A stretch of 64,000 nt of DNA, from positions 73,111 through 137,110 of the forward strand of contig JAQWLJ010000002.1 of the NCBI GenBank assembly GCA_029247365.1, given 5' to 3'. Positions within the stretch are counted from its first letter, which is position 1, and every line of letters begins with the position of its first letter. Source of the stretch: Acidimicrobiales bacterium (GTDB taxonomy: Bacteria > Actinomycetota > Acidimicrobiia > Acidimicrobiales > Aldehydirespiratoraceae). This document shows positions 1-64,000 of the stretch, piece after piece. The notes under the pieces were generated by a model that was not told the DNA's origin, did not search any database, and saw only the letters and a list, made by a program, of their open reading frames with translations. The translations under genes and the position numbers were made by a program.

Positions 1-972
1 GTGGCGATGAATGGGCTGACCGTCAATCTCCACCTCCTCATGATCAGCTTCTACCGCCCAACGCCGGAACGCCACAAGGTTCTGATTGAGGCACATGCGT
101 TCCCGTCGGATCACTTCGCGGCCGAGTCGCAGATCCGCCAACGGGGATTCGACCCGGCCGAGTCGCTGATCACCCTGGCCCCCAGGTCGGGTGAGGAAAC
201 CCTTCGAGGCGACGACATCCTCAGCGCAATTGCGGCGCACGGCGATGAGCTTGCGCTGATCATGCTCCCGGGCGTGCAGTACTACACCGGCCAAGTCATG
301 CCAATGGCAGCCATCACCCGTGCCGGGCACGCTGCCGGCGCGGTGGTCGGCTTTGATCTTGCCCACGCAATCGGCAACATCGAGCTCGACCTGCACGAAT
401 GGAATGTCGACTTTGCTGCGTGGTGTTCCTACAAGTACCTCAACAGCGGCCCCGGGGGCGTCGCTGGCGCCTACGTCCACCGCCGCCACGTCGCCGACCC
501 GTCGCTGCCGAAACTCCTCGGCTGGTGGGGAACCAACACGTCGACCCGCTTCGAGATGACGACCGAGTTCGATGCCATCCCCACCGTCGAGTCGTGGCAG
601 CTTTCCAACGCGCCCGTGCTCGCAATGGCGGCTCTTCGCGCATCGCTCGACCTCTTCGATGAGGCCGGCGGGATCGCCGCGCTCCGGGCCAAGTCCGAGC
701 GCCAGATCGGCTTCTTCGATCGACGCCTGACCGAAGTGCTCGGCGACCGGGTGATCAACATCACACCCACTGCGCTCGAGGAGCGCGGTTGCCAGTTCGC
801 GCTGCGCGTTGCGGCTGGCGACGGCAAGCGGGTGTACGAAGAACTTGAGGCGGCCCGTGTCCTCTGCGACTGGCGCGAGCCAGATGTCATCCGAGTGGCG
901 CCGGTGCCCCTCTACAACTCGTTCGCCGACATTGAGCGCTTCATCGAGATCCTCGACGGGATCGTGCAATGA
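1..972 (+). CDS. kynU: Kynureninase (PLP-dependent), N-terminus cut by window edge
   Basis: Frame is open from base 1. The 323-aa C-terminal part has kynureninase-like blocks (HAFPSDHFA, CSYKYLNSGPGG, LLGWWG). Its stop overlaps the next start (ATGA at 969-972). Confidence 0.85.
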   Translation: MAMNGLTVNLHLLMISFYRPTPERHKVLIEAHAFPSDHFAAESQIRQRGFDPAESLITLAPRSGEETLRGDDILSAIAAHGDELALIMLPGVQYYTGQVMPMAAITRAGHAAGAVVGFDLAHAIGNIELDLHEWNVDFAAWCSYKYLNSGPGGVAGAYVHRRHVADPSLPKLLGWWGTNTSTRFEMTTEFDAIPTVESWQLSNAPVLAMAALRASLDLFDEAGGIAALRAKSERQIGFFDRRLTEVLGDRVINITPTALEERGCQFALRVAAGDGKRVYEELEAARVLCDWREPDVIRVAPVPLYNSFADIERFIEILDGIVQ

Positions 973-2327
973 GCGCCCTCCGTCCCCCGATCGTCGTGGC
1001 CGGTGCTGGGCCGGCTGGATCACTGCTGTCGATCTATCTCGCTCGCCAGGGGCACGACGTAACCGTGTACGAGGGTCGGGCCGATCTCCGCACGACCGAC
1101 GTCGACGCGGGACGTTCGATCAACCTCGCCCTCGCGACTCGCGGCATCGTCCCTCTGGTCGACGTGGGTGCCATCGAACGGGTCGACGAGATCACGATCC
1201 CGATGCGCGGCCGGATGATCCACGCCGAGAACGATCCGACGCCCGAGTTGCAGCCCTACGGTTCCCAACCCCACGAGGTCATCCACTCCGTGTCGCGCCG
1301 CGACCTCAACGCGATTCTGCTCGACACCGCTGAAGCAACGGGGCGGGTCCGAATCGAGTTCGGACGCCGACTCGAGGCCGTCGACTTCGACACGTCGACA
1401 CTCACGTTCCAGGACGGTTCGTCCGAACCGTTCGGCGTGGTGTTCGGGTGTGATGGTGCCGGCTCGCCGGTGCGCAAGGCGATCGAAGTGGCCGGCTCGT
1501 GCACCGCCCGCACCGAATGGCTCGACCACGACTACAAGGAGCTGACCCTCCCGCCGGATGGAGACGGTTCTCACCGCCTCGATCCCCATGCGCTGCACAT
1601 CTGGCCACGGGGCGAGCTGATGTTGATCGCGCTCGCCAACCCCACAGGCGACTTCACCGTGACCCTCTTCGCACCGAAGGCTGTCTTCGCCGACCTCATC
1701 GACGCCGACGCGGTCGAGGCGTTCTTCACCGACGAGTTCCCCGACTTCGCTGCGCTCGTGCCCGACCTCACCGACCAGTTCGCACACAATCCGACCGGCC
1801 CGCTCGGCACCCTTCACGTCGACGGTTGGAGCCACCGCGACCAGGCGATCGTGCTCGGTGATGCCGCCCACGCCATCGTGCCCTTCCACGGCCAGGGCAT
1901 GAATGCTGCGATGGAGTCCGCCCGCTCACTCGCAGCACATCTCGCCGCCACGCCCGACGACCTCGCCGGGGCGTTCCAGCGTTACGAGACCAGTCGCAAA
2001 CCCGACGCCGACGCCATCGCCCGAATGGCTCTCGACAACTACATCGAGATGCGGGCCGGCGTCGTCGACCCCGACTATGTGGCCCGTCGCGCGCTGGCCC
2101 TCGAACTCGAGCGACGTCACCCGACTCACCTGAGCCCTCGCTACAACATGGTCATGTTCTCGACCATGCCGTACGCCGAGGCGCACCGTCGAGCTGCGCG
2201 GCAAAGCGAGATCATTGGCGACGCTCTCGCCGACCCCGGCGTCGACATCGACTCACTCGTGCGTGGTCTCCCGCCGCTCCCACCCCTTGATGCACTCGCC
2301 GACCCGGAGGCGTTGTCCGTCTCATGA
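969..2327 (+). CDS. kmo: Kynurenine 3-monooxygenase (FAD-dependent)
   Basis: 452 aa with an N-terminal GAGPAGS dinucleotide fold. GRSINLALATRG and IPMRGRMIH blocks match bacterial KMO as I remember it. ATGA coupling at both ends. Confidence 0.85.
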   Translation: MSALRPPIVVAGAGPAGSLLSIYLARQGHDVTVYEGRADLRTTDVDAGRSINLALATRGIVPLVDVGAIERVDEITIPMRGRMIHAENDPTPELQPYGSQPHEVIHSVSRRDLNAILLDTAEATGRVRIEFGRRLEAVDFDTSTLTFQDGSSEPFGVVFGCDGAGSPVRKAIEVAGSCTARTEWLDHDYKELTLPPDGDGSHRLDPHALHIWPRGELMLIALANPTGDFTVTLFAPKAVFADLIDADAVEAFFTDEFPDFAALVPDLTDQFAHNPTGPLGTLHVDGWSHRDQAIVLGDAAHAIVPFHGQGMNAAMESARSLAAHLAATPDDLAGAFQRYETSRKPDADAIARMALDNYIEMRAGVVDPDYVARRALALELERRHPTHLSPRYNMVMFSTMPYAEAHRRAARQSEIIGDALADPGVDIDSLVRGLPPLPPLDALADPEALSVS

Positions 2328-3121
2328 GCTCCGAACCACTCACCTACGCGAACTACCTGCGAGTCAACGACCTGCTCAGTCTCCAGGACTGCCGGTCGAT
2401 CGATCCAGATACGGGCGAGGCCGAACACGATGAGCTGCTGTTCATCGTGATCCACCAGGTGTACGAGCTTTGGTTCAAGCAACTCTTGCACGAACTCGAA
2501 TACGTGGTGGCAGCGATGTTCGCGAACAACCTGGCGACGGCGCGGCTCCATATGAAGCGCGTGCTCAAGATTTTGAAGACGCTCGTCGGCCAAGTCGACA
2601 TCCTCGAGACGATGACACCGGCAGAGTTCGCGAGCTTCCGCGAGTTCCTCGACACGGCGAGTGGGTTCCAGTCCGCCCAGTTCCGCGAACTCGAGTTCAT
2701 GCTCGGCATCAAGGACCGCGTCCAGCTCGATTGGTTCTCGGGCCCAGAACGCGACTGCCTCGAGCGGCGCTTTGCCGAGCCGACGCTCTGGGACGCCTTC
2801 ATTGCCGCAATGGTCCGCCACGGCATGGACGTCCCGGCGAGCGCGACTGGACGCAACGTCACCGAGACCGTGGTCGAAGACCCGGCGCTACAGGCCCTCA
2901 TCGTGCGCGAATACCACGACGAGGCCTTCGCCGCCGTGTGCGAGACGCTGACCGATCTTGACGAAGGCCTTCAGGAGTGGCGTTATCGCCACGTGATGAT
3001 GGTGCGCCGCACCATCGGCACCAAGCACGGCACCGGTGGATCCGACGGCGCCGCCTACCTCCAAACCACCCTCTTTCGCCCTGCGTTCCCGGACCTGTGG
3101 GCGATCCGCACCGAGTTCTGA
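2324..3121 (+). CDS. kynA: Tryptophan 2,3-dioxygenase
   Basis: 265 aa. YANYLRVNDLLSLQ and HDELLFIVIHQVYELWFKQ blocks are typical of bacterial TDO. The start overlaps the kmo stop. Confidence 0.85.
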   Translation: MSSEPLTYANYLRVNDLLSLQDCRSIDPDTGEAEHDELLFIVIHQVYELWFKQLLHELEYVVAAMFANNLATARLHMKRVLKILKTLVGQVDILETMTPAEFASFREFLDTASGFQSAQFRELEFMLGIKDRVQLDWFSGPERDCLERRFAEPTLWDAFIAAMVRHGMDVPASATGRNVTETVVEDPALQALIVREYHDEAFAAVCETLTDLDEGLQEWRYRHVMMVRRTIGTKHGTGGSDGAAYLQTTLFRPAFPDLWAIRTEF

Positions 3122-3135
3122 GCGAAAGCGCACCG

Positions 3136-4572
3136 ATGCCTACCTACCCCGAGCTTCGACTCTTCATCGGCGGCGAGTGGCGGACCAGTACCAACACGCT
3201 GCCCGTCATCAATCCGTCCACAGGAAACGCGATTGGCCACCTTCCCATCGCATCACCAGCTGACCTCGACGACGCCCTTGAGGCCGCCCAACGCGGCTTC
3301 AAAATCTGGCGGGCCACCGCACCGCGGGCACGGGCCGACCTTATTCGCGACGCGGCGCGCCTGATGCGCGAGCGGCAGGACGAGATCGCCCACTCGATCA
3401 CCCTTGAGCATGGCAAGCCGTACCCTCAGGCTCGCCTCGAGGTCATCCGGGGCGCCGAGTTCTTCGAGTGGGATGCCGGCGAAGCAGTCCGCACATACGG
3501 CCGGGTGATCCCGAGCGCACCAGGCGTCCGCTACATCGTCCATCATCAACCGATCGGGCCCGTCGCCGCGTTCTCGCCATGGAACTTCCCGATGAGCCAG
3601 CCGGCCCGCAAGGTCGCCAGCGCGCTCGCAAGCGGTTGCTCGATCATCCTCAAGGCCGCCGAGGAGACACCCGCTGGCGCGATGCACATCGCGAAGGCCT
3701 TCGAGGATGCCGGCCTGCCCGCAGGGGTACTCAACCTCGTCTTCGGCGTCCCCGCCGAGATCTCCCAACACCTCATTCCCAGCCCGGTCACCAGGCTCGT
3801 GGCCTTCACCGGCTCGACCGTGATCGGTCGACATCTGACCGGGATTGCATCAGACCACATGACCCCGGTGCTGATGGAACTCGGCGGCCACGCCCCCGTG
3901 ATCGTGTGTGAGGACACCGACGTCGACGCCGCTGCAGCCACATCCGCTGTCCGCAAGATGCGCAACGCCGGGCAGGTGTGCACCTCCCCCACCCGGTTCT
4001 TCATTCACGAGCAGATCTACGACCAATTCCTCGACCGTTTCGCCGATCGGTGTGCAGCCACGGTCGTCGGTGACGGCTTTGCCGATTCCGTCGAGATGGG
4101 CCCCCTCGCCAACGACCGCCGGATCACGGCGCTCACCGACTTTGTGACCGATGCCGTCGACACCGGAGCCACCCTCGTCACCGGAGGCAGCCGAATCGAT
4201 CGCCCCGGCTACTTCTTCGAGCCGACCGTGCTCGCCGGCGTGCCCGACGACGCCCGCGTGATGCAGGAGGAACCGTTCGGACCGCTCGCCATCGTCAATT
4301 CGTTTGCGTCGCTCGACGAAGCGATCGCGAAGGCCAACAGCGTGCCGTACGGACTCGCGGCCTACGGCTTCACCGACCGGGCCGACTACGCCGACCGCAT
4401 GGTCGACCACGTCGAGGCCGGCAACCTGTCGATCAACACGCTCGAAGCGTCACTCCCCGAGACCCCGTTCGGCGGCGTGAAGTCGAGTGGTTACGGCCGC
4501 GAGGGCGGGGCCGAAGGCCTCCACCACTACACGGTCGTGAAGAACGTGTCCCACAGCATGACGATCGTCTGA
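3136..4572 (+). CDS. NAD(P)-dependent aldehyde dehydrogenase (substrate unknown; succinate-/2-oxoglutarate-semialdehyde DH-like)
   Basis: Start moved to ATG 3136 (MPTYPELRLFIGGEW) because the tracked 2977 start overlaps kynA. Has the catalytic Glu block LMELGGHAP and the Cys block GQVCTSPTR. Confidence 0.85.
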   Translation: MPTYPELRLFIGGEWRTSTNTLPVINPSTGNAIGHLPIASPADLDDALEAAQRGFKIWRATAPRARADLIRDAARLMRERQDEIAHSITLEHGKPYPQARLEVIRGAEFFEWDAGEAVRTYGRVIPSAPGVRYIVHHQPIGPVAAFSPWNFPMSQPARKVASALASGCSIILKAAEETPAGAMHIAKAFEDAGLPAGVLNLVFGVPAEISQHLIPSPVTRLVAFTGSTVIGRHLTGIASDHMTPVLMELGGHAPVIVCEDTDVDAAAATSAVRKMRNAGQVCTSPTRFFIHEQIYDQFLDRFADRCAATVVGDGFADSVEMGPLANDRRITALTDFVTDAVDTGATLVTGGSRIDRPGYFFEPTVLAGVPDDARVMQEEPFGPLAIVNSFASLDEAIAKANSVPYGLAAYGFTDRADYADRMVDHVEAGNLSINTLEASLPETPFGGVKSSGYGREGGAEGLHHYTVVKNVSHSMTIV

Positions 4573-4588
4573 GGAGAACGGACCACCG

Positions 4589-5542
4589 ATGCAGTACACC
4601 AAAGCCGGAGCGAAGGATCACGCCCTCGCGACCATGACCGGTATCTGGGCCGCCGCCCTCATGCCGTTCGACGATCAGCTTCGGATCGATGAGGACGGTT
4701 TTCGAGCGAACGTTCACCACTGGACGCAGGACCTCGGCATCGAGGGCCTCTTCATCTCGGGGAAGCAGGGCGAGTTCTATGCCATGACCCTCGAGGAACG
4801 AAAACGAAGCTTTGAACTCGCCGTTGAAACCACCGGCGACCACGCCCAGACGATCATGTCGTGCAGCGACCAGAACATGGACGTGGCCATTGAGCTCGCC
4901 TGCCACGCCGAGGACTGCGGCGCCGACTACATCGTTGTGCACGCGCCGCTGCTTCACTTCACCAAGGCGCAGGACGAAACGCTGCTGCGCTACTACCAAA
5001 CGATCGCTGATTCGGTCGATATTGGCATTGCTCTGTGGAGCCACCCCGACAGCGGGTACCTGATGTCTCCTGACCTCTGCAACCGCCTCGCCGACATCGA
5101 CAACGTGATCGCCATTAAGTACTCGGTGCCACGCAAGATGTACGCCGAACTCAGCGAACTCGCGTCCGATCGCATCCATGTCAGCACATCGGCTGAAAAC
5201 GAGTGGCTCGACAACATCATCGAGCTCGACTGGAAGCTCTACCTCTGCTCCTCACCCCCGTTCCTCATCCAGACTGCGACCGACCGACGGATGCACGACT
5301 ACACCGAGGCAGCGTTCGCCGGCCGCGTCGACGAGGCCCGGGCCATCAGCGCGACGCTGCAGCCGCTACGCGATGCCCTGATGGGCACCCGACCGGTTGA
5401 GAAGCCACATGCGCACCAGAAGTACTGGCAAGAACTCCTCGGGCAGGTCGGCGGCCGGGTCCGAGCCCCCATGCTCGAACTGACCGATGACGAGAAGGCT
5501 GTCACACGCGCGGCCTTCGAACAGTGCGGGCTGCGGGTGTGA
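4589..5542 (+). CDS. DHDPS/N-acetylneuraminate-lyase superfamily protein, atypical active-site blocks
   Basis: 317 aa with the Schiff-base Lys block VIAIKYS. The usual GTTGE block reads GKQGEF and the LYNxP block reads LWSHP. A GAGGAG-type RBS lies upstream. Confidence 0.7.
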   Translation: MQYTKAGAKDHALATMTGIWAAALMPFDDQLRIDEDGFRANVHHWTQDLGIEGLFISGKQGEFYAMTLEERKRSFELAVETTGDHAQTIMSCSDQNMDVAIELACHAEDCGADYIVVHAPLLHFTKAQDETLLRYYQTIADSVDIGIALWSHPDSGYLMSPDLCNRLADIDNVIAIKYSVPRKMYAELSELASDRIHVSTSAENEWLDNIIELDWKLYLCSSPPFLIQTATDRRMHDYTEAAFAGRVDEARAISATLQPLRDALMGTRPVEKPHAHQKYWQELLGQVGGRVRAPMLELTDDEKAVTRAAFEQCGLRV

Positions 5543-6330
5543 GCCTACGGGTCGTCCTTGTCGGCTGGGGTGCGATCGGCCGTACCGTTGCCACGTTGCT
5601 CCCTATCGACGGCATTGAGATCGTGGGCGTTGGCGTTCGGTCCGACCGCAGGCTCCCCGGCCTCCCCACCACGGCAACCGTCATTACCGATCCGGCCGAG
5701 CTCGCTGCGCTCGCACCTGACGTCGTTGCCGAAGCAGCTGGCCGCGAGACGGTGGTCCCCTGGGGTCGGGCTGCGCTGACCGTCGGTGCCGACATTGTGG
5801 TGTCGTCGGTCTCGGCTTTCGCCGATCCCGACGCGCTGGCCGACCTTCAATCCGTTGCCATCGAGTGCGGCACGCAGATCCAGATCCAAGCCGGAGCGCT
5901 TACCGGCATTGATGCGCTCGTCGCGGCCCGACCCATGGGTCTCGATGTCGTCCGCCACCGCATCGTCAAGCCACCGGCCGCATGGAAGGGAACGCCCGCC
6001 GAGGAGCTGTGCGCCCTCGACGGGCTCACCGCGCCAACCGTGTTCTCCCGCAGCGCTGCCGCTGAGGCGGCTCGGATGTTCCCGAAGAACGCCAACGTGG
6101 CCATGACCACCGCCCTGGCCGGTATCGGACCCGACAAAACCGAGATCGAGCTCGTCGCCGACCCCACCGCGACAACGAACCGTCATGAACTTCATGCTGA
6201 GGGCGGCTTCGGCACAATGGACGTCGTGATGGCCAACAACCCGCTCCCAGCCAACCCGAAGACGTCGGCCATGGCCGCGCTGAACCTCGCGCGGGCGATC
6301 GAGAACCGAGCGGCGCCGATCGTTATGTAG
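5539..6330 (+). CDS. nadX: L-aspartate dehydrogenase
   Basis: GTG 5539 overlaps the upstream stop (GTGA). VLVGWGAIG fold, FPKNANVA, ADP..T.N.H and NPKTSAMAA blocks match NadX as I remember it from Thermotoga. Confidence 0.8.
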   Translation: MSLRVVLVGWGAIGRTVATLLPIDGIEIVGVGVRSDRRLPGLPTTATVITDPAELAALAPDVVAEAAGRETVVPWGRAALTVGADIVVSSVSAFADPDALADLQSVAIECGTQIQIQAGALTGIDALVAARPMGLDVVRHRIVKPPAAWKGTPAEELCALDGLTAPTVFSRSAAAEAARMFPKNANVAMTTALAGIGPDKTEIELVADPTATTNRHELHAEGGFGTMDVVMANNPLPANPKTSAMAALNLARAIENRAAPIVM

Positions 6331-6339
6331 GCCCGACGA

Positions 6340-7251
6340 TCAGACGATCGTTTGCCAGTCCAGCCCGAGGTCGAGCACCCGCACCGAATGGGTGAGTTCG
6401 CCGACAGCGATGTAATCGACTCCCGTCGCTGCCACCTCAGCTGCCGTCTCAAGGGTCAGACCGCCGCTCGCTCCCAACCCAACAGCGGGACCGATCTCAT
6501 CACGTAACGCCACTGCGGCGCGCATCTGGTCGATCGTGAAGTTGTCGATCAGCACCGCTTCAGCGCCGGCCTCGATTGCGATACGGAGCCCATCGAGACT
6601 GTCGACTTCGATCTCGACTGGGATCGTCCCTTCCAGATCGCGAACCGCGGCATAGGCCTCAGCGACGCCACCGGCACTCGCCACGTGGTTGTCCTTGACC
6701 AGTGCAGCGTCGTAAAGACCCATCCGATGGTTGACCCCGCCGCCACAGCGAACCGCGTACTTCTGGAGTGCCCGCAGGCCAGGCAGCGTCTTGCGGGTGT
6801 CGCGCACCGACGCGTTGGTTCCATGAAGCGCCGCCGACCAACGCGCGGTCTGCGAAGCCACGCCCGACAGATGACAGACCAGGTTGAGAGCAGTCCGTTC
6901 CGCGGTCAGCATCAGTGCCGTCGGTGCCGTGACCCGGGCGACAACCGAACCCGGCCGAGCCGCATCGCCGTCGGAGACCAGATAGTCGAAGGCGCCCGCC
7001 GTGTCACCACACACCATTTCAACCACCGCAGCGGCCACGGGAAGGCCGGCGACGACGCCAGCGTCGCGGGCCCCGAAGGTCACGACGCACCGCTGGTCGG
7101 CAGGGATCGTGGCGGTCGACGTGACGTCGAACCCGTCAGCGAGATCCTCGACAAGGGCGACTCGGATCAGCTCCTCAACTGCCTCGGGGTCGAGGCCAGC
7201 CGCAGCAAGCCGAGCGACGGTATCGGCGGAGAGCGAATGAAGAACGACCAC
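6340..7251 (-). CDS. nadC: Nicotinate-nucleotide (quinolinate) pyrophosphorylase
   Basis: 303 aa. The RKTLPGLRALQKYAVRCGGGVNHRMGLYDAALVKDNH block is typical of QPRTase. Convergent with nadX, with 9 nt between the stops. Confidence 0.85.
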   Translation of the reverse strand: MVVLHSLSADTVARLAAAGLDPEAVEELIRVALVEDLADGFDVTSTATIPADQRCVVTFGARDAGVVAGLPVAAAVVEMVCGDTAGAFDYLVSDGDAARPGSVVARVTAPTALMLTAERTALNLVCHLSGVASQTARWSAALHGTNASVRDTRKTLPGLRALQKYAVRCGGGVNHRMGLYDAALVKDNHVASAGGVAEAYAAVRDLEGTIPVEIEVDSLDGLRIAIEAGAEAVLIDNFTIDQMRAAVALRDEIGPAVGLGASGGLTLETAAEVAATGVDYIAVGELTHSVRVLDLGLDWQTIV

Positions 7252-7383
7252 ACCGCGACGCTAGCCAGATCCCGAGGTGGCGTCGCCACGCGTGTCCTTG
7301 ACCATCTCCGCCGTGGCCCCGACCGGGTTCACGACCCTTACCCCACCTCCCCACCGGCCCAAGGGGTCGCCTACGGTTCAACA

Positions 7384-8262
7384 ATGGCAAATTCTCCGGC
7401 CGATGCCGTTTCAGAGCTGCGTGACCGGCTCGGTCGCGGCGTTCGCGCACTGTTGGCCGGTGACCCCGAACCCCGGGCGTTGCCGCCTCTCGACGACGAC
7501 CGACGCTTCCCGCCGACGTCTGCCATATGGGCGGTCCACAGCGATGCCGCCATGCTCGTTGGCGGGCTACGAGCACTATTGCTCCAGACCTTGCATCCAC
7601 CGACACTGGCAGGCGTCACCCAACACTCCACCTACCGCACTGATCCGCTCGGACGCCTCCAACGCACGGGTTCGTTCGTCGGAACCACCACATTTGGTTC
7701 CCGAGCCGAGGCCGACCAGGCGGTGGCGGTCGTACGTGCCGTCCACGAACACATCGTCGGTACGACCACCACCGGAACGCCGTACGCGGCGACCGATCCA
7801 CATCTGCTCGCCTGGGTCCACTGCACCGAAGCCGACAGCTTCCTGCGCGCCCGTATGCGCTACGGCGCCGAACCACTCGCTCCCGGCGTGGCCGATCGCT
7901 ACGTTGGCGAGATCGGCGAGATCGGCGCCGAGCTGGGCGTGATCGACCCACCGCAGAGCCGACAGGAACTCCGGGTACGTCTTCAGAGCTACCGGTTGGA
8001 GTTGGCGACGTCTGCCGACACCCACGAGACCGTGCGTTTCCTCACCTTCCCACCCCTGTCGCTGGGAGCTCGGGGTCCGTACGGCGTTGTCTTCGCTGCC
8101 GCAGCCTCGATGCTGCCTGGCTTCGCGCGGCGCCAACTGCGCCTGCCCCTCCTGCCGCTGGCAGAGCCACTCGCGATTCGGCCAGCTGCCACGTTGCTTC
8201 TTCGCACGATCGGTTGGGCGCTCGGTGAACACCCTGCCCGCGCCGCAGCCCAAGACGCCTGA
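7384..8262 (+). CDS. MpaB/DUF2236-family (haem oxygenase-like) protein
   Basis: Start set at ATG 7384 because the tracked 6685 start runs antisense through nadC. GGLRALLLQTLHP, RTGSF..TTFG and DPHLLAWVH blocks recall DUF2236. Confidence 0.6.
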   Translation: MANSPADAVSELRDRLGRGVRALLAGDPEPRALPPLDDDRRFPPTSAIWAVHSDAAMLVGGLRALLLQTLHPPTLAGVTQHSTYRTDPLGRLQRTGSFVGTTTFGSRAEADQAVAVVRAVHEHIVGTTTTGTPYAATDPHLLAWVHCTEADSFLRARMRYGAEPLAPGVADRYVGEIGEIGAELGVIDPPQSRQELRVRLQSYRLELATSADTHETVRFLTFPPLSLGARGPYGVVFAAAASMLPGFARRQLRLPLLPLAEPLAIRPAATLLLRTIGWALGEHPARAAAQDA

Positions 8263-8276
8263 CTACGATCGCCGGC

Positions 8277-8528
8277 ATGGAACTGGCCGAACTGCAGCGG
8301 TTGATGGAAGAGCTCTACGGCGAAGCCGACCGCGAACGCGGCATCCCCTCGACCGTTGCCTGGCTGGCCGAAGAACTCGGTGAACTGGCCCAAGCAGTCC
8401 GCAAGGGCACCCGCGAACAACAAGTTCACGAGTTCGGCGACGTGTTGGCTTGGCTTGCGTCGCTCGCAAACCAGATGGACATCACCCTCGACGAAGCGAT
8501 GCAGCGCTACGTCGACAACCCGCCCTAA
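8277..8528 (+). CDS. MazG-like nucleotide pyrophosphohydrolase domain protein
   Basis: 83 aa. EELGELAQAV and EFGDVLAWL helix pairs resemble the small MazG family. Confidence 0.7.
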   Translation: MELAELQRLMEELYGEADRERGIPSTVAWLAEELGELAQAVRKGTREQQVHEFGDVLAWLASLANQMDITLDEAMQRYVDNPP

Positions 8529-9679
8529 CTGGCGCCCAGCCGCTGGGCCGCCCAGCGAGCAAAGTGGTGCGACGTTGCGTCCATCACTTCAGAGAAGCGG
8601 CCACCGTCGAACGCCGGTGAATGACGGCCACGCTGCATACCTTCGACCACGGCAAGGTCCTCGGTGAAGACCTCCTTCCACGCCTCGGTGCGCTGTGCTC
8701 GAACGGTGGCCATGTCGGCCGACAGTGCCCGCTCATCGAAGTAGTAGATCTGCAGGACGTCGATGGATCGGTCAGGAGTGATGGGTTCGATCCGCCGGGT
8801 CCAGAAGTGATCGCACTGCAAGCCGAGGAACAGGTTGGGGTAGAGCGTTGGGTACTCGGCCGACAACCCCGGCCAGCCGTCGATCACCGAGAACGCGTCG
8901 CCCGTGATCGACTTGTGGTCGTAACCGCGCGTGATCTGGCCAGCGAACCCGTCGCCGAAGAACATCTCGTGCTCCTCGAGTGGCGACAGTGCTGCGAGGT
9001 TCGGATGGACCCACGGAAGGTGATAGGCCTCGAGGTTGTTCTCGACGCACAGCTTCCAGTTCCCCTGGAACGCGAAGGAAAGTGTCCCGAGTTCGGTGTC
9101 GGCGTGCATACGGTCAAACCACACGGGATCGGCCAGCGAGTCGAGGCGGGCTTGGAGTGGCGCAATGAACTCGTTGAACGGTGGAGCGTCTGCGGAGACG
9201 TTCACAAACACCTGATCGAGCCAGACGGCCGAGCGGGCCGGCACGAGGCCGCACGAAGCCGGGTCGATCGACTCGAGGTGATGCACACCCGGGCCACCGA
9301 CATGTGGGGTGGCCCGCAGGTCTCCCTCAAGCCCGTACGTCCAGGAGTGATAGGGGCAACGGATAGCGCCGCCGGCATTGCCGGCAGCGCCCACCAGTTC
9401 ACTGCCACGGTGTCGGCATACGTTATGGAACACGTTGATGCGACCGTCGGCGGAGCGCACCAACACGAGGGGCGCGCCCAGCCACGAAACCGGGCGGACG
9501 TCGCCGAGGCGAGGGATTGAAGAACCGGTGCCGACACAGACCCAGGTCGGGCCGAATACGTTCGTCCGCTCGTGTTCGAGAAACGCCGGGTCGACGTACG
9601 CCCGGTTGGGTAACGCCGCCGCAGTAGCCGTCGGTCGATCGATCGACGCAACCTCGTCGTTCGTGAGCCCGATGCTCAC
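8525..9679 (-). CDS. Rieske non-haem iron oxygenase, alpha subunit
   Basis: CRHRGSEL..CPYHSWTY Rieske motif plus a NNLEAYHLPWVHP mononuclear-iron motif. GTG 9679 overlaps the upstream stop (GTGA). Confidence 0.85.
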   Translation of the reverse strand: MSIGLTNDEVASIDRPTATAAALPNRAYVDPAFLEHERTNVFGPTWVCVGTGSSIPRLGDVRPVSWLGAPLVLVRSADGRINVFHNVCRHRGSELVGAAGNAGGAIRCPYHSWTYGLEGDLRATPHVGGPGVHHLESIDPASCGLVPARSAVWLDQVFVNVSADAPPFNEFIAPLQARLDSLADPVWFDRMHADTELGTLSFAFQGNWKLCVENNLEAYHLPWVHPNLAALSPLEEHEMFFGDGFAGQITRGYDHKSITGDAFSVIDGWPGLSAEYPTLYPNLFLGLQCDHFWTRRIEPITPDRSIDVLQIYYFDERALSADMATVRAQRTEAWKEVFTEDLAVVEGMQRGRHSPAFDGGRFSEVMDATSHHFARWAAQRLGAS

Positions 9680-10281
9680 GCCAACCCAATCGCCTCCCCG
9701 GGGCAAAGGTGCACCGGGTCGAAAGCGGGTCGAGCGAAGACCTCGGTCAGCTCGGGACGAAAACGTTCCATCGAGTCGGCCTCGTAGCCGGGGTCAAAGC
9801 TGACCTGGTCCCAGCGAGCGCAGAACATCGCAGCTGCGTCGAAGTGCGGATGAGCACGGAACGTCTCGCGCGCGTCGGGATCGGTCCCATTCATGGGGCC
9901 GGAATGGTGCTGTTGAAAAATCGGGTGGTGGGCGACGACCCACGTGACCTCCTCGCGCACGAATGGACGAATGATCTCGGCAGCCATGCGGCCATGGTTC
10001 ATTGGCGAGAGCGCGTCGCCGATGTCGTGCAGCAAGGCTGCGACGATCCAATCGGCATCGGCACCGTCGCGCCGGGCCCGCGTCGCCGCCTGCAGAGCGT
10101 GCTCGCAGCGATCGATTGGATAACCCGAAGAACGTTCGTGGCGTTGGGCCTCGAGCGCTGCGATGTAGCGGTCAGGCGATTCGGTCATATACGGCTCGAA
10201 CTTGCGGGCGAGGAGGTCGTAGTCAGCCTTCGTGCCTGCGTCCATGCGGGTGAAAGAAACGGTCTCGTTGGACGTGGTCAC
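9676..10281 (-). CDS. HD-domain protein, PhnZ/TmpB-like (possible diiron oxygenase)
   Basis: 201 aa. CEHALQAATRA..GADADWIVAALLHDIGD, NHGRMAAEI, VVAHH and ARWDQ blocks. The GTG start overlaps the upstream stop. Confidence 0.65.
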   Translation of the reverse strand: MTTSNETVSFTRMDAGTKADYDLLARKFEPYMTESPDRYIAALEAQRHERSSGYPIDRCEHALQAATRARRDGADADWIVAALLHDIGDALSPMNHGRMAAEIIRPFVREEVTWVVAHHPIFQQHHSGPMNGTDPDARETFRAHPHFDAAAMFCARWDQVSFDPGYEADSMERFRPELTEVFARPAFDPVHLCPGEAIGLA

Positions 10282-10715
10282 GGCGATACACCTAGGACCC
10301 GGGTCGGCTCAACGAGGACCGCAACGCGGCCCTCAGCGGCCATCACGCGGTCGTATTCGTCCCAGTCATCGTGACTCCCGCCCGCCGCGACAAACACGCG
10401 TCGCAAGAACAGGGCCAGGCCGACGTCACCAGCCGTCGCACCAGAATCGATGACGGTCGCCGGGCCCTCAATACCCGCCCAACGCCAGCCTCGCCGAAAC
10501 GTGACGGAGAGCCGGCCGGTACGCCGCACATAGCCGAGCTTGGCCGAGTCGTCCCGCACGACAAGTCCAATGCACTCCACCCCAGTGACGGGGTGCGCAA
10601 TAGGGCCTGCGTTGACGACTGAGGCATGCGCAGAGCCATCGGGACGCGTTGTAGCGACGACACAGAGTCCGACCTCTTCGGCGGCGAAGCGCCGCACATC
10701 TTCGAATGTGGCCAT
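10278..10715 (-). CDS. Pyridoxamine 5'-phosphate oxidase-family (flavin/F420-type) protein
   Basis: 145 aa. The N-terminal GLCVVATTRPDGSAHASVV strand pattern is typical of the PPOX split barrel. Confidence 0.6.
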   Translation of the reverse strand: MATFEDVRRFAAEEVGLCVVATTRPDGSAHASVVNAGPIAHPVTGVECIGLVVRDDSAKLGYVRRTGRLSVTFRRGWRWAGIEGPATVIDSGATAGDVGLALFLRRVFVAAGGSHDDWDEYDRVMAAEGRVAVLVEPTRVLGVSP

Positions 10716-10757
10716 CTGCGGAGGCTAGGCCAGGAACGCCGAGCGGTCAGCCTCTGA

Positions 10758-11882
<1,125 letters not shown>

Positions 11883-11906
11883 TCAGAAGCCGGAGTGTCC
11901 CAGACG

Positions 11907-12404
11907 TCAGCCCATCTTGGCCGCACAGCTCACTGGCGGGTCATCGATGAAGCGGCCGCCGCAGGTGTTGCCGAAATCCTCATATCGGCTGTTGAACGGC
12001 GAGGTGAGGTACAGGTCATCGCAGGCGGCGCCGTCTCCGTCTCGGCACGACTCAAACATGGCGTCAAGTTCCGGATCGTCCCCATAGTCGTCGACCGCCG
12101 CACCGCTGCCGCCGATTCCGGCATCGTCGACGACGCCCTCCTGCATCTCGGCGAGGTCCATGCCTAGGAAACACGCAGCGGTGATCTCCAGAGCTTCGAT
12201 CGGTGGGTCGTCGTCACCCAGGTTTTCATCGGTCAGGTCAGCCGGATCAATCCCGGCTTCTTCGAGGCCATCGATGGTGCAATCGGCCTGTTCCTCGCTG
12301 AACCCATCGTCGATCAACGAGTCGCGGAATTGCTCCTCGGTGGAGCTACATGCTCCGGACAAAAGGACGCCGATTGCGGCGATCAGAAAAAGGCGGCGCT
12401 TCAC
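11907..12404 (-). CDS. Acidic Cys-rich lipoprotein, function unknown
   Basis: Signal peptide MKRRLFLIAAIGVLLSGAC with a lipobox. The mature part is very acidic and contains several Cys residues. Confidence 0.55.
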   Translation of the reverse strand: MKRRLFLIAAIGVLLSGACSSTEEQFRDSLIDDGFSEEQADCTIDGLEEAGIDPADLTDENLGDDDPPIEALEITAACFLGMDLAEMQEGVVDDAGIGGSGAAVDDYGDDPELDAMFESCRDGDGAACDDLYLTSPFNSRYEDFGNTCGGRFIDDPPVSCAAKMG

Positions 12405-12541
12405 GGTCTGAACCTCGTTCGGTCAGCGGGACGTCGCGCCACCTTACTGACCGATCACAAGGGGCCGAGACCTGAACCCAGAATCAGCTCGTCAGCGGTC
12501 AACCTCCTGCGTCGCTCTCATCAGCGCCATGATCCAGCCAG

Positions 12542-13330
12542 CTAGTCCAGCGAGGCGTAGTACTCCCGAATCCGAGTTTCAAGCTCGGCATCGGAGAGTT
12601 CACCTTCGTCGCGCTTCAGTTCCATGAGCCACGTCATAATCTGGCCCACTTGCCGGCTCGGTTCGATGCCAAGGAGGGTCATGACCCGATCACCGTCGAA
12701 CTGGGGCCGTTCGGCGGCCCGGCGGTCCTCGTCGGCGAGTTCACCGACGCGACGTTCGAGGTCATCGATCGATTCCTGGAGCGCCTGCGCTTTGTTGCGA
12801 TTGCGGGTGGTGCAATCGCTACGAATCAGCGCGTTGAGCTGACCAAGCAGTGGGCCCGCCTCGCGGGCGTAACGCCGGACCGCAGAATCGGACCAGCCAT
12901 CGCCATCGCTGTAACCCTTGAACCGCCCCGACATCCGAACCAGCTCGGACACGGACTCGATCATCGACTCGTCGTAGCCCATCGCCGTCATGCGCTTCTT
13001 CGTTATGCGGGCCCCGACCACCTCGTGATGGCGAAACGTCACCCCGCCGTGCTCGAAGCTGCGGGTATTGGGCTTGGCGATGTCGTGGAAGAGCGCAGCA
13101 AGCCGAACAGCCAGATCAGCCGGCGTCTTTGCGACGACCGCGACTGTGTGGGACAACACGTCCTTGTGACGATGGATCGGGTCCTGCTCCATCCGCAAGG
13201 CGGGAAGCTCGGGGACAAGCTCGTCGATGCGGCCACTGTCGATCTCAGACCACAGCGAGGCCGAGACGTCGTCAGCCATCAGGATCATGTTGAGCTGATG
13301 GGCTGGGGAGGGAGAGGAGGAAGCAGGCAT
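12542..13330 (-). CDS. HD-domain protein resembling only the C-terminal half of actinobacterial CCA-adding enzyme
   Basis: ELPALRMEQDPIHRHKDVLSHT and LAALFHDIAKP blocks. No nucleotidyltransferase head is encoded upstream. Confidence 0.6.
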   Translation of the reverse strand: MPASSSPSPAHQLNMILMADDVSASLWSEIDSGRIDELVPELPALRMEQDPIHRHKDVLSHTVAVVAKTPADLAVRLAALFHDIAKPNTRSFEHGGVTFRHHEVVGARITKKRMTAMGYDESMIESVSELVRMSGRFKGYSDGDGWSDSAVRRYAREAGPLLGQLNALIRSDCTTRNRNKAQALQESIDDLERRVGELADEDRRAAERPQFDGDRVMTLLGIEPSRQVGQIMTWLMELKRDEGELSDAELETRIREYYASLD

Positions 13331-13501
13331 TGCGCATGGAAGTCTACGGCGGGCCTCCCGACCCTCGGCGCCGTTTGAGCCCTATGTGGGCAACGACAGC
13401 GCCGCGGGAGCGTCACAGAGTGACACCCAACAGTGGTCCGAGGTCGCATTCGCCCGGGTGGACCAGGTTCCCCGAGAGCCGCGCGGTCTACGGTCTGGAC
13501 C

Positions 13502-14290
13502 GTGGTGCTCGAACAGTTCAGGCTTGACGGCAAGGTGGCGATCGTGTCCGGCTCCGGCCGCGGGATCGGCGCAGCGTGCGCCGAGGCCTTCGCCGAGGCC
13601 GGTGCCGACGTGGTGATCGGGGCCCGGTCAGCCGACCAACTAGCCGACACCGCAGCTGCGGTCGAGTCTCACGGGGGGCGGGTGGTGGTCGTCAGCGGTG
13701 ACCTCTCGACTCGTGACGGGATGGCAGGTCTCGTCGACGCAGCCACCGACGAACTCGGTGGGATCGACGTGGTCGTCAACAACGTGGGCGGCGCGATGCC
13801 CGCCGGCTTCCTCGACACCTCCGAGCAGGCATTCGACGCAGCGCTGCAGTTCAACGTCACCACGGCGTTCAACCTCACCCAGCTCGCCGTCCCGGCGATG
13901 CTCGCCCGCGGGAGCGGAGCGGTCGTCAACATCACCTCCACCGCCGGACGGTTCGCGATCCGCGGCATGTCCGCCTACGGCACGGCGAAGGCGGCGCTCA
14001 TCCATCTCACCCGGGAGCTCGCGGCGGACCTCGCGCCGAAGATCCGGGTCAATGCTGTGAACCCTGGAGCGACCGCCACGTCGGCGCTTGAGATCGTCAC
14101 CGACTCGCCGGAGCTCACCAACGCCATGGTGGCGGGCACACCCCTCAAACGCCTGGGCGAACCGTGGGAGATCGCCGCCGCCGCGCTCTATCTGGCGTCG
14201 CCCGCGGCGGCGTACATCACCGGTGAGATCCTGTCGGTCTCGGGTGGCATTCAGGGGAGCACTCTCGACCTGGGGCTCCCCGACCTCTAG
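13502..14290 (+). CDS. Short-chain dehydrogenase/reductase
   Basis: GSGRGIG cofactor motif, NNVG, and the YGTAK catalytic motif. The start (GTG 13502 or 13505) was chosen just before the Rossmann fold. Confidence 0.85.
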   Translation: MVLEQFRLDGKVAIVSGSGRGIGAACAEAFAEAGADVVIGARSADQLADTAAAVESHGGRVVVVSGDLSTRDGMAGLVDAATDELGGIDVVVNNVGGAMPAGFLDTSEQAFDAALQFNVTTAFNLTQLAVPAMLARGSGAVVNITSTAGRFAIRGMSAYGTAKAALIHLTRELAADLAPKIRVNAVNPGATATSALEIVTDSPELTNAMVAGTPLKRLGEPWEIAAAALYLASPAAAYITGEILSVSGGIQGSTLDLGLPDL

Positions 14291-14312
14291 CCACCGGTCG
14301 TAGGCTCTCCCG

Positions 14313-15083
14313 ATGGCCGAAACCGCACCCGCCTCTCCCCTCGCCGCCCTCATCCGCTCCGATGACGGAGACGAATTCGTCCCTTCCAAAGCACTCGTGA
14401 TCGTCGCCCATCCCGACGACATCGACTTCGGCACTGCAGGCACCGTGGCGACACTGACCGACCACGGCATCGAGGTCGTCTATGGACTCGTCACCTCGGG
14501 CCAGGCAGGTGAGCCGGCCGGCCTCTCCCCGACCGACCTTGCCCAACTACGCGAGGCCGAGCAGGCCGCCGCCGCAAACATCGTCGGTGTGACCGAGCTG
14601 CACTGGCTCGGGTTTCCCGACGGTGCAGTGGTCGCCGATCTCGAACTACGCAAAGCAGTTTCGCGGCTCATTCGTATCGTTCAACCCGACCTGGTGATCA
14701 CCCAGACACCGGAACGAAACTTCGAGCGAATCTACGCTGCCCATCCCGACCATCTCGCCACTGGCGAGGCCGTCGTCAGCGCCGTCTATCCCGACGCTCG
14801 CAACGCCAAGTCGTTCCCCGAGCTCCTCGAGGAAGGTCATGAGCCCCACGCCGTTCCGCGGGTGTGGCTGATGGCCGGTTCGGCCGCCACCACCAACCTG
14901 CACGTCAACATCTCGGCAAACCTCGACCGCAAGATCAGGGCCCTCATGGCCCACGACAGTCAGAACGGCCCACGAGCCGACGTCCTCCCGGACATGATCC
15001 GCGAATGGGCGACCGCCAACGGTGCGGCGTCCGAGACGGGTTGGGCGGCGGTCGAGAGCTTCCGACGGATCCACACGGAATAG
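14313..15083 (+). CDS. PIG-L/LmbE-family deacetylase
   Basis: VAHPDDIDFG metal motif and a downstream HPDH block. Confidence 0.75.
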   Translation: MAETAPASPLAALIRSDDGDEFVPSKALVIVAHPDDIDFGTAGTVATLTDHGIEVVYGLVTSGQAGEPAGLSPTDLAQLREAEQAAAANIVGVTELHWLGFPDGAVVADLELRKAVSRLIRIVQPDLVITQTPERNFERIYAAHPDHLATGEAVVSAVYPDARNAKSFPELLEEGHEPHAVPRVWLMAGSAATTNLHVNISANLDRKIRALMAHDSQNGPRADVLPDMIREWATANGAASETGWAAVESFRRIHTE

Positions 15084-15108
15084 CCGCCTGGCTGCGCTTG
15101 CGTCCGAC

Positions 15109-15735
15109 TTAGTCGGCGGGAAAATACCGGGAGGCAATACCGTCGAGAACGGCCTCAAGGCCCTCCTCGAAGCGTTCATCGCGGCCGATCTCAACGAGCA
15201 GCGCCATCCGGAAGGCAGCGACTCGCTCGAAGCCTTCAACTGCCGGCTCGGGGGCGTCGCCCGAAGCGGCGTCGAACTGCTGGACCAGAGTGCCGACCAC
15301 CCAGTTCGCAACCACGGAGAACGCCAGTGCGGCGACCCGGAGATCCTCGGTGACGTCGTCGAAGATGGCGACGACGCGATCGAGAAACTCCAAGCGCGCC
15401 GGCGCCTCGGGCGAGCGGTTCAATAAGACCGGCAATGCCCTCGGATGAGCGGATGCGACCTCGACGTAGCTTGCCGCGATCCGTCGGGCCTTGGTGCGCC
15501 AGTCGCCCGCCGGGTCGCCGTACGCCACGAGCACCTGGGTGTAGAGCGCGTTGCCGACCGAGTCGAGGAGGTCGTCTTTGTTGGCGACGTGATTGTAGAG
15601 CGACATCGCTTCGACACCCAGTTCGGCACCGAGCTTTCGCATGCTCAGGGCGGCAAGGCCGTGGTCGTCAATGAACTGCAGCGCCGTGTCGGCGATGCGT
15701 TCACGAGAGAGCGGTAGGCGCTCGACGACAGTCAT
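15109..15735 (-). CDS. TetR-family transcriptional regulator
   Basis: Start set at ATG 15735 (MTVVERLPLSRERI). The HTH block is LSMRKLGAELGVEAMSLYNHVANKDDL. Confidence 0.8.
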   Translation of the reverse strand: MTVVERLPLSRERIADTALQFIDDHGLAALSMRKLGAELGVEAMSLYNHVANKDDLLDSVGNALYTQVLVAYGDPAGDWRTKARRIAASYVEVASAHPRALPVLLNRSPEAPARLEFLDRVVAIFDDVTEDLRVAALAFSVVANWVVGTLVQQFDAASGDAPEPAVEGFERVAAFRMALLVEIGRDERFEEGLEAVLDGIASRYFPAD

Positions 15736-15968
15736 GCGGGCGAGTGTAGGCCCCCAAGCAGGCCCTGAGAGCCTACGTGCTATCTCCAGTTCGTGAACTG
15801 GTGGAGTCCCTTGGCGACGGCGTACACGTCGACTTCGGTGTCGCAGGGGATGCCGAACTCGAGGAGTGCCATCCCGAAAGGATCGATCATCGACCCCACA
15901 TCCTGCGAGTGATGCCCGATTCATTCCCCGCATGCGCCGCAGCACCAACAACCCACGACCAGTCGACT

Positions 15969-17015
15969 TCAACATCCCGATCGGTGTGCCTCGGGTTCCC
16001 ACTCAAGAACGTGGAATCCACCGAACCCAGCGGCGTCGAGCAGGGCCTCAGCTTCTCGGAGACGACTCCGGCCCTTCAGCGCAGCAAGGTCGCCAACTGC
16101 GGAGCCGGCGTGCCACGCAGCCCGACCCTGATCAACGAGCTGGTCGATCCCGTGAGCTCGCAGAAAGTCGGCCTGCAGACGCACGCTCGTGGGGTGGAGT
16201 GCCAGGAGTTCGTCCAGCGGGAGGTCGACGGTGATGTCAACCAGGCCTGGATCAGCGAGCCAGTCGTCGATTCGATCGTGGTCTCGGTAGGCGCGTAGCC
16301 AGCCACCGTCACGAGTGACGAGTTCCTCCGCGGTGGCCATGTAGTCGAGCACAACGAGTCGTGCACTTGGGTGGCGCGCCCGCTGTGCAACCACCCAAGC
16401 AGCGGCGTTGTCGACACGCGGCAGCCTCGCACCATTTGCAATGGGCGGTGGAGCGACTGGGGGACCATCGACCAGGACAAACCGTCCGTCATCGATATCG
16501 ATGGCGAGCGCAACGCCTCGATCGCCGCGGCGGGCGACGATGTCGAACGGGAGGTTGTCGAGTAGCTCATTGGCGAAGACAACGTCCACGAGACCCTCCA
16601 CCTCGCTGGCGTCGGCGAAGGAGCTGAGAAAAGCACCTCCCGGGTGAGCTTCGCGCTGCGAAGCTGACGGTTCGATCATCACCCACCGAAGCGCTCCAGC
16701 GGCGAAACAGCCACCCTCCGCGGCCATGACGGTGCGCGCCAGCGTGCCCGGCCCAGCGCCGTGCTCAACAACAGTGAACCTCGCGGGTCGACCGGCTGAT
16801 TCCCACCACGAGTCGACGGCACCGCTGATGACGGCACCGAAAAGGGGCCCAACTTCGGGTGCCGTCAGAAAATCGCCGTGCCGTCCTGCCCGGCCGCCAA
16901 CCACATAGAAGCCTTCATGCTCGTCGTAGAGCGCAGCCTCAACGAACGTCGAGACGGGGATCGGGCCCTGATCGCGGATCTGGGCACGGAGGCGGTCGGC
17001 CAGCGGGGCCGCCAC
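15969..17015 (-). CDS. MidA/NDUFAF7-family SAM-dependent methyltransferase
   Basis: GFYVVGGRAGRHGDFLTAPEVGPLFG block. GTG 17015 lies 4 nt downstream of the nuoN stop (17020-17022); the tracked 17114 start would overlap nuoN. Confidence 0.7.
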   Translation of the reverse strand: MAAPLADRLRAQIRDQGPIPVSTFVEAALYDEHEGFYVVGGRAGRHGDFLTAPEVGPLFGAVISGAVDSWWESAGRPARFTVVEHGAGPGTLARTVMAAEGGCFAAGALRWVMIEPSASQREAHPGGAFLSSFADASEVEGLVDVVFANELLDNLPFDIVARRGDRGVALAIDIDDGRFVLVDGPPVAPPPIANGARLPRVDNAAAWVVAQRARHPSARLVVLDYMATAEELVTRDGGWLRAYRDHDRIDDWLADPGLVDITVDLPLDELLALHPTSVRLQADFLRAHGIDQLVDQGRAAWHAGSAVGDLAALKGRSRLREAEALLDAAGFGGFHVLEWEPEAHRSGC

Positions 17016-17019
17016 CGGA

Positions 17020-18528
17020 TCAGCCGCCGATACCAGCGAGGAGGCTGACGTCGAACTCGCTGATGAGCGACGGATACACACCGAAGGCGATCGTGACGCC
17101 GGCGGTGATGCCAAGGGCAGCCATCAGCGACGGGGTGACGCGCACCGGGGTGACGTCGCCGTCGGGAGCTTCTTCAGCCCACATTCCGAGGCCGATCCGG
17201 GCGTAGTAGTACAGCGCGATGACCGAGTTGACGGCGACGAACACTCCGAGCACCACACCCGAAGCAGTGTTGGCATCGATGACGGCTTCCATCACCCGGA
17301 ACTTGGCCCACCAGCCACCGAGCGGCGGAATGCCTGCAAGAGAGAACAAGAAGATCGTCATCGCAACCGTGAGCCCTGGCGCGTAGTGGAAGAGCCCGCC
17401 GAAGCTGTTGATCTCGGCCGAGCGGGTCTTGCGGGCGACGGCCATGACGACGGCGAAGGCCCCGAGGTTCATCGCTGCGTAAACGACGAGATAGGTCACC
17501 GTCGCCTCGAGCGCAACATCGCCGACAGTGCCCGCAACTGCGAGCGGCGCCAGCATGTAACCCGCCTGCGCGACGCCGGAGTAGGCGAGCATGCGGACGA
17601 TGTTGGTCTGTCGCAAAGCGATCAGGTTGCCGACCGTCATCGATGCCGCAGCGAGGATCCAGAGCACTGGCTCGTAGACATCGTCGCGGCCGAAGAAGCC
17701 GAGGAACAAGAGGTTCATCAGCGCCACAAAGCCGGCCGCCTTGGAGGCGACAGAAAGGAACGCGGTGACCGGGGTGGGGGCACCCTCGTAGGTGTCGGGT
17801 GCCCAGGTGTGGAACGGGAACGCCGACACCTTGAAGGCAAAGCCGATGATCACGAAGATGATGCCGAGTACGACCACGGCCGATGGGTTGCCGGCGGCAC
17901 TGATGGCCTCGTTGATGTTGACGAGCAGCGTTGAGCCAGCACCGCCGTAGAGCAGCGACATTCCGTAGAGCATGATCGCCGAGGCGAACACCCCCATCAG
18001 GTAGTACTTCAGACCCGCCTCGTTGCTCTTGAGGTCGCGCTTGCGCCAGGTTGCGAGCATGTACGCCGGAATCGACAGCAGCTCGAGCGCCACGAAGATC
18101 GTGATGAGGTCACGGGCTGAGGCCATGAGGACCATACCGAGCACCGAACTCAACAGGAGGCTGTAGTACTCGTTCTCCCAGTAGTCGCCCTCGGCGATGT
18201 AGTTCGTCGAGAGCAACACCACGACGTAGGCCGACAGCACGAACAGCGCCTTCATGACCAAGGCGTAGTTGTCGACGACAAACGCTCCGTTGAACATCGA
18301 ACGATCGGCACCGTCGACAGCCAGCGTGATGATCGGCACCATGGTGGCCAGCAGGCCAAGCGACGCCAGCAGCGGCGCCAGCCGACGCCCGCGCTCAAGC
18401 CAGATGATGTCCACCAACGTGAGCAATGCGCCGGCACCGAGCAGCGTGAGCTCGGGCGCGGCGGCGTGCCAGTCGATGGGGGGCCGGACGAAGTCCCCGG
18501 CGGACTGAGCGAGCTGGGCGAGCATCAT
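17020..18528 (-). CDS. nuoN: NADH-quinone oxidoreductase subunit N (EFG-less set)
   Basis: 502-aa polytopic antiporter-like subunit. Its start overlaps the nuoM stop by 1 nt. Confidence 0.9.
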   Translation of the reverse strand: MMLAQLAQSAGDFVRPPIDWHAAAPELTLLGAGALLTLVDIIWLERGRRLAPLLASLGLLATMVPIITLAVDGADRSMFNGAFVVDNYALVMKALFVLSAYVVVLLSTNYIAEGDYWENEYYSLLLSSVLGMVLMASARDLITIFVALELLSIPAYMLATWRKRDLKSNEAGLKYYLMGVFASAIMLYGMSLLYGGAGSTLLVNINEAISAAGNPSAVVVLGIIFVIIGFAFKVSAFPFHTWAPDTYEGAPTPVTAFLSVASKAAGFVALMNLLFLGFFGRDDVYEPVLWILAAASMTVGNLIALRQTNIVRMLAYSGVAQAGYMLAPLAVAGTVGDVALEATVTYLVVYAAMNLGAFAVVMAVARKTRSAEINSFGGLFHYAPGLTVAMTIFLFSLAGIPPLGGWWAKFRVMEAVIDANTASGVVLGVFVAVNSVIALYYYARIGLGMWAEEAPDGDVTPVRVTPSLMAALGITAGVTIAFGVYPSLISEFDVSLLAGIGG

Positions 18529-20126
18529 CAGCCTCCGGACGCCGCCTTGGCTGCATCGGCGACACCCTCACAGCCGTCAGGCAGCTGCAGGCAGTTGTTG
18601 AGCGACTCGACGACGGCCGGGTCGGTGACCTCGAAGATCAGACCGGGGGCGACACCGAAGAGCACGATCAGGAAGAGCAGCGGCGACCACGCAATCCACT
18701 CGAACGTGTTGACGTCGGTGATCTCGGGATCGTCTTTGAACTCATCGGGTGGCTCACCCATCGCAGTGCGCTGCAGCAACCACAGCAGGTAGCCGGCGGC
18801 AAGGACGGTGCCGATGGCGGCGACGACCATGTAGCCGCGGAAGGTTTCCTCGGCGAGACCGTTGGCCGGGTTGTAGGCCGACAGAATCGCCGGGAACTCA
18901 CCCCAGAAGCCGGCGAGGCCAGGCAGGCCGAGCGACGCCATCGCGGTGAAGCCCAGGATCCACCCGAGGTGCGGCGCCTGCACCAGCATGCCGCCAAGGC
19001 GGCCGATCTCGAGGGTGTGATAGCGCTCTTTCACCGAACCGGCGACGAAGAAGAGCATGCCGGTAATCAGGCCGTGAGCGACCATGCCAAAGATGGCGGC
19101 GTTGATACCGAAGTCGGTGAGGGTGGCGATGCCGAGCATTACGAAGCCCATGTGAGCCACCGACGAGAACGCGATCAGGCGCTTCATGTCGGTCTGGGCC
19201 AGACAGCCGAGAGCGCCGTAAATGATGCCGATGACGGCGAGCAGACCAATGTACGGAGCCCACGCCTCGGCCGCCTCGGGCAGCATCGGGATGGCGATGC
19301 GGATGAAGCCGTATGTCCCGAGCTTCAGAAGCACGGCCGCCAGAATGACCGAACCCTGGGTGGGTGCCTGGGTGTGGGCGTCCGGCAGCCAGGTGTGGAA
19401 CGGGAACATCGGGACCTTCACACCGAAGCCAAGGAACATGCCACCGAAGATCAGCAGCTGGCTGCTTCGGGTGATGCCGAGGCCCGCATTGTTCGTGAGG
19501 TCGACCATGTTGAAGGTGTGTTCACCGAGCGAGTCGGCCGACAAGAAGAACAGCGCGAGGAATCCCAGCAGCATGAGTGCCGACCCAAACAGCGTGTAAA
19601 GGAAGAACTTCAGCGACGCATAGCGGCGATCCTCGCCACCCCACACCGCGATCATGAAGAACATCGGGAGCAAGACGACCTCGAAGAAGACGAAGAACAA
19701 GATGAGGTCCTGCGCCACGAAGGTGCCGAGCATGCCCGTCTCAAGGATGAGCATCAGCATGAGGAATGCTTTGGCGTTACCCGGTGACGGGATGTGGTCC
19801 CACGAGTAGATGAAGACCAGCGGCATCACGAGCACGGAGAGCGCGATGAGCGGCAGGGACATGCCGTCGACGCCGATCGTATAGCCCGCGCCAATGACCT
19901 CGATCCATTCCTTGTCGAGCCAGTACTGGATCTGGCCGGCATTGTCGTAGTCGAAATCGAGCAACAACCAGACGCCGAGGCCAAGGGTGACCAGCGACGT
20001 GAGGAGGGCGAGCTGCTTGTGCAGCCCCTCTTCTTCGGAGGGGAAAAGCGCCATGATGAGCGCACCTGCCAGCGGGGCGAAGACCAGAGCGGTCAGCAGC
20101 CAGTCGTTTCCTGCGATGGGATCCAT
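18528..20126 (-). CDS. nuoM: NADH-quinone oxidoreductase subunit M (EFG-less set)
   Basis: 532-aa antiporter-like subunit with FPFHTWLPDAH and KLGTYG blocks. Confidence 0.9.
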   Translation of the reverse strand: MDPIAGNDWLLTALVFAPLAGALIMALFPSEEEGLHKQLALLTSLVTLGLGVWLLLDFDYDNAGQIQYWLDKEWIEVIGAGYTIGVDGMSLPLIALSVLVMPLVFIYSWDHIPSPGNAKAFLMLMLILETGMLGTFVAQDLILFFVFFEVVLLPMFFMIAVWGGEDRRYASLKFFLYTLFGSALMLLGFLALFFLSADSLGEHTFNMVDLTNNAGLGITRSSQLLIFGGMFLGFGVKVPMFPFHTWLPDAHTQAPTQGSVILAAVLLKLGTYGFIRIAIPMLPEAAEAWAPYIGLLAVIGIIYGALGCLAQTDMKRLIAFSSVAHMGFVMLGIATLTDFGINAAIFGMVAHGLITGMLFFVAGSVKERYHTLEIGRLGGMLVQAPHLGWILGFTAMASLGLPGLAGFWGEFPAILSAYNPANGLAEETFRGYMVVAAIGTVLAAGYLLWLLQRTAMGEPPDEFKDDPEITDVNTFEWIAWSPLLFLIVLFGVAPGLIFEVTDPAVVESLNNCLQLPDGCEGVADAAKAASGG

Positions 20127-20156
20127 GAGTCAGTGCTTCCTAAATGGATGTGAGTG

Positions 20157-22499
20157 CTAGAGGGCGAGAAGGATGACGAAGGCGCCAGCCAAGAGGGCAG
20201 CGCCGGCAAACATGATTGCGGCGTAGTTCTGGACCTTGCCGGAGTTGATGGCGCGGAGTTCTTCGCCGGAGGCGTCGGAGACACGACCCGACAGGTTGAC
20301 GGCGCCGTCGACGATGGTCTGGTCGATCTTGTGGTACACGAGTTGGCCGGTCTGCACGGCGGACTCGCCCGCCTTGTTGACCATGCCGTCGATGACGTTC
20401 TGGTTGACCCAGTTCACCGCTCGAGCGAGCGGGCCCTTTGTGAACCCGGCGATGACGCCGGTGTACAGGTGATCGAGGTAGTACTTGTTCACCAGCAGGT
20501 TGTGGCCGGCCCGGGCAAAAACGTTGGTGGTAGTAACCCCGTTGGGCATGCCGACCAGCGACTCGCCAAGTTGCTTGGAAAGTCGGTCGAGTCGAACGAA
20601 GTAGTAGTAGTACGCGAACGCGGCACCCACGACGGCGACCAGCGACGCAACGATGGCGAGCGACCAGCTCGGTGTGGCGTGTCCCACTGCAGGGAAGTAC
20701 GACGAACCAGCGGGTTCGATGAAGTGGAGGAAGCGTTCCTGCCAGCCTGAGGGATTCTTCTTCGAACCGGTGAGGAAACCGGGCGGGAAGTTGACGAAAC
20801 CAATGAGGATCGAGAACGCCGACAGGATGTAGAGCGGGTAGAGGATTCGAGGGCCCGATTCATGCGGCTCACCATGGTGAGCATGATCGTCGGCGTGGTC
20901 GTCGGCGTGGTCCTCATGATGGCCACCGCGGTACTCGCCGTGGAACGTGAGGTAGACGCAGCGGGTCATGTAGGCGGCAGTGAGCGCAGCGCCGATCATG
21001 CCCATGACGAAGTGGAAGGTGTAACTGCCCGGAGCCGCACCGCTACCGCCGAGCACACCCCACCCACCGGTGTTGACAAGAATCTCATCCTTGGACCAGA
21101 AGCCCGCGAGCGGGAACACACCGGCAAGCGCCAGCGAACCGATCACAAACGTGATGTAGGTCTTCGGCATGAACTTCCGCATACCGCCCATGTCGCGCTT
21201 CATGTCGAAGCTGTGGACGGCATGCGCAACCGAGCCCGAACCGAGGAACAGGTTGGCCTTGAAGAAAGCGTGGGTGAAGAGGTGGAACACTGCCGCAGTC
21301 CAGGCGCCAACGCCAAGGGCCATCGCCATGTAGCCGAGCTGCGAAACCGTCGAGTAGGCGAGCACCTTCTTGATGTCGTCCTGCACAAACGCCAGCAGAC
21401 CCGCACCGACCACGGTGATCGCACCAACGGTGGCGAGCAGGTTGATGCTCGAGCCTTCGATCTGCATGCCTTCCCAGAAGACCGGGTACAGGCGGGCGAC
21501 CATGTAGATACCGGCGACGACCATGGTGGCGGCGTGGATGAGCGCCGACACAGGCGTCGGACCGGCCATGGCGTCGGGCAGCCAGGTATGCAGCACGAAC
21601 TGGCCCGACTTCGACATGACGGCGGCTGTGAGACACGCCGCCGCAACGACCAGCGCTGTGTGGCTGACGCCACCCTGCACGATGGCCTCGTTGATCTTGA
21701 TGGTGTCGAAGGTCGTGCCACCACCGGCAGCGAAGAAGAGCGTGATCATGCCAACCAAGAGGCCAACGTCGCCGACACGGTTGGTGAGGAAGGCCTTCAG
21801 CGCGGCATCGCTGTTGGGCTTCTCTTCCCACCAGTGGCCGATAAGGGCGAACGAACAGACACCGACGAGCTCCCAGCCGACGATCATCTGAAGAATGTTG
21901 TCGCTGAGGACGAAGAACAGCATCGACGCAGTGAACAGTGACAAGAACGCAAAGAAGTGCGTATAGCGCCGATCGCCGCTGACATAGTCGGTCGAGTAGA
22001 TGTGCACCAGCAGCGAGATGAACGTGACGACGAAGAGCATCATCACGCTGAGGCCATCGACCATGATCCCGGCGTTGAATTCGATACCCCCAGACTGCAG
22101 CCACTGGGTGGACTGCTGCACGGCGACGTAGGCGTGGGTCCCGCCGTCGCCCGCTTCAGCAGCGAGGGTGCCAACCGCGTACTCGGCGGTGTCGCTCGCA
22201 GAGCCCGCACCGTCGCTCAAGGCAATGGCGTGCTCGTCGTCGTGCTTTTCGAGCTCGAAGTTGTCGCGGTGATCCATCCACGCAACACCGCTGAGGATCG
22301 CAAGGACGAACGACGCTGACACGGCAGCGATGCCGATCTCGGCGCCCTTGTATGGCATGCGCTTGCCGAAGAACAGGATCAGGACGAATGAGATCGCCGG
22401 GAGCAGTGGGATGATCCACGCGTTCTCCAGGAACCAGTTGGCGTCGTTGGTGACGGTGGTGACCTTCGAGACGGCGTCGGCAGCGAGGGTGGCGAACAC
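20157..22499 (-). CDS. nuoL: NADH-quinone oxidoreductase subunit L (EFG-less set), extended
   Basis: 780 aa. HTWLPDAMAGPTPVSALIHAATMV block and a C-terminal lateral-helix region. Has an extra N-proximal insertion and a His/Asp-rich loop. Confidence 0.9.
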   Translation of the reverse strand: MFATLAADAVSKVTTVTNDANWFLENAWIIPLLPAISFVLILFFGKRMPYKGAEIGIAAVSASFVLAILSGVAWMDHRDNFELEKHDDEHAIALSDGAGSASDTAEYAVGTLAAEAGDGGTHAYVAVQQSTQWLQSGGIEFNAGIMVDGLSVMMLFVVTFISLLVHIYSTDYVSGDRRYTHFFAFLSLFTASMLFFVLSDNILQMIVGWELVGVCSFALIGHWWEEKPNSDAALKAFLTNRVGDVGLLVGMITLFFAAGGGTTFDTIKINEAIVQGGVSHTALVVAAACLTAAVMSKSGQFVLHTWLPDAMAGPTPVSALIHAATMVVAGIYMVARLYPVFWEGMQIEGSSINLLATVGAITVVGAGLLAFVQDDIKKVLAYSTVSQLGYMAMALGVGAWTAAVFHLFTHAFFKANLFLGSGSVAHAVHSFDMKRDMGGMRKFMPKTYITFVIGSLALAGVFPLAGFWSKDEILVNTGGWGVLGGSGAAPGSYTFHFVMGMIGAALTAAYMTRCVYLTFHGEYRGGHHEDHADDHADDHAHHGEPHESGPRILYPLYILSAFSILIGFVNFPPGFLTGSKKNPSGWQERFLHFIEPAGSSYFPAVGHATPSWSLAIVASLVAVVGAAFAYYYYFVRLDRLSKQLGESLVGMPNGVTTTNVFARAGHNLLVNKYYLDHLYTGVIAGFTKGPLARAVNWVNQNVIDGMVNKAGESAVQTGQLVYHKIDQTIVDGAVNLSGRVSDASGEELRAINSGKVQNYAAIMFAGAALLAGAFVILLAL
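20889..20912. repeat. Perfect 12-bp tandem duplication (GTCGGCGTGGTC x2) inside nuoL
   Basis: Read directly from the sequence. On the coding strand it gives DHADDHAD within HHEDHADDHADDHAHHGEPHE. Confidence 0.9.
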
Positions 22500-22503
22500 A
22501 GCG

Positions 22504-22803
22504 TCAGCCCTTCAGCAGATCGGCCTCAGAGAGGTCGATACTGCGGCGGTTGCGGTACATGAGCAAGACGATGGCAAGACCGATGCCGACTTCGGCGGCA
22601 GCGACTGCGATCGTGAAGAGGGCGAACACGGCACCACCGACATCGTCGGTGAGCGTGCCGAACGCCACGAGGTTGATGTTGACGGCGTTGAGGATCAACT
22701 CAATCGACATCAATACGAGCATGCCGTTCTTGCGAACGAGGACGCCGTACACGCCGATACAGAACAGCACGGCGGCAAGCAGGAGGAACTGGTTGAGCAG
22801 CAT
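22504..22803 (-). CDS. nuoK: NADH-quinone oxidoreductase subunit K (EFG-less set)
   Basis: 99 aa with 3 TM segments and a [10 protein letters not shown] block. Confidence 0.9.
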
Positions 22804-22815
22804 GAGCGATCCTCC

Positions 22816-23346
22816 TCAGTCCTGCCGGGCCACGACGATGGCCCCGATGAGGGCGGCGAGCAGAAGCACGGACACGGCCTCGAACGGCACGATGTACTGG
22901 CTGAAGATCGAGTCGGACACCGTGGCCACCGACTGCGGTTCGTCCGCAGTGATCTCGGTATCGTCGAAGGAATCGACGAGTGCAAGGGCCATCACAGCGA
23001 AGAGCAGGATGCCGACGACGCTGGCCATCGCCCTTTTCTCATCGGCGACAGTTTCGTCGTCGCCCATCGACGCCCGCGTGAGCATGACACCGAACAAGAA
23101 CAGCACGATCACCGCGCCGATGTAGACAAGAATCTGCGTCACGGCGACAAACTCGGCACCGAGGAAGAGGAACTGGACGGCGACGCCGGCGAGCACGACG
23201 ACCAGCCACAGGGCGGCGTGTACCACGTTCTTGGTGGTCACGACCCGCAGCGCTGCGTAGACCATCACGGCGGCAATGACGCCCCAGAACGAGTTGACCA
23301 CCCACTTCTCGGTGGTGGTGAACTCGGCGAGAAGAAGACCGGTCAC
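22816..23346 (-). CDS. nuoJ: NADH-quinone oxidoreductase subunit J (EFG-less set)
   Basis: GTG 23346 overlaps the nuoI stop (GTGA). [26 protein letters not shown] blocks. Confidence 0.85.
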
Positions 23347-23882
23347 GTTGCCGGCACCGTCTTCACCTTGGCCTCTGAACCAGCCTCGTAGGGCTCGAAG
23401 GCCGGGACCGTCTCCATCCACTCCGCAAGGCGCGACTTGTCATGGAGCAGGTCAGCGATGCGGGGCTCAGAGAACTCGTACTCCGGGCTCCAGAAGAGCG
23501 CATCGAACGGACAGACCTCGACACAGATGCCGCAATACATGCACAGCGCAAAGTCAATGTCGAAGCGATCGAGCGCGTTGACCTGACGGGGCTTGCCGCC
23601 GGCCCGGCGAGGTGGTGCCTTCTCCTTGTGGCCCTCGATATAGATGCACCAATCGGGGCACTCACGGGCACAGAGCATGCACGCCGTGCAGTTCTCCTCG
23701 TGCAGGGCGATGACGCCGCGGGCACGCGCCGGCGGTTCTTCCTTCTCGTGCGGGTACTGCACGGTCTCGGCGCCCTTGACGGGGTTCGGGATCGGCTTCT
23801 TGATCCCGTCAGGAAAGACGGTCCGCAAGATGGTGCCACCGGTGACACCGAGCCCCTTGATAAGTCCTGGTACGAGTCCCAT
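23343..23882 (-). CDS. nuoI: NADH-quinone oxidoreductase subunit I (EFG-less set)
   Basis: Start set at ATG 23882. Two CxxCxxCxxxCP motifs ([24 protein letters not shown]). Confidence 0.9.
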
Positions 23883-23890
23883 AGCGAGTC

Positions 23891-24919
23891 CTAGAAGGCG
23901 ACCTTGAGCACGCCGGTGACCACGATGTTGGCCAGGGCGATTGGAATGAGGACCTTCCACGCCAGCTTCTGGAGCTGATCCTCGCGGAAGCGGGGGAAGG
24001 TGAAGCGAACCCAGAACACGACGAACGTGAGCACGACGATCTTCGTGATCAACACGATCGGGCCGAGGACGTTCATGATGTTGTCGGCAGGGTCGATACC
24101 GGGGATGTACCAGCCGCCGAGGAAGAGCACCGCAGCAATCGCGCTGAACACGCCAGCGGTGGCGAACTCGCCGATGAAGAAGAGCAGGAACCGCATACCG
24201 GAGTACTCGGTCATATAGCCAGTGACCAGCTCCGACTCGGCGATCGGCATGTCGAACGGGGTCTGGGTGAGCTCGGCCTGCATCGCAACCATGAAGATCA
24301 GGAATGCCACACCCTGGGTCAGGATGTACGGGTTACCGATGACCCCCCAGCCGAAGATCTCGCCCTCGGCCTGGGCGAGCACGATGCCCTGCATGTTCAT
24401 TGTCTCAGCCTGGATGACGACGCCGAGCACGGCGAGAATCAGCGGCAGCTCGTAGGCAATGAGCTGGCCCGTAGCGCGCAGGCCGCCGAGCAGCGAATAC
24501 TTGGACGCGGAACCCCAACCAGCCATGAGAATGCCGATGACCGACACTGACGACACGGCCATCCCGAGGTAAATGCCGATCTCAGAGTCGACGAACCAGG
24601 CGTCGGGACCGCCGGGCACCACGACCACCAGCAGGAAGGTCGACATGAGCACCACGAATGGCGCCGCTGCGAAGACGAAGCGATCGGCCTTGCGAGGGAA
24701 GATGTCTTCCTTCTGGATGAACTTGCCTACCTCAGCGAGCAGCTGGAGCGAGCCGAACGGGCCCGCTTCCATCGGGCCGAGCCGGCTCTGCATGAACGAC
24801 ACCAGTTTGAACAGGTGGAGATACACCAGGGTGCCGGCGACCAGCAGCACAGCTGCGAGACCGCCCACGACGCGCAGCGTGGTCTGAGCCCACCAGGGAT
24901 CGGTGATAGCCGCGATCAT
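23891..24919 (-). CDS. nuoH: NADH-quinone oxidoreductase subunit H (EFG-less set)
   Basis: ATG 24919 overlaps the nuoD stop (ATGA). [14 protein letters not shown] and EYSGMRF blocks. Confidence 0.9.
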
Positions 24920-26088
24920 CGGTCGATGTCCCCCAAGATGAAGTACAGCGATCCCAGGATCGTGATGATGTCGGGCACGTAGACGCCCTTCAGCAGCCAC
25001 GGCGTGATCGAGATGTTGTTGAACGACGCCGAACGGATCTTGACTCGATACGGAACGAGATCGCCCTTCGACACGACGTAGTACCCCATCACGCCCAGCG
25101 GATTTTCGGTCTCGACGTAGGCCTCACCGGCGGGCACCTTGATGATGCGCGGCACCTTCGCCATGATCGGGCCGCCGGGCAGCCCATCGAGCAGCTGATC
25201 AACCATCTTCGTGCTCTCGCGCACCTCCTGGAGACGGACCCAGAAGCGGGCGAACGAATCACCGTCGACGTGGGTCCAGACCTTCCAGTCGAGCTCGTTG
25301 TGCACGAGGCCGCCCGGATTGTCGCGGCGGGTATCCCAGTCAACGCCCGAGGCGCGAATGTTGGCACCCGACAGGCCGTAGCTAAGACCGACGTCGGCAG
25401 GGATGACACCAATGCCACGGGTACGGGCCTCGAAGATCTCGTTGCCCTGCAACAGGCCTTCGATCTCGTCGCAGAAGTTGCGCATCTTCTTCATGGCGCG
25501 CTTGGTCTCAGTAATCCAGCCGGCTGGCAGGTCGTCCTTCAGGCCGCCGATGCGATCGAAGTTCGGATGGAAGCGGCCACCAGTGGCTGCCTCGATCTGG
25601 TTGAGGACGTGCTCACGGTCGCGGAAGGCGAAGAAGGCGGGGGTGACTGCGCCGACCTGCAGGCCCATGTCGCCGAGGAACAGCGAGATGTTGGCGATTC
25701 GGCTCATCTCGAAGAGGATCGTTCGGATCCACTGGGCTCGAGGCGGCGCCTCGACCTCCATGAGTTTCTCGGCGGCGAGGATGAACGGGACCTCGTTCGC
25801 GAAGCTACCGACCCAATCGATGCGGTTAATAAGGGTGGTGACCTGCGGGTACGTGCGAACCTCAGCGAGCTTCTCGTACCCGCGGTGCATGTAGCCCATG
25901 ATCGGATCAACCGCGATGACCTGCTCACCGTCGAGCTTGGCGACGATGCGCAACGTGCCATGTGTGGCCGGGTGCTGGGGCCCGATGTTGAGGGTCATGC
26001 CCTCAGTCTCAAGCTCTACGTTGACGCGGGCATCGGCGGCCTGGGCTGCGATGTAGGCGAGCTGCTCCCGATCCGAAATCGCCGTCAC
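24916..26088 (-). CDS. nuoD: NADH-quinone oxidoreductase subunit D (EFG-less set)
   Basis: GTG 26088 overlaps the nuoC stop. IGPQHPATHGTLRIV block and a C-terminal [11 protein letters not shown]. Confidence 0.9.
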   Translation of the reverse strand: MTAISDREQLAYIAAQAADARVNVELETEGMTLNIGPQHPATHGTLRIVAKLDGEQVIAVDPIMGYMHRGYEKLAEVRTYPQVTTLINRIDWVGSFANEVPFILAAEKLMEVEAPPRAQWIRTILFEMSRIANISLFLGDMGLQVGAVTPAFFAFRDREHVLNQIEAATGGRFHPNFDRIGGLKDDLPAGWITETKRAMKKMRNFCDEIEGLLQGNEIFEARTRGIGVIPADVGLSYGLSGANIRASGVDWDTRRDNPGGLVHNELDWKVWTHVDGDSFARFWVRLQEVRESTKMVDQLLDGLPGGPIMAKVPRIIKVPAGEAYVETENPLGVMGYYVVSKGDLVPYRVKIRSASFNNISITPWLLKGVYVPDIITILGSLYFILGDIDR

Positions 26089-26780
26089 GATGCGTCTCCA
26101 CTCTCGTCGTCGTCGCCGGGCATCTGTTCGACGTCGACAATGCCAGGCCACGGCTTCAGGCGGCGGGCGAGCAGCGGGTAGTCCTTGCGCAGCGGGTTCC
26201 CTTCGAAACCGCTCGGCAGATAGATGTGGCGCAGGCCCGGATGACCGTCGAAGGAGATTCCGTACATTTCCCAGCACTCACGCTCGTGCCAGTCAGCGCC
26301 AGCGAACACACCGGTCCACGAGGCGAGGGTGAGGTCGTCGTCGGGGACGTCAACCTTCAAGGTGACGCCGAGTCCGTTGACGATGTCATTGACACGGGCG
26401 AAGACTTGGAACCGGGTCTCGCCGCCGGTGACCCCATGTTCGAGCGAAGAGTCGATCTCGGAGGCCTCGTCGTGACCCAGCTCGATGTCGACTTGGGAGT
26501 CCATGTCGCGACCGAAGGGCGACGGCATCCAGTCGATAGCCGACAGGAAGTTGAAGTACTGGAAGCCCAGACCGGTCTTGAGGTAGTCGCCAGCGTCGAC
26601 CCACGCCTCGCGGGTGACACGGATCCAAAGATCGTCGTCGGGCGCGAGGTGGCTCTCGACCAGACCGTCACCAAGTTGGGCGGCGAGATGGGTGAGGAGG
26701 TCGCTGCGGGCGTTGTCGACGGCAGCCTCAGCCACGTCGGCGGTCTCTTCAGGGGTGTCAGTCGACGACAACCGGCTCAC
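26085..26780 (-). CDS. nuoC: NADH-quinone oxidoreductase subunit C (EFG-less set)
   Basis: 30-kDa subunit blocks ([28 protein letters not shown]). The start is uncertain; GTG 26780 is the nearest in-frame candidate to the nuoB stop. Confidence 0.8.
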
Positions 26781-27258
26781 CCTTCCAACGCTCAGCCATG
26801 TCTTCGTTTTGGATGCGCTCCTGAAGCAACACGATGCCCTCAAGGAGCGCTTCGGGGCGAGGCGGACAGCCAGGTACATAGACGTCGACGGGGATGATCT
26901 GGTCGACACCCTTCGTGACGGAGTACGAGTCCCAATACGGGCCGCCACAGTTGGCACACGAGCCCATCGAGATCACGTACTTGGGTTCGGGCATCTGCTC
27001 GTACAGCCTTTTGACCGACGGGACCATCTTGTCGGTGACCGTGCCTGACACGACGAGGAGGTCGGCTTGGCGAGGAGATGCCGGCAACGGAATGACGCCG
27101 AGACGCATAACGTCGTAACGAGGCGACGCGAAGGCGGCGCCCATCTCGATCGCGCAGCACGCGAGACCCCACTGGTACACCCACATGGAGTACTTGCGGC
27201 TCATGTTCAGCAGCGTCTGGAGACCACCGCCGACCTTTCCGGATTCGACTAGGCCCAC
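26758..27258 (-). CDS. nuoB: NADH-quinone oxidoreductase subunit B (EFG-less set)
   Basis: N2-cluster ligand blocks [19 protein letters not shown] and GCPPRPE. Confidence 0.9.
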
Positions 27259-27614
27259 TTGAGCACTCCCTTGCGCCAGGCGTAGATCAGGCCCAGCAAG
27301 AGGATGAAGATGAAGATCGCCATCTCGATAAGGCCGAAGACTTCGTAAACCTCAAGCCGGGTAGCCCAGGGGAAGATGAAGACCGCTTCGACGTCGAACA
27401 TGACGAAGAGCAGGGCAAAGACGTAGTACCGGATGTTGGCCTGGGACCACATGTCGCCGGTGGGGTCGACGCCCGATTCATAGGCCTCGAGCTTGGCTTC
27501 GGTGGGCTTGCTGGGTCGGAAAATACGACCAAGACCAAGGAACGCGCCGACCAGCGCAACGCCGGTGAGACCGAAGATCCCAACGGTCAGGTAACTACGA
27601 AGAAAATCCGACAC
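27249..27614 (-). CDS. nuoA: NADH-quinone oxidoreductase subunit A (EFG-less set)
   Basis: 121 aa with 3 TM segments. YESG.DP and FDVE..F..PW blocks. GTG start. Confidence 0.9.
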
Positions 27615-27870
27615 GAAAGGCGAGCCTACTCAGGGAATTTTGGGCAGAACAAAGCCGGGCACAGCACGTTTCCCAGCGCCGTGAGGCTACCGCCGAGCAG
27701 GGCTGTTCACCGTGATCAGGCCTCGCATTTTTGTGCTGACACTGCAGGAAATGAAGGCGACCCAGTCTTGGCCACCGTTCTCGGTCGCACATCGTCGGCG
27801 CTGGGGCCGAAACCGGGCGCATGTGTCTCGATGACGCAAGCCAGAGCTGGGCCGAACTGACCGGCCTCAA
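27615..27870 (-). promoter_or_regulatory. 256-nt gap, the only sizeable gap in the respiratory array; presumed promoter/leader of the EFG-less nuo operon
   Basis: Assigned by position only. No convincing -35/-10 or terminator could be read. The tracked ORF 27595-27870 lacks coding character. Confidence 0.3.
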
Positions 27871-28929
27871 TCATTCGGCGTACACGTCGTGTGGCGTGAC
27901 GGCATTCCAGAGGATGGTGCTCGGGTTGTAGGACACCGAGTCGGGCTGCGTTGTGCCGGTCGAATCGGTAGCCCGGGTACGGATCTGGTGGAGACCAGGG
28001 GTCAGCTCGGCTCGAAGCCGAAACGGCGTCCACGACCACCGGCCGGGCAGCTCAAGGAGTTCGGCGTCGTGCCATGGGCCGCCATCGAGCGACCAGTCAA
28101 CGGCAGTGACGCTGCCGGCACCACTTCGGGCATACCCGAGCACGTCAAGTGGGCCCGATACGACGACCTCACCCCACTCGAGTGCCAGTGAGCTCTTCAC
28201 CGGATGGATCGTGGCTGGGCCCCGATCGGTGCCATCGGGGTCGCGGTGGCGGTAGTAGATATCGTTGCGCCACGACGGAACCCACTCGACCGCAATGTCG
28301 ATCTGCTCGACCCACTTCATCGAGTAGGCACCGATCCAACCAGGCACGAGCAGGCGAGCGGGTGCGCCGTGGGCGGCGGTCAGCAGTTGGCCGTTCATCT
28401 CGAGCGCGATGAGCGTGTCAGGGTCACGGGCCTTGTCCAGCGGCATGCACATCCGGGGCGCTTCGCCCTCGGCGTTGTCATGATCAAGACCTCGGGGACT
28501 GACCCAGGCCGCCGCCGCAGCGGGCTCGGCGAGCGCGAGGACGTCGGCGAGGCGGGGGCCACGCCACGACGCCATGCCCATCGCACCGAGGATCCACTGG
28601 GTATCAGCTTCCAGCTTCGAGGGGGCGCGGCCGCCGACGAACTCGAATAACCGACGACCGTTCCCCGCGCACTCCAACCAGGCATCAACGTCGTACTGGG
28701 GTAGCGCCTGCAGATCGCTAAGCGACACGGTGACGGTTCGGCCCGCCGCGTCGCCAGCGATGGTGAGCGACCAACTGTCGGCATCGACTGCGGGAGCGTC
28801 ATCAACGTTGCAGACGAAGAAGCGATCGATCGGCGTCTGGTCGACCCCCAGCGCCATCGTGGTCGGCTCAAGGCTCCGCTTGTGCACCCGAAAGCCGACG
28901 TCGGACTTGCCGAAACCCGAGCCGGTCAT
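27871..28929 (-). CDS. Sulfite-oxidase-family molybdopterin oxidoreductase (Mo domain plus dimerisation-type domain), no evident signal peptide
   Basis: LECAGNGRR block (Mo-ligating Cys context CAGNxR). ATG 28929 overlaps the upstream stop (ATGA). Confidence 0.75.
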   Translation of the reverse strand: MTGSGFGKSDVGFRVHKRSLEPTTMALGVDQTPIDRFFVCNVDDAPAVDADSWSLTIAGDAAGRTVTVSLSDLQALPQYDVDAWLECAGNGRRLFEFVGGRAPSKLEADTQWILGAMGMASWRGPRLADVLALAEPAAAAAWVSPRGLDHDNAEGEAPRMCMPLDKARDPDTLIALEMNGQLLTAAHGAPARLLVPGWIGAYSMKWVEQIDIAVEWVPSWRNDIYYRHRDPDGTDRGPATIHPVKSSLALEWGEVVVSGPLDVLGYARSGAGSVTAVDWSLDGGPWHDAELLELPGRWSWTPFRLRAELTPGLHQIRTRATDSTGTTQPDSVSYNPSTILWNAVTPHDVYAE

Positions 28930-29396
28930 GGAGGCGTTCCGGCGAAGGGCACGACGCGAAGCGCCAACCACCGTGCGGTAGCCGCGAGCATCCCTCCTGG
29001 GCCACTGCGCGCCATCACGATCTGCAGCCGCCCAGCCACACCGGCTCCCGACGGGCGGGTTAGTTCGACCGTCATCGCCGCGACGGCAAAGATCACGATC
29101 ACCAACGCGACACCCGCTACCCCTCGACGCAGCGCCGGTACGACATCGACCGGTGGGGTCACCGCCACGACGAGCGCAGCGGCGAGGATGAGTAGACCGG
29201 TTGAGGGGCTTGCGTTGCGGGTCAGTTCAGCAACGTCGTCGCCCAACGAGAACCCGCTGAAGCGATCGTCGATGTACCCGACCACGGGCCCAAGGAGCAT
29301 GAGTGCTGCTGCGGCGGCGGTGACCACGATGACGACCTCACGCGCCTCGTCCCACGGAATCGGCAGTTCATCGGCGGGGGCATCGTCGGCCGCCAC
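28926..29396 (-). CDS. Small integral membrane protein, His-free, unknown function
   Basis: GTG 29396 lies 4 nt after the nuoN stop. About 156 aa with 3-4 hydrophobic segments. It is sandwiched by coupling overlaps. Confidence 0.5.
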   Translation of the reverse strand: MAADDAPADELPIPWDEAREVVIVVTAAAAALMLLGPVVGYIDDRFSGFSLGDDVAELTRNASPSTGLLILAAALVVAVTPPVDVVPALRRGVAGVALVIVIFAVAAMTVELTRPSGAGVAGRLQIVMARSGPGGMLAATARWLALRVVPFAGTPP

Positions 29397-29400
29397 GAGG

Positions 29401-31089
29401 TCAGCCTGCCGCGACCAGCTGTGGGATCGCCTCGCGAGTGATCGAGTCGAGCTCGCCCGGCAACACACCGAACACGATCGTGACGGCAACAGCGATCGCA
29501 ATCGCCACACCGGCGGTACGCGGCACGTGGATTGCCGGCGCGTCGTCGGCCGCCTGACCGAGATAAATCGACAGGATGATCCGTAGGTACAGGAACGCCG
29601 AGACGACAGCGGTCACCATGGCAGCAAGAGCCAACCAGTACGAACGGGCCTCCACTGCGGCACCGATCACCTCGAACTTGGCGACGAACCCTGACGTCAA
29701 GGGAACGCCGGCCTGTGCCAGCAGGAAGATCGTGAGCGCAAACGCCAGGGCGGGTCGCCGCGTTGAGAGACCGTCGAGGTCATCGAGGCTCGTGGAACGG
29801 TCACCCTGACCGCTGACCAGCGAAAGCACACCGAAACTACCGATGACAAGGAACGTGTAGGCGACCGCATAGAACGCCACCGCATTGACACCTTCGGGGC
29901 TGGCGGCTTGGACGCCAACAAGAATGAAACCGGCGTGACTGATCGACGAGTAGGCCAGCATGCGCTTGGCGTCGCGCTGAACGATCGCCATGAATGAACC
30001 GACGACCAGCGTGAGCAGGGCGAGGCCGTAGACGGCGGGTTGCCAGTCGGCCGCATAGTCACCGAAGGTCACCATGAACACCCGCACGATGGCAGCGAAG
30101 CCGGCGGCCTTCACCACCGAGGCCATGAACGCGACGACCGGTGTCGGGGCGCCCTGGTAGACGTCGGGAGTCCACGCGTGGAACGGCGCGGCCGCGACTT
30201 TGAAGCCGAGACCAACGAGCAGCATGGCAAAGCCAACCATCAGCAAGCCGTTGTCGATCAACACGATCGCATCGAGGAAGAAGCGGATCTCGATCAGATT
30301 CGTCGAGCCGGTAGCGCCGTAGACGAGGGCGATTCCGTAGAGCAGGAACGCGGACGCAAACGCGCCGAGCACGAAGTATTTGAGGCCCGCTTCCTGGCTC
30401 TCACTGCGTCGACTGTGCATCGCCGCCATGACGTAGACCGCAATGCTCAGGGTCTCGAGACCGAGAAACAGCACGATCAGGTCGTTGGCACCAGCCATGA
30501 CCACACCACCGGCTGCAGAGAACAGCATGAGGACGTACATCTCAACGCCGTCGATGCCCTCACGCCGCAGGTAGTCGTCGAGCAGGAACGACACCAGCAC
30601 GACCGACGCTGCGATCACACCGGTGATCACCAGCGCAAAACCGTCGATGCCGTACTGATCGCCAAGAGCGCCGAACGCGCCACTGGCTCCGAACCGGCCA
30701 TTCCACAGACCGAACGTGGCAGCAAGCGCGACGAGACCCACCGCCGAGGCGAGCGCCGCATCGAGACCGATCCGCAGCGATCGAGCGCTGACGGCCCCGA
30801 GCCCCATGGCGACCGCGAGGCCGACGTAGTACGCACCGTCACCCACGTCAGAGCGGGTAGCTGCGAACGCAACCTCGGTTCCGGCGAGTCCGTGGGCGGC
30901 CCACATGCCGACCACAGTCATGGCGCCGACAGCTGGGATGGCCTGGCCGGTAGCGGCCACCGGCAGTTGCTTGACAACCGACCGGAACATGACGATCAGC
31001 AGCGCTCCTGCACCGAGGATCATCAAGGGTGCGAGGCCCTCCCACACGATCTCGGGGCGAACGACAGGAAGGGAGGCCTGGGCGAACAT
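29401..31089 (-). CDS. nuoN: NADH-quinone oxidoreductase subunit N (14-subunit set)
   Basis: 562-aa antiporter-like subunit with a 1-nt overlap with nuoM. Confidence 0.9.
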   Translation of the reverse strand: MFAQASLPVVRPEIVWEGLAPLMILGAGALLIVMFRSVVKQLPVAATGQAIPAVGAMTVVGMWAAHGLAGTEVAFAATRSDVGDGAYYVGLAVAMGLGAVSARSLRIGLDAALASAVGLVALAATFGLWNGRFGASGAFGALGDQYGIDGFALVITGVIAASVVLVSFLLDDYLRREGIDGVEMYVLMLFSAAGGVVMAGANDLIVLFLGLETLSIAVYVMAAMHSRRSESQEAGLKYFVLGAFASAFLLYGIALVYGATGSTNLIEIRFFLDAIVLIDNGLLMVGFAMLLVGLGFKVAAAPFHAWTPDVYQGAPTPVVAFMASVVKAAGFAAIVRVFMVTFGDYAADWQPAVYGLALLTLVVGSFMAIVQRDAKRMLAYSSISHAGFILVGVQAASPEGVNAVAFYAVAYTFLVIGSFGVLSLVSGQGDRSTSLDDLDGLSTRRPALAFALTIFLLAQAGVPLTSGFVAKFEVIGAAVEARSYWLALAAMVTAVVSAFLYLRIILSIYLGQAADDAPAIHVPRTAGVAIAIAVAVTIVFGVLPGELDSITREAIPQLVAAG

Positions 31090-32716
31090 CAGTGGTCCTC
31101 TTCCTCGTGATCGGGATCATCGCCGTGGTCATCACCGTGATTCAGATGATCGAGGTCAACCGATGGCATTACATCGGCCTCAGGCTCTTCGAAGTCGTCG
31201 ACGTTGGCTTCAACGTGGGAGATGAGGGCGTCGACCGCCGGCTCTATCCGCTCGAGGACCGGCTTCGGGTAGAGGCCCATGAAGAAAATAGCGATGAGGA
31301 ACGGCAAAATAACTGCACCCTCGGACCAGGTGAGGTCGGCCATGTCGGCGTTGTCACCCTCGACCGGGCCGTGAAACACGCGCTGGTAGGCCCACAACAG
31401 GTACAGGGCTGCAATGATCACGCCGGCCGCGGCCACGATCGCCCACCACCTGAAGGCGGCGAACGCCCCAAGCAGCGCCAGGAATTCGCCGACGAACCCG
31501 TTCATGCCGGGTACGCCGATCGAGCTGAGCATCACGACCATAAATACTGCGGCGAATATCGGCGCTGGCTTCTGGAGGCCGCCGAGCTTCGCGATCTCAC
31601 GGGTGTGGCGGCGGTCGTAGAGCCAACCGACCAGCAGGAAAAGCGCGCCGGTAGAGATGCCGTGGTTCACCATCTGTAACAAACCACCGGACATACCCTC
31701 GGTATTGAGGGCGAAGGTGCCAATGACGATGAAGCCGAGGTGGGCCACCGATGAGTAGGCGACCAGGCGCTTGAGGTCCTTCTGCATTGTGGCGGCGATA
31801 GCGCCGTAGATGATGCCGATCGTGCCGAGGGCGACCAGTGCAGGGGCGAAGAACACCGCCGCCTCTGGAAACAGATAGATGCCGAAGCGAAGGAAGCCGT
31901 AGGTGCCGAGCTTCAACATGACGCCTGCGAGAATCACTGAACCCGCAGTGGGTGCGTTGGTGTGCGCGTCGGGGAGCCACGTGTGGACCGGGAACAACGG
32001 CACCTTGACCGCAAACGCGACTGCAAAGCTGAGGAAGATCCACCGAGCAGTATTGGTGGCGAGCGCCTGTGTCTCAGCCAGGGTCACGAGGTCGAACGTG
32101 ACCGGATTGCCGGTTTCTGCAGCCGTGAGGAACGCCGTCGCAAGAATGCCAACCAGCATCAAGGCCGAACCAAACATCGTGTAGACGAAGAACTTTGTGG
32201 CGGCGTAGGCCCGCTCACCGTGACCCCATTGGCCGATGAGGAAGTACATCGGCACGAGCACGATCTCGAAGAACACGAAGAAGGCGAACAGGTCGAGCGC
32301 CAAGAAGACACCGAGACAGCCGGCCTCGAGGACCAGAAGCCACGCGTAGTAGGCCTTGGGAGTGTGTTCGGCTTCGATCGCAATGATCGCAAGCGGGAAC
32401 AGCGCCACCGTCAGCACAACCAGCCACAGCGAGATGCCATCAAGACCGAGGCTCCACGAGATGCCGAGGCTCTCGATCCAGGTCCACGAGTCGACGAACT
32501 GCATGTCGGCAGCGCTGCTCTTGTCGAACTCGAGCATTACCCAGGTCGCAATACCGGCCGTGGCGACAGCGAACAGGAAGGCGACTTCCTTGAAGTAGCC
32601 CTCGCGGTTCTTGGGAAGCACCAGGAGCGTGATGGCGCCGATGAGCGGCAGCACGACGATCGTGGTGAGGACCGGGAAGGAGACCGAAGCCGACGACGCG
32701 GCGAGTAGTGACTGCA

Positions 32717-32717
<1 letters not shown>
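31089..32717 (-). CDS. nuoM: NADH-quinone oxidoreductase subunit M (14-subunit set), His/Asp-rich C-terminal tail
   Basis: 542 aa. FPVHTWLPDAH block. The tail reads DLDHLNHGDDHGDDPDHEEEDH. Confidence 0.9.
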
Positions 32718-35011
<2,294 letters not shown>

Positions 35012-35025
35012 GGTCAGTCCCTCAC

Positions 35026-35343
35026 CTAGCCCCTGAGCAGCGCCACGTCATCGGCGGTCGCATCCCGGCGACGACGGTTGATCGCCACAACGATGGCGAG
35101 GCCGACGACGACCTCCACCGCAGCGACGACGAGAACGAAAAACACGGCCAACTGGCCACCGACGTCATTGAGGTCGGCACCGAAGGCCACAAACGAGATA
35201 TTGACCGCGTTGAGCATCAGTTCGACACACATGAACATCACCAGCGGGTTGCGTCGGATCAGCAGACCGGCTGCGCCGATGGCAAACATCAGCGCCGACA
35301 GCACGAGGTAGTACGAGGTCGTGAGTTCGAGTTCGGCAGGCAT
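35026..35343 (-). CDS. nuoK: NADH-quinone oxidoreductase subunit K (14-subunit set)
   Basis: 105 aa with 3 TM segments and a [12 protein letters not shown] block. Confidence 0.9.
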
Positions 35344-35996
35344 CAGACGACCTCCCCTCGTGCAGGCTCGTCAACCGGCTCGTGGTGATCTTCATCGTTG
35401 GCTCCCGCAGGAGCAAGCGGTGCAAGATCCATACTGGCGGGCTCGAGATCATCGAGCAGATCGTCGGCCTTGACCGTGCGGGTGAGCACGACAGCGCCCA
35501 CGACGGCGATGGTAAGGAGGGCAGCGGTGATTTGGAACGCCAACAGGTAGTCGGTGAACAGCACGCGGCCGATGCGTTCAATATCGGTGTAGCCGTTGTC
35601 GAGCGCATCCTCACCGATGCCCGGTGCCGACACCGAACCGGTGGCGCCATCGACAGCTGCGACGACGGTGATGATCCCGCCCGCTGCGAGTGCAGCACCG
35701 ATCACGGCGGCAAGCGGCTTCTGCCCGGCAATCGGTTCGACGCCGAGGTCTTCTGCCTTGTCGACACCCAGCAACATAATGACGAACAGAAAGAGGATGA
35801 CGATCGCACCTGCGTACACGACCACCTGAACGGCGGCGAGGAAGTGTGCTTCCTGGATCACGAAGAGGACCGCGACCCCAATCAGCGTCTGAATCAGGAA
35901 CAGCGCAGAGTGCACCGGGTTGCGGGCTGCGATCACGCCCAACCCTCCGGTAACGATCACGACGGCGGCCACAAAGAAGGTCATGAACTCAGCCAT
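35343..35996 (-). CDS. nuoJ: NADH-quinone oxidoreductase subunit J (14-subunit set)
   Basis: Start set at ATG 35996 ([13 protein letters not shown]); the tracked 36572 start runs through nuoI. Acidic/His C-terminal tail. Confidence 0.85.
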
Positions 35997-36624
35997 CGGA
36001 GGATTCCTCCTGTGCTGGCTCCGGATCGCGAACGCCGTAGCCGAGCTCGCCCGCCCAGTGCACAACACCTTCGTAACGGTGATCCCCTGCTGGGGACGTG
36101 GCCCGCATCCAGCCAGAGGTGAGTTCGTCATCACCTGGTCGCCAGTCTTCCCACGGAAGTTGCTGGGGCTTGCCGTTATCGCCGACGAGCAGCTCGTCCT
36201 TGGTGTAAATCGCATCGCTGCGGTTCGTGAACGAGAACTCGAACAGCTTCGACTCGGTGATCGCCTGGGTGGGGCACGCCTCAACACACAGATCACAGTG
36301 GATGCACCGGAGGTAGTTGATCTCGTACACGTAGCCGAAGCGTTCGCCCGGCGAGGCTGGCGCGGCCGGGTCGTTGTCTGCGCCACGCACATAGATGCAC
36401 TTGGCGGGGCACACACCGGCGCAGAGCTCACAGCCGATGCACTTCTCCATACCGTCCTCGTAGCGGTTGAGGACGTGGCGACCGTGGAAGCGTTCGGGTT
36501 TCGCCCGCTTTTCGTCGGGCGCGCCTTCCTTCGCCTTGCCACCGCGGTAGTCACCGGTGACACGGTCTTCAAACAGCTTCTTGAAGGTGACCACGAAGCC
36601 TTTGAGGTACGAACCGTCAGCCAC
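35989..36624 (-). CDS. nuoI: NADH-quinone oxidoreductase subunit I (14-subunit set)
   Basis: [12 protein letters not shown] and [12 protein letters not shown] motifs. The start is either GTG 36624 (8-nt overlap with nuoH) or ATG 36663. Confidence 0.9.
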
Positions 36625-37846
36625 GACTGGCCTCCTTCTCCGCCGCTTCGGCAAGCCGCTCACTTCGCGCCGTGTTCATCGCCATCGCCAAAAGGCCGCT
36701 GAGAAGGGCCACACCGGCGAACCAGCCGATGAACCAGGCGGCGTAGTTACCCAGCCCCCAGTCGTTGCCATCACCAATGCGCAGGCCGGCCAGCAGGATC
36801 AACCAGAACAGCGATAGTGGGATGAGGAACTTCCAACCCAGATCCATCAGCTGGTCGTAGCGGAAGCGGGGCAGCGTGGCTCGGATCCAGACGAAAGCAA
36901 AGAGGAAGAACGACAGCTTCAGGAAGAACCAGATGGTGCCGACCCACCAGCCGTCGGGAAGGAACAGCGACGGACCATGCGGACCACCCAGGAACATGGT
37001 GACGACGATGGCACTGATCGTGATCTGGTTCATGAACTCCGCGAGGAAGAACAACGCGAATCGGATCGATGAGTATTCGGTGTGGAAGCCACCGACGAGC
37101 TCCTGTTCGGCCTCGACGAGGTCGAACGGTGGGTGGTTGAGCTCGGCAGTGCCCGCAATGAAAAAGACGACAAAGGGCACGACGCCGGTCGTGACAATCG
37201 CCCAGTTGGCAAGCCCACCACTCTGAGACAGCACCATGTCGTGAGTCGAGAGCGATCCCGACTGGAGCACCACAGCCGCCACGGCCAAGCCGAGCGCGGC
37301 TTCGTACGACACCATCTGGGCAGACGCACGCACCGAGCCGAGCAGCGGGTACTTCGAGCCAGAACTCCATCCGGCAAGCATCACGCCATAGATCGCGAGC
37401 GACGACATGGCGAGGAAGAAAAGGATGCCGATCGGCGGATCAGCAACCTGCAAGAACGTGGGCTTGCCGAGGATCGTTACGAGACCGTCGCGGCTGCCAT
37501 CGCCGTTGAAATCGCCACCGACCGGCACGATCGCAAACGTCAGGAATGCCGGGACGAGCGAGAGGTACGGCGCCAACTTGAACGTGAACCGGTCGGCGTT
37601 GTCCGGGATGAGGTCTTCCTTGAAGAAGAGCTTGATGCCGTCGGCGAGGGTCTGAAGGATGCCCCACGGACCAGCGATGTTTGGGCCGATGCGGTTCTGG
37701 AAGTCGGAGATGACCTTCCGGAGAAACCAGATATTGAGCATCACCGACACGAGCAAGAACACGAACGCCGCGACCGCCTTGAGCAACGTGACGGGCAGCG
37801 CGTCCCAGATATCGCCTGCGTAGAGCGGATCTTGTCCGAGAATCAT
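36617..37846 (-). CDS. nuoH: NADH-quinone oxidoreductase subunit H (14-subunit set)
   Basis: 409 aa. [23 protein letters not shown] block. ATGA overlap with nuoG. Confidence 0.9.
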
Positions 37847-40320
37847 GCGCGCTCCACTCGCACGTCGGTCACCAACGTCGTGGCGTCGATCAGTCGGTTG
37901 GCGTTGACGTCTGGCGCGTTGGCTGGGATGGCCGCAGAGCCAACCGGCACCCCGACATCGATCGCCACCGGCGCCATGAGTTCGCCTTTGCCGGACAAGA
38001 CCTTGACGATCGCACCGGGTTCGACACCAAGCTTGTCGAAGTCAGCCGGGTTCAGCCGGACCTGCACTGCTGCGGCGAGACCAGCACTCGCCGGGCAGGC
38101 CTGGACCATCGTGCCGTTGTCGTACATCCGTCGGGTGGCAACGAGCCGAAGCGAATACGCATCGTTCGCTGGAGCCATCGAACCGCTTGCCGTGGGCGCC
38201 GAGATCGACCCTCCCGACAGCAGGACGCCCTCGACCGGGTCGGTGGCGAGCGCCTCTTCGGTGACCGTGGCGTGCACATCAGATACTGCGGCCATCTCAG
38301 CGCGGATGGCCTCGACGGATGCGAGACCGAGATCGACGCCGAGGCGGCTACCAATCTCTGCTGCAATCTGCCAGTCGGCGCGGGCGGTACCCGGGGCCGT
38401 AACTTTTTGCGCACTGATGCTTACTCGGCCTTCCAGGTTGGTAAAGGTGCCGGCGGACTCGGTGGGAGCCGCAGCTGGGAGCACGATGTGGGCGTAGCCC
38501 GTGGTCGAGGCATTGGGCAGGGTTTCAACTGCGAGAATCGTGCCGACCCCGGCCAGTGCTCGTTGGGCGAGTTCATTGTCGGGGAAGTCAGCGAGTGGAT
38601 CGGCGCCGAGTAGCACCAAGACGTCGAGCGAGCCGGCGGCAGCAGCAGTCAGCATCGCCGCGGTATCCATGCCGGCTGTGGTCGGCACCGAGCCCCAGAT
38701 GTCGGCAACTGCGCCAGCATCAGTAAGCGTACGGCGTCCGGGCAGCAGGCCCGGAGCCATGCCAGCCTCGAAGGCGCCGTGCACGTTGCCGCGCCGCAGC
38801 GCCGACAGGAAGCCCACCCCATCGATGGCATTCAGTGCGACGGCTGCGTCGACGACCGCTTCGGCGGATTCAGCGGTCGAAGCTCGGCCGAGCACGACGG
38901 TTACCGGTCCGCTGATGGCGTTCGCTGCATCGGCAATCGCGCTGGCAGACACGCCAGCCGCCTCGATAGCGGTGCCCCGGCGAGCCGATGCAAGCGCATG
39001 GGCCAACTGACCGACTTCTCCGGGGCGCGGATGCAGCGAGTGGGCGGCGATCCCACTCAAGCCGGTGCGGGTCGGCGTCAGCTCGATGAGTGTCGTGCCG
39101 TCGTTCACGACCGCATGACGCAGCCGAAGGAACAGCGCGCCAAGATCTTCCTTCGGGTCGGGTCCAACGAGGATGACCGTGCCCCCCGGCTGACAGGCGT
39201 CGGCGATCGTGGCGCGGGGCAACCCAAGCACAACCTCGGCGGGGATCCCATCGCTGAGCTGCGCATCGACGTTGTCGGTGCCGATGACCCCCTTGGCCAG
39301 CTTGGTCCACGCGTACTGTGACTCGTTGGTGAGGCGGGCGCCGCCCACGACACCGACCCGGGCCGGATCGACACCGGCGAACGCGGTGGCCACACGGCTC
39401 ATCGCCGCACCCCAACCAATCGGGGCGAGTTCGCTGTCGGCGCCGGCTCGCACGAGCGGCGTGGTCAGACGGGCGTCGGCGTTGAGCGCCTCGAACCCGA
39501 AGCGCTCCTTGTCGGACAACCAACCCCAGTTGACAGCATCGGAGTCGACGCCGAGCAGGCGCAAGACCTGATTGCGGCTCGATTGCACCGTGACGCGGGA
39601 ACCAACCGAGTCGGTCCAAGCGGTCGAGACCGTCTCTTCGAGATCCCAGGGGCGGGCCTTAAAGCGGTAAGGCTTGGCGGTGAGGGCACCGACCGGGCAG
39701 ATCTGCACGGTGTTCCCGGAGAAGTACGAGGCAAACGGCTCGTCGGGGAAGGTGTTGACCTGGGTGTTGTTGCCCCGGTCCATGAAGTGGATCAGCGTGT
39801 CACCGGCGACCTCGTCGGCGAAGCGGGTGCAGCGATCGCACAAGATGCAGCGCTCGCGGTCGAGGTAGACCGTGTCGCTGATCGGCATCGGCTTCTCGAA
39901 GTGGCGCTTCTCTTCAACAAACCTCGACTCACCCGGCCCGAAAGCCATGGTCTGATCCTGAAGTGGGCATTCGCCGCCCTTATCGCAGACCGGGCAGTCG
40001 AGCGGATGGTTGATCAGCAGGAACTCGAGCACACCGTCCTGGGCCTTCTTGGTGGCATCGGATTCGGTGTCGACGGTCATGCCATCGGAAACCGGAATCA
40101 TGCAGCTCGGCTGCAACGCCGGGCCGCGGCCCGAGTCGACCTCGACAAGGCACATCCGGCACATGCCGACCGGCTTCATACGCGAGTGGTAACAGAATCG
40201 GGGGATGTACGTGCCGGTGCGCTCGGCGGCATCGATGAGGAGTTCGCCGGGCGCAGCGTGGATCTCGACGCCGTTGATGGTGACGGACACCGTGCTGGTG
40301 TCGTTCTGCGTGTCGGTCAT
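37843..40320 (-). CDS. nuoG: NADH-quinone oxidoreductase subunit G
   Basis: 825 aa. CYHSRMKPVGMCRMCLVE, HPLDCPVCDKGGECPLQD and CILCDRCTRF cluster motifs. Confidence 0.9.
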   Translation of the reverse strand: MTDTQNDTSTVSVTINGVEIHAAPGELLIDAAERTGTYIPRFCYHSRMKPVGMCRMCLVEVDSGRGPALQPSCMIPVSDGMTVDTESDATKKAQDGVLEFLLINHPLDCPVCDKGGECPLQDQTMAFGPGESRFVEEKRHFEKPMPISDTVYLDRERCILCDRCTRFADEVAGDTLIHFMDRGNNTQVNTFPDEPFASYFSGNTVQICPVGALTAKPYRFKARPWDLEETVSTAWTDSVGSRVTVQSSRNQVLRLLGVDSDAVNWGWLSDKERFGFEALNADARLTTPLVRAGADSELAPIGWGAAMSRVATAFAGVDPARVGVVGGARLTNESQYAWTKLAKGVIGTDNVDAQLSDGIPAEVVLGLPRATIADACQPGGTVILVGPDPKEDLGALFLRLRHAVVNDGTTLIELTPTRTGLSGIAAHSLHPRPGEVGQLAHALASARRGTAIEAAGVSASAIADAANAISGPVTVVLGRASTAESAEAVVDAAVALNAIDGVGFLSALRRGNVHGAFEAGMAPGLLPGRRTLTDAGAVADIWGSVPTTAGMDTAAMLTAAAAGSLDVLVLLGADPLADFPDNELAQRALAGVGTILAVETLPNASTTGYAHIVLPAAAPTESAGTFTNLEGRVSISAQKVTAPGTARADWQIAAEIGSRLGVDLGLASVEAIRAEMAAVSDVHATVTEEALATDPVEGVLLSGGSISAPTASGSMAPANDAYSLRLVATRRMYDNGTMVQACPASAGLAAAVQVRLNPADFDKLGVEPGAIVKVLSGKGELMAPVAIDVGVPVGSAAIPANAPDVNANRLIDATTLVTDVRVERA

Positions 40321-41744
40321 CAGCCGGCCTCGCTGTTGCCAGGAGCGGAGCTCATGAGTGCAGCGCTGACCGGGATGGAGTCGCGCTTGGTGATCTTGGC
40401 CTCGTATTCATGGCGGAACCGACGAATCGTCGAGGTGATGGGCGCAACCGACGACGGGCCAAGGGGGCAGATCGTGGTCTGTTTGGGCGGGAACGGCACA
40501 GCCGCAAGACCCTGATTCGGATCGGCCGCGACCGGGTACGGGCCAGGGCTGATGTTGTCGGCAATGTCGAGCAGCATGTCGATGTCGCTCGGTCGGCCCT
40601 CGCCGTCGAGGATGCGTTGCAACACTCGCTCTTCCCAGGTGGTGCCTTCACGGCAGGGGGTGCACTTTCCGCACGACTCACGAGCGTAGAAGCGGACGAG
40701 TCGAAGAGCGGCCTTGACCGCATCGGTGGTTTCGTCCATCACAATGATGGCGCCGGAGCCGAGCATCGAGCCCTCTCCGCTGACGACGCGGCCCTCGAGT
40801 GGTACATCGAGCTGCTCAGGGAAGAACCAGGGCGCAGATCCACCGCCCGGCACGAACATCTTCAGCCCGTTGTCCTCGCGAATGCCCTGGCAGAAGTCGT
40901 CGCCATAGAACAGATCGCGGAAGGTGGTGACGCCCTGCTCGATCTCGTACACACCGGGTCGCTTCACGTGACCAGACACCGCCACCATGCGGGTGCCCGG
41001 CGAGGCCTCGGAACCGAACTGCTTGTAGGCCTCGGCGCCGTTCATCATCAGCCACGGCAGGTTGCTGAGTGTCTCGACATTGTTGACGATTGTCGGCTGG
41101 CCGTAGAGCCCGATGGCCGCCGGGAAGTACGGAGGCTTGAGGCGGGGCATGCCTCGGTTGCCCTCGAGCGACTCGATGAGCGCCGTCTCCTCGCCGACGA
41201 TGTACGCCCCTGCCCCCCAGGTGAGGGTGATGTCGACGCTGAAGTCAGTGCCGAGGATGTTCTTCCCGACGTAGCCCTCGGCATAGGCGTCGTTGAGCGC
41301 CTGCGCGATACGTTCCTGTGCGAGCGCCATCTCACCGCGGACATAGAGGAAGCACTGGGCGAGGCCCAAGGCGTAGCACGTGATGAGGCAGCCCTCGATC
41401 AGTTGGTGGGGATCGCGCTCCATGAGGAGACGATCCTTGTAGGTGCCCGGTTCGGACTCGTCACCGTTGACAACGAGGTAGTAGGGGAACTTGCCGGGCG
41501 GCATGAAGCCCCACTTGACGCCGGCGGGGAAGCCAGCACCGCCCCGACCGAGGACGGTGGCTTCACGGACCTCGTCGTGGACCTCAGCCGGCGTGCGGTC
41601 GAGCGCGCGGCGCAGACCCTGGTAGCCGTCGGTCGCCTCGTAGCGGTCGAGAGTGAAGCTGTCACCGTGCTCGAAGCGCGACGTAACGATCTTGGGTCCG
41701 CCGTTGTCGACATAGCCGGGAGCGTGGGGAACGGAGTGGCTCAC
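40320..41744 (-). CDS. nuoF: NADH-quinone oxidoreductase subunit F
   Basis: GRGGAGFPAGVKW (FMN/NADH site) and ESCGKCTPCREG (N3 cluster). Confidence 0.9.
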   Translation of the reverse strand: MSHSVPHAPGYVDNGGPKIVTSRFEHGDSFTLDRYEATDGYQGLRRALDRTPAEVHDEVREATVLGRGGAGFPAGVKWGFMPPGKFPYYLVVNGDESEPGTYKDRLLMERDPHQLIEGCLITCYALGLAQCFLYVRGEMALAQERIAQALNDAYAEGYVGKNILGTDFSVDITLTWGAGAYIVGEETALIESLEGNRGMPRLKPPYFPAAIGLYGQPTIVNNVETLSNLPWLMMNGAEAYKQFGSEASPGTRMVAVSGHVKRPGVYEIEQGVTTFRDLFYGDDFCQGIREDNGLKMFVPGGGSAPWFFPEQLDVPLEGRVVSGEGSMLGSGAIIVMDETTDAVKAALRLVRFYARESCGKCTPCREGTTWEERVLQRILDGEGRPSDIDMLLDIADNISPGPYPVAADPNQGLAAVPFPPKQTTICPLGPSSVAPITSTIRRFRHEYEAKITKRDSIPVSAALMSSAPGNSEAG

Positions 41745-42385
41745 ACTTCCTCACCTTCCGCGGCTCCAGCAGGGGCCGGCTCATCATTGCGGGCCAACCA
41801 GACGGGACGCACGTTGGCCTGCTCGGGGGGCACGATGCCGGCCATAGCGTCGACCGGAATGTGCTGACGAACGCGGCCGAGCGTGCCGTGCTCGGGGATG
41901 TCGTCGGCGCGACTATTGCGAATGTCGTCGATCAGATCGTCGAAGTCCTCGTCGGTGACGCGTAGGCGGTAGCGGTAGTTGACCTGGAGACACGGGGCCT
42001 CGGTGCACGCAGCGATGCACTCGACGTCTTCGATGGTGAACATGCCGTCGGCGGTGGTGCCACCGGCCTTCACGCCGAGCGTCTTCTCGGCGTGGGCGAG
42101 AAGTTCCTCACCGCCAAGGAGTTGGCACGACAGGTTGGTGCACACGTTGACCATGTACTTTCCGACCGGGTGGAACTTGAACATCTCGTAGAACGACCCG
42201 GTTCCCTTGACCTCGGCCGGGGTGGTGTCGGTCAGCTCTGCGATCTGGCGCATGGCTGCGTCGGTGACCCAGCCCTCCTGCTCCTGGGCTAGGTGCAACA
42301 GCGGGATCAGGGCCGACTTGGCGACCGGGTAACGCGAGATGATCTCATCGGCGATCGCGAGATTGTCGGGCGTGAAGTAACTCAT
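41741..42385 (-). CDS. nuoE: NADH-quinone oxidoreductase subunit E
   Basis: CTNLSCQLLGG and CIAACTEAPC 2Fe-2S ligand blocks. Confidence 0.9.
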   Translation of the reverse strand: MSYFTPDNLAIADEIISRYPVAKSALIPLLHLAQEQEGWVTDAAMRQIAELTDTTPAEVKGTGSFYEMFKFHPVGKYMVNVCTNLSCQLLGGEELLAHAEKTLGVKAGGTTADGMFTIEDVECIAACTEAPCLQVNYRYRLRVTDEDFDDLIDDIRNSRADDIPEHGTLGRVRQHIPVDAMAGIVPPEQANVRPVWLARNDEPAPAGAAEGEEV

Positions 42386-43680
42386 CGGTCGACCTCGCCC
42401 ATGATCGGGTCGACACTCGAGATGATGGCGACGCCGTCGGCGATCATGCCGCCCTGCATGAGGTGCGGCATGGTCTGCAGGTTGATGTAGCTCGGGCCGC
42501 GCACGTGCATGCGATATGGCGTGGAGCTGCCGTCGCTCACCATGTAGATACCGAGTTCGCCGCGCGGCGACTCGACCGCTGCGTACGCCTCGCCCTCGGG
42601 CACCTGGTAGCCCTCGGTGAAGATCTTGAAGTGATGAATCAGCGCTTCCATCGACTGGTCGATACGCACCCGAGGGGGGGGCGTGACCTTCTTGTCCTGT
42701 ACGCGGTAGTCCCCAGCCGGCATGCGATCAAGAATCTGTTCGACGATGCGCATCGACTCGCGGATCTCGTTGAGGCGGATCGCATAGCGGTCGTAGCTGT
42801 CGCCGAACGAGCCGACGATGACATCGAAGTCAACCTCGGGGTATGCGAGATACGGCTCGTCGCGGCGAAGATCCCATGCGTAACCAGTGGAACGCAGGAT
42901 CGGACCAGTGGCCGATAATGCCAACGCCTCGTCGGCGTTGAGCACACCCACACCTTGGAGTCGCTCGCGCCAGATCGGCTGGCCGGTCATGAGGATGTCG
43001 TACTCCTCGAGGCGGGGTGGGATCAGCTCGAGCAGGTGCTCGACGTCGGCCTGCCAACCGTCGGGGAGATCGGCCGCCACACCGCCGGGGCGGATGTAGT
43101 TATGGTTCATGCGAAGGCCGGTGACCTTCTCAAAGAACCGGAGAACTTCCTCTCGTTCCCGCCAGCCGTAGATCATCATCGACACGGCGCCGAGGTCCAT
43201 GCCGTTGGTGGCCATGAACAGCAGATGCGAGCTCATGCGGTTGAGTTCGCTCATCAGCATGCGGATCCACACAGCACGCTCCGGGACTTCGATGCCAAGG
43301 AGCTTCTCGGTCGCGAGGCTGAACGCCAGCTCGGTGAAGAGTGGCGAGGCGTAGTCCATGCGGGTGACGTTGGTGCAGCCCTGCAGGTAGGTGAGCTGCT
43401 CAGCCTGCTTCTCCATCCCCGTGTGGAGATAGCCGACAACCGGCTTGCTGCGCAGGACGGTTTCGCCCTCCATCTCGAGCATGAGGCGCAGCACGCCGTG
43501 GGTCGACGGGTGCGACGGACCCATGTTGAGAAGGACCCGCTCATCTTCATCGGGCGCGTCAGGGTCAGCGCCGATCATTGCGGCTTCGGCTTCGCTCAGG
43601 CGGAGAACCGCGGAGTCGTCGCCGCGACGCTTCACCCGCTCGGCGCCGTCAAGAACCTCAGTGTTTTCGGTAACCGTCAT
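42382..43680 (-). CDS. nuoD: NADH-quinone oxidoreductase subunit D (14-subunit set)
   Basis: MGPSHPSTHGVLRLMLE block and a C-terminal DPIMGEVDR. Confidence 0.9.
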   Translation of the reverse strand: MTVTENTEVLDGAERVKRRGDDSAVLRLSEAEAAMIGADPDAPDEDERVLLNMGPSHPSTHGVLRLMLEMEGETVLRSKPVVGYLHTGMEKQAEQLTYLQGCTNVTRMDYASPLFTELAFSLATEKLLGIEVPERAVWIRMLMSELNRMSSHLLFMATNGMDLGAVSMMIYGWREREEVLRFFEKVTGLRMNHNYIRPGGVAADLPDGWQADVEHLLELIPPRLEEYDILMTGQPIWRERLQGVGVLNADEALALSATGPILRSTGYAWDLRRDEPYLAYPEVDFDVIVGSFGDSYDRYAIRLNEIRESMRIVEQILDRMPAGDYRVQDKKVTPPPRVRIDQSMEALIHHFKIFTEGYQVPEGEAYAAVESPRGELGIYMVSDGSSTPYRMHVRGPSYINLQTMPHLMQGGMIADGVAIISSVDPIMGEVDR

Positions 43681-44201
43681 CGTTCGTTGCTCGCTGCTTT
43701 GAACTGCACAGGGATCGAACCGATGGCGTAGTCCTTGCGGAGCGGATGCCCTACCCAGTCCTCGGGCATCAGAACCCGGCTCATGTCGGGGTGGTCGGTG
43801 AACTCAATGCCGAACATGTCGAAAACCTCCCGCTCGAGATTTTCGGCGCCAGGCCAAAGATCGAACAGCGTGGGGATGACTGGCTCATCAGCATTGACCT
43901 GCATCCGAATACGAACGCGTTCGCGGGTGGTGTGGTTGATCAGCTGGGTGACGAGCTCGAAGCGCTCGGCCTCAATGCCGGCAGGCAGGTTCCGGGGCGC
44001 GGCATAGGTGAGGTAGTCGACCGCGGTCAGATCGACGAGCTGGCCGAAACCGTCGGCCTGCGCCTCCGTGCAGCCGTCGAGGTAGGTGTCGACAAACGCG
44101 TGGAGCACGCCGTCACCGGCGTCGACCATTCCGTATCGCATCGCGACCGGGGTCGCGGCCTCGTCCGTCGCCTCCTCGGCGATTTCCGGTTCGTCGCTCA
44201 C
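43677..44201 (-). CDS. nuoC: NADH-quinone oxidoreductase subunit C (14-subunit set)
   Basis: 174 aa with a LEREVFDMFGIEFTDHPD block. Confidence 0.9.
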   Translation of the reverse strand: MSDEPEIAEEATDEAATPVAMRYGMVDAGDGVLHAFVDTYLDGCTEAQADGFGQLVDLTAVDYLTYAAPRNLPAGIEAERFELVTQLINHTTRERVRIRMQVNADEPVIPTLFDLWPGAENLEREVFDMFGIEFTDHPDMSRVLMPEDWVGHPLRKDYAIGSIPVQFKAASNER

Positions 44202-44203
44202 CG

Positions 44204-44797
44204 TCAGCCCCCGATCGTCAGGCCGGCGGTCTGACCGTCGCGCTGCTCGATGGTGATACCGGCGCCGCCCCCGTTTGCCTGACGGCGCTGGGTGAGTTCA
44301 CCGGATTGGATCTTCTCGTGCACAGTGAAGATCGCGTGAAGGAGCGTTTCGGGGCCCGGAGGGCAACCCGGCGCGTACACGTCGACGGGCACAACCTGAT
44401 CGACGCCCTGCACGATCGCGTAGTTGTTGAACATCCCGCCGCTCGATGCGCACACGCCCATGGAGATGACCCATTTGGGCTCCATCATCTGGTCGTAGAC
44501 CTGTCGCAGCACTGGCGCCATCTTCTGGCTCACACGGCCCGCAACGATCATGAGATCGGCCTGACGGGGGGACGCCCGGAAGGTTTCCATGCCGTATCGG
44601 GCGAGGTCGTAGTGCGCCGCGCCGGTGGCCATCATCTCGATCGCGCAACAGGCGAGGCCAAACGTCGCTGGCCACAGGCTGCGGGCGCGGGCCCACTGGA
44701 CGAGGTTCTCGATGTTGCCGGTGAGGAAGTTGTGCTCGAACCCCTCGAGGCCGTGGTCGGCAATATCGCCGACGTCGCCGATCCCAGGAATCTTCAT
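44204..44797 (-). CDS. nuoB: NADH-quinone oxidoreductase subunit B (14-subunit set)
   Basis: [21 protein letters not shown] and GCPPGPE blocks. Confidence 0.9.
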
Positions 44798-45252
44798 CAG
44801 GCCGCCTCGCGTCCGTCGGTACCGACCCGTCGGATCGTGGACTCGGCGGTGCGTTCAGGCGACACAGCCCCTGACGGCGCCATGGTCTGTTTGAGCGGAC
44901 CCCACTCCAGGGCACCGTTGGAGATCAGGTACACGAACGACTCGAAGACAGCGAATGTGAACACCATGATCACGACGAGGCCGAAGAAGCCGAGACCCCC
45001 GAAGGCCACCGCATACGGGTAGAAGAAAATGATCTCAATGTCGAAAACGATGAAGATCATCGCAACGAGGAAGAACTTCACCGGAAAACGCTCGGGCGTC
45101 TCTTTGGTCGGCACGATGCCGCACTCGTAGGCCGCACGCTTGGCGTGCGTGGGGTTACGGGGAGCCAAAAGTCCTGAGGCGATGAAACTGCCGGACGCAA
45201 ACAAGAATGCCAGCACGAACAGCGCCAGCAATGGGAGGTACTGGCCCAGCAT
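44797..45252 (-). CDS. nuoA: NADH-quinone oxidoreductase subunit A (14-subunit set), extended C-terminus
   Basis: YECG and [10 protein letters not shown] blocks. 151 aa. Confidence 0.9.
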
Positions 45253-45255
45253 GGC

Positions 45256-46374
45256 TTACGCCCCTTCGAACTCGGCCCGGCGCGCCATCACGAGTTTGTC
45301 CCGCTCATGAAGCATGTAGCAGAGGGCGAAGAAGATCAGCAGGGAGCCGATCGTGACCATGGCCGGCCGGAAACGAACGTTGCCGAGGTCACGGATCATC
45401 ACGACCGAGACGACTGGCTCTTCGGTATCGACCACGGGACGCTGGGGAGCGGTACCCGGCAGGTTGGTGATCGACTCCTCGGTAACTTGCTGAAGCTGGA
45501 CGATGCCGTAGCGGGTCGGATGGGTGATCTGCGCGGTCTGGCGGACCTTGGTCCAGACGCGGTCCCAGACATTCGGATCGTCGGGCAGGCCTTCCTTGCC
45601 GCCGATGGTGAAGGCATCGAGCAGCTTGAACTCCACCTGACTACCGAACGAGAAGTCGTTCGATTCAAGGACAATCGCAATCGCCGATGCTTGCGCTTCG
45701 CCGGATTCGGCAGTGGAGAGGAGGGTCCAGCCGCCGAGCTCGTCAGCGTCCGGATCGATGATCCCCGGGGCGACCGCAGCAAGCTCGGAGAGTGTCGTGG
45801 CCTCGTTCTTTGACTGCTCTTCGGCGGCGAGGTCGTCGATCTCCGCGTCGCTGAGACCTTCCGTCTGATCGGCGGTGAGGGTGTCGGCGGTGACGGTGCC
45901 AAACTCGAGCCAGGCTGTCTGCACCTCACCCAGGTGGGCCACCTCGTCGCTGGTCAGGCCACCTGTTCCCATGGTGAGCCAATTCGACCCATAGTCAGAC
46001 TCGGCAGCCGCGCCGGCATCGACCACGATCTCGTGAGCAGTCGGCAGCGACTCCGCCTGGAGAATGTTGGCCTCGTCGAGCGCGGCGTAGGTCAGGCGAC
46101 CCTCGTCGTCGGTTCCCTCGACGATCTCAACCTCGACCCAGGTAGGGGCATCCCCCGCCCAGCCGATGCCGTAGATCCACCAGATTGAACCCATGATTGC
46201 CATCCAGCCGAACAAGGCAGCAAGCGCAAGAAGGGTGCCGAGGCGGGGACCGGAGTTGGAGCTCAGGAGCAACCAAACCGAGCCCATCAAGGTGACCGCC
46301 ATGGCGAGCACCGCAAGGAAACCGCGGATTTCAGGGTCCCAGGCAAGACCTGCGATCAGGTCGAGCATCTCCAT
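45256..46374 (-). CDS. Membrane protein with large acidic soluble domain, unknown function
   Basis: 372 aa with N-terminal hydrophobic segments, an acidic middle and a C-terminal TM. The start shares 1 nt with the cytochrome c stop. The stop lies 3 nt before the nuoA start. Confidence 0.55.
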   Translation of the reverse strand: MEMLDLIAGLAWDPEIRGFLAVLAMAVTLMGSVWLLLSSNSGPRLGTLLALAALFGWMAIMGSIWWIYGIGWAGDAPTWVEVEIVEGTDDEGRLTYAALDEANILQAESLPTAHEIVVDAGAAAESDYGSNWLTMGTGGLTSDEVAHLGEVQTAWLEFGTVTADTLTADQTEGLSDAEIDDLAAEEQSKNEATTLSELAAVAPGIIDPDADELGGWTLLSTAESGEAQASAIAIVLESNDFSFGSQVEFKLLDAFTIGGKEGLPDDPNVWDRVWTKVRQTAQITHPTRYGIVQLQQVTEESITNLPGTAPQRPVVDTEEPVVSVVMIRDLGNVRFRPAMVTIGSLLIFFALCYMLHERDKLVMARRAEFEGA

Positions 46375-47864
46375 CAGAGTGTCCTCTCGAACGCAACGAT
46401 CGCATCGATCTGGTCAGCGGTGAGTAGCGCCGGGTACCGGAACTCGACGCCGGTACCCGGGCCCATACCAGGGCCCTGGGGGTTCGATTCGGTGAGCGGC
46501 CCGAAGCCGGGCATCTGGCCATTGCCACCCGAGCCGCCACGGCCGTAGGGAGCACCCATGGCCTGGCCCCGCTCGATGAAGGTCGCGTGACCCGCAGCCG
46601 TCTCGAACTGGTCGAGTGTGGAGCCGCCACGGAGGTTCGGGCCAAAGAAGCCACCACCCTGGACGTACTCGTCGAGGATGGCTTCGTCGGTGCCATTCGC
46701 CTCGATCATGTACGGGCCGGTCGCATCAAAGCTCCAGCCATAGGTATGGCAACGGGCGCAGCTATAGGTACCGGCAGCCGCCTCGTTGGCGAACAGGATT
46801 TCGCCGTACTGCAGGTAGGCAGCCTGACCCTCGAACGAGTCAGGGGTCGACAGGATCTCGAGCGCCGCGAAGCGCCACTTTTCCTCGTTGCCCCCGTCGT
46901 CGAGCGACGGGTCGGCCTCGAGAGCAATCTCTCGAGCGGTCTGCTGGGCGGACTGGACGTCGGCCCACCAGGCGTCGAATGCGGACTGCAGCGGCTGGTC
47001 TGCTGCGCTGTTCGACGTCTTGAGCGCCTCTCGCGCCGCCATATCGGCGTCGCATTCCGGCACCCCATCGGCTGCAGCACAGTCGAAACCGAACTCGTCA
47101 CGAGCGATGAGCCTCACAGCCCACGCGGCCTCGTCAGCGCTGGCCTGCGCAGCGCGCAGATCGACGGCCCACGACTCGTCGCTCGTTGCCATGATCAGAT
47201 CTTTTGCACCGTCCTCAACTCCGCTCGCGACCTGCTCACGGATCTCATCTTCGGTGATCTGGATGTTGCGAAGATAAAAGAGGATCTCTTCGAGTTGCTG
47301 ATCGGTGAGCGGACCACCGCCGCCGGCACCCCAGGCCGGCATGACACCGTTGCGGCCGTAATTCAGGGTGTGGAGAACTTCGTCTTCGGTGTAGCGCGAC
47401 AGCACAGTGTCGATTGCAGGCGCCTTCCATGACACTTGGGCGACGAACTCACCCGACGCGGATGTGATCGCGGTGCTGACCGCACCGCCCGAGCCCTCGG
47501 GGCCGTGACAGCTGACGCACTGGGCGCCCTCGACGTAGATCTCCTCGCCACGGTTGGTGAAGATCCGCCAGGTATCGATGTCGCGGCCTTCGTGCCGGCC
47601 CGGCTCGCCAAGCCAGTAGAGCGGCAACGTGACCGCTGTAATAGTGAGCAGCACAAGGCTGGTGCCAAGCGCTAGGTCGAGCTTCTTGCCCTCAAGATCC
47701 TCGTCGGACAGGTACGGCTTCCGGTTCGAGGCAAGCTCGAGCTCAGATCCGATCTCATCTCGAGCTGAGCGGATGTTGAAATAGATGTAGACGAGCCCAC
47801 CAAAAAAGACGATCGCCAAAATGACGAGGCCGATGGTTCGTTGTGTTGATGCAGCGAACAACAT
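46374..47864 (-). CDS. Membrane-anchored dihaem c-type cytochrome (two class-I domains split by a long linker)
   Basis: CVSCH (about aa 116) with GVMPAWG, and CARCH (about aa 369) with GQMPGFG. Two N-terminal hydrophobic helices. Confidence 0.8.
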   Translation of the reverse strand: MLFAASTQRTIGLVILAIVFFGGLVYIYFNIRSARDEIGSELELASNRKPYLSDEDLEGKKLDLALGTSLVLLTITAVTLPLYWLGEPGRHEGRDIDTWRIFTNRGEEIYVEGAQCVSCHGPEGSGGAVSTAITSASGEFVAQVSWKAPAIDTVLSRYTEDEVLHTLNYGRNGVMPAWGAGGGGPLTDQQLEEILFYLRNIQITEDEIREQVASGVEDGAKDLIMATSDESWAVDLRAAQASADEAAWAVRLIARDEFGFDCAAADGVPECDADMAAREALKTSNSAADQPLQSAFDAWWADVQSAQQTAREIALEADPSLDDGGNEEKWRFAALEILSTPDSFEGQAAYLQYGEILFANEAAAGTYSCARCHTYGWSFDATGPYMIEANGTDEAILDEYVQGGGFFGPNLRGGSTLDQFETAAGHATFIERGQAMGAPYGRGGSGGNGQMPGFGPLTESNPQGPGMGPGTGVEFRYPALLTADQIDAIVAFERTL

Positions 47865-47909
47865 GCGCGTGACGGAGTTTCTCGGGTTCTGAGTCGAAAG
47901 GGGTGGTTA

Positions 47910-48794
47910 CTAGTGCGAAGACTGGCCGATGCAGTTGGGCCCCTCGGCCTCCTGGCCGGTGGTATTGGTGCCGATCGGCGGGCCCTGGATGATCGTGCCG
48001 GTGTCGACGGTGAGGGTGCCGGCCGCATCGACACTCATGGCGAAGCGGTCCATGCCGCGCGGGGCTGGGCCACCACGCTTCTCGCCTACGCGGTTGTACT
48101 GCGAGCCGTGGCAAGGGCACTCAAACCACTGTGAGGTGACGCACTCGGGAACACGGCAGCCGAGATGCGGACACTTCTGATAGATCGCGATGACGCCGCC
48201 GTCGAGGCCAAGGTTGATACCCGCTTCCATACCAGCGAGCTCAGGCGCCGAGTAGGCGACCCGCGCCTTCTCAACCGCTCCGTTGGGATACTCGGTGAGC
48301 CACATCCGACCCTCGGCGCGGTACAAAAAGCCGTTGCTGTTGCGGATCTCTGTGAGCACGTCGCTGACGAAACCAACCTTGATAGCGGAACCGAAGCCAC
48401 CGCCGAGTTGGGGCCAGAGGAAGGCAATGCACGCCAGACCGAAGCCACCGAGGCCGATCTGCATCATGAGGATGATCGTTCGGTTGAAGAACTGACGTCG
48501 ACTGACCCCGATGACCTCGGGATCTGGCGGCACGTACGGAGCCGGTGGGGCCGACTGCCGGGCGGCAAGCACCAGCTCATTAGACGCAGCCTTGCGCTCA
48601 AGGACCTGTGCCTTCTCGACCTGCTTACCGGTGAGCGCTGACTCCTCGCCGAGCACGGTCGACGGCTTGTCACGCTTGCGCGTTTCTCCGGACAGCACAC
48701 CGACAGCCTCGTCAGCGTCCCGACCCTTGAGGGTCACGAGCGCGGCGAGGCCACCGAGGACCACCAACACGATGAGAGCGATTGCGAGTGCCAT
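47910..48794 (-). CDS. Rieske [2Fe-2S] subunit of a Rieske/cytochrome b complex
   Basis: CPHLGC ... CPCHGSQY boxes and an N-terminal TM anchor. Confidence 0.85.
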   Translation of the reverse strand: MALAIALIVLVVLGGLAALVTLKGRDADEAVGVLSGETRKRDKPSTVLGEESALTGKQVEKAQVLERKAASNELVLAARQSAPPAPYVPPDPEVIGVSRRQFFNRTIILMMQIGLGGFGLACIAFLWPQLGGGFGSAIKVGFVSDVLTEIRNSNGFLYRAEGRMWLTEYPNGAVEKARVAYSAPELAGMEAGINLGLDGGVIAIYQKCPHLGCRVPECVTSQWFECPCHGSQYNRVGEKRGGPAPRGMDRFAMSVDAAGTLTVDTGTIIQGPPIGTNTTGQEAEGPNCIGQSSH

Positions 48795-48810
48795 AGGTGA
48801 ATCTCCTCGA

Positions 48811-49596
48811 TCAGAGCTCGAAGAACAGGCCGGCTTCCCATGGGAAGACGAAGTTGAAGCCAGGACCGCGGAAGAAAGAACCGATCATGACGAGTACCGC
48901 CCAGAACATCAGATGGACGGTCATGAGCGAGATCGCAAACTTGCGGTCTTCGGGCTTCGGGGACGGGTTGCGGTCGATGTACGGCGCAAACATGAGGATG
49001 AAGAGGCCGATACCCGGGATGGTCACGCCGGCGACCATCGGGTGGAACATGGTGAGCAGCTCCTGCAGGCCGAGGAAATACCACGGCGCCTTGGAGGGGT
49101 TCGGGGTCTCGTTGAAGTTGGCCAACTCGAGCAACGGGGCGTTGACAAAGATCGAGAAGATCAGGGTGAATGCCGTGATGAAGAGCGCTGCGGCGAACTC
49201 GACCACGAGCAGGTGCGGCCACGTGTGGACCTTGTCCTGAGGCAAGCCCTTGACGTCTTGAATCGAACCGGACTTGACCACCGTAAGCAGGCGCTGGGTG
49301 TGACCACCCGGGCCGGTCGGGACCGGACCGCCACCCGAGGCTGCGGGCGCAGCCGCGGTGGGCGCCGTGGCGACGGCGGTGCCGCCACCGGCGTCGTCGC
49401 CACCATCGGCCTTGGCCTTGGCCGCGCGCGAACGCTCAAGCAAGTGCGCGGGGATCTTGCTGGCTGCTTCCTGCTGCTCGGCCGACATTGCCTCGACAGG
49501 AGCTTCCGGTGGAGCATCGGCAGCAGCCTTGGCGGCCGCGGCCTTGGCGCGAGCCTCTTCGGCTCGCTTCCGGAGATGTTCGGGGACTTCGGTCAT
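48811..49596 (-). CDS. Cytochrome b C-terminal part / subunit-IV (PetD-like), with ~110-aa Ala/Lys-rich N-terminal extension
   Basis: HTWPHLLVVEF and SKAPWYFLGLQELL (Qo-site PEWY position) blocks. Confidence 0.8.
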   Translation of the reverse strand: MTEVPEHLRKRAEEARAKAAAAKAAADAPPEAPVEAMSAEQQEAASKIPAHLLERSRAAKAKADGGDDAGGGTAVATAPTAAAPAASGGGPVPTGPGGHTQRLLTVVKSGSIQDVKGLPQDKVHTWPHLLVVEFAAALFITAFTLIFSIFVNAPLLELANFNETPNPSKAPWYFLGLQELLTMFHPMVAGVTIPGIGLFILMFAPYIDRNPSPKPEDRKFAISLMTVHLMFWAVLVMIGSFFRGPGFNFVFPWEAGLFFEL

Positions 49597-49614
49597 CGAC
49601 TTCTCTCCTTCGCC

Positions 49615-50409
49615 TTAGAGCGGACCTGAGATGCCGCCATCTTTGCGGACCCGCCAGAAGTGGATCGCCATAAAGATGACGAGCACGAACGGAAGCAAGA
49701 GGACGTGCAGCACGTACCAACGTAACAATGTGTCGGTGCCGATCTCGACGCCACCGAGCAGCACGAATCGAACCTGTTCACCAAAGACTGGCGTGTACCC
49801 CATCATGTTGGTACCCACCGTCACCGCCCAGAGGGCCAACTGATCCCAGGGCAAGAGGTAGCCGGTGAACGAAAGCAGCAAAGTGAACTGTAGTAGATTG
49901 ACGCCGATCACCCAGTTGAACTCTCGAGGGGCCTTGTAGGCGCCGTGGTAGAAGACGCGCGCCATGTGCAAGAACACCGACAGGACCATGAGGTGCGCGG
50001 CCCATCGATGCATGTTTCGCACAAGCAGACCGAACGTCACCGAGTTCTGCAAGGTGTAGATGTCGTCCCAGGCCGCGGCGGCGGTCGGACGGTAGAAGAA
50101 CATCAAGAAGATGCCGGTAACCGTCAACAGGATGAAGAGGAAGAAGCTCAGGCCGCCAAGGCACAGCGTGTAGCTGACCTTGACCGCATGACGCTTCACC
50201 TTCACCGGGTGCAGGTGGTACAGCACCGAGTTCATGATCACATAGCTGCGGTTTCGGGGGCTGTCGGTGTAGCCCTTTCGAAAGATCGAGCCGGGGCGGA
50301 AGATGGAGTTCCAGGCCTGGCTGCCCTGCACCTGGTCGGTGAGGTTCGCCATCTGGTCCTGCATCCGCTGCGGTAGCGGCTTCTTGACTTCGTCATCGGT
50401 GGTCGCCAT
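49615..50409 (-). CDS. Cytochrome b6-type (N-terminal four-helix) subunit
   Basis: Haem ligand pairs MHRWAAHLMVLSVFLH (H-x13-H) and HVLLLPFVLVIFMAIH (H-x14-H). TLCLGG block. Confidence 0.85.
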   Translation of the reverse strand: MATTDDEVKKPLPQRMQDQMANLTDQVQGSQAWNSIFRPGSIFRKGYTDSPRNRSYVIMNSVLYHLHPVKVKRHAVKVSYTLCLGGLSFFLFILLTVTGIFLMFFYRPTAAAAWDDIYTLQNSVTFGLLVRNMHRWAAHLMVLSVFLHMARVFYHGAYKAPREFNWVIGVNLLQFTLLLSFTGYLLPWDQLALWAVTVGTNMMGYTPVFGEQVRFVLLGGVEIGTDTLLRWYVLHVLLLPFVLVIFMAIHFWRVRKDGGISGPL

Positions 50410-50438
50410 TGAAATGTGGTTTCTCCCGCGTGCCCGGC

Positions 50439-50855
50439 TCAGCCGAGACGCATTCCGTATCCGTAGCCGTGCGAGTTGGTGCGCTGGTGAGCATCGCCAC
50501 CGGCGGCAGGATCACCGATCTTGCCGAGGATGATGACGCCCGTGGGGCACCGATCGACACAGAGTGCACACCGGGTGCACACGTCGTCATCAATCGTAAA
50601 GATCACTTTGTCGTTAGGGTCGTCGCCCGGGAGTTCGGTACCGATCGCCTCATCGACGGCATCGGTTCGCACCATGTGGATGCACTTCCACGGGCAGATG
50701 TCAACGCAGCCCTCGCACATGATGCACTCGGACTGGTCGATATGGATGAACTGCTTTGGCTTGACCTGCGAGGTGAGCCACGCAGCGTCGACCTGCTGCA
50801 GGACGTAGTCGTCGCGGAACTCCGGGAGCGGAGGATTCGCGTCGGTCGTGGTCAC
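50439..50855 (-). CDS. 2x[4Fe-4S] dicluster ferredoxin-like protein
   Basis: CIMCEGCVDICP and CTRCALCVDRCP motifs. GTG 50855 overlaps the upstream stop (GTGA). Confidence 0.75.
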   Translation of the reverse strand: MTTTDANPPLPEFRDDYVLQQVDAAWLTSQVKPKQFIHIDQSECIMCEGCVDICPWKCIHMVRTDAVDEAIGTELPGDDPNDKVIFTIDDDVCTRCALCVDRCPTGVIILGKIGDPAAGGDAHQRTNSHGYGYGMRLG

Positions 50856-51304
50856 GACTCTGCCCCCTCCTTCACCAGAGGACGACCAAAGTGGCTGCGC
50901 GCGACCGGCTTCTCGGCCTGCTGCTCGCCACGCTTTTGCCAGGCGGACCACATCCAGATGTTGCCGCCGAGGGCAACGATGTAGATGCCGACAGCGATGA
51001 GGTCACGCAGGACGATGTAGGTGATGCGGATCGGCGACCAGCCGCCGTCCTCTTGGCTCTTCAGAATGTCACCGGGGCCAAAGAGGATCTTGTCGACGCG
51101 CCAGTTGAGTTCATTGTCGGCCCAGGTCAGCCACTGATGCGGCACGACGCCGTACACCCAGAACATGAGGAAGAAGACGACCAGCGAGCCCATCATCGCC
51201 TCGCCCCAGGTCAGGACTTGGTCGGCCGGGCGGCGCTTCTGGTATGCGAGGATGCCACCCACGATGAGGGCAGTGACGATCAGCGATGTCACGAAGGCAA
51301 CCAC
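50852..51304 (-). CDS. Small membrane protein (about 3 TM), unknown function; first gene of the array
   Basis: 150 aa. GTG start with an AGGAG 8 nt upstream (51312-51316 on the + strand). Confidence 0.55.
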   Translation of the reverse strand: MVAFVTSLIVTALIVGGILAYQKRRPADQVLTWGEAMMGSLVVFFLMFWVYGVVPHQWLTWADNELNWRVDKILFGPGDILKSQEDGGWSPIRITYIVLRDLIAVGIYIVALGGNIWMWSAWQKRGEQQAEKPVARSHFGRPLVKEGAES

Positions 51305-51591
51305 GCGTCAACTCCTGAAGGCAGGATGGGCTCACGGACTTCGTGAATCCATGCACAAGTGTAGTCCGGTAGGCCAGCGGCCCTCGGATCCGGGGACAGA
51401 TTTATCACGCAGTTTTCCGATTTCAGACATCCGGCGGGCAGCAAATTTGTCGTCGGAAATTCATCCGATGATTCCGCTCCAGCTTGGTCGGACGTGCGAC
51501 ACTGCCTCTATCCTCAGGTGGTCGACTGTCACGCTGCCTCGCGGCGTTGCAACTCTTCTCCTGTAACCCTTCCCATCCAGCGGAGACCCTG
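51305..51591. promoter_or_regulatory. Divergent intergenic region between the respiratory array and the monohaem cytochrome c gene
   Basis: 287 nt and locally AT-richer. 7-nt inverted repeat TTTCCGA (51414-51420) / TCGGAAA (51453-51459). No promoter hexamers could be assigned with confidence. Confidence 0.35.
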
Positions 51592-52386
51592 GTGACCGAA
51601 GTACCCGAGCACCTTTTACAGCGAGCCGCCGAGGCCCGCGCTCGCCTCTCTGGAGGGCCCGCGCCCGACTCAGGCGGAGGCGAGAGCGCTGCCGCACCGG
51701 TTCCGGCCGTCGCCGCGCCCGACCCCACGCCGGCCGTGCCCGAGGAGCCCAAGGCTCCCGAGCCGGTTGCGCCCTACGTCGAGGCACGTATTCGCCGTAA
51801 GACGCTGCCGATCTGGATCATCCCCGTTCTCATCTTCCTGCCGTTCTGGGCGATCTACTACGTCGGCTACCTCGAGAACCCCACCGTTACCGGTGGCTTC
51901 GCCTTCGAAGGGGGAGAGGCCTACGGCGGCCAGTGCGCCGGCTGCCACGGCGGTGCAGGCGGCGGTGGCACCGGTCGCCAGCTCAGCGGAGGCGAGGTCA
52001 TCGCCACCTTCCCCGCCAACGACGAGGGCGTCGCCCAGATGGTGTACTGGGTATCCAGCGGCACGGCGGGCGCAGTCGACGGCGTGTACGGCGACCCTGC
52101 CCGCAGCGGCGGCCAACGCCAGGCCGGATCGTTCGGCGTCATGGGCGGATTCGGTGGCAGCCTGTCGACCGAGGAACTCGCTGCAGTCGTGTACCACGAG
52201 CGTGCGGCCTTCGGTAATCTTGATGACGCCACAATCGAGCACGAGATTCACCTGCTCGAAGAACTGGTGCATGTGGTCGACGACGCTGGCGAGAGCTTCG
52301 ACGGCGCCTCCCTTGACGACGTCCGTCTCTGGGTCGACGCAGCAAGCGCAAAGCTCGTCGCCGACGGCGAAATGGCTGCCGAGTAG
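51592..52386 (+). CDS. Membrane-anchored monohaem c-type cytochrome
   Basis: GTG 51592 preceded by GGAGA. One TM (LPIWIIPVLIFLPFWAIYYVG), one CAGCH motif, and an acidic C-terminal domain. Confidence 0.75.
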   Translation: MTEVPEHLLQRAAEARARLSGGPAPDSGGGESAAAPVPAVAAPDPTPAVPEEPKAPEPVAPYVEARIRRKTLPIWIIPVLIFLPFWAIYYVGYLENPTVTGGFAFEGGEAYGGQCAGCHGGAGGGGTGRQLSGGEVIATFPANDEGVAQMVYWVSSGTAGAVDGVYGDPARSGGQRQAGSFGVMGGFGGSLSTEELAAVVYHERAAFGNLDDATIEHEIHLLEELVHVVDDAGESFDGASLDDVRLWVDAASAKLVADGEMAAE

Positions 52387-52471
52387 CCGACGTCTGCGGC
52401 ACATCTGAACGAGCGGTCCAACGTCTCGCGACGCCTGGCGTCCTCAGGTCAGTCGATAAGACGTCGATTCG

Positions 52472-53113
52472 TCAGTCGTCGATGAGGCCGGCGCCTGCGC
52501 CGCGCAGACGTGACGCCTCGGTGTCGGGTGCGTAGGTCCGGTGGGCGTACGCCTCCAGGCGGGCCCACGCCGATGGGTCGACCGTCCAGCCCTCAGCCGG
52601 TGCCGTCAGCCGGTCACCATTGAGGTGACCTGGTTCGACGATGACGTTCGCCTCCGTCGCAAACAACGAGCCCTGCCCAGTGGCGTGGTCAGCTGCGACC
52701 CCGAGCGCCGAGTCGTCCCAGCGGCCGACCAATGCCGTTGCGGTGCGTGCAGCTACGACCGACAGGGCGAAGCCGAGAAGCAGCGGCTGCCGAACCCGCC
52801 CGAGCTCAACGCGCCCTTCGGCAAGCCGCCCCGCCAGATCGGCACACACCGTGCCGACCACAACCGGGTCGAGTGCCAGGGGGTGATCGGCCCATGCAAG
52901 CCCAACATCAGGTGGGGCAACCTCGACATGGGACCGCCCGTCGCGCCAGTCGAGAAGGTCGACCAGTAGTTCCGGCCCGGGGAGCCCGTGATCGGCGAGC
53001 CACCGGGCGACTCTGCCGGCGTCGGATGCCAGCCCCCACGGCATGCCCGCACCCTTCGCCGCCTTCTTTGCCATCGCATCGATCTCGTTCGACGACAGAA
53101 CCAACGCTGTCAC
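52472..53113 (-). CDS. Hypothetical protein (reminiscent of DUF3726)
   Basis: 213 aa. The N-terminal block SNEIDAMAKKAAKGAGMPWGLASDAGRVARWLADHGLPG recalls DUF3726 from memory only. ATGA overlap with the upstream gene. Confidence 0.5.
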   Translation of the reverse strand: MTALVLSSNEIDAMAKKAAKGAGMPWGLASDAGRVARWLADHGLPGPELLVDLLDWRDGRSHVEVAPPDVGLAWADHPLALDPVVVGTVCADLAGRLAEGRVELGRVRQPLLLGFALSVVAARTATALVGRWDDSALGVAADHATGQGSLFATEANVIVEPGHLNGDRLTAPAEGWTVDPSAWARLEAYAHRTYAPDTEASRLRGAGAGLIDD

Positions 53114-54846
53114 CGCGCGCCGACCTCGCCGAGCGGCGGGTAACCCCAGTCATCGATGGTGTCGACGGGCAGGTCGTCGAGCTCGTCCGGGAACGGGGCG
53201 TGGCGAAACATGATGATGCGCACCCAGCGATCGGAGCGCGGATCGAACCGGGTGGCACCGAAGTACGACAGCTTGCAGCGGAGCATGTCGATCGGAAGCA
53301 CGTCAGCCGAGATCGTGTTGTCGCGGATCTCCGCATACGGAAAGGCGACCGACTGCTGGGCTCGGCGGGTCACAAACCGATGCTCGGGGTGCACGAGCAG
53401 GAAAGCGGCGACTGTCGCCTCGCCGTCCCAGGCGAGAAGGTCAGCGTGCAGCTTCGCAGCGTCGCGCCCGGGCGCAAGCGGCGACTCATAGGGCTCGATG
53501 AGTTCCTCGTGTCGCTCCCCCATTCGCGGCTCGAGCTTGTCCTCCGAGACGTACCAGGCCCGCGCTGTCTCATGGTGGGTGTCCCAGTCGATACCAATCG
53601 CCCAGCCGTAGACGTCGGCGACCAGTGCCGTGAGCTCGCTGGTAGTCATTGAGCCCTCGATTGCGAAGAACGCGCCCTCGTCGGACCCCATCTCGGTGGC
53701 GAGATCGTCGACTAGGTCGCTGTACGGCTCGAGCACCAGCGACACGAGCTGCTCCTGGCCCTCGAGATCGAGCGCGTCGTCGGCCCAGCGGACCAATCGG
53801 TCCCAAGGCTCGGGTCCTGCGATTAGTGCGGGAGCAATGTCGGCGAGGGCGTCGAGGTCGGCAACCAACGCCGCAACCTTCTCCATCTGGAGCTCGTGAA
53901 CAGACCGCCAGCTGGCTGCGTTTACCTGCGCTCGTTCGAGGAGCTCAAGGAACCGAGTTTGGGCCTCGAGTCCAGCCGTCGGCAACGCCCGCACCCGTGC
54001 GAGCGCCGTCTCCTTTGCCACGATCCAGTTGCTGAACAGCGACGGATGGTTGATGACAAACGGCGCCATGCCGAGCCCGGTGGCGTTGCCGACCCCGAGA
54101 CTCCGCCGCAAGGCTGGATCCATCGGAACCGCTGTAGCCGGTGAACGAAGCGTCGCGAGGTGCTCGACAAGGTCGAGGGTGAAGGCCCGGATCAAAAAAA
54201 CCGTGAGCATCTCGGCCTGGAACGGGCCCTCGAGTTCGGGGCGGTCGGCGATCCGCTCACGGTCGGCAAGGCCGAACTTGCCCGACCCGTAAACCGCAGT
54301 CGTCCGCATGAGGTAGCCGACCTCGTCGAGCTTGGCGGGCTCGGGTTGCTCGCCGGCGGCGAGGCGATCGACCACGTGTTCGAACAGGCGCACCGACCGG
54401 TTGGCTCGGGACAGGGTCAGCTCGCCTGCCGAGACCCGTCCGGCCTCCTGGAGCGGGACGTTGGCGGCAAGGCGTTCGATCGTCGCATCGTCGGCGACAC
54501 CGTCGACGAGTGCGTACGTCGAGTCCCATGCCTGAGCGATCACCCGATCCGACCGCTGGTCAGCCGGCAGGTCGTGAGCGAAGGCGACCAGGCTGTAGGT
54601 GCGCTCGGGACCACGGGCCTCATAGACCGCGACGCCCACACCCGGCTCGGCGATGTCGAACCGAACCCGCTCGAACGTCCAGCGCTCGCGGGCGAGTCGG
54701 CGAAGAAGGACCCGCATGAACGACAAGCGCGACTGATGGAAGGAGCCGAGCCGGGCAAGCTTCATCACGGTGTTGGGCGGGCGCAGCTCTACCGCAGGCG
54801 GTGTCGTCACGGCGCTAACGTACCGCGGACCCGTGGCCCGCAACAC
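53110..54846 (-). CDS. Large conserved-looking hypothetical protein, no family recognised
   Basis: 578-aa uninterrupted ORF with strong GC3 bias. An alternative start is ATG 54765 (MKLARLGSFHQSRL). Confidence 0.6.
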   Translation of the reverse strand: MLRATGPRYVSAVTTPPAVELRPPNTVMKLARLGSFHQSRLSFMRVLLRRLARERWTFERVRFDIAEPGVGVAVYEARGPERTYSLVAFAHDLPADQRSDRVIAQAWDSTYALVDGVADDATIERLAANVPLQEAGRVSAGELTLSRANRSVRLFEHVVDRLAAGEQPEPAKLDEVGYLMRTTAVYGSGKFGLADRERIADRPELEGPFQAEMLTVFLIRAFTLDLVEHLATLRSPATAVPMDPALRRSLGVGNATGLGMAPFVINHPSLFSNWIVAKETALARVRALPTAGLEAQTRFLELLERAQVNAASWRSVHELQMEKVAALVADLDALADIAPALIAGPEPWDRLVRWADDALDLEGQEQLVSLVLEPYSDLVDDLATEMGSDEGAFFAIEGSMTTSELTALVADVYGWAIGIDWDTHHETARAWYVSEDKLEPRMGERHEELIEPYESPLAPGRDAAKLHADLLAWDGEATVAAFLLVHPEHRFVTRRAQQSVAFPYAEIRDNTISADVLPIDMLRCKLSYFGATRFDPRSDRWVRIIMFRHAPFPDELDDLPVDTIDDWGYPPLGEVGAR

Positions 54847-54899
54847 CGCGAGGCCCGCGAGTTGTTCGCGTGGGCCGCGTCCACCGAGAGGGAATTTTC

Positions 54900-56345
54900 G
54901 TGACCACTGCCAAAACCGGCGCTCATCTCATCGACGGCGAGTGGGTTACCAGCCCCACCACCGGCGTCAGTATCAACCCTGCCCGACCCGACGAGCCCGT
55001 GGGTGACTACTCCCTGGGCGACGCCAGCACGGCTGCCGACGCCATCGGTGCAGCGACTGTCGCCCTCAACGGCTGGGCGACGACCTCGTTCGGGGCGCGG
55101 GCGAAGCTCATGGAGCAGACCGCCGTCCTCATCGAGAGCCGGATCGAGGAGCTCGCCACGCTCTGCACCCTCGAGGAGGGCAAGACGTTGCCTGAGTCGC
55201 GCGGCGAGGTAGCACTCGCGGCTGAGACGTTCCGGTTCCACGCCGGCATGGCGAAGACCTCGACCGAACGCATCTTCCCCTCCCCCACCCCCGGCGAGAC
55301 GATCCGTACCGTACGAAGCCCGCTCGGCGTGGTCGGCGTGATCACGCCGTGGAACTTCCCGATCCAGATCCCGGCGTGGAAGATCGCCCCCGCCCTCGCA
55401 GCGGGCAACACAGTTGTGTGGAAGCCGGCGAGCAATACGCCGCTGCTCGCAGTGGCACTCGCTCGCATCCTTCACGAGGCAGGTTTCCCGCCCGGCGTTG
55501 TCAACCTCGTGCTCGGACCCGGCTCGATGGGTCAGGCCATGGTCGATGACGAGCGGGTGCACGGCATCACCTTCACCGGCTCGGTTCCGGTTGGGGTCGG
55601 AATTCGCGACGCGGTCACCGCCCGGAATGCTCGAGTGCAACTCGAGTTGGGCGGCCACAACCCAGCGATCGTGTGCGACGACGCCGACCTCGATCTCGCC
55701 GTGCCCGCCATCGTCGCCGGAGCGATGGGTGCCACCGGTCAGAAGTGCACGGCAACGCGTCGCATCATCGCAACGCCTGGTATTCACGACGAACTCACAG
55801 AACGACTGATCGCTGCGGTATCGGCGCTGCAGGTCGGTGACGGCATGCACGAGGGCATCGGTATCGGTCCGCTCGTCTCGCCCGGTGCTCGAGCCGAAGT
55901 AGCCGAGGCCTACGACGCAGTCGTGGCCGAGGGAGCCGAGATCCTCGCCTCGGCCGAGGCGCCCACTGGCGGATTCTACTTCGCCCCAACGCTGTTTGCC
56001 GGTTCGCCCGACCTCTCGATCGGTCGCGATGAGGTGTTCGGCCCACTCTCGCTGGTGCTCGCGGCGGACTCCGACGACGAGGCGTTCGCCATGGCCAACG
56101 ACACCGAGTTCGGCTTGTCGGCCTCAGTCTTCACCAACGATCTGTGGCGGATCGACCGGGCCTTGCACGAGCTCCAGGCGGGCGTGATCAAGATCAACGC
56201 GCCGACTACCGGCACCGAACTCCACGCGCCGTTCGGCGGCGACAAGGCTTCGTCTGGTCACGCCGCCCGCGAACAGGGCGACACTGCAGTCGATTTCTTC
56301 ACCCGGACCCGCACCGCCTACATCCGACCCGGAAGGCCGGCATGA
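54900..56345 (+). CDS. NAD(P)-dependent aldehyde dehydrogenase
   Basis: GTG 54900 preceded by GAGAGGGA. ELGGHNP and GQKCTATRR catalytic blocks. Confidence 0.85.
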
Positions 56346-57316
56346 GCATCGCCAGCGTCCCGATGGTCGTCGATGGCCTTCAGATCAACGACTGGTCTCG
56401 GCCCATCATCGAAGAGGTCCGATCGGGCGGTGTTGACATCGTCCATGCAACCGTCGGCGTGTGGGAGGACACCGCAGCGACATTCACCCGCATCGGCGCC
56501 TTCCGCCACCTATGTCGGGTGAACGACGACATCATCCGAATCGTGCGCACAGTCGATGACATGCACAGAGCGAAAGCCGATGGCGTGCTCGGTGTGGTCC
56601 TCGGCTTCCAAAACAGCTCGATGATCGGGGACGACCCCGAGCTCGTCGGCATGTTTTCTGACGTCGGTGTGCGGATCATTCAACTCACCTACAACATCGC
56701 CAACCACCTCGGGTCGAGTTGCTACGAACCGATCGACGCCGGCCTCACTCGCGCTGGTCATCGCATGGTCGACGCGTTCGATCGCGAAGGCGTCCTGATC
56801 GACATCAGCCATGTCGGCAACGTCACCGGCCGCGATGCCTGCGAGGCGTCGCGCAACCCGATCGCGATCACCCACGGCAACCCGTACTCGTTCTGCGAAG
56901 CGCCGCGGAACAAGCCGATGGACCTGATCGAAGCCGTCGCGGCCCGTGGGGGCATCGTCGGTTGCACCTTTTATCCGCTCTTCGCCGGCGGCGCGGGCAC
57001 GACCCGCGAGCAGTACTGCGAAATGCTGTACGACCTGGCCGAGCGGATCGGTGTCGACCATGTCGCAATCGGCACCGACGCCGTACTCGGCTGGGCGCCC
57101 GACGCGCTCGGCTGGATGCGCAGCGGTCGGTGGGACCGCCCCACCAAACCCAGCGAGATCCCCGAGTTCCCGCCCTGGTTCGACTGGTTCCAGGGCCCGA
57201 AGGACTTTCCGAACCTGGCCGAGGGCCTAACCGAGGCTGGGTTCTCAAACGAGGACCGCGACAAAATCCTCGGCGGCAACTGGATACGCCTCTTCGGCAC
57301 CGTCTTTCCGTCGTAG
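56342..57316 (+). CDS. Membrane-dipeptidase (M19/renal dipeptidase) family hydrolase
   Basis: ATG 56342 overlaps the ALDH stop (ATGA). DGLQIN, IIQLTYN, IDISH and HVAIGTD blocks. Confidence 0.75.
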   Translation: MSIASVPMVVDGLQINDWSRPIIEEVRSGGVDIVHATVGVWEDTAATFTRIGAFRHLCRVNDDIIRIVRTVDDMHRAKADGVLGVVLGFQNSSMIGDDPELVGMFSDVGVRIIQLTYNIANHLGSSCYEPIDAGLTRAGHRMVDAFDREGVLIDISHVGNVTGRDACEASRNPIAITHGNPYSFCEAPRNKPMDLIEAVAARGGIVGCTFYPLFAGGAGTTREQYCEMLYDLAERIGVDHVAIGTDAVLGWAPDALGWMRSGRWDRPTKPSEIPEFPPWFDWFQGPKDFPNLAEGLTEAGFSNEDRDKILGGNWIRLFGTVFPS

Positions 57317-57359
57317 CGAACGCGGCGGCGGACCGCAGCGTTGGGCACTCGAAGGCTGA

Positions 57360-58346
57360 TCAGGCCGCTGCGAGTTCCTGCATGAGGATCCAGGTCGTGT
57401 CGTCGACATCGACGGCGTCGGGCAACGGGGTCGGTACCCCCGGCAGGCGGGCGCCTGGCTGTTCGTCGACCGTCGCTGCAAGCGCCTCAATCCGATCGTG
57501 GAAGCCCGACCCGGCATACCCCCCCGGGTCAATCAGCACGTAAAACTGGCCGAGGTCGTGCGGGCCACCGTCGACCGCCTTCAGCGGCTCCATCTCCCAG
57601 CTCGAGATGCCAGCGGTCAAGGCGGAGGCAAGGACCTCGACCATCAGACCAATCCCATAACCCTTGTAGCCGCCGGCGGACACGAGCGACCCTCGCAACG
57701 CCGCATGGGGATCAGTGGTCGGCTCACCGTTCTCGTCGACTGCCCAACCGAGCGGGATCGTCTCATCGGCCGCAGCCGCCATCGTGATCTTGCCGAGCGC
57801 GACTGCGCTCGTCGAGAAGTCCCACTGGAAGGCGACACCGCTGCCACGGCCCGGGACCGCCATCGCAAACGGGTTGGTGCCGAGGAGCGGCTTGGCGCCG
57901 CCCGGCGGCGCGACACGAGCAGTGGAGTTGGTGGCGCCGATCGCAATGAGCCCAGCTTCGGCAAGCTGTTCGGTGAAGTAGCCGAGTGACGTGCAGGTGT
58001 GACTGTGCTCGATCGAGTAGCCACACACGCCGCCAGCCTTTGCTGCTTCGACCGCCTCGTCGAACCCTGCCGCAAATGCGGGCTGGGCGAAGCCGAAGCC
58101 GGCATCGACGCGCACGGCACCCGCTTTTTCGTGGGTGACGACCGGATCAACGGTTCCATGCACTCGGCCCGACACCAACTGCCGGCAGTACGACTCAACG
58201 TAGTACAGGCCACAGATCTTGTTGCCCTTTGCCTCGGCCACCCGAACAGCCCGGGCGACGGATGCAGCGACAGCAGGCGCTGCTCCATGAGCTTCGAGCG
58301 CGGTGGCGACGGTCGACTCAATCTCGGTCAGCGCGATCTTCGGCAT
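57360..58346 (-). CDS. Ldh_2-family (malate/L-lactate/sulfolactate-type) oxidoreductase
   Basis: 328 aa. [12 protein letters not shown] and [13 protein letters not shown] blocks. Confidence 0.75.
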
Positions 58347-58684
58347 GGCCCGTCAGCTTGCCACAACCGATCGAAGTACCGGCGAGTATTGGCGTTCATG
58401 ACCTACTCGTCGACGACGTCACCAGTCATCCCGATGCCGACACCGTTGGACCAGAACATCGCAGCAAACACCTTGAGCAGCCTCTCACCGAAGGCACAGC
58501 CGAACTCGATACAGATGCCGTTGTTCGCCGCTGTCGAGGGGGCCACGGTGACGTCCGGCGCGACGGGAGTGAGGTACAGGAGCGTGTTCGAATCTCTTGG
58601 CTCTACCTCCTGGCCCAGCTGAGGTATTCACACTACATCAAACGGGTCACCGGGCCGAGGGGTCGCGCCCGCGAGACTGACGTC

Positions 58685-60325
58685 GTGGACCTCACCCAGA
58701 CGGATGCATGGCGGGCATTGGAAACCCACGCCACAGAGTTCGATCGGCTGGATCTTCGCGAGCTCTTCGCCAACGATCCCGCCCGGGTCGATCAGATGAC
58801 GCGCGCATGCGGCGACCTGACCATCGACTGGTCGAAGCACCTAGTCACACCGGCCATTGTCAACGGTCTCATCGCGCTGGCCGAGGAGGCTGGGCTCGCG
58901 GGAACGATCGCGGCGATGATGCGCGGCGATCGCATCAACACGACCGAGGACCGCGCCGTGTTGCACACCGCGTTGCGAGCACCCCGCGGCACCACGGTGA
59001 TGGAGGCAGGCGAGGACGTGGTCGCAGGGGTGCATGACGTGCTCGACGGTATGGCCGCATTGAGCGGGCGGGTGCGCAACGGCGACTGGCTCGGGGTAAC
59101 CGGCCTCGAGATCGAGACCGTGGTGAACATCGGTATCGGCGGATCCGACCTCGGTCCGGTCATGGCCTACGAAGCCCTCGCCGCCTTCCGCCACCCGCGT
59201 CTCCGCTGTCGGTTCGTCAGCAATGTCGACGGCAGCGACCTGGTCGCTGCCCTGCACGATCTCGACCCTGCCACGACGCTCTTCGTCATCGCATCAAAGA
59301 CGTTCACGACCCAGGAGACCCTCGCCAACGCACGCTCTGCGCGCACCTGGCTCACGGGTGCGCTGGGCCACGATGCTGTGGCCAAGCACTTCGTCGCCGT
59401 ATCGACCAACGCCGACGAGGTCGCAGCATTCGGGATCGATCCCGACAACATGTTCGGTTTTTGGGACTGGGTCGGCGGCCGATACTCGATCGACTCCGCG
59501 ATCGGGCTGTCCTTGATGATCGCAATCGGCGCCCCCGGATTCCGCGACATGCTCGCGGGCTTCCGAGCCGTCGACGAACACTTCGCCTCTGCGCCTCTCG
59601 CCGAGAACGTGCCTGCGCTCCTCGGTCTTATCGAGGTCTGGTACCGGACGTTTTGCGGTCTGCAGAGCCGAGCGATCCTTCCTTACTCGCGCTACCTCCA
59701 CCGGTTTCCCGCCTACCTCCAACAGCTCGACATGGAAAGCAACGGCAAGCGCACGCGGGTCGGCGGAGAACCTGTGACCTACGAGACCGGACCGGTCATC
59801 TGGGGCGAACCGGGCACCAACGGCCAGCATTCGTTCCACCAACTCCTCCACCAGGGAACCACGGTCATCCCGGCCGACTTCGTGGTGTTCGGGACGCCCG
59901 ATCATCGCGATGTCGAACTCGACGGCATTGAGGCGCATCACGACCTCCTCGTGGCGAATTGTCTCGCCCAAAGCGAGGCGCTGGCATTCGGCAAGACCGC
60001 CGAAGAGGTCGCTGCGACCGAACCGAATCCGCTGCTGGTGTCGCACCGGACCTTCCCCGGCAACCGACCGTCGACCACGATCATGGCTCCCGCTCTCACG
60101 CCGTCGCTGCTCGGCCAACTCGTCGCGCTGTACGAACACCAGGTGTTCACCCAAGGGGTCATCTGGGGGCTCAACAGCTTCGATCAGTGGGGGGTCGAGC
60201 TCGGCAAGCACCTTGCGGCGGCGATTATCCCCGAGCTCACAGCCAACGAGGCACCTGCGCTTGCCCACGACCCAAGCACCAATGCACTCATCGATCGCTA
60301 CCGCTCGATGCGGGGCCGGCCCTAG
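58685..60325 (+). CDS. pgi: Glucose-6-phosphate isomerase
   Basis: Start set at GTG 58685 ([12 protein letters not shown]), giving 546 aa. [19 protein letters not shown] and MESNGK blocks. Confidence 0.9.
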
Positions 60326-60339
60326 AGCGGCAGACCAGG

Positions 60340-60367
60340 CGCGTCGGTCGCCTCGTCGACCGACGCG
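60340..60367 (+). terminator. Candidate hairpin terminator after pgi
   Basis: Perfect 11-bp GC-rich stem CGCGTCGGTCG / CGACCGACGCG with a 6-nt loop. It is followed only by TTC, so the U-tract is poor. Confidence 0.35.
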
Positions 60368-60379
60368 TTCATCGCACGC

Positions 60380-60397
60380 AAAAGCAGAGCGCTCTGC
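60380..60397 (-). terminator. Candidate intrinsic terminator after the YceI-like gene
   Basis: 14-nt palindrome GCAGAGCGCTCTGC followed by TTTT on the minus strand. Confidence 0.35.
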
Positions 60398-60482
60398 CAC
60401 CGAGACCGACGAATTGTCGCTGCTTCACCTCAAGCGACGCACGCGAACCGCGCTGGCGCAGCCGACGCCACGCCCTCGAGGC

Positions 60483-61295
60483 TCAGCCCTTGGCGACGAT
60501 CAGTTGGAACTCGACGATGCCGCTCTCGTCGATCGACACGACGATCGGAGCAGTCGGTGGCGTCACGTCGAAATCCTCGAAGACAATCTCCGTCGACCCG
60601 GTGACGATGCCGAATCCGTCGTCGCGTAGCAACGCGTCGATCGTGAACGTGGCGGGGTTGGTGACGCCGTTGACCGTCAACGTGCCCACGGCCTCGATCC
60701 TGACGACTTCGCCGTCGGCGAGTCCGGCCGGTAGATCGACCGGATCACCCAGCACGAAGGTCGCAGTCGGGTTGGTCGAGGCACCGACGGCGCGTCGGAT
60801 CGCGCCTTCACGGCGACTGTCGTTCGACACGATCTCGTTCATGTCGACGACGACCTCGGTGGCCACCAGACGGCCGTCGCTGATAGTCAATGAACCGGTC
60901 ACGCCACCGGAACGACCAACCGCCACTACCTTGCCGACCGTGAGTTCCTCGTCGACGCGGAACCCAGCGAAGCTCCCACTCGCCGTCTCGAAGTCAAAGT
61001 CTCCGATCTCGTCGTCGATGATCCAGACCCCGTCGACGATGAGGTCGACTGCGCCGTCATCGTTGCCAGTCGAGGCAACGTCCTCGCCAGCCTCCTCGTC
61101 GACTCCTGCGCTCTCATCATCGACGGCATCGAGGGTGGTGGTCGACGCAGCGAGGTCCTCATTGAGTTGCGCGTTGGCAGCGACGACATCGACGGCATCG
61201 GGGGTGTCCCCTCGGAAGAACAGGAACCAGGCCGCGAAAACAATTCCGAGTGCGCCGAAGCCGATCAGCAACCACTTTTTGTTCATCGCATTCAT
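60483..61295 (-). CDS. Membrane-anchored YceI-like domain protein
   Basis: N-terminal TM, an acidic linker, and a C-terminal beta-rich domain with YceI-like blocks (GSFAGFRVDE, GVTGSL, TLTVNGVTNP). Confidence 0.6.
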   Translation of the reverse strand: MNAMNKKWLLIGFGALGIVFAAWFLFFRGDTPDAVDVVAANAQLNEDLAASTTTLDAVDDESAGVDEEAGEDVASTGNDDGAVDLIVDGVWIIDDEIGDFDFETASGSFAGFRVDEELTVGKVVAVGRSGGVTGSLTISDGRLVATEVVVDMNEIVSNDSRREGAIRRAVGASTNPTATFVLGDPVDLPAGLADGEVVRIEAVGTLTVNGVTNPATFTIDALLRDDGFGIVTGSTEIVFEDFDVTPPTAPIVVSIDESGIVEFQLIVAKG

Positions 61296-61363
61296 CTCCT
61301 GTTTCGCGTAATCAGATTCTGGTACGGCGCTTCGTCTCGGCGGGCGAGAGCGGGGAACTGTGA

Positions 61364-62620
61364 TCAGAGGGTCGATGCCACTTCGGCGACCGCCTCAATC
61401 GTGGCATCGATCTCGGCCGTACCGTGGGCGAGGGACGGGAAGAGTGCCTCATAAGCGCCAGGAGCGAGGGCAATGCCTCGATCGAGCATGCCGTGGAAGA
61501 ACCGCGGGTACACGCCGTTGTCGGCGGCAGCCTTGGCTGAGTCGAAGTCGTGGGGTTCGATGTCGGTGAAGAACAGGCCCAGCAATGGGCCCACTCGCGG
61601 CAACACCGCGCTGACTCCAGCAGCTGCGAAGGCGTCGAGCATGCCCTCCTGGAGCCGGCTGGCGGTGGCGGTGAGCTGCTCGTAGGCATCGGTGGTGAGA
61701 TGGCTCAGTGCCGCAAGACCGGCGGCGGTGGCGAGCGGGTTCCCCGACAGCGTCCCGGCTTGATACACACCGCCGAGCGGGGCCAGGTTTCCCATGGCCT
61801 CGCGGCTGGCCCCGAATGCGCCCATCGGCAGACCGCCACCGATGACTTTGCCAAAACACCAGACGTCGGGCTGGACACCGAACCACGCAGCTGAACCACC
61901 CCGACAGAGTCGGAAGCCGGTGATGACTTCGTCGAACAACAGGAGCGCACCGACGCGATCGCATTCGGCGCGAAGCCCTTCGAGAAAGCCAGGTGCTGGG
62001 GCGACGAGGCCCATGTTGGCTGCCACCGGTTCGACGCAGACGACGGCGATCGACTCGTCGAGTTCGGGCACGACGTTGTACGGCGCCACGATGGTGTCGG
62101 CGATCGCCCCGGCGGTGACGCCCTCAGAGCCCTTGAGACCCTGCTGAGCCACGCCAGAGCCACCGGCAACGAGCAGTGAGTCGGTGTGGCCGTGATAGTT
62201 GCCGGCGAACTTCACGATCTTGTCGCGACCGGTCGCGCCCCGGGCGAGGCGGATCGCACTCATCGCAGCCTCGGTGCCGCTCGACACCAATCGCACCATC
62301 TCCATCCCAGCCACGCGATCGCACATCTCTTCCGCGATACGGACCTCATTTTCGGTCGGCGCGCCGTAACTCGTCCCTCGCGACGCAGCATCGTTGATCG
62401 CCGCGAGGATCGCCGGATGGGCGTGGCCGAGGATGCTCGGGCCATAGCTCTGGACGAAATCGATATAGCGCTTGCCTTCGACGTCGTAGACGAAGGGCCC
62501 TTCGCCACGCTCGACGAAGTATGGCCTGCCCCCAACCGAACCAAAGGCCCGCACTGGTGAGTTGACGCCGCCGGGGATGACGGCCTGGGCGCGTTCGAAG
62601 AGGGATTCGTTGGTGGTCAC
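61364..62620 (-). CDS. hemL: Glutamate-1-semialdehyde 2,1-aminomutase
   Basis: 418 aa. GGVNSPVRAF, LLFDEVITGFR and GKVIGGG (PLP Lys) blocks. Confidence 0.9.
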   Translation of the reverse strand: MTTNESLFERAQAVIPGGVNSPVRAFGSVGGRPYFVERGEGPFVYDVEGKRYIDFVQSYGPSILGHAHPAILAAINDAASRGTSYGAPTENEVRIAEEMCDRVAGMEMVRLVSSGTEAAMSAIRLARGATGRDKIVKFAGNYHGHTDSLLVAGGSGVAQQGLKGSEGVTAGAIADTIVAPYNVVPELDESIAVVCVEPVAANMGLVAPAPGFLEGLRAECDRVGALLLFDEVITGFRLCRGGSAAWFGVQPDVWCFGKVIGGGLPMGAFGASREAMGNLAPLGGVYQAGTLSGNPLATAAGLAALSHLTTDAYEQLTATASRLQEGMLDAFAAAGVSAVLPRVGPLLGLFFTDIEPHDFDSAKAAADNGVYPRFFHGMLDRGIALAPGAYEALFPSLAHGTAEIDATIEAVAEVASTL

Positions 62621-63597
62621 TGCAGCCCTTCGGCGATCAGTCGGGAGAAATAGGTCAGGACCAGGTCGGCGCCGGCTCGCTTGATAGCCCCCACGTGCTC
62701 GAACGCAATCGCGTCGAGTTCGAGCCAGCCATGCTGGGCGGCGGCGTGCACCATCGCGTACTCGCCACTCACGTGGTACGCCGCGATCGGGATGTCGAGC
62801 TCCTGGCGGGCACGGGCGATGAGGTCGAGGTAGGGCATGGCGGGCTTGATCATCACCATGTCGGCACCTTCGCCGATGTCTTCTCGGATCTCTTCCATCG
62901 CCTCGCGGGTGTTGGCGACGTCTTGCTGGTACCCCTTGCGATTGCCGCCACCTTCGATGGTGACATCAACGGCGTCGCGGAACGGGCCGTAGAGGGCGGT
63001 GGCGAACTTGGCTGCGTAGGCGAGGATCGCGACCTGGTCGAAGCCGGCGTCGTCGAGCGCCTCGCGAATCGCAAAGACCTGGCCATCCATCATTCCGCTC
63101 GGCGCGCAGATGTCGGCCCCGGCGGTCGCCTGAGCAACGGCGATCTGCTCGTAGAGCTCGAGCGTGGCGTCGTTGTGGGGCTGACCGTGCTCGTCGAGCA
63201 CCCCGCAGTGCCCGTGGCTGGTGTACTCGTCGACGCACAGATCGGCGATTACCACGAGGTCGTCGCCGTGATCGTCCTTCAGATCCTGAATGGCCAGCTG
63301 AATGATGCCATCGGGATTCCACGCCTCGGAGCCTTCCGGGTCCTTGTGCTCAGGCAGACCGAACAAGACAACGGCTGGGACGCCAAGGCCGATGAGCTCG
63401 CTGACCTCCTGGCGGAGCGATTCGCGGGTGTGCTGGAACTGGCCAGGAAGCGAACTGATCGGGATTGGCGCGTCGCCGCCTTCCTTGACGAAGAGCGGCG
63501 CGATCAGGTCATCAGGATGCAGTCGGCTCTCGCGAACCATGCGACGAAGGGGCTCGGTACGACGAAGCCGACGGAGACGGCGCTGTGGGAAGGTCAC
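62617..63597 (-). CDS. hemB: Porphobilinogen synthase (ALA dehydratase)
   Basis: 326 aa. PQRRLRRLRR start, DLCVDEYTSHGHCG and MIKPAMPYLD blocks. 4-nt overlap with hemL. Confidence 0.9.
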   Translation of the reverse strand: MTFPQRRLRRLRRTEPLRRMVRESRLHPDDLIAPLFVKEGGDAPIPISSLPGQFQHTRESLRQEVSELIGLGVPAVVLFGLPEHKDPEGSEAWNPDGIIQLAIQDLKDDHGDDLVVIADLCVDEYTSHGHCGVLDEHGQPHNDATLELYEQIAVAQATAGADICAPSGMMDGQVFAIREALDDAGFDQVAILAYAAKFATALYGPFRDAVDVTIEGGGNRKGYQQDVANTREAMEEIREDIGEGADMVMIKPAMPYLDLIARARQELDIPIAAYHVSGEYAMVHAAAQHGWLELDAIAFEHVGAIKRAGADLVLTYFSRLIAEGLQ

Positions 63598-63694
63598 ATG
63601 CTGAGGCTAGCCATCCGCGAACTCTGTAGGCCACGGCGGCGTTGATGCATACGGTCGCCGCCGGCGCGAACCAGGTGGCCAGATCGGCGGACGG

Positions 63695-64000
63695 TCAGAG
63701 CGAGTCGAGGTGGGACACCACCGCATCGGCGAAGACCTGACAGCCGAGGACGATGTCGTCGTCATGAGAGTCCTCAGCGAAATCGTGACTCACCCCACCG
63801 ATGCTGGGGATGAAGAGCATGCCCGAGGGGATGTGCGGTGCGAACGTGTTGGCATCGTGGCCCGCGCCGCTGGGCATCTCGACCCAGGCGTCCGGGATCC
63901 GCCGCTCGGCAGCCGCACCGATAGCCCTGACGATCGTTGCATCCATCGTCACCGGGGCCATGCCCTTGTCGCCCCGCTCCATCGAGACGGCGCACGGACC
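63695..64000 (-). CDS. M20-family amidohydrolase (allantoate amidohydrolase / N-carbamoyl-amino-acid hydrolase type), C-terminal part only
   Basis: MPSGAGHDA block. The frame stays open to the window edge. Confidence 0.6.
   Translation of the reverse strand, partial: GPCAVSMERGDKGMAPVTMDATIVRAIGAAAERRIPDAWVEMPSGAGHDANTFAPHIPSGMLFIPSIGGVSHDFAEDSHDDDIVLGCQVFADAVVSHLDSL

Follow-up and report, generated by a model that had tools for sequence, protein, structure and literature searches.

An HD-domain gene in the window, the 64,000-nucleotide stretch of DNA analysed here, encodes a predicted oxygenase related to PhnZ and TmpB and overlaps a downstream gene for a Rieske non-haem iron oxygenase. The reading favoured here, to which confidence somewhat short of even is attached as a whole, is that the HD protein is a PhnZ/TmpB-type diiron oxygenase, that the coupled Rieske enzyme is likelier to be a betaine-type demethylase or oxidase than a hydroxylase, and that the adjoining PPOX-like split-barrel gene is dispensable. 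At a mixed-valent Fe(II)/Fe(III) site, the HD enzyme would break an adjacent C-X bond with O2, as a four-electron oxidation, and its usual partner would be an upstream-encoded Fe(II)/2-oxoglutarate (Fe/2OG) hydroxylase, either PhyH-type or TmpA/butyrobetaine-hydroxylase-like, for which an unlinked PhyH gene on contig C15 is the candidate in this genome. In one clade, translational coupling would have arisen between the HD gene and the gene downstream of it, for a group V Rieske monooxygenase. The Rieske enzyme would take electrons from a reductase encoded elsewhere and most likely N-demethylates (oxidatively) or oxidises a betaine-like compound, either a product or a precursor of the HD reaction.

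The PPOX-like, HD and Rieske genes are joined, as originally predicted, by two GTGA stop/start overlaps (Table 1), since the junctions read ...cgccGTGAccac... at 10281-10278 and ...ggcGTGAgcat... at 9679-9676. The four-nucleotide HD/Rieske overlap is identical in three other loci (L004, L095 and L097), and an in-frame TTG at 9706 is an alternative start for the Rieske reading frame that would give a protein of 393 aa. The asd gene lies 42 nt upstream of the PPOX-like gene on the same strand and also flanks the HD gene in loci L001 and L004; it is probably a conserved flank outside the unit. At the other end, a MazG-like gene converges on the Rieske gene, with the two stops overlapping by 4 nt, and is a conserved flank whose position is unchanged in L001 and L004. 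Promoter and terminator scans of positions 8100-12100 found nothing.

Table 1. Genes and gene overlaps at the locus, in window positions
Feature	Position	Strand	Details
PPOX-like split-barrel gene	10278..10715	-	145 aa, ATG start
HD-domain gene	9676..10281	-	201 aa, GTG start
Rieske non-haem iron oxygenase alpha subunit gene	8525..9679	-	384 aa, GTG start at 9679
GTGA stop/start overlap, PPOX-like/HD	10278..10281	-	direct sequence reading
GTGA stop/start overlap, HD/Rieske	9676..9679	-	direct sequence reading
asd (aspartate-semialdehyde dehydrogenase), context	10758..11867	-	NF011456 490 bits
MazG-like 83-aa protein gene, context	8277..8528	+	Pfam MazG 43.7 bits

Relationship of the HD protein to known oxygenases

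The HD protein (Pfam HD, 30.9 bits) has its best NCBIfam matches in the Phn-HD, TmpB and PhnZ1 models at only 30-41 bits. These matches are local, involve the N-terminal part only, and fall below the curated cut-offs (TIGR03276, 40.6 versus 214.6 bits; NF049941, 31.7 versus 300; NF052439, 30.3 versus 300), as do the scores of HD-family members from other phyla against the PhnZ, TmpB and PhnZ1 models. With scores this far below the cut-offs, the protein was rejected as a canonical PhnZ or TmpB orthologue. Phmmer and profile searches of the PDB nevertheless gave significant sequence matches to PhnZ and then TmpB only. PhnZ, the partner of PhnY* in the oxidative pathway for 2-aminoethylphosphonate (4MLM, 4MLN, 4N6W; TIGR03276), is the best match in both sequence (phmmer 5.6e-6, 22% identity) and structure. 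The ten best PDB structures found by Foldseek with an AF2 model (pLDDT 94.9) are without exception those of PhnZ or TmpB (E 7e-7 to 4e-5, TM 0.58-0.72). The best is PhnZ 4n6w (E 7e-7, TM 0.65/0.72), aligned over the whole length in 178-187 columns, TmpB follows at E 1e-5, and the next structure that is neither PhnZ nor TmpB is four orders of magnitude weaker. An hhalign comparison of the HD family with 14 TmpB-like proteins gave a probability of 97.9% over 139 columns, with all six metal ligands in register.

The predicted diiron ligands are H61, H85, D86, H96, H119 and D158, of which H61, H85, D86 and D158 align with H34, H58, D59 and D161 of PhnZ. All six, including those of the second metal site, are aligned with their counterparts and invariant in 28 family members, which share 48 invariant columns in total; the blocks EH, LHDIG, NH, HH and RWD are likewise present and invariant across the family. 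Diiron HD hydrolases such as YqeK have the H..HD..H..H..D motif as well (PMC8177086), so the six ligands are necessary for oxygenase chemistry but not sufficient. This shared motif, the database annotation of the family as 'predicted HD phosphohydrolase' and a Metallophos gene that follows the HD-Rieske pair in one locus (L096) would fit an ordinary dinuclear metal-dependent phosphohydrolase or phosphodiesterase with no oxygenase activity. Such an enzyme is very improbable, given that the Foldseek matches to the hydrolases SAH/RelH and PPX/GppA are not significant (E 0.2 or worse, versus 7e-7 for PhnZ), that PhnZ and TmpB, both oxygenases, are the only significant sequence relatives of solved structure, and that the upstream Fe/2OG hydroxylase genes described below are a hallmark of oxygenase pairs. 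The original prediction, that the protein resembles PhnZ and TmpB rather than phosphohydrolases, is thus borne out by both the structural and the profile comparison. MIOX is matched only at E 0.18, and the sequence and model evidence supports placing the protein among the mixed-valent diiron oxygenases of PhnZ/TmpB type and not among nucleotidases or (p)ppGpp hydrolases.

TmpB, the (R)-1-hydroxy-2-(trimethylammonio)ethylphosphonate oxygenase that acts with TmpA (Leisingera caerulea; 6NPA/6NPB; NF049941/NF049936), shares with the HD protein the HD fold, a length of ~200 aa and the register of the six ligands, but the two are only ~21% identical. The HD protein also differs from both TmpB and PhnZ in several features. 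A transient YxxE loop is formed by Y24/E27 in PhnZ and by Y30/E33 in TmpB (PMC8177086). This loop is not kept in HMMER and hhalign alignments of the HD protein, which has S51 at the Tyr position, a site that is variable in the family, and Y54 at the Glu position, where the family has Tyr or His. At the fourth residue past the fifth ligand, where TmpB-like proteins have a conserved Lys, the HD family has an invariant Gln (Q123); at the third residue ahead of the last Asp, where an Arg is conserved in TmpB-like proteins and PhnZ, the HD protein has A155, with Glu as the family consensus. The corresponding residues of PhnZ, K108 and R158, are presumably phosphonate contacts. Two loops of the HD protein are shorter than in TmpB and PhnZ, by 11 and ~17 residues.

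The HD family and its partners

On sequence grounds, the HD protein belongs to a large, conserved and uncharacterised sister family of PhnZ/TmpB, with ~2,000 database clusters and members in at least 588 species genomes, mostly of marine Alphaproteobacteria. Its spread among marine bacteria matches that of many named catabolic enzymes. Among 80 other sampled loci, 25 carry an Fe/2OG hydroxylase gene directly upstream on the same strand (PhyH in 20, TmpA-like in five), which supports a hydroxylate-then-cleave role; about two thirds of the 80 have no hydroxylase nearby. The TmpA-like partner reaches 328 bits with NF049936 and 224 bits with the PDB entry for TmpA, and in these five loci the gene order, with the hydroxylase before the HD gene, resembles that of TmpA and TmpB. 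PhnY* is a PhyH-family enzyme, and so is the commonest partner of the HD family. The HD-linked PhyH proteins match none of the phosphonate-hydroxylase models, and their best PDB match, 6zyk, is deposited only as an uncharacterised 'Monooxygenase'; no relevant paper on 6ZYK/6ZYL was found in the literature searched. Recurrent neighbours in the 80 loci are genes for PhyH, TmpA-like, amidase, arginase-family, creatinase/M24, LysR and Opp-type transporter proteins, and most family members stand alone amid unrelated housekeeping genes; an association with genes for carnitine and betaine breakdown was not seen in these loci. Together with the Rieske enzyme of the present locus, the family is partnered with three kinds of oxygenase. 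Knowledge of its substrate would bring a new reaction into the marine cycles of carbon, nitrogen or phosphorus and would put right the ocean-metagenome counts of 'phnZ-like' genes, in which sister families of this sort can pass for phosphonate degradation.

No gene for an Fe(II)/2OG hydroxylase lies in the window. Each of the 20 HD-linked PhyH proteins has the same best match among the 16 PhyH paralogues of the genome, a gene at C15:28975-29706 that is unlinked to the HD gene and lies beside an amidase gene. The identity is only 33-43%, so its orthology is uncertain; it is kept at 47-82% identity in all four other searchable genomes of the HD clade. Two further HD paralogues of the genome, on contigs C9 and C4, have PhyH and TauD genes 2-3 kb away amid unrelated genes and were therefore rejected as tightly hydroxylase-coupled systems. 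A PhnD-family binding protein is encoded on contig C13, and an argument from it about phosphonate transport was dropped as uninformative either way.

The characterised HD-domain oxygenases comprise only MIOX, PhnZ (with the variants PhnZ1 and PhoF), TmpB and the one-iron enzyme SmaX (PMC12186529, PMC10574752). SmaO and SmaX convert Asp to aminomalonate in RiPPs, by an Fe/2OG hydroxylation followed by a four-electron cleavage by the HD-type enzyme (PMC12186529), and such chemistry is thus able to cleave C-C bonds in alpha-hydroxy carboxylates as well as C-P bonds. SmaX differs from the HD protein in having one iron, held by two His and an Asn, and in acting on a peptide, whereas the HD protein keeps six diiron ligands and its family has no RiPP context. 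The nearest solved relatives of the TmpA-like partner (TmpA and butyrobetaine hydroxylase) and of the Rieske enzyme (CntA) act on quaternary ammonium substrates. A more specific proposal, of rather low probability when all its parts are taken together, is that the HD family does not cleave phosphonates and is instead a C-C-cleaving diiron oxygenase for cationic alpha-hydroxy carboxylates, with a glycine betaine-like product demethylated by the Vb-type Rieske enzyme. Its substrates may then be hydroxylated beta-alanine betaine, carnitine-type or guanidino acids. If true, this would be a new and widespread O2-dependent route of marine osmolyte breakdown and the first HD oxygenase with a Rieske partner.

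The Rieske oxygenase and its coupling to the HD gene

The Rieske protein matches Pfam Rieske (64 bits) and Ring_hydroxyl_A (106 bits) and has, as claimed from the sequence alone, both metal motifs: the cluster ligands C88/H90 and C108/H111 and the mononuclear iron ligands H220, H225 and D341 are invariant in 121 homologues. The bridging carboxylate E217 is conserved in the same homologues, and E217/H220/H225/D341 align with E205/H208/H213/D323 of CntA. CntA (6y8j) is the best PDB match, at 8e-32 over the full length, followed by 9o71 and 7yls, which are deposited only as Rieske-domain or ring-hydroxylating dioxygenase subunits, and then by Stc2-type demethylases. The protein is far below every curated cut-off; the GbcA model NF058607, although still the best NCBIfam match, gives 120 bits versus a cut-off of 670 and aligns only residues 10-229. 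With the group V enzymes CntA (carnitine), GbcA/BmoA (glycine betaine) and Stc2 (stachydrine) it shares an alpha-only architecture, a length of ~385 aa, the Rieske cluster, the bridging Glu and the 2-His-1-Asp site. Unlike CntA, it lacks the Cys pair by the iron site, having A218 and L221 at C206 and C209 (numbering by offset from the 6y8j chain). At the position of CntA Y203, where an aromatic residue marks clade Va (C-N cleavage or choline) and Asn marks clade Vb (N-demethylation) (PMC7948474), it has N215, which is invariant in the 121 homologues. The protein is thus assigned, from its sequence, to group V with a Vb signature, a clade placement that rests on one signature residue and on context, the best PDB match being the Va enzyme CntA. 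Three homologues of ~50% identity had their contexts read; two lie beside GCV_T, DAO or Oxidored_FMN genes, and in the third (L125) GCV_T is missing and a DAO gene lies at a distance of ~2.8 kb.

No beta subunit, ferredoxin or reductase gene adjoins the Rieske gene, unlike the dedicated reductases of CntB/GbcB type in group V, and the sole Fer2 match in the window is NuoG, ~30 kb away, in agreement with the original prediction that such a partner is missing. A candidate reductase with FAD_binding_6, NAD_binding_1 and Fer2 domains is encoded on contig C25, and a shared reductase is plausible because the genome contains 11 Rieske oxygenase matches.

The Rieske gene lies directly 3' of the HD gene in four contexts with different flanks (window/L004, L095, L096 and L097), and the HD-linked Rieske proteins are 52-83% identical to that of the window, versus ~30% for its ten paralogues. 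The HD proteins linked to Rieske genes form one clade (95/67; 100/100 with its sister group) that comprises the present organism, one secondary loser and a minimum of three further lineages, sampled as MAGs and metagenome contigs, and that nests among PhyH-linked HD proteins. The loser, L001, has an HD protein 87% identical to that of the window in the same asd-MazG locus and has lost both the PPOX-like and the Rieske gene. The Rieske orthologue was found in 0 of 300 other sampled Acidimicrobiia genomes, though 115 of them have HD-family matches, so the coupling is a narrow lineage trait; the pair is real yet narrow, and it offers a compact two-gene handle for heterologous tests. The clean loss in L001, the mostly solitary family members and the narrow distribution would suit neighbours without a shared pathway, in which the HD protein has either no partner or unlinked ones, and in which the Rieske and PPOX-like genes were inserted next to the HD gene and are easily lost. 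Little probability is given to this, in view of the four-nucleotide overlaps, which suggest translational coupling, the survival of the orthologous pair through at least three flank rearrangements, and the co-occurrence of Rieske orthologue and HD gene even where they are not adjacent (2.4 kb apart in L081/L086, unlinked in the L007 genome).

Coupling of a group V enzyme to an HD oxygenase sets the present pair apart from the known members of the group, and no report of such a pairing was found in the literature searched. The original prediction placed the Rieske enzyme in the hydroxylase slot, where it would replace the Fe/2OG enzyme and make an alpha-hydroxy substrate for cleavage by the HD protein in a self-contained two-oxygenase pathway. 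Tight coupling in four contexts, mostly without an adjacent Fe/2OG gene, the hydroxylase partners of the family elsewhere, from which a hydroxylase would be expected, and the nesting of the clade among PhyH-linked HD proteins, consistent with a partner swap, all speak for this placement, which is nonetheless doubtful and holds a low, if appreciable, probability. The Rieske gene is downstream of the HD gene, whereas 25 of 25 Fe/2OG partners are upstream, as in the TmpB and PhnZ systems; L097 has a TauD-family gene upstream of the HD gene besides the Rieske gene downstream; in the L081 genome the HD gene occurs together with a Rieske orthologue close by and a PhyH orthologue of 50% identity; the candidate PhyH gene is retained in every searchable genome of the clade; and L001 retains the HD gene without the Rieske gene. 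N215 is moreover the demethylase signature, and in the known group V reactions (CntA, GbcA, Stc2 and choline monooxygenase) the hydroxylated intermediates are unstable and collapse, so that stable alcohols are not known as products. A Rieske enzyme acting on a betaine-type product or precursor is accordingly likelier than one that makes the hydroxylated HD substrate, because of the Vb signature and of the PhyH counterpart encoded, unlinked, elsewhere in the genome.

The PPOX-like protein

The PPOX-like gene was found only in the window and in L004/L005 and is absent from L001, L095, L096 and L097. A conserved PPOX-HD-Rieske trio is therefore ruled out, and of the predicted neighbourhood conservation only the HD-Rieske pair stands; the PPOX-like gene is a lineage-specific add-on and no conserved part of the unit, and would be a recent, dispensable addition of the F420 type. 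The protein falls just under the cut-off for Pfam PNPOx_N (24.2 bits), scores 75.9 bits to TIGR03618 versus a cut-off of 79.05, and has its best PDB match in Rv1155 (E 1.3e-6). Judging from these matches it is probably an F420-dependent oxidoreductase of the FDOR-B/Rv1155 type, and the genome encodes CofD (313 bits) and ten TIGR03618-type paralogues.

Gene layout and the PPOX-like protein

The original prediction of three genes joined by GTGA overlaps was confirmed by the coordinates of three minus-strand open reading frames (ORFs) and the junction sequence, with a 4-nt stop/start overlap at both the PPOX-like/HD and the HD/Rieske junctions. An alternative in-frame TTG start of the Rieske gene at 9706 would give a product of 393 aa, but the starts of homologues lie at the overlap. 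Scans of positions 8100-12100 found no promoter-like or terminator-like sites. The overlap between the Rieske and MazG-like stop codons spans 4 nt (8525-8528), and the position of the MazG-like gene is kept in relatives with the Rieske gene and in one without it.

Features of the window and of other loci mentioned in the text
Feature	Position	Strand	Remarks
PPOX-like ORF	10715-10278	minus	145 aa, ATG start
HD ORF	10281-9676	minus	201 aa, GTG start
Rieske ORF	9679-8525	minus	384 aa, GTG start
asd	10758-11867	minus	same strand as trio; 42 nt upstream of PPOX-like ORF
MazG-like gene	8277-8528		83 aa; convergent with Rieske gene, stop codons overlap
PhyH gene, source genome	C15:28975-29706
Region around this PhyH gene (L122)	C15:21000-37000
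HD paralogues, source genome (L100, L101)	C9:36851-37405; C4:73556-74092
TauD-HD-Rieske locus, metagenome contig	L097:5136-7727		also in L098
Rieske and PhyH genes, genome of L007	G460:C315:12349-14378
Solo HD locus, TARA contig	L099:1397-6615

The PPOX-like protein scores 75.9 bits against TIGR03618 (cut-off 79.05) and 24.2 bits against Pfam PNPOx_N, and its top PDB match is Rv1155. Given these Rv1155 and TIGR03618 matches, and the presence in the source genome of genes for CofD (313 bits) and for ten paralogues of the TIGR03618 type, the protein is plausibly an F420-dependent split-barrel oxidoreductase.

The HD protein and its relation to PhnZ and TmpB

The HD protein matches Pfam HD with 30.9 bits, and its top NCBIfam matches are Phn-HD, TmpB and PhnZ1, precisely the three models for phosphonate oxygenases, which align locally at the N-terminus with 30-41 bits against cut-offs of 215-300. 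PhnZ and TmpB are its only significant PDB sequence matches. An AlphaFold2 model (28 homologues) reached a pLDDT of 94.9, and its top ten Foldseek matches in the PDB are all PhnZ/TmpB (E 7e-7 to 4e-5, TM 0.58-0.72, 174-187 aligned columns); the HD domain of a CCA enzyme comes next at 1e-2, with MIOX at 0.18 and alarmone hydrolases and PPX/GppA at 0.2 or worse. In a profile-profile alignment of the HD family with 14 TmpB-like proteins from Rhodobacteraceae genomes (probability 97.9%, 139 columns), H61, H85/D86, H96, H119 and D158 fall on the six ligand positions, and PhnZ H34, H58, D59 and D161 were mapped onto the HD protein independently by HMMER alignment. The check set for the original prediction, whether second-site ligands are missing or the protein groups with nucleotidases, favours an oxygenase. 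The HD protein is very probably a diiron oxygenase of a new sister family of PhnZ/TmpB.

Several sequence features indicate that it belongs to such a sister family and is neither PhnZ nor TmpB, with which it shares 21-22% identity. In the HD protein, the YxxE loop by which PhnZ and TmpB are defined (PMC8177086) is replaced, with S51 at the Tyr and Y54 at the Glu position. The HD family has an invariant Q123 where PhnZ/TmpB have a conserved Lys (fifth ligand +4), whereas their conserved Arg (last Asp -3) is replaced by A155 in the HD protein and by Glu in the family consensus. The lost residues correspond to PhnZ K108 and R158, which are presumably phosphonate contacts. Two loops are also shorter than in PhnZ/TmpB, by 11 and about 17 residues.

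A database search at E≤1e-3 retrieved 1,986 clusters of the HD family, which is present in at least 588 GTDB species genomes, predominantly of marine Alphaproteobacteria and also of some Gammaproteobacteria and Actinomycetota. Cultured members include Roseibium, Planktotalea frisia, Kiloniella spongiae and Thermohalobaculum xanthum. The family is highly conserved, with 48 invariant columns and a mean column identity of 62%. The HD oxygenases listed in 2025 are MIOX, PhnZ, TmpB and that paper's own SmaX (PMC12186529), and full-text literature searches for HD oxygenases found no paper on this family. As an enzyme it represents a known kind, in a variant that is so far uncharacterised.

Gene neighbourhoods of the HD family

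All four known oxidative C-P pathways use Fe/2OG partners (PMC10574752). Among the 80 best HD-family loci from species genomes, a PhyH-family Fe/2OG gene lies directly upstream on the same strand in 20, usually within 50 nt, and a TmpA-like gene occupies this position in five (Caulobacterales, Hellea, Marinicaulis). The TmpA-like partner scores 328 bits against the TmpA model, short of its cut-off of 400; with the TmpA entry of the PDB it reaches 224 bits, compared with 114 bits for butyrobetaine hydroxylase. Other repeated neighbours are amidase genes and divergent arginase-family genes (four loci each), as well as creatinase/M24, LysR and Opp-type transporter genes. A hydroxylase is absent within 6 kb in roughly two thirds of the 80 loci, and at least some 'solo' HD genomes encode a PhyH orthologue elsewhere (49-50% identity). 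Together with these unlinked PhyH genes, the upstream Fe/2OG pattern, its strongest support, suggests a hydroxylate-then-cleave role for the family. Given the TmpA-like partners, a phosphonate is a possible substrate; given the loss of two cationic residues and the precedent of SmaX for C-C cleavage (PMC12186529), a non-phosphonate alpha-hydroxy acid is conceivable.

On the TARA contig L099, a solo HD gene follows a Gln-synt_C gene of the gamma-glutamyl-amine ligase type and has two arginase-family genes and a class III aminotransferase gene in its vicinity, which may indicate that part of the family acts on guanidino or polyamine-type substrates.

The HD-Rieske pair and its possible partners

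An orthologous Rieske gene directly follows the HD gene in four genomic contexts: asd-PPOX-HD-Rieske-MazG (the window and L004/L005), HD-Rieske between an AMP-ligase gene and a flavodoxin-like reductase gene (L095), CN_hydrolase-HD-Rieske-Metallophos (L096) and TauD-HD-Rieske (L097/L098). Neighbourhood conservation of the trio was a check set for the original prediction; it extends across all four contexts for HD-Rieske but to only one for PPOX. The HD-linked Rieske proteins are 52-83% identical to that of the window, to which the ten other Rieske matches of the source genome show ~30% identity at most. On a maximum-likelihood tree, the Rieske-linked HD proteins form one clade (95/67) that groups with a solo sister pair (100/100) and is nested among PhyH-linked HD proteins. 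A 40%-identical Rieske gene lies 2.4 kb from the HD gene in two Puniceispirillales MAGs, and the genome of the solo sister L007 encodes a 44%-identical Rieske protein elsewhere, adjoining a PhyH gene. In this gammaproteobacterial MAG the two genes are divergent and ~260 nt apart.

No Rieske orthologue (E≤1e-70) occurs in any of 300 other sampled Acidimicrobiia genomes, of which 115 have HD-family matches, and any Rieske gene is present in only 3/80 proteobacterial loci. The absence of orthologues from the former and the scarcity of Rieske genes in the latter argue against a general HD-Rieske link; the coupling is lineage-restricted. Within their clade, the HD and Rieske genes probably share a pathway.

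The relative L001, whose HD protein is 87% identical, has the same asd...MazG frame as the window. There, 99 nt occupy the site of the PPOX gene and 133 nt that of the Rieske gene. No remnant PPOX or Rieske homology was found in these gaps, and no Rieske orthologue in the L001 genome (top match 32%). Given that L004, which is more distant on the tree, has the trio, this absence is a secondary double loss. Retention of HD without Rieske shows that the HD enzyme is independent of Rieske, and the loss of both other genes hints that PPOX and Rieske go together.

The Rieske protein has Pfam Rieske and Ring_hydroxyl_A domains. Its top PDB match, at 8e-32 and over almost the full length, is the carnitine monooxygenase CntA, followed by 9o71 and 7yls, deposited only as Rieske-domain/ring-hydroxylating dioxygenase subunits, and then by the Stc2-type demethylases 3vca and 4qup; its top NCBIfam match is GbcA (120 bits versus 670 required). 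The cluster ligands (C88, H90, C108, H111), the mononuclear iron ligands (H220, H225, D341) and the bridging carboxylate E217 are conserved in 121 homologues, in which N215, aligned with CntA Y203, is invariant. Group V Rieske oxygenases are quaternary-amine oxidisers, and the paper on the CntA structure divides them by residue 203, which is aromatic in clade Va (CntA, choline monooxygenases, OxyBAC) and Asn in clade Vb (the oxidative demethylases GbcA/BmoA and Stc2) (PMC7948474). GCV_T, DAO and Oxidored_FMN genes adjoin two of three inspected Rieske homologues (~50% identity); around the third (L125) there is no GCV_T, and a DAO gene lies at a distance of ~2.8 kb. Genes of the kinds seen beside the first two commonly accompany methylated-amine catabolism.

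All 20 HD-linked PhyH proteins have the same best match among the 16 PhyH matches of the source genome, on contig C15 (33-43% identity), and this PhyH is conserved in all four other searchable HD-clade genomes (L001 82%, L095 63%, L096 58%, L007 47%). Its gene, a candidate hydroxylase gene in trans, is clustered with creatinase/M24, another PhyH and an Amdase-type racemase/decarboxylase, and is divergent from an amidase gene; Oxidored_FMN+Pyr_redox and PEP-mutase-family genes are also nearby. The cluster resembles an island for the breakdown of a small nitrogen-rich compound, and the true partner of the HD enzyme may be encoded in it.

The original prediction, in which Rieske takes the Fe/2OG slot and hydroxylates before HD cleaves, is favoured by the lack of a neighbouring Fe/2OG gene in three HD-Rieske contexts and now appears the less likely of two orders; the PhnZ/TmpB-type grouping stands on fold and ligands. 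Six features favour, tentatively, a Rieske enzyme that would act on a betaine-type product or precursor of the HD reaction: the Rieske gene lies downstream of HD, its product carries the Asn signature of clade Vb, its homologues occur in contexts of methylamine catabolism, one locus reads TauD-HD-Rieske, some genomes encode PhyH, Rieske and HD together, and the candidate PhyH on C15 is retained. This betaine-type role is also ranked higher because the known group V reactions yield unstable hydroxylated intermediates that collapse rather than stable alcohols, and because TmpB produces glycine betaine, on which the Vb enzymes GbcA and BmoA act. The coupling offers a practical two-gene entry point to the substrate of the HD family.

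At L097, TauD, HD and Rieske form three oxygenase genes in a row, with a 4-nt overlap between the last two; the TauD protein is taurine-dioxygenase-like (238 bits to NF007104, cut-off 313). A candidate reductase on contig C25 of the source genome, with FAD_binding_6, NAD_binding_1 and C-terminal Fer2 domains, could serve several of its Rieske oxygenases. This 3.1 Mb genome is unusually oxygenase-rich, with 11 Rieske alpha-subunit, 16 PhyH and 20 TauD-family matches. Its two further HD-superfamily proteins (37-38% identity) are encoded among unrelated genes, each with PhyH or TauD at a distance of 2-3 kb, and such paralogue subfamilies are found in 115 of the 300 other Acidimicrobiia genomes.

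Follow-up and report, generated by a model that had tools for sequence, protein, structure and literature searches.

The window, a stretch of 64,000 nucleotides from a marine Acidimicrobiales MAG, carries an uninterrupted chain of 23 minus-strand genes running from position 51304 down to 27871 and, after a 256-nt gap (27615–27870), 12 further genes on the same strand (27614–15969). This chain and its junctions, as described in the original prediction, were reproduced by ORF listing and start/stop mapping. The widest spacing within the first 23 genes is 45 nt (47865–47909, Rieske to cytochrome c), and spacing among the last 12 ranges from −23 to +30 nt. The GC1/GC2/GC3 pattern backed the ORFs of the array and placed the next upstream gene (51484–52386) on the plus strand; thus, 51304 is the true array boundary. 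The families assigned originally were all recovered by Pfam: Cytochrome_B, Cytochrom_B_C, Rieske, Cytochrome_CBB3 and Fer4 in the upstream part, all 14 Nuo families in the first nuo set, 11 Nuo families in the second, Oxidored_molyb and Mo-co_dimer in the molybdoenzyme, and Methyltransf_28 (MidA/NDUFAF7 family). The second nuo set lacked 2Fe-2S_thioredx, Complex1_51K and NuoG domains, and three ORFs (50852–51304, 45256–46374 and 28926–29396) matched no Pfam or NCBIfam family. The array comprises three modules, namely a core of Rieske/cytochrome b (b6c) genes with a full complex I operon (nuo1), an insertion of a small membrane protein gene (smem) and the molybdoenzyme gene, and an EFG-less complex I operon (nuo2) with midA.

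Relatives were compared in 80 genome loci, each from a different GTDB species, with GC contents of 50–72%. All loci were found through JX, the orphan protein encoded at the b6c/nuo junction (54–85% identity). The JX of the window is 100% identical to a protein of an NCBI Acidimicrobiales MAG, in line with the source given above. The first gene of the operon, memU1 (50852–51304), encodes an orphan membrane protein of 150 aa with about three TM segments (three hydrophobic segments in a hydropathy scan). It precedes the Fer4 gene in every locus reaching that far, with 55–93% identity and a median junction of −4 nt. The Fer4 protein (50439–50855; 138 aa; Pfam Fer4 families) is a soluble, NuoI-like 2[4Fe-4S] ferredoxin-like protein with neither a TM segment nor a signal peptide. 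Its top NCBIfam match was the NuoI subfamily, at 41 bits and below cutoff, and it shares 33% identity with NuoI1 over 72 aa. Two Cx2Cx2Cx3C motifs were present in 72/72 loci, at 82–99% identity.

Following a gap of 29 nt, the N-terminal half of a split cytochrome b is encoded as a cytochrome b6-type protein (49615–50409; 264 aa; Cytochrome_B, 1.4e-44). Its closest solved relatives are the cyanobacterial and chloroplast cytochromes b6 (164 bits, compared with about 83 for actinobacterial QcrB), and it clears the NCBIfam ExtP equivalog cutoff (305 versus 290 bits). In the alignment, the cysteine of CLGG, a motif found in 72 of the 74 loci, lies opposite b6 Cys35, the haem-ci cysteine, and all four haem histidine ligands are kept. 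The C-terminal half, a subunit IV-like protein with three TM segments (48811–49596; 261 aa; Cytochrom_B_C), begins 18 nt further on and combines the Qo motif APWY (74/75 loci) with a long N-terminal tail. After another 16 nt follows the Rieske [2Fe-2S] protein (47910–48794; 294 aa; Pfam Rieske), whose nearest PDB and NCBIfam relatives are of the b6f type and whose CxHxGC and CxCH motifs were found in 76/77 loci. The dihaem class-I cytochrome c (46374–47864; 496 aa; Cytochrome_CBB3 and Cytochrom_C) is membrane-anchored, with an N-terminal TM segment and CxxCH at residues 116 and 369; two CxxCH motifs between Rieske and JX were seen in 76 of the 77 loci having both anchors. Taken together, the upstream genes encode an APWY-clade, b6-type Rieske/cytochrome b complex, a quinol-oxidising machine of a poorly known kind.

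The Rieske/cytochrome b genes had been proposed to reach nuoA via a translationally coupled membrane protein, and this was seen: the ATG of JX (45256–46374) overlaps the cytochrome c stop codon (−1 nt), and nuoA lies 3 nt past JX. The nuo1 operon (29401–45252) is complete, with a Pfam match for each of its 14 subunits: nuoA (44797–45252), nuoB (44204–44797), nuoC (43677–44201), nuoD (42382–43680), nuoE (41741–42385), nuoF (40320–41744), nuoG (37843–40320), nuoH (36617–37846), nuoI (35989–36624), nuoJ (35343–35996), nuoK (35026–35343), nuoL (32717–35011), nuoM (31089–32717) and nuoN (29401–31089). Its internal junctions are overlaps of 1, 4 or 8 nt or gaps of at most 14 nt.

The synteny survey suggested with the original prediction gave a uniform result. 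The order memU1 (an ORF without Pfam family), Fer4, cytochrome b6, subunit IV, Rieske, cytochrome c, JX and nuoA onward was kept in 84/84 JX-anchored contexts, i.e., in 80/80 loci and in 4/4 much more distant JX relatives, one of them at 45% GC. Junction spacing was likewise conserved, with medians of −1 nt (cytochrome c to JX) and +3 nt (JX to nuoA), and the nuo order from A to J/K was kept in every locus long enough. Since the loci were anchored on JX, the survey says that JX is always sandwiched, and not how many Acidimicrobiia carry the fusion. Across the clade, the genes from 51304 to 29401 are conserved as a fused cluster. No published description of the b6c-nuo fusion was found, and tandem 14-gene and 11-gene nuo clusters have already been published.

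Upstream of memU1, the control region (51305–51483, read on the minus strand) contains a −10-like hexamer, TACACT (51360–51365), as a candidate promoter element and, directly after it, a Rex-operator-like palindrome, TTGTGCATGGATTCACGA (51341–51358). The palindrome has two mismatches relative to TTGTGAANNNNTTCACAA and is the sole such site in the window (0.06 expected). An AGGAG Shine-Dalgarno sequence lies 7 nt before the memU1 GTG at 51304. Upstream of the first gene, TA[CG]A[CA]T was found at 70/71 loci, and a Rex-operator (ROP)-like site with three or fewer mismatches at 37/71, compared with 10/2000 random 150-nt windows (0.5%). In about half of the species TACACT overlaps the palindrome; the Aldehydirespirator subclade lacks the ROP-like site, and the window contains no rex gene. 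The palindrome resembles verified Streptomyces ROPs (e.g., TTGTGCACGCGTTCACAA and TTGTGATACGGTTCACGA), and in Streptomyces Rex controls nuoA1-N1 through such sites (PMC5355995). On the other side of the control region, which it shares, lies a divergent plus-strand gene (51484–52386, likely start near 51592) for a membrane-anchored, monohaem cytochrome c with a coding GC pattern, one CxxCH, one TM segment and a weak Pfam Cytochrom_C match. It adjoins the operon in about half of the loci. An N-terminal peptide motif is common to this cytochrome c and subunit IV.

Only one conserved promoter-like region was recognized for the fused operon, the one upstream of its first gene, and the 3-nt gap between JX and nuoA leaves no room for a promoter. 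A generic sigma-70 scan of the region returned zero promoters, a scan that is blind to weakly defined actinobacterial promoters. Terminator-like matches in the region lay inside genes, apart from a weak hairpin (27776–27756) in the 256-nt gap. Since the b6c genes run directly into the complex I operon, both machines are probably made from one transcript, a reading that draws on spacing, synteny and a consensus-type promoter assignment. Their co-expression, as originally proposed, is well supported by inference from spacing, synteny and the single conserved promoter-like region.

It is rather improbable that the adjacency is functionally meaningless, with two ordinary operons packed together and nuo driven independently by promoters within the coding sequence of cytochrome c or JX. 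Weakly defined promoters of the kind that the scan would overlook are typical of Actinobacteria, and streamlined marine Acidimicrobiia often have large operons (PMC7771536). However, the fusion and its 1–3-nt junctions persist over GC contents of 45–72% and genomes of about 1.7 to 4.5 Mb, and are therefore not a by-product of streamlining; moreover, a dedicated orphan gene always occupies the joint, and a Rex-type operator, located at nuoA in Streptomyces, here precedes the b6c genes.

According to the preferred reading of a shared transcript, memU1 through nuo1 and the coupled smem and molybdoenzyme ORFs would form one transcription unit of about 23.4 kb, with a promoter about 55–60 nt before memU1. 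A Rex-like NADH/NAD+ sensor may govern this promoter in the present lineage. Such control would switch on both electron-transfer steps, NADH to menaquinone and menaquinol to cytochrome c, jointly and in fixed proportion when NADH accumulates.

The fused operon might instead exist for co-assembly of a stable complex I-b6c supercomplex, an NADH:cytochrome c oxidoreductase, tethered by JX and perhaps by memU1, the NuoI-like ferredoxin or a long insertion in NuoL1. Mitochondria and Paracoccus have complex I+III supercomplexes, and obligate III2IV2 supercomplexes are built by Actinobacteria. JX, a protein of 372 aa whose family comprises 708 clusters at 50% identity (E ≤ 1e-3), has two TM segments at its N-terminus and one at its C-terminus, with an acidic soluble domain of some 260 aa between them; this large domain is predicted to face outside, which is also the side of the Rieske and cytochrome c domains. 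This orphan membrane protein is kept only at the junction (84/84 contexts) and is coupled on both sides. Beside the b6c genes, the extra products memU1 (three TM segments), the NuoI-like 2[4Fe-4S] protein and JX (three TM segments) are conserved, and the 764-aa length of NuoL1, which includes a hydrophilic insertion of about 130 aa, is kept in relatives. Nevertheless, gene adjacency predicts co-expression rather than binding, and a role of JX as an assembly chaperone, or as a subunit of one complex only, is equally conceivable. Its moderately confident AF2 model (pLDDT 68.7) resembles no known linker or subunit: no fold match was found in the PDB (best E 0.36), nor did a profile search of PDB sequences return a match. 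The supercomplex, including its proposed tethers, is considered unlikely. For JX and memU1, the most likely role is that of accessory subunits or of assembly factors, serving one complex or both.

Behind nuoN1, the composition of the array becomes variable. The smem gene (28926–29396), which starts 4 nt past nuoN1, encodes an orphan membrane protein of 156 aa with three TM-like segments. It follows nuoN1 together with the molybdoenzyme gene in three loci (L081, L082 and L161) and without it in four (L105, L132, L167 and L199), and is absent from L087, L088 and L171. The SUOX-fold molybdoenzyme (27871–28929; 352 aa; Oxidored_molyb and Mo-co_dimer), whose start overlaps the smem stop by 4 nt, scored 143 bits with SorA/SorT-like NCBIfam models, far under the equivalog cutoffs of 570–600. 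Its gene lies between the nuo sets only where the homologue is about 82% identical; homologues of 59–61% identity occur in unrelated contexts. The segment of smem and molybdoenzyme gene after nuoN is a variable insertion, and the molybdoenzyme gene itself is probably a recent, lineage-specific one.

Another reading concerns the direction of electron flow. The APWY complex and complex I might together push electrons uphill to NAD+ from cytochrome c, as lithotrophs do, with the SUOX-like enzyme as a possible feeder. In favour of this, a sulfite-dehydrogenase-like gene is coupled to nuoN in this lineage, and for an APWY-clade complex of Geobacter metallireducens the Q cycle has been proposed to run in reverse (PMC4122944). 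Reverse running is nonetheless very improbable. The molybdoenzyme has neither a signal peptide nor a TM segment and should therefore be cytoplasmic, away from cytochrome c, and it is not found in the cluster of most relatives; furthermore, a Rex-type operator implies induction at high NADH, which fits NADH oxidation.

The 12 genes beyond the gap begin with nuo2 (17020–27614), an 11-gene complex I-like operon without nuoEFG, assigned by Pfam matches: nuoA (27249–27614), nuoB (26758–27258), nuoC (26085–~26780), nuoD (24916–26088), nuoH (23891–24919), nuoI (23343–23882), nuoJ (22816–23346), nuoK (22504–22803), nuoL (20157–22499), nuoM (18528–20126) and nuoN (17020–18528). Since its proteins share only 23–48% identity with their nuo1 paralogues, the duplication is ancient. 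A MidA/NDUFAF7-family SAM-dependent methyltransferase gene (15969–17015; Methyltransf_28, 74.6 bits versus a cutoff of 23.3) starts 4 nt past nuoN2, and a TetR-family regulator gene (15109–15735; TetR_N and TetR_C_1; start codon uncertain) follows on the same strand about 230 nt downstream. The 11-gene order is common to L081, L082 and L086–L090; midA lies directly behind nuoN2 (6–13 nt) in L086–L090, and the TetR gene lies behind midA in the same loci except L088. The placement of nuo2 behind nuo1 is one of several arrangements in relatives, where nuo2 occurs in tandem, with smem, with smem and the molybdoenzyme gene, or alone.

In the 256-nt gap, the proximal ~100 nt (27615–~27720) form a conserved element before nuoA2, a putative promoter. 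It includes CCCGGCTTTGTTCTGCCC (27639–27659) and a TANNNT-type hexamer, TAGGCT, 8 nt before the GTG, and the nuoA2 start has no Shine-Dalgarno sequence. The element was found in 22 instances, in tandem and stand-alone nuo2 contexts alike. It had no Rfam match, the inverted repeat had no covariation support, and the gap RNA did not fold better than shuffled sequences (z = 0.37). Behind the molybdoenzyme gene no strong terminator was detected, so that read-through into nuo2 may occur. All 35 genes, which lie on one strand, could then form a single transcription unit, the gap containing no convincing intrinsic terminator and the tandem of nuo1 and nuo2 recurring in L087, L088, L171 and others. 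We regard this as improbable, since in L086, L089, L090 and L121 nuo2-midA occurs by itself, preceded by unrelated or divergent genes, and keeps its ~100-nt element there, including the hexamer 8 nt before the start, and thus has its own signals; the material between the nuo sets also varies. The EFG-less nuo and midA form a separate paralogous module, which is older and has a conserved promoter-like leader of its own. With this module separate and the molybdoenzyme gene recently inserted, the original view of the 35 genes as one array is not supported as it stood, and we infer a mosaic of about two transcription units rather than a conserved super-operon. Overall, we consider it likely that b6c-nuo1 is one unit under Rex-like control, with nuo2-midA separate and the array a mosaic.

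Several known systems resemble parts of this array. The APWY clade of split Rieske/cytochrome b complexes was defined by Kao & Hunte 2014, who already included Ilumatobacter coccineum (Acidimicrobiia) and according to whom no member had been biochemically characterised (PMC4122944). With this clade, including Geobacter ExtOPQ, the window complex shares the split cytochrome b, the CxGG haem-ci cysteine, the APWY Qo motif and a passed ExtP cutoff, whereas the NuoI-like 2[4Fe-4S] protein, two orphan membrane proteins, dihaem cytochrome c and nuoA-N fusion set it apart. The neighbours of Geobacter ExtOPQ are multihaem cytochromes and a porin (PMC5877670). Among solved structures, the cytochrome b and Rieske proteins are closest to those of cyanobacterial/chloroplast b6f and Firmicutes b6c complexes, which likewise have a four-helix b6, a three-helix subunit IV and the haem-ci cysteine. 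The window complex differs by APWY instead of PEWY/PDWY, a dihaem cytochrome c in place of cytochrome f, no small Pet subunits, the added Fer4 and orphan subunits, and its respiratory setting.

The actinobacterial QcrCAB bc1 complex (III2IV2) comes from the same phylum and, like the window complex, has a role in menaquinol oxidation and includes a dihaem cytochrome c as a subunit. However, QcrB is unsplit and scored about 83 bits against the window protein, and the NCBIfam actinobacterial QcrB and QcrA models remained far under cutoff (120/500 and 23/275 bits). In model actinobacteria, qcr is linked to cta genes and is not known to be linked to nuo. Complexes I and III act in series on one quinone pool, as in the mitochondrial respirasome and the Paracoccus I-III-IV assembly, whose genes, to our knowledge, are not fused in one operon. 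Those assemblies were shown physically, whereas what is shown here is the genetic fusion.

With respect to regulation, the Streptomyces 14-gene nuo operon has a promoter with a TTGTGAA-N4-TTCACAA-type operator (PMC5355995), and the window has a two-mismatch candidate site at its sole upstream promoter-like region. In Streptomyces the operator lies directly before nuoA, whereas here seven b6c-related genes intervene and the candidate site is absent from one subclade. Finally, in ‘Ca. Actinomarinales’, a full nuo cluster lies near an EFG-less paralogue, complex III was reported missing, and neither MidA nor a b6c-nuo fusion is mentioned (PMC7771536). Both full and EFG-less nuo clusters lie close together in these Acidimicrobiia genomes. 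In ‘Ca. Actinomarinales’ they are separated by heliorhodopsin and iron-uptake genes (PMC7771536), whereas here the spacer is a small ORF with the molybdoenzyme gene, or nothing, or the clusters are unlinked.

The chain of respiratory genes was recovered exactly as originally predicted when open reading frames were listed, codon-position GC was plotted and starts and stops were mapped. Within the window, which has a GC content of about 64%, 23 minus-strand genes follow one another without interruption from 51304 to 27871. The widest intergenic gap among them measures 45 nt (47865-47909), and most junctions are overlaps of 1, 4 or 8 nt or gaps just a few nucleotides wide. A gap of 256 nt (27615-27870) separates these from 12 further minus-strand genes, which end at 15969, and a TetR gene is found on the same strand about 230 nt downstream of the last of these, midA. 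Since the region 51484-52386, upstream of 51304, shows a coding GC pattern on the plus strand, 51304 is a real upstream boundary of the array. Pfam confirmed all family assignments: a 2[4Fe-4S] protein, the two halves of cytochrome b as separate genes, a Rieske protein and a cytochrome c with two CxxCH motifs, followed by NuoA-N, a molybdenum (Mo) enzyme of the SUOX fold, NuoABCDHIJKLMN without EFG, and Methyltransf_28 (MidA/NDUFAF7). No Pfam or NCBIfam family was found for the products of three genes, namely memU1 (50852-51304), JX (45256-46374; 372 aa) and smem (28926-29396; 156 aa). A generic sigma-70 scan of the region from 15 to 53 kb gave zero promoter matches, and the intrinsic-terminator candidates in the same region were intragenic and at or near the level of shuffled sequences; therefore, these scans were of no help in dividing the array. 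Rfam returned no match on the whole window at gathering thresholds.

The original prediction had suggested a survey of synteny in related genomes. For this purpose, an alignment of homologues of JX, the orphan membrane protein gene at the joint between the cytochrome c gene and nuoA, was used to scan one genome per GTDB species. This yielded 144 stretches with a JX relative, the best 80 of which were fetched with 10-kb flanks and searched by tblastn with the window proteins. In all of these best 80 loci of 144, and as far as the contigs reach, memU1, the Fer4 gene, cytochrome b6, subunit IV, Rieske, cytochrome c, JX and nuoA to nuoJ/K were found in the same order and on the same strand, with identities of 54-85% for JX and 74-96% for NuoD1 and a locus GC of 50-72%. 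The median junctions were -1 nt from cytochrome c to JX, +3 nt from JX to nuoA and -4 nt from memU1 to the Fer4 gene; larger values were less common, came from the more distant loci and may stem from misassigned start codons. A profile search against 1.84 billion cluster representatives assigned 708 clusters to the JX family at E ≤ 1e-3, so the family is far wider than the 80 loci. Four distant members were inspected (profile E 1e-35 to 1e-73; 273-407 aa), one of them on a Tara contig of 45% GC and one on a 1.7-Mb contig, and the arrangement was identical to that of the window in 4/4. JX of the window matched a hypothetical protein of an 'Acidimicrobiales bacterium' MAG at 100% identity, and the named JX homologues all came from Acidimicrobiia or Actinomycetota MAGs. 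All loci were located via JX; the survey shows that JX always lies between this cytochrome c gene and nuoA, and its counts are therefore not an estimate of how frequent the fusion is in Acidimicrobiia. Among JX-anchored loci, the core is, as predicted from gene order, a fused operon conserved clade-wide.

The Rieske/cytochrome b complex encoded ahead of nuoA was assigned to a type by its cytochrome b. This protein is split between adjacent genes carrying the Pfam domains Cytochrome_B and Cytochrom_B_C, the latter, subunit IV, with three transmembrane-like segments. The 264-aa cytochrome b scored 164 bits against structures of cyanobacterial cytochrome b6, versus about 83 bits against mycobacterial and corynebacterial QcrB. 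In an alignment to Nostoc cytochrome b6, the four histidine ligands of the b haems are conserved at the MHRW, FLHM, VLHV and AIHF positions, and the Cys of a CLGG motif aligns with Cys35, the covalent ligand of haem ci. The Qo motif of subunit IV reads SKAPWYFLG in the window; across the loci, APWY was found in 74 of 75 and CLGG in 72 of 74. A Rieske protein with CxH...CxxH ligands is encoded alongside (Pfam Rieske), and both boxes were present in 76/77 loci. By these motifs, the window complex is a predicted b6-type split Rieske/cytochrome b complex of the APWY clade. This clade of split, CxGG-bearing cytochromes b was defined by Kao and Hunte (PMC4122944), who noted that its members are without any in vitro or in vivo characterisation. 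One of the few Actinobacteria whose cytochrome b they found to be split is Ilumatobacter coccineum, which they placed in the PEWY-cyt c or the APWY clade; strain YM16-304 of this species is cultured.

Two other assignments were considered for this cytochrome b. The canonical actinobacterial QcrCAB complex was rejected: the protein is split and carries APWY, as opposed to an unsplit QcrB of about 540 aa with PDWY, and the NCBIfam model bc1_QcrB_actin gave a score of 120 versus a cutoff of 500. Cytochrome b6 (49615-50409) exceeded the cutoff of an NCBIfam equivalog model (305 versus 290 bits), namely 'selenite/tellurite reduction operon b-type cytochrome ExtP'. The ext cluster of Geobacter, with multihaem cytochromes and a porin, has been described (PMC5877670), and no extHIJKLMNOPQS-type cluster of this kind was found in the window or in 84 related contexts. 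Because this context is absent, the name ExtP would be a misannotation here, and the match is best read as reflecting a common cytochrome b subfamily only. Annotation pipelines will probably misname this cytochrome b as ExtP.

The Fer4 protein encoded between memU1 and cytochrome b6 is closest to NuoI. It contains two Cx2Cx2Cx3C motifs in 72/72 loci and is soluble, with neither a transmembrane segment nor a signal peptide. The placement of a cytoplasmic FeS subunit beside a complex of the haem-ci type is noteworthy. Subunit IV carries two copies of a short peptide motif, (V/I)P(E/A)HL(L/R)xR(A/S)xxA(R/K)A, in its cytoplasmic N-terminal tail (minus strand, 49584 and 49452), and a third copy is found at the N-terminus of a divergently encoded monohaem cytochrome c (51604, plus strand). 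Six-frame translation of 80 related loci gave 113 copies ahead of subunit IV, spread over 72 loci, and 26 ahead of the divergent cytochrome c; no copy was seen at any other position. The motif may be a common docking or targeting peptide.

Complex III has been reported missing in 'Ca. Actinomarinales' on the basis of a KEGG reconstruction (PMC7771536). On two small contigs of marine Acidimicrobiia (loci L093 and L095, the latter with a GC of 45%), a b6c-type cluster was observed directly upstream of nuo. At this class-level placement of the two contigs, the 'missing' complex III of some marine Acidimicrobiia may be an unrecognised complex of the b6c type. KEGG-style surveys of these bacteria may call complex III missing despite a b6c-type complex ahead of nuo.

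The hydropathy profile of the JX protein shows two transmembrane segments at the N-terminus and one towards the C-terminus, enclosing an acidic soluble domain (about 260 aa) and followed by a basic tail. From the positive-inside rule, we infer that the soluble domain faces outward, sharing that side with the Rieske and cytochrome c domains. A model of JX by AlphaFold reached a pLDDT of 68.7. Foldseek matched it to no PDB structure (best E 0.36), and a profile search of PDB sequences yielded a single match, at chance level. Neither structure nor profile allowed a function to be transferred. Candidate roles for JX are those of accessory subunit, assembly factor and tether.

Directly behind JX, the nuo1 cluster (29401-45252, minus strand) encodes all 14 core subunits NuoA-N in canonical order, with the Pfam series Oxidored_q4, Oxidored_q6, Complex1_30kDa, Complex1_49kDa, 2Fe-2S_thioredx, Complex1_51K, NuoG domains, NADHdh, Fer4, Oxidored_q3, Oxidored_q2 and three times Proton_antipo_M. 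NuoL1 is 764 aa long, as it is in the related loci L081, L087 and L088, and contains a hydrophilic insertion of about 130 aa rich in Ala, Glu and Lys (residues ~450-585; about 33259-33664). The insertion is probably helical and sits directly ahead of the conserved HESP/TM15 segment. In NuoL2, the 780-aa paralogue from the second nuo cluster, the equivalent place is taken by a His-rich loop, and the protein is extended at its N-terminus. The left end of the window (1-7251) is occupied by a cluster for the kynurenine pathway and de novo NAD synthesis, separated by 9 kb from the operons for NADH dehydrogenase; it encodes kynureninase, an FAD monooxygenase, tryptophan 2,3-dioxygenase, an aldehyde dehydrogenase, a DHDPS-like protein, aspartate dehydrogenase and quinolinate phosphoribosyltransferase.

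The genes smem and that of the Mo enzyme (27871-28929, minus strand) are translationally coupled to nuoN1, with spacings of +4 and -4 nt. The Mo enzyme scored 144.9 bits for Oxidored_molyb and 30.7 bits for Mo-co_dimer, each above the cutoff. A SorA- or SorT-type sulfite dehydrogenase was rejected, with 143 and 139 bits versus equivalog cutoffs of 600 and 570; the protein has neither a signal peptide nor a hydrophobic segment. The gene occupies this position only in relatives with about 82% identity (L081, L082, L161 and L172). Homologues of 59-61% identity were found in unrelated neighbourhoods, and the Mo enzyme was thus rejected as a conserved member of the operon. In two loci with such a homologue (L083 and L084), a gene for a protein with a CIA30 domain (complex I intermediate-associated protein 30) was seen about 3 kb upstream of it (about 6163-6903); this proximity is probably coincidental. 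In L105, L132, L167 and L199, nuoN1 is followed by smem but not by the Mo gene; smem is missing in L087, L088 and L171, where nuoN1 is followed by nuoA2 after about 150 nt.

The second cluster, nuo2 (17020-27614, minus strand), contains NuoABCDHIJKLMN according to Pfam, and the NADH-oxidising NuoEFG are not part of the operon. The same 11 genes were found in L081, L082 and L086-L090, and nuo2 occurs without a preceding nuo1 in L086, L089, L090 and L121. Since the proteins of nuo1 and nuo2 share just 23-48% identity, their duplication is ancient. Proximity of a full and an EFG-less nuo cluster has already been published for 'Ca. Actinomarinales', and F420 was suggested there as electron donor of the EFG-less enzyme, by analogy only (PMC7771536).

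A conserved element of about 100 nt precedes nuoA2 (27615-27720). It was found in 22 instances, in every one of these settings of nuo2, behind nuo1 or apart from it, and contains CCCGGCTTTGTTCTGCCC and TAGG[CG]T 8 nt ahead of a GTG start that lacks a Shine-Dalgarno sequence. It reads as a putative promoter giving a leaderless or short-leader mRNA. The element also includes an inverted repeat, GC(T/C)GGGAA...TTCCCGGC, directly upstream of a -35-like TTGTTC; the 3' arm of this repeat is invariant, in part since the search pattern demanded it. A scan of metagenomes with the pattern returned 120 stretches, mostly chance matches, of which 14 genuine nuoA2 leaders were left after filtering. An RNA structure such as a hairpin with U-tract, acting as attenuator or terminator before nuoA2, was rejected: RNAalifold did not predict it, and compensatory changes were absent. 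The RNA of the 256-nt gap was no more stable than shuffled sequences, and Rfam gave no match on the gap at permissive E-values. The element is retained where the upstream gene is divergent and is therefore not simply the terminator of the preceding operon. The inverted repeat may serve as an operator, perhaps one recognised by the TetR regulator whose gene lies downstream.

MidA (15969-17015) matched Methyltransf_28 (DUF185) with 74.6 bits versus a cutoff of 23.3. Its gene follows nuoN of the EFG-less cluster, not of the full cluster, at a distance of 4-13 nt; this holds for the window and for each of the five other loci extending this far (L086-L090). TetR is the next gene after midA in 5/6 loci counting the window, i.e., in 4/5 of the others. 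As midA adjoins the EFG-less nuo genes, the arrangement suggests that this MidA/NDUFAF7 homologue serves the 11-subunit enzyme. The candidate target of MidA is a conserved Arg of the 49-kDa subunit, which is kept in both NuoD1 (GVLRL) and NuoD2 (GTLRI). As a clue to which complex MidA serves, the target Arg thus fails. The steady pairing of a MidA/NDUFAF7 homologue with EFG-less nuo points to a bacterial setting in which to study this assembly factor.

Upstream of memU1, a hexamer of the TANNNT type is present in 70/71 loci, in the window as the -10-like TACACT (51360-51365). It is directly followed by TTGTGCATGGATTCACGA at 51341-51358, which has two mismatches to the Rex operator consensus TTGTGAANNNNTTCACAA and is the sole such site in the 64-kb window, with 0.06 expected. 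In 37 of 71 loci, the 150 nt ahead of memU1 contain a Rex-like site with up to three mismatches, versus 10 of 2000 random 150-nt windows; it was not found in the Aldehydirespirator-like subclade. No rex gene was detected among the ORFs of the window that were scanned. In Streptomyces avermitilis, Rex represses nuoA1-N1, and its footprinted binding sites include TTGTGCACGCGTTCACAA and TTGTGATACGGTTCACGA (PMC5355995). We infer that a single NADH/NAD+-responsive promoter serves the b6c and nuo genes. The presence of the Rex-like operator argues for forward operation, i.e., NADH oxidation, over a reverse-electron-transport module as the probable role.

Taken together, the best-supported reading of the array is one of two putative transcription units. 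The original prediction of a 35-gene array held as a description of a continuous gene run and did not hold as one conserved unit, smem, the Mo enzyme and nuo2 being modular among relatives. The first unit, from about 51350 to 27871 with 23 genes, would co-express the APWY-type b6c complex, accessory proteins and complex I, and in this lineage would express smem and a cytoplasmic SUOX-like enzyme as well. The second, from 27614 to 15969 and perhaps reaching TetR, would produce the EFG-less complex with MidA. The proposal that the quinone-reducing and the quinol-oxidising machine are co-expressed is well supported by the comparative evidence. Their physical association, also raised at the outset, is plausible, if rather unlikely, the observation being one of genetic linkage only. 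Also improbable is a dedicated Acidimicrobiia NADH:cytochrome c oxidoreductase 'megacomplex', in which a single mRNA would direct the co-assembly of complex I and the APWY-type b6c complex, with JX and memU1 holding both and the NuoI-like 2[4Fe-4S] subunit on the cytoplasmic face by haem ci. If true, it would open the APWY clade to functional and structural study for the first time and would be a genetically hard-wired bacterial I-III assembly.

The significance of the locus lies in a clade-wide operon fusion with a conserved orphan gene where the two operons meet and a single control site of the redox-sensor-like kind. It offers a natural system in which to study co-assembly or physical coupling of complexes I and III in bacteria, and an experimental handle on APWY b6-like complexes with extra candidate subunits, namely the NuoI-like ferredoxin, memU1 and JX. 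This is a clear, testable lead on bacterial I-III coupling and on the APWY clade, drawn from synteny and sequence signals only. In a search of full-text literature, with subscription journals mostly outside its reach, no description was found of a clade-wide fusion of Rieske/cytochrome b and nuo genes via a dedicated orphan gene; the same holds, at incomplete coverage, for the extra conserved b6c subunits and for a Rex-type site shifted ahead of the b6c genes. The components are all of known kinds, and twin nuo clusters have already been published. In model bacteria, complex I and the Rieske/cytochrome b complexes, both textbook enzymes, are separately encoded and regulated. In Streptomyces, Rex control is exerted on nuo, whereas the equivalent site in the window precedes the b6c genes, and JX and nuoA are just 3 nt apart.

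Follow-up and report, generated by a model that had tools for sequence, protein, structure and literature searches.

A MidA-family methyltransferase gene linked to the 11-subunit nuo operon of Acidimicrobiia, with an arginine of NuoD1 as its candidate target

On the minus strand of the window, by which we mean the whole 64,000-nucleotide stretch of DNA analysed here, a long run of respiratory genes includes two nuo operons, and the smaller of them is followed almost immediately by a gene for an S-adenosylmethionine (SAM)-dependent methyltransferase of the MidA/NDUFAF7 type. In mitochondria, NDUFAF7 dimethylates Arg85 of NDUFS2 and is required for complex I assembly (PMC3829151). Cluster N2 is 3.7 Å away from the modified Arg, which has been suggested to serve as key and lock between the NDUFS2 and NDUFS7 subunits while the complex is assembled; the need of mitochondrial complex I for this modification still awaits an explanation (PMC8042128). 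The locus raises the question of whether the bacterial gene belongs functionally to the operon that it follows and, if it does, which of the two complexes and which residue its product would act on.

The midA gene and its operon

The midA-like ORF encodes 348 aa from a GTG start (Table 1). Against PF02636 (Methyltransf_28), whose curated cut-off is 23.3 bits, its product scores 75.1 bits (E=8e-21) over profile positions 8-228 of 249; no NCBIfam model matches it. A homologue search with the protein gave 4992 matches at E<=1e-5; the matches listed are Acidimicrobiia proteins of ~340-390 aa, several of them named 'MidA family methyltransferase' by their sources, and the closest one listed is 99% identical and likewise 348 aa long. 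For the start codon, we aligned 26 homologues of 330-390 aa, of which the nearest begin at the same MAAPLADRLRA position as the GTG 17015 frame. Because the homologue N-termini align there, GTG 17015 was taken as the start, and a longer reading from the in-frame TTG at 17114, which would overlap nuoN by 95 nt, was ruled out.

We built an AF2 model of the protein on its homologue alignment (pLDDT 91.8, pTM 0.90) and compared it with the PDB by Foldseek. The top matches were MidA structures from Dictyostelium (5zu0/5ztz), Burkholderia (4f3n/4g67), and R. palustris (1zkd), with TM-scores of 0.75-0.79 and E-values of 1e-21 to 1e-24, the next fold reaching only E 4e-6 and TM 0.36. As modeled, the protein has the MidA fold, a Rossmann methyltransferase core with family-specific N- and C-terminal parts. 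Its GDFLTAPEVGPLFG block aligns with GDF(T/I)T(S/A)PE(I/V)SQMFG of the R. palustris and Dictyostelium proteins. In the alignment, G86, G90, A148, N149, E150, and D153 are invariant in both MidA subfamilies, as are T51 and F59 when the Rhodopseudomonas and Bradyrhizobium MidA proteins are aligned. By profile match, predicted fold, and motifs, the protein is a member of the MidA/NDUFAF7 family (PF02636, COG1565).

Within this family, identity between the window MidA and the characterised MidA proteins is just 20-26% (E about 1e-14), and 188 of 7338 clusters built at 50% identity reach E<=1e-30 with it, forming a compact subfamily. Membership of the NDUFAF7 orthologue group would show in close sequence relationship to its alpha-proteobacterial and mitochondrial members and in a common gene neighbourhood, compared for Rhodopseudomonas, and we found neither. 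Because of the low identity and the compact subfamily, we treat the protein as a MidA-family member but not demonstrably an NDUFAF7 orthologue; judged by identities, E-values, and gene context, its subfamily is separate from the alpha-proteobacterial/mitochondrial one. At 20-26% identity, substrate specificity could have shifted.

In the operon upstream of midA, nuoD1 runs directly into nuoH1, in the window as in all related loci that show the two genes, and because nuoD adjoins nuoH in this way the 11-subunit operon has no nuoEFG. The order from nuoM1 to nuoH1 is repeated in related loci, and the GTG start of nuoD1 overlaps the nuoC1 stop (GTGA). Between the nuoN TGA and the midA GTG lies a spacer of 4 nt, tccg. 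A consensus scan found no terminator-like or promoter-like sites around this junction, which means just that there is no obvious terminator. The spacing and the scans suggest that nuoN and midA are co-transcribed. An earlier note on this DNA had already read the family, the GTG 17015 start, the 4-nt spacing, and the EFG-less operon in this way, and all four readings held.

Table 1. Positions, in the window, of midA, its motifs, the two nuo operons, and neighbouring genes.
Feature	Positions	Strand	Basis or remark
Kynurenine-pathway and NAD-synthesis cluster	1-7251		
TetR-family gene	15109-15750	-	
midA	15969..17015	-	PF02636, start by homologue alignment, AF2 model, Foldseek
midA stop codon	15971-15969	-	read from sequence
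ANELLDNLP motif	16548-16574	-	downstream of EHGAGPGT in the protein
EHGAGPGT, glycine-rich SAM-binding motif, residues 84-91	16743..16766	-	alignment
GDFLTAPEVGPLFG family block, residues 47-60	16836..16877	-	read from sequence and alignment
midA start codon GTG	17015-17013	-	read from sequence
nuoN stop and 4-nt spacer	17016..17022	-	read from sequence
nuoN stop codon TGA	17022-17020	-	
11-subunit operon, nuoA-B-C-D-H-I-J-K-L-M-N	27614-17020	-	
nuoN1, last gene of the 11-subunit operon	17020..18528	-	PF00361
nuoM1	18528-20126	-	ORF list and translation
nuoL1	20157-22499	-	ORF list and translation
nuoK1	22504-22803	-	ORF list and translation
nuoJ1	22816-23421	-	ORF list; start is an upper bound
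nuoI1	23343-23960	-	ORF list; start is an upper bound
nuoH1	23891-about 25000	-	ORF list; start is an upper bound
nuoD1, short NuoD of the 11-subunit operon	24916..26088	-	PF00346, PRK12322
NuoD1 RIDW	25813-25824		
NuoD1 Arg codon CGC, GYMHRGYEK, equivalent of bovine NDUFS2 Arg85	25884-25882	-	alignment
nuoC1	stop 26085, start not fixed	-	ORFs, tblastn synteny
nuoB1	26758-27258	-	ORFs, tblastn synteny
nuoA1	27249-27614	-	ORFs, tblastn synteny
Small membrane ORF (194 aa) and sulfite-oxidase-family gene	29510-27871	-	between the nuo operons
14-gene nuoA-N operon with nuoE, F, G	45252-29401	-	
14-subunit and 11-subunit operons in tandem	17020-45252		
nuoD2 of the 14-subunit operon	42382..43680	-	
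NuoD2 Thr codon ACG, GYLHTGMEK, at the Arg85 position	43422-43420	-	alignment
Split cytochrome b (PF00033; PF00032), Rieske, and c-type cytochrome genes	50409-46374	-	
Cytochrome b/Rieske/cytochrome c genes with a 372-aa family-less ORF	45256-50409	-	directly upstream of nuoA2

The 14-subunit operon lies directly upstream of the 11-subunit operon and midA, and the same tandem is seen in roughly two in three related metagenome loci with enough upstream DNA (L086-L163). Of the two genes between the operons, the sulfite-oxidase-family gene encodes a molybdoenzyme with PF00174 and PF03404, and the membrane ORF is without a Pfam match; the nearest relatives (L086-L089, L098, L099) have both genes, and further ones just the membrane ORF. 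Together with both nuo operons, the cytochrome b, Rieske, and cytochrome c genes make up one long respiratory gene run. The TetR-family gene, ~220 nt downstream of midA on the same strand, is found after midA in seven related loci as well (L002-L006, L012, L025). In NuoL1, an insert rich in His and Asp (GGHHEDHADDHADDHAHHGEPHE) is present and the C-terminal part is long. The cluster at the beginning of the window holds genes for kynureninase, an FAD monooxygenase, tryptophan 2,3-dioxygenase, an aldehyde dehydrogenase, aspartate dehydrogenase, and quinolinate phosphoribosyltransferase.

Conservation of the nuoN-midA link

We scanned midA and its 10-kb flanks in one genome per species, which gave 80 loci, 79 of them labelled Acidimicrobiia or another Actinomycetota rank, with Microthrixaceae, Ilumatobacteraceae, Iamiaceae, Acidimicrobiaceae, Aldehydirespiratoraceae, and Actinospongicola among the taxa. 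The remaining locus (L002, CAXMSE010000079.1) comes from a record with the title 'uncultured Gammaproteobacteria bacterium', but for its nuo, midA, tetR, and HD genes the identity to the Acidimicrobiia-type genes of the window is 55-93%, and a binning or labelling error is the probable cause of the title. DNA upstream of midA was available in 78 loci, and in 75 of these nuoN lies upstream on the same strand, always of the 11-subunit-operon type (480-830 bits against N1, 200-270 against N2). The gap between the two genes is at most 160 nt in 65 of the 75 loci, with a median of ~10 nt; most gaps are below 50 nt or are overlaps, the twelve apparent overlaps including four of the 4-nt stop/start type. 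As an internal control, the genes downstream of midA (tetR, SDR, PIG-L, HD) recur in just a handful of loci.

In the other 10 loci, 0.9-7 kb of unrelated genes are inserted between nuoN and midA. Read from their translations, these are apparent two-component systems, Thr-rich secreted proteins, an SDR-like protein, and a large flavoprotein-like ORF. We considered whether the inserts share an extra factor and rejected this, as the translations look heterogeneous and the insertions apparently incidental. Three loci (L018, L027, L063) have no nuoN upstream of midA, which in L027 adjoins an AsnC-type regulator; with L168, they make up the subfamily members located away from nuo. In the divergent locus L081 (MidA 36% identical), the 11-subunit operon carries an insertion of DUF4178, PspA_IM30, and PspAA genes between nuoI and nuoJ (2557-4205 of that locus), and an M48 (HtpX-type) peptidase gene follows midA, as reported for Actinomarinales.

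A second sample, chosen independently of midA, consisted of metagenome contigs anchored on NuoC1. In all 26 loci that extend past nuoN1, some of them near-duplicates, midA is the next gene. MidA identity to the window protein falls to 32-39% in this sample, and distant representatives directly after nuoN include P0221 (36%), P0214 (37%), and P0258 (38%); the P0246 gene (39%) is not directly after nuoN. In Rhodopseudomonas, midA has lgt on one side and a Cu-oxidase_4 gene on the other, and nuo genes are absent for 10 kb around it; the linkage is a property of this subfamily, not of PF02636 as a whole. The earlier note had held that a lack of conserved adjacency between midA and nuo would speak against its functional operon link to complex I; because the link is kept in both samples (75 of 78 species genomes and 26 of 26 metagenome loci), this objection falls away for the subfamily, and the link stands.

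The arginine of NuoD1 and a proposed function

The dimethyl-Arg85 of the bovine 49-kDa subunit lies within the peptide KCDPHIGLLHRGTEK, residues 75-89 (Carroll et al. 2013, PMC3750175), in the context ...HIGLLHRGTEK and not HG(V/T)LR(L/I). Alignment to T. thermophilus Nqo4 and NdhH puts the Arg85 position in the motif GY(M/L)H-x-G-x-EK. The earlier note had named the Arg of the HG(V/T)LR(L/I) block as the modified one and had proposed an alignment of NuoD with NDUFS2 to confirm it; that Arg is indeed present in both NuoD proteins, but the bovine peptide shows that it is not the methylated residue, and the equivalence falls in the other motif. Nor do both copies keep the target, as had been supposed: at the Arg85 position, NuoD1 has Arg and NuoD2, which is 37% identical to it, has Thr. 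Among the NuoD1 orthologues of the fetched loci, 116 of 116 have Arg here, and among close NuoD2 homologues 120 of 120 have Thr; Thr is also found in T. thermophilus Nqo4 (position 64) and in M. smegmatis NuoD. With Arg in NuoD1 and Thr in NuoD2, just the midA-linked NuoD offers the known target of the family, and it does so in the H-R-G context that an NDUFAF7-type function expects of its cognate NuoD. Since the NuoD1 Arg is invariant, there is no natural variation with which midA could covary.

NuoD1 is a short NuoD that aligns with NCBIfam PRK12322 and with FpoD over the full length, and it is without a segment of ~24 residues (SMEALIHHFKIFTEGY, including ALIHHFK) found in NuoD2, Nqo4, and NdhH. 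His38 is kept in both window copies, in the HG(T/V)LR block. At the position of T. thermophilus Nqo4 Tyr87, the quinone head-group ligand, Trp is present in 116 of 116 NuoD1 orthologues and Tyr in 120 of 120 NuoD2 homologues. Going by these residues, the 11-subunit enzyme may have an unusual quinone site.

We propose that midA encodes an operon-borne assembly methyltransferase dedicated to the 11-subunit enzyme and acting on the NuoD1 Arg, a function that we consider likely, though well short of certain. Because just the NuoD of the 11-subunit operon keeps the Arg, the enzyme probably serves one of the two complex I versions. MidA would use S-adenosylmethionine to methylate the Arg of GYMHRGYEK, which as the match of NDUFS2 Arg85 would adjoin the Fe-S cluster N2 at the NuoD/NuoB interface, and methylation would take place during assembly of the quinone module; the 14-subunit complex I, having Thr at this position, would be no substrate. 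By analogy with the characterised systems, the putative product is symmetric omega-NG,NG'-dimethylarginine, and the assembly of the 11-subunit enzyme may require it. The same symmetric dimethyl-Arg is present in Nqo4 of Paracoccus denitrificans, as was shown in 2013, and the earlier view that the role of the bacterial homologues is essentially unknown was too pessimistic; E. coli NuoCD keeps the Arg but leaves it unmodified (PMC3750175). The E. coli case shows that an Arg at this position is by itself insufficient for methylation.

The methyltransferase could instead serve the 11-subunit complex through another residue or subunit (e.g. NuoB1, NuoC1, NuoI1, or another Arg or Lys of NuoD1), or could be mainly a binding or chaperone-type assembly factor. 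The conserved operon linkage, which points to the complex and not to the residue, agrees with this, as does the remoteness of the subfamily from characterised MidA proteins. However, the catalytic motifs are intact in the window MidA, and the family has one known substrate, the NuoD Arg, kept in the linked NuoD1 and lost in the unlinked NuoD2, and we regard such a role as rather unlikely. There is a smaller chance, which we put at slight, that the adjacency is inherited gene order without function and that the substrate is some unrelated protein, RNA, or small molecule: the loci all come from one class and are not independent, four subfamily members are located elsewhere, and alpha-proteobacterial midA sits away from nuo, as in the lgt-midA-Cu-oxidase_4 cluster of Rhodopseudomonas, yet the nuoN-midA junction persists despite divergence of MidA to about 35% identity and reshuffled downstream genes, and the few long insertions have not moved midA away. 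That the ORF is no gene, or starts elsewhere, could be suspected in high-GC DNA, which yields many long spurious ORFs, and from the in-frame upstream TTG, but is refuted to near certainty by the number of homologues, the confident fold, and the aligned N-termini.

If midA encodes the proposed NuoD1 methyltransferase, the cell provides a natural experiment in which an enzyme with the Arg and an operon methylase can be set against one with Thr and none. The Arg/Thr split turns a gene-order note into a specific prediction that is testable in cultured relatives such as Actinospongicola, Ilumatobacter, and Iamia, with a correction as to which arginine of NuoD should be examined. More speculatively, and with considerable doubt on our part, NuoD Arg methylation might be an older trait of the 'ancestral' 11-subunit enzyme and not a proteobacterial or mitochondrial speciality, serving in Acidimicrobiia also as a mark specific to NuoD1 and absent from NuoD2. 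In that case, the NuoD/NuoB interface near N2 would allow the two quinone modules to be distinguished in assembly, or N2 would be adapted to another electron donor or another quinone site.

Comparison with known systems

The window protein shares with NDUFAF7/MidA of human and Dictyostelium the Pfam family, the fold as modeled, and the SAM and ANE..D motifs, and its predicted client is the same, the 49-kDa/NuoD subunit with its H-R-G target motif. It differs in that its gene lies inside a nuo operon and does not stand alone, and in that its client here would be the 11-subunit enzyme without EFG and not the complex I that oxidises NADH. R. palustris MidA (RPA4359, PDB 1zkd) is likewise a bacterial PF02636 member with the MidA fold, but the identity is 24% and the Rhodopseudomonas gene has lgt and a Cu-oxidase_4/YfiH-type gene as its neighbours. 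A 2018 structural paper is reported to argue for methylation of the NDUFS2 type by alpha-proteobacterial MidA and for a proteobacterial origin; the locus described here would extend the MidA-NuoD partnership beyond Proteobacteria.

The 11-subunit, 'ancestral' complex-I-like enzymes are known from several groups, including Actinobacteria (Moparthi & Hagerhall 2011, PMC3144371; Desulfitobacterium study, PMC11238625). They have the same nuoABCDHIJKLMN set without nuoEFG, and these two papers make no mention of a linked methyltransferase. MidA would be the first candidate accessory factor for these poorly understood enzymes. In the literature searched, we found NDUFAF7 combined with an 11-subunit operon only in a heliorhodopsin study, which describes for Ca. 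Actinomarinales a unit of HeR, an 11-subunit nuo operon, NDUFAF7 (K18164/PF02636), htpX, and pspE, with a 14-subunit operon near it (Bulzu et al., bioRxiv 10.1101/2021.02.01.429150). That cluster, also from Acidimicrobiia, has the PF02636 gene after the 11-subunit nuo genes and the 14-subunit operon close by, as in the window. Unlike it, the window has no heliorhodopsin gene upstream, a sulfite-oxidase-family gene being in its place, and TetR in place of htpX downstream of midA. The Actinomarinales paper gives the gene order in one sentence and for one order, without NuoD residues or class-wide breadth.

Already known, then, are the enzyme family, bacterial NuoD methylation (Paracoccus, 2013), and the bare gene order (Actinomarinales, 2021). 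What the present analysis adds is a class-wide link that is independent of the anchor gene, the Arg/Thr split between the co-resident NuoD proteins, the corrected target residue, and a separate MidA subfamily.

What the first reader, a model, noticed from the sequence alone, without database searches (positions are those of the whole stretch)
17020..27614. Second complex-I operon with 11 genes (nuoABCDHIJKLMN) and no NADH-oxidising module
All quinone-module and membrane-module genes are intact. The N2 ligands in NuoB, both 4Fe-4S motifs in NuoI, and the HPATHG block in NuoD are present, but nuoE, nuoF and nuoG are absent; nuoD overlaps nuoH directly. NuoEFG form the NADH dehydrogenase module. 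Known 11-subunit relatives use other donors: ferredoxin in photosynthetic NDH-1, F420 in Fpo, and flavodoxin in Campylobacter. No donor-docking subunit is visible in this operon, so the electron input is unknown.
Basis: partly seen in the sequence, partly recalled or inferred. Interest (0 to 1): 0.6.

Follow-up and report, generated by a model that had tools for sequence, protein, structure and literature searches.

The report
Known NADH-module-less second complex I
This is the intact second respiratory complex I that actinobacteria carry without its NADH-oxidising part; the layout is already published for this class, its electron donor is still unknown, and its quinone pocket always has a tryptophan where other complex I enzymes have a key tyrosine.

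Summary
On the minus strand, 27614..17020 holds eleven tightly coupled, intact genes (nuoABCDHIJKLMN) with no nuoE, F or G. They lie 1.8 kb downstream of a complete 14-gene nuo operon. All eleven are under strong purifying selection (dN/dS 0.02-0.15).

It is not new. Two neighbouring nuo clusters, one lacking EFG, are published for Ca. Actinomarinales in the same class (PMC7771536). Second nuo sets are also known in Streptomyces, and 11-subunit complex I is a described class (PMC3144371). This scan has reported the same thing on other genomes several times.

What I add:
- The operon belongs to a phylum-wide actinobacterial "nuo2" clade. Its NuoD always has Trp at the quinone-ligand position Tyr87 and keeps the mitochondrial methyl-arginine position.
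- Three genomes of another actinobacterial family carry only this 11-gene operon and no NuoF at all. Borrowing NuoEFG from the neighbouring operon therefore cannot be the general mechanism.
- An orphan FpoF-like protein and the 2-oxoacid:ferredoxin oxidoreductase KorA do not co-vary with the operon. Flavodoxin and NdhS were not found in this genome.

My best guess is a ferredoxin-fed, menaquinone-reducing proton pump. The donor remains unproven. The tool for finding expression data was closed.

The parts
27249..27614 (-). nuoA2 (121 aa)
   Evidence: PF00507 at 3.6e-36. Orthologues are 120-127 aa in 20 genomes.
26758..27258 (-). nuoB2 (166 aa), carrier of cluster N2
   Evidence: PF01058 and NF005012 at 222 bits. 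The CCAIE, GSCA and PGCPP ligands align to PSST/Nqo6. It is 68-72% identical to the second NuoB of Streptomyces, Actinomadura, Kribbella and Acidothermaceae.
26085..26780 (-). nuoC2 (about 231 aa; start at 26780 or 26735)
   Evidence: PF00329 at 6e-30. It is the least conserved Q-module subunit (23% identical to NuoC1).
24916..26088 (-). nuoD2 (390 aa) with HPATHG, the Arg of HRGYEK, and Trp in place of Tyr87
   Evidence: PF00346. The best solved relative is T. thermophilus Nqo4 at 334 bits. NRIDW is invariant in 21 of 21 orthologues. It belongs to the W87 clade, supported at 99% SH-aLRT.
23891..24919 (-). nuoH2 (342 aa); its start overlaps the nuoD2 stop (ATGA)
   Evidence: PF00146 at 5.5e-96. 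The junction is shown.
23343..23882 (-). nuoI2 (179 aa), 2x[4Fe-4S], with a conserved basic loop [15 protein letters not shown] between the two motifs
   Evidence: Alignment to TYKY/Nqo9. The loop is conserved in 19 orthologues and differs from NuoI1.
22816..23346 (-). nuoJ2 (176 aa)
   Evidence: PF00499 at 1.4e-38.
22504..22803 (-). nuoK2 (99 aa), preceded by a GAGGAGG ribosome-binding site
   Evidence: PF00420 at 1.8e-28. Both membrane glutamates are visible in the sequence.
20157..22499 (-). nuoL2 (780 aa), with lineage-specific insertions including a His/Asp-rich loop
   Evidence: NF005141 at 581 bits, over its cut-off. Orthologues are 665-832 aa.
18528..20126 (-). nuoM2 (532 aa)
   Evidence: TIGR01972 at 547 bits. 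It aligns end to end with solved NuoM, and the conserved TM5 Glu, TM7 Lys, TM8 Lys and TM12 Glu motifs are kept.
17020..18528 (-). nuoN2 (502 aa)
   Evidence: PF00361 at 5.8e-71.
15969..17015 (-). MidA/NDUFAF7-type methyltransferase gene, 4 nt after nuoN2; probably a maturation factor for NuoD2
   Evidence: PF02636 at 1.1e-20. It lies downstream of nuoN2 in most but not all Acidimicrobiia loci. It lies within 5.5 kb of the orphan W-type nuoD in 20 of 24 Actinomycetes loci.
27615..27870 (-). 256-nt intergenic region upstream of nuoA2, with a weak terminator-like hairpin at 27776-27756; probably a separate transcription unit
   Evidence: No sigma-70 consensus was found.
29401..45252 (-). Context: the complete 14-gene nuoA-N operon (with nuoE, F and G) directly upstream on the same strand
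   Evidence: This tandem order recurs in many Acidimicrobiia and in one genome (G426) of family f91.

Best explanation
**Identity (near certain).** The operon encodes the actinobacterial "nuo2" enzyme. This is an 11-subunit complex-I-like redox pump made only of the quinone module (NuoB, C, D, I) and the membrane module (NuoA, H, J, K, L, M, N).

**Mechanism (inferred).**
- It works on its own, without NuoEFG.
- A soluble low-potential carrier docks directly on the exposed face of NuoI2. That face carries a conserved Lys/Arg-rich loop.
- The carrier is most likely one of the genome's small acidic single-cluster ferredoxins. More than one donor is possible.
- Electrons pass through the two NuoI clusters and N2 in NuoB2 to menaquinone.
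- The menaquinone pocket is remodelled: Trp replaces the proton-donating Tyr87, and in this order Gln replaces Asp139.
- The antiporter-like subunits pump protons.
- The MidA-type methyltransferase gene behind nuoN2 probably methylates the conserved Arg of NuoD2 (HRGYEK).
For: **Intact and selected**
- All 11 families are present with their cofactor motifs.
- dN/dS against the nearest relative is 0.02-0.15 for every gene.
- The operon type was found in 142 of 150 sampled Acidimicrobiia, including genomes of about 1 Mb.
- Gene order is invariant in 20 genomes, with no extra conserved gene.

**Independence from NuoEFG**
- Genomes G376, G446 and G486 (three genera of family f91; 96, 91 and 92% complete) have the full 11-gene W-type operon.
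- They have no NuoF-family hit at E <= 1e-10 and no second NuoB or NuoD.
- D2, I2 and C2 are only 37, 33 and 23% identical to their paralogues.
- A 256-nt spacer with a hairpin separates the two operons.

**Donor**
- Flavodoxin and NdhS were not found in this genome.
- At least three small acidic ferredoxins of 63-77 aa are encoded.
- The NuoI2 inter-cluster loop is basic and conserved.
- Published analogies are ferredoxin-fed NDH-1 and the proposal that 11-subunit enzymes take electrons from several donors without a dedicated partner (PMC3144371; PMC11238625).

**Quinone-type enzyme**
- All subunits score best with Nuo models, not Fpo, Ndh or hydrogenase models.
- NuoD2 lacks the NiFe cysteine pairs.
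- The N2 tandem cysteines are present.
Against: - No experiment and no expression data support this.
- KorA, the ferredoxin-reducing 2-oxoacid oxidoreductase, does not co-vary with the operon. It was not found in four complete or near-complete genus g2 genomes, in family f25, or in the three f91 genomes that have only nuo2. It is present in family f4, which lacks nuo2.
- Trp cannot donate the proton that Tyr87 donates in canonical complex I, so quinone chemistry at this site is uncertain.
- In nearly all Acidimicrobiia, nuo2 coexists with a full nuo1, often in tandem. That also fits a functional link with nuo1.
- The basic NuoI2 loop has not been mapped onto a structure.
Confidence: 0.45

Rival explanations
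1. F420H2 is the donor, as proposed for Ca. Actinomarinales. The orphan FpoF/FrhB-like flavo-iron-sulfur protein on contig C32 docks on the complex and makes it an Fpo-like F420H2:menaquinone oxidoreductase.
For: - F420 biosynthesis genes cofD and cofE are present.
- CofD occurs in 148 of 151 sampled Acidimicrobiia.
- A 386-aa protein with two N-terminal [4Fe-4S] motifs plus an FrhB domain aligns full-length to FpoF models.
- It is found in 38 of 39 same-order genomes.
- It is found in all four f91 genomes, including the three with nuo2 only.
- The hypothesis is published (PMC7771536).
Against: - The FpoF-like gene was not found in 62 sampled genomes of six families that keep nuo2: f12 0/15, f15 0/26 (the Actinomarina-size genomes), f19 0/8, f21 0/6, f24 0/6 and f30 0/1.
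- It is present in families f4, f10 and f33, which lack nuo2.
- It is never next to the operon.
- Its score to FpoF models is 132 bits against a cut-off of 475.
- Every nuo2 subunit scores lower with Fpo models than with Nuo models.
- CofD is near-universal in the class and so does not discriminate.
Confidence: 0.15
2. The N-module is shared. NuoE, F and G made from the upstream 14-gene operon assemble on both cores, so nuo2 is a second NADH:menaquinone oxidoreductase with different membrane or quinone properties.
For: - Both types occur together in nearly all nuo2-bearing Acidimicrobiia. Only G042 and G036 gave a single NuoD hit, and G036 keeps nuoF at a contig edge.
- The two operons are in tandem in many lineages.
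- Five of five Actinomycetes genomes checked have both NuoB types, 40-55 kb apart.
Against: - Three genomes of family f91 have nuo2 but no NuoF-family gene at all.
- G042 (98% complete) also shows no NuoF1 or NuoD1 orthologue. Its assembly is fragmented, so this is weak evidence.
- The subunits that would contact NuoG (D, I, C) are only 23-37% identical between the two sets.
- The NuoI2 surface loop differs in length and charge from NuoI1.
Confidence: 0.12
3. The enzyme does not work as a forward quinone reductase. Either it runs in reverse, using proton-motive force to drive menaquinol to reduce ferredoxin or F420. Or the Trp-containing pocket handles a different acceptor or has a sensing or regulatory role.
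For: - Trp replaces the proton-donor Tyr87 in all 26 W-type sequences examined.
- The partner Asp139 is Gln in this order.
- Asp401 is Tyr in the Acidimicrobiia loci L010-L021 and in this window.
- Degli Esposti (PMC4758237) treats Y87, F146 and D401 together as the signature of quinone or methanophenazine reactivity.
- The cell already has a canonical complex I.
Against: - His38, the N2 tandem cysteines, NuoH and all antiporter motifs are canonical.
- Deeper Acidimicrobiia lineages keep an acid (Glu) at position 139 and Asp at position 401.
- The paper read reports that Tyr87-equivalent mutants keep activity with short-chain quinones.
- There is no positive evidence for another substrate.
Confidence: 0.13
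4. The 11-gene set is a decaying or silent duplicate.
For: None was found. It is a paralogue set beside a complete operon.
Against: - No frameshifts or internal stops.
- dN/dS is 0.02-0.15 for all genes.
- NuoD2 is 85-91% identical in more than 100 protein clusters from metagenomes and genomes, several named Acidimicrobiales.
- It is retained in genomes of about 1 Mb.
Confidence: 0.01

Closest known systems
Truncated 11-gene nuo cluster of Ca. Actinomarinales (class Acidimicrobiia), Lopez-Perez et al. 2020, PMC7771536
   Same: It is in the same class and has the same gene set (no E, F or G). It also sits next to a complete nuo cluster. My sample includes these genomes: L052 and L053 are named Ca. 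Actinomarina and Ca. Actinomarinales, with NuoD2 55-56% identical and the same gene order.
   Different: Here the two operons are 1.8 kb apart, with a sulfite-oxidase-family gene between them rather than heliorhodopsin and iron genes. A MidA gene follows nuoN2 here but not in the Actinomarina loci L026 and L027. The paper's F420 proposal does not fit those genomes, because I found no FpoF-like gene in 0 of 26 of them.
Streptomyces-type nuo2 (nuoA2, B2, H2-N2; annotated since the S. avermitilis and S. coelicolor genomes; gene names used in PMC8388888)
   Same: The B2 orthologue is 68-72% identical. The order of the remaining genes is the same, and there is no E, F or G. It coexists with a 14-gene nuo1 nearby.
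   Different: In Actinomycetes the operon has no nuoD. The W-type nuoD is an orphan gene elsewhere, usually near a MidA-like gene and the fol genes. The window keeps the complete 11-gene form.
11-subunit complex-I-like enzymes in general (Moparthi & Hagerhall 2011, PMC3144371; Desulfitobacterium hafniense, PMC11238625)
   Same: The subunit set is the same, NuoD has no NiFe ligands, no dedicated partner protein has been found, and the donor is unknown.
   Different: Those surveys treat it mainly as the only complex I of the organism. Here it is a paralogue beside Nuo14. It forms its own deep NuoD clade with Trp at Tyr87. All other full-length NuoD representatives near it have Tyr, with a few exceptions.
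Cyanobacterial and chloroplast NDH-1 (for example PDB 6hum, 6nbq)
   Same: It has 11 core homologues, no NuoEFG, and ferredoxin as donor. NdhH is the second-best solved match to NuoD2 at 314 bits.
   Different: NDH-1 needs extra subunits, including NdhS, for ferredoxin binding. NdhS was not found in this genome. NdhH keeps Tyr87, Asp139 and Asp401.
Archaeal F420H2 dehydrogenase Fpo
   Same: The 11 core homologues are shared. An FpoF-like protein exists in this genome.
   Different: The FpoF-like gene is unlinked and does not co-vary with the operon. All subunits fall far below the Fpo model cut-offs and score below the Nuo models.

Membership tests
[quoted passage not shown] | One cluster with homologues of NuoA, B, C, D, H, I, J, K, L, M and N | tested here: met
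   Pfam and NCBIfam hits for all 11; contiguous and overlapping genes.
[quoted passage not shown] | No nuoE, nuoF or nuoG in the cluster | tested here: met
   The nuoD2 stop overlaps the nuoH2 start. tblastn with E1, F1 and G1 finds nothing in 17020-27614.
[quoted passage not shown] | NuoD lacks the NiFe cysteine pairs of hydrogenases; NuoB carries N2; NuoI carries two [4Fe-4S] clusters | tested here: met
   HPATHG and a C-terminal GDIDR with no Cys pairs; N2 ligands; two CxxCxxCxxxCP motifs.
[quoted passage not shown] | Functions without an N-module | tested here: inconclusive
   This cannot be tested for this organism, which has NuoEFG next door. It is indirectly supported by three related genomes with this operon type and no NuoF.
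Actinobacterial nuo2 paralogue | Second nuo set beside a 14-gene nuo1; NuoB2 orthologous to the Streptomyces-type B2 | tested here: met
   B2 is 68-72% identical to the second NuoB of five Actinomycetes, against 49% to their first. The B2 type occurs in at least 149 of 401 sampled Actinomycetota.
Actinobacterial nuo2 paralogue | NuoD of the Trp87 clade (NR[IH]DW) with Arg in HRG.EK | tested here: met
   The clade is supported at 99% SH-aLRT.
Canonical NADH:quinone oxidoreductase (Nuo14) | Own NuoE, F and G with FMN/NADH site | tested here: not met
   Absent from the operon.
Canonical NADH:quinone oxidoreductase (Nuo14) | Quinone ligands His38 and Tyr87 with Asp139 in NuoD | tested here: not met
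   His38 is kept. Tyr87 is Trp and Asp139 is Gln.
Fpo (F420H2 dehydrogenase) | FpoF subunit associated with the complex | tested here: not met
   An FpoF-like gene exists on another contig. Its distribution is uncoupled from the operon.
Fpo (F420H2 dehydrogenase) | Subunits reach the NCBIfam Fpo model cut-offs | tested here: not met
   FpoD 318 of 600, FpoH 242 of 475, FpoL 398 of 1050 and FpoK 112 of 145 bits. All are below the corresponding best Nuo model scores.
Photosynthetic NDH-1 | Ferredoxin-docking accessory subunits (NdhS and others) | tested here: not met
   PF11623 (NdhS) gives no match in the 98.2%-complete genome, while the control hits Synechococcus. Other Ndh accessory subunits were not searched.
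Membrane-bound hydrogenase / formate hydrogenlyase type | NiFe large subunit with cysteine ligands | tested here: not met
   No Cys pairs in NuoD2. Hydrogenase chains are the weakest PDB matches, at 127-143 bits.

The most novel reading that the evidence does not exclude
The whole actinobacterial nuo2 clade may not be a canonical quinone reductase. It has an invariant Trp in place of the proton-donating Tyr87. In this order it has also lost Asp139. It keeps a conserved Arg at the mitochondrial methyl-arginine position, and a MidA-type methyltransferase gene is linked to its nuoD across the phylum. Together these could mark a complex I variant with different acceptor chemistry or direction, for example pmf-driven reduction of a low-potential carrier. 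That activity might be tuned by arginine methylation.
Probability: 0.15. Interest if true: 0.7.

Novelty: already known. Interest (0 to 1): 0.3.

Why it matters
The electron donor of N-module-less complex I enzymes has been an open question since at least 2011. Acidimicrobiia and Streptomyces relatives are abundant in oceans, soils and wastewater, so a second proton pump fed by something other than NADH would change their energy budgets.

This window does not make the question newly testable by itself. The comparative results narrow it:
- NuoEFG sharing cannot be the general mechanism.
- An FpoF-type F420 input cannot be general either.
- Flavodoxin and NdhS were not found.

The invariant Tyr-to-Trp change, together with the linked methyltransferase, gives concrete mutational and mass-spectrometry targets in culturable relatives.

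Tried and rejected
- **Promoter scan.** It found no sigma-70-like site. This is uninformative for a high-GC actinobacterium.
- **FpoF-like orphan as obligate partner.** Rejected by its distribution.
- **KorA (2-oxoacid:ferredoxin oxidoreductase) as obligate electron source.** Rejected by its distribution.
- **At least one of FrhB-like or KorA in every nuo2 genome.** This nearly holds. The exceptions are G030, G103 and the 85%-complete G096. Both genes are too common for this to mean much, so I do not rely on it.
- **CofD (F420) distribution.** Near-universal in the class, so uninformative.
- **G468 as a nuo2-only genome.** Rejected. nuoM1 and nuoN1 lie upstream, the contig ends soon after, and nuo1 is probably just unassembled.
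- **G042 as a nuo2-only Acidimicrobiia genome.** Kept only as weak evidence. It is in 110 contigs, and G074 of the same genus (g8) has both sets.
- **Formate-dehydrogenase-like NuoE-F/NuoG-like locus on C18 as an alternative input module.** Not supported. It is unlinked, and no NuoF-family hit exists in the f91 nuo2-only genomes.
- **Sulfite-oxidase-family gene between the two operons as a partner.** It is absent from every other locus compared, including the closest relative L062.
- **Naming the nearest Tyr-type NuoD relatives.** The listing of cluster members gave only unnamed metagenome proteins.
- **Literature search for natural Tyr87-to-Trp variants.** Nothing relevant was found in the library.

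Full report
**What is there**

The window is part of contig C23 of a 3.1-Mb genome that is 98.2% complete. Its nearest named relatives are Acidimicrobiales MAGs. A "Candidatus Aldehydirespiratoraceae" MAG has a NuoD2 about 93% identical.

On the minus strand, eleven ORFs run from 27614 to 17020. Each matches the expected complex I family: NuoA, B, C, D, H, I, J, K, L and M and NuoN.

The likely starts make a tightly coupled operon:
- A2/B2 overlap by 10 nt.
- C2/D2 share GTGA.
- D2/H2 share ATGA.
- M2/N2 overlap.

Nothing can be encoded between nuoD2 and nuoH2, which is where nuoE, F and G sit in the upstream 14-gene operon (45252..29401).

Cofactor motifs are present:
- The tandem-Cys N2 ligands in NuoB2.
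- Two CxxCxxCxxxCP motifs in NuoI2.
- HPATHG in NuoD2.
- The conserved charged-residue motifs of an antiporter-like subunit in NuoM2.

There are no frameshifts. Against the closest relative, dN/dS is 0.02-0.15 for all eleven genes.

**Surroundings**

A MidA/NDUFAF7-type methyltransferase gene starts 4 nt after nuoN2.

Upstream, a 256-nt spacer with a weak terminator-like hairpin separates nuoA2 from a sulfite-oxidase-family gene, which follows the 14-gene operon. That Mo-enzyme gene is absent from every other locus I compared, including the closest relative. It is not part of the system.

**Is it new?**

No.
- Lopez-Perez et al. 2020 (PMC7771536) describe two neighbouring nuo clusters, one lacking EFG, in Ca. 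Actinomarinales, an order of the same class. They say other actinobacteria have the same and cite the Streptomyces avermitilis genome paper.
- Moparthi and Hagerhall 2011 (PMC3144371) describe 11-subunit complex I as widespread, actinobacteria included. They found no dedicated partner protein.
- The 2024 Desulfitobacterium study still calls the donor unknown (PMC11238625).
- The scan's notebook shows the same finding on several other Acidimicrobiia genomes.

**Distribution and family**

In 150 sampled Acidimicrobiia genomes, a NuoD2-type gene was found in 142. The identity to this NuoD2 is 53-83% for the full-length matches (three are contig-end fragments). A NuoD1-type gene accompanied it in nearly all. 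Eight genomes have only the NuoD1 type: five of family f4 and one each of f5, f10 and f33.

In 20 genomes spread over the class:
- The order ABCDHIJKLMN is invariant.
- No extra conserved gene appears.
- nuoN1 of the 14-gene operon often lies directly upstream.
- MidA follows in most lineages but not all.

A search of one representative per 50%-identity cluster, followed by a tree of 99 NuoD sequences, gave one clear result. The Acidimicrobiia NuoD2 and a second group with the motif NRHDW lie together on one side of a branch with 99% SH-aLRT support. They are separate from T. thermophilus Nqo4, from this genome's NuoD1 and from all other representatives.

That second group comes from class Actinomycetes. 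It includes Actinomadura, Kribbella, Streptosporangium, Nonomuraea, Streptomyces and Acidothermaceae, at 48-51% identity. In those genomes:
- The gene is an orphan, with no other nuo gene within 10 kb.
- A MidA-like gene lies within 5.5 kb in 20 of 24 loci.
- A nuo2 operon A2-B2-C2-H2-I2-J2-K2-L2-M2-N2 without nuoD lies 40-55 kb from nuo1. Its NuoB2 is 68-72% identical to the one here.

Phylum-wide, the B2 type was seen in at least 149 of 401 sampled genomes. The window therefore holds the complete, probably ancestral, form of a phylum-wide actinobacterial "nuo2" system.

**An altered quinone pocket**

The numbering below is that of T. thermophilus Nqo4.
- His38 is kept.
- Tyr87, one of the two quinone ligands, is Trp in all 21 Acidimicrobiia orthologues and in every W-clade sequence. 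NuoD1 keeps Tyr.
- Asp139, the partner of His38, is Gln in this order and Glu in deeper lineages.
- Asp401 is Tyr in this window and in loci L010-L021, and Asp in the deeper lineages L022-L029.

Degli Esposti 2015 treats Y87, F146 and D401 as the signature of quinone or methanophenazine reactivity (PMC4758237). I found no paper on natural Trp variants in the library.

By my knowledge of bovine numbering, the Arg in HRG.EK is the position of the dimethyl-arginine of mitochondrial NDUFS2. It is present in NuoD2 and in all 26 W-type sequences. It is Thr in NuoD1 and in Thermus. This fits the linked MidA gene.

**Who feeds it electrons?**

I tested four candidates.

1. *Shared NuoEFG.*
   - Nuo14 accompanies nuo2 in nearly all Acidimicrobiia, so the class itself cannot decide.
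   - In another actinobacterial family (f91), three genomes from three genera (96, 91 and 92% complete) carry the full 11-gene W-type operon. They have no NuoF-family hit at all and no second NuoB or NuoD.
   - A fourth genome of the family has the tandem Nuo14-then-Nuo11 layout.
   - Obligatory sharing is therefore unlikely.
2. *F420 through an FpoF-like subunit.*
   - The genome makes F420 (CofD and CofE).
   - It has an orphan 386-aa FrhB/FpoF-like protein with two N-terminal [4Fe-4S] motifs.
   - That gene was not found in 62 sampled genomes of six families that keep nuo2, including all 26 Actinomarina-size genomes.
   - It is present in families that lack nuo2.
   - It is present in all four f91 genomes.
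   - It may be a donor in some lineages but cannot be the general one.
3. *Ferredoxin from KorAB.* KorA is present here but does not co-vary with nuo2 either.
4. *Flavodoxin or NdhS.* Neither was found in this genome.

The genome does encode at least three small acidic single-cluster ferredoxins of 63-77 aa. NuoI2 carries a conserved basic loop ([15 protein letters not shown]) between its two cluster motifs. The NuoI1 loop there is shorter and not basic.

**Conclusion**

With high confidence, this is an ordinary member of the known actinobacterial EFG-less nuo2 family.

With moderate confidence (about 0.45), it is a stand-alone proton pump fed by ferredoxin, or by several donors, that reduces menaquinone in a non-canonical pocket.

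The rivals, with my estimates:
- F420 through the FrhB-like protein: 0.15.
- Shared NuoEFG: 0.12.
- Reverse operation or non-quinone chemistry: 0.13.
- Decay: 0.01.

Noticed in passing
G000 contig C18, about 20.9-25.2 kb (L001:6917-11214, minus strand): A formate-dehydrogenase-like locus with an odd order. The Mo-binding part of FdhA (model positions 141-672) comes first. A 590-aa NuoE-NuoF fusion follows. Then comes a HoxU/NuoG-N-terminal-like FeS protein that ends with the Fe4S4 domain belonging at the FdhA N-terminus. This is either a split, permuted enzyme or an assembly or frameshift problem.
   Followed up: partly
L064-L109 (Actinomadura, Kribbella, Streptosporangium, Streptomyces and others), match at about 10001-11100 of each locus: In class Actinomycetes the Trp87-type nuoD is a stand-alone gene. 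It lies far from the D-less nuo2 operon, near the folP, folB and folK genes. A MidA-like methyltransferase gene lies within 5.5 kb in 20 of 24 loci.
   Followed up: partly
G000 contig C32, 3132-4292 (L005:889-2049, plus strand): An orphan FpoF/FrhB-like protein of 386 aa with two [4Fe-4S] motifs and an FrhB domain. It follows a rhodanese/MoeB-like gene. It is conserved in 38 of 39 same-order genomes. Its function is unknown.
   Followed up: partly
window 20157-22499 (nuoL2): NuoL2 is 780 aa, against 665-710 aa in most orthologues. The extra length is an acidic insertion after the first helices and a His/Asp-rich tract (HHEDHADDHADDHAHHGEPHE).
   Followed up: no
window 27871-29396: The sulfite-oxidase-family Mo enzyme gene and the small membrane ORF between the two nuo operons have no counterpart between the operons in any other locus compared. 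That includes the closest relative, whose NuoD2 is about 93% identical. It looks like a recent insertion.
   Followed up: partly
L121:3112-4674 (Streptomyces sp.): NuoC2 of the Streptomyces nuo2 operon is 520 aa. It carries a low-complexity, repeat-rich C-terminal tail of about 370 aa (repeats of SASEGSASQ type).
   Followed up: no
L123:2895-4145 (genome G376, family f91): A geranylgeranyl-reductase-family FAD protein lies about 1 kb upstream of the only complex I operon of this genome. It may be a menaquinone side-chain reductase.
   Followed up: no
genomes G030 and G103 (Acidimicrobiia, family f25): These two genomes keep nuo2 but gave no hit for CofD, the FrhB-like protein or KorA. They are useful test cases for any donor hypothesis.
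   Followed up: no
window 26958-26978 (nuoB2): NuoB2 reads [10 protein letters not shown] where mitochondrial PSST reads GSCANGGGYY. This puts an extra cysteine next to an N2 ligand.
   Followed up: no
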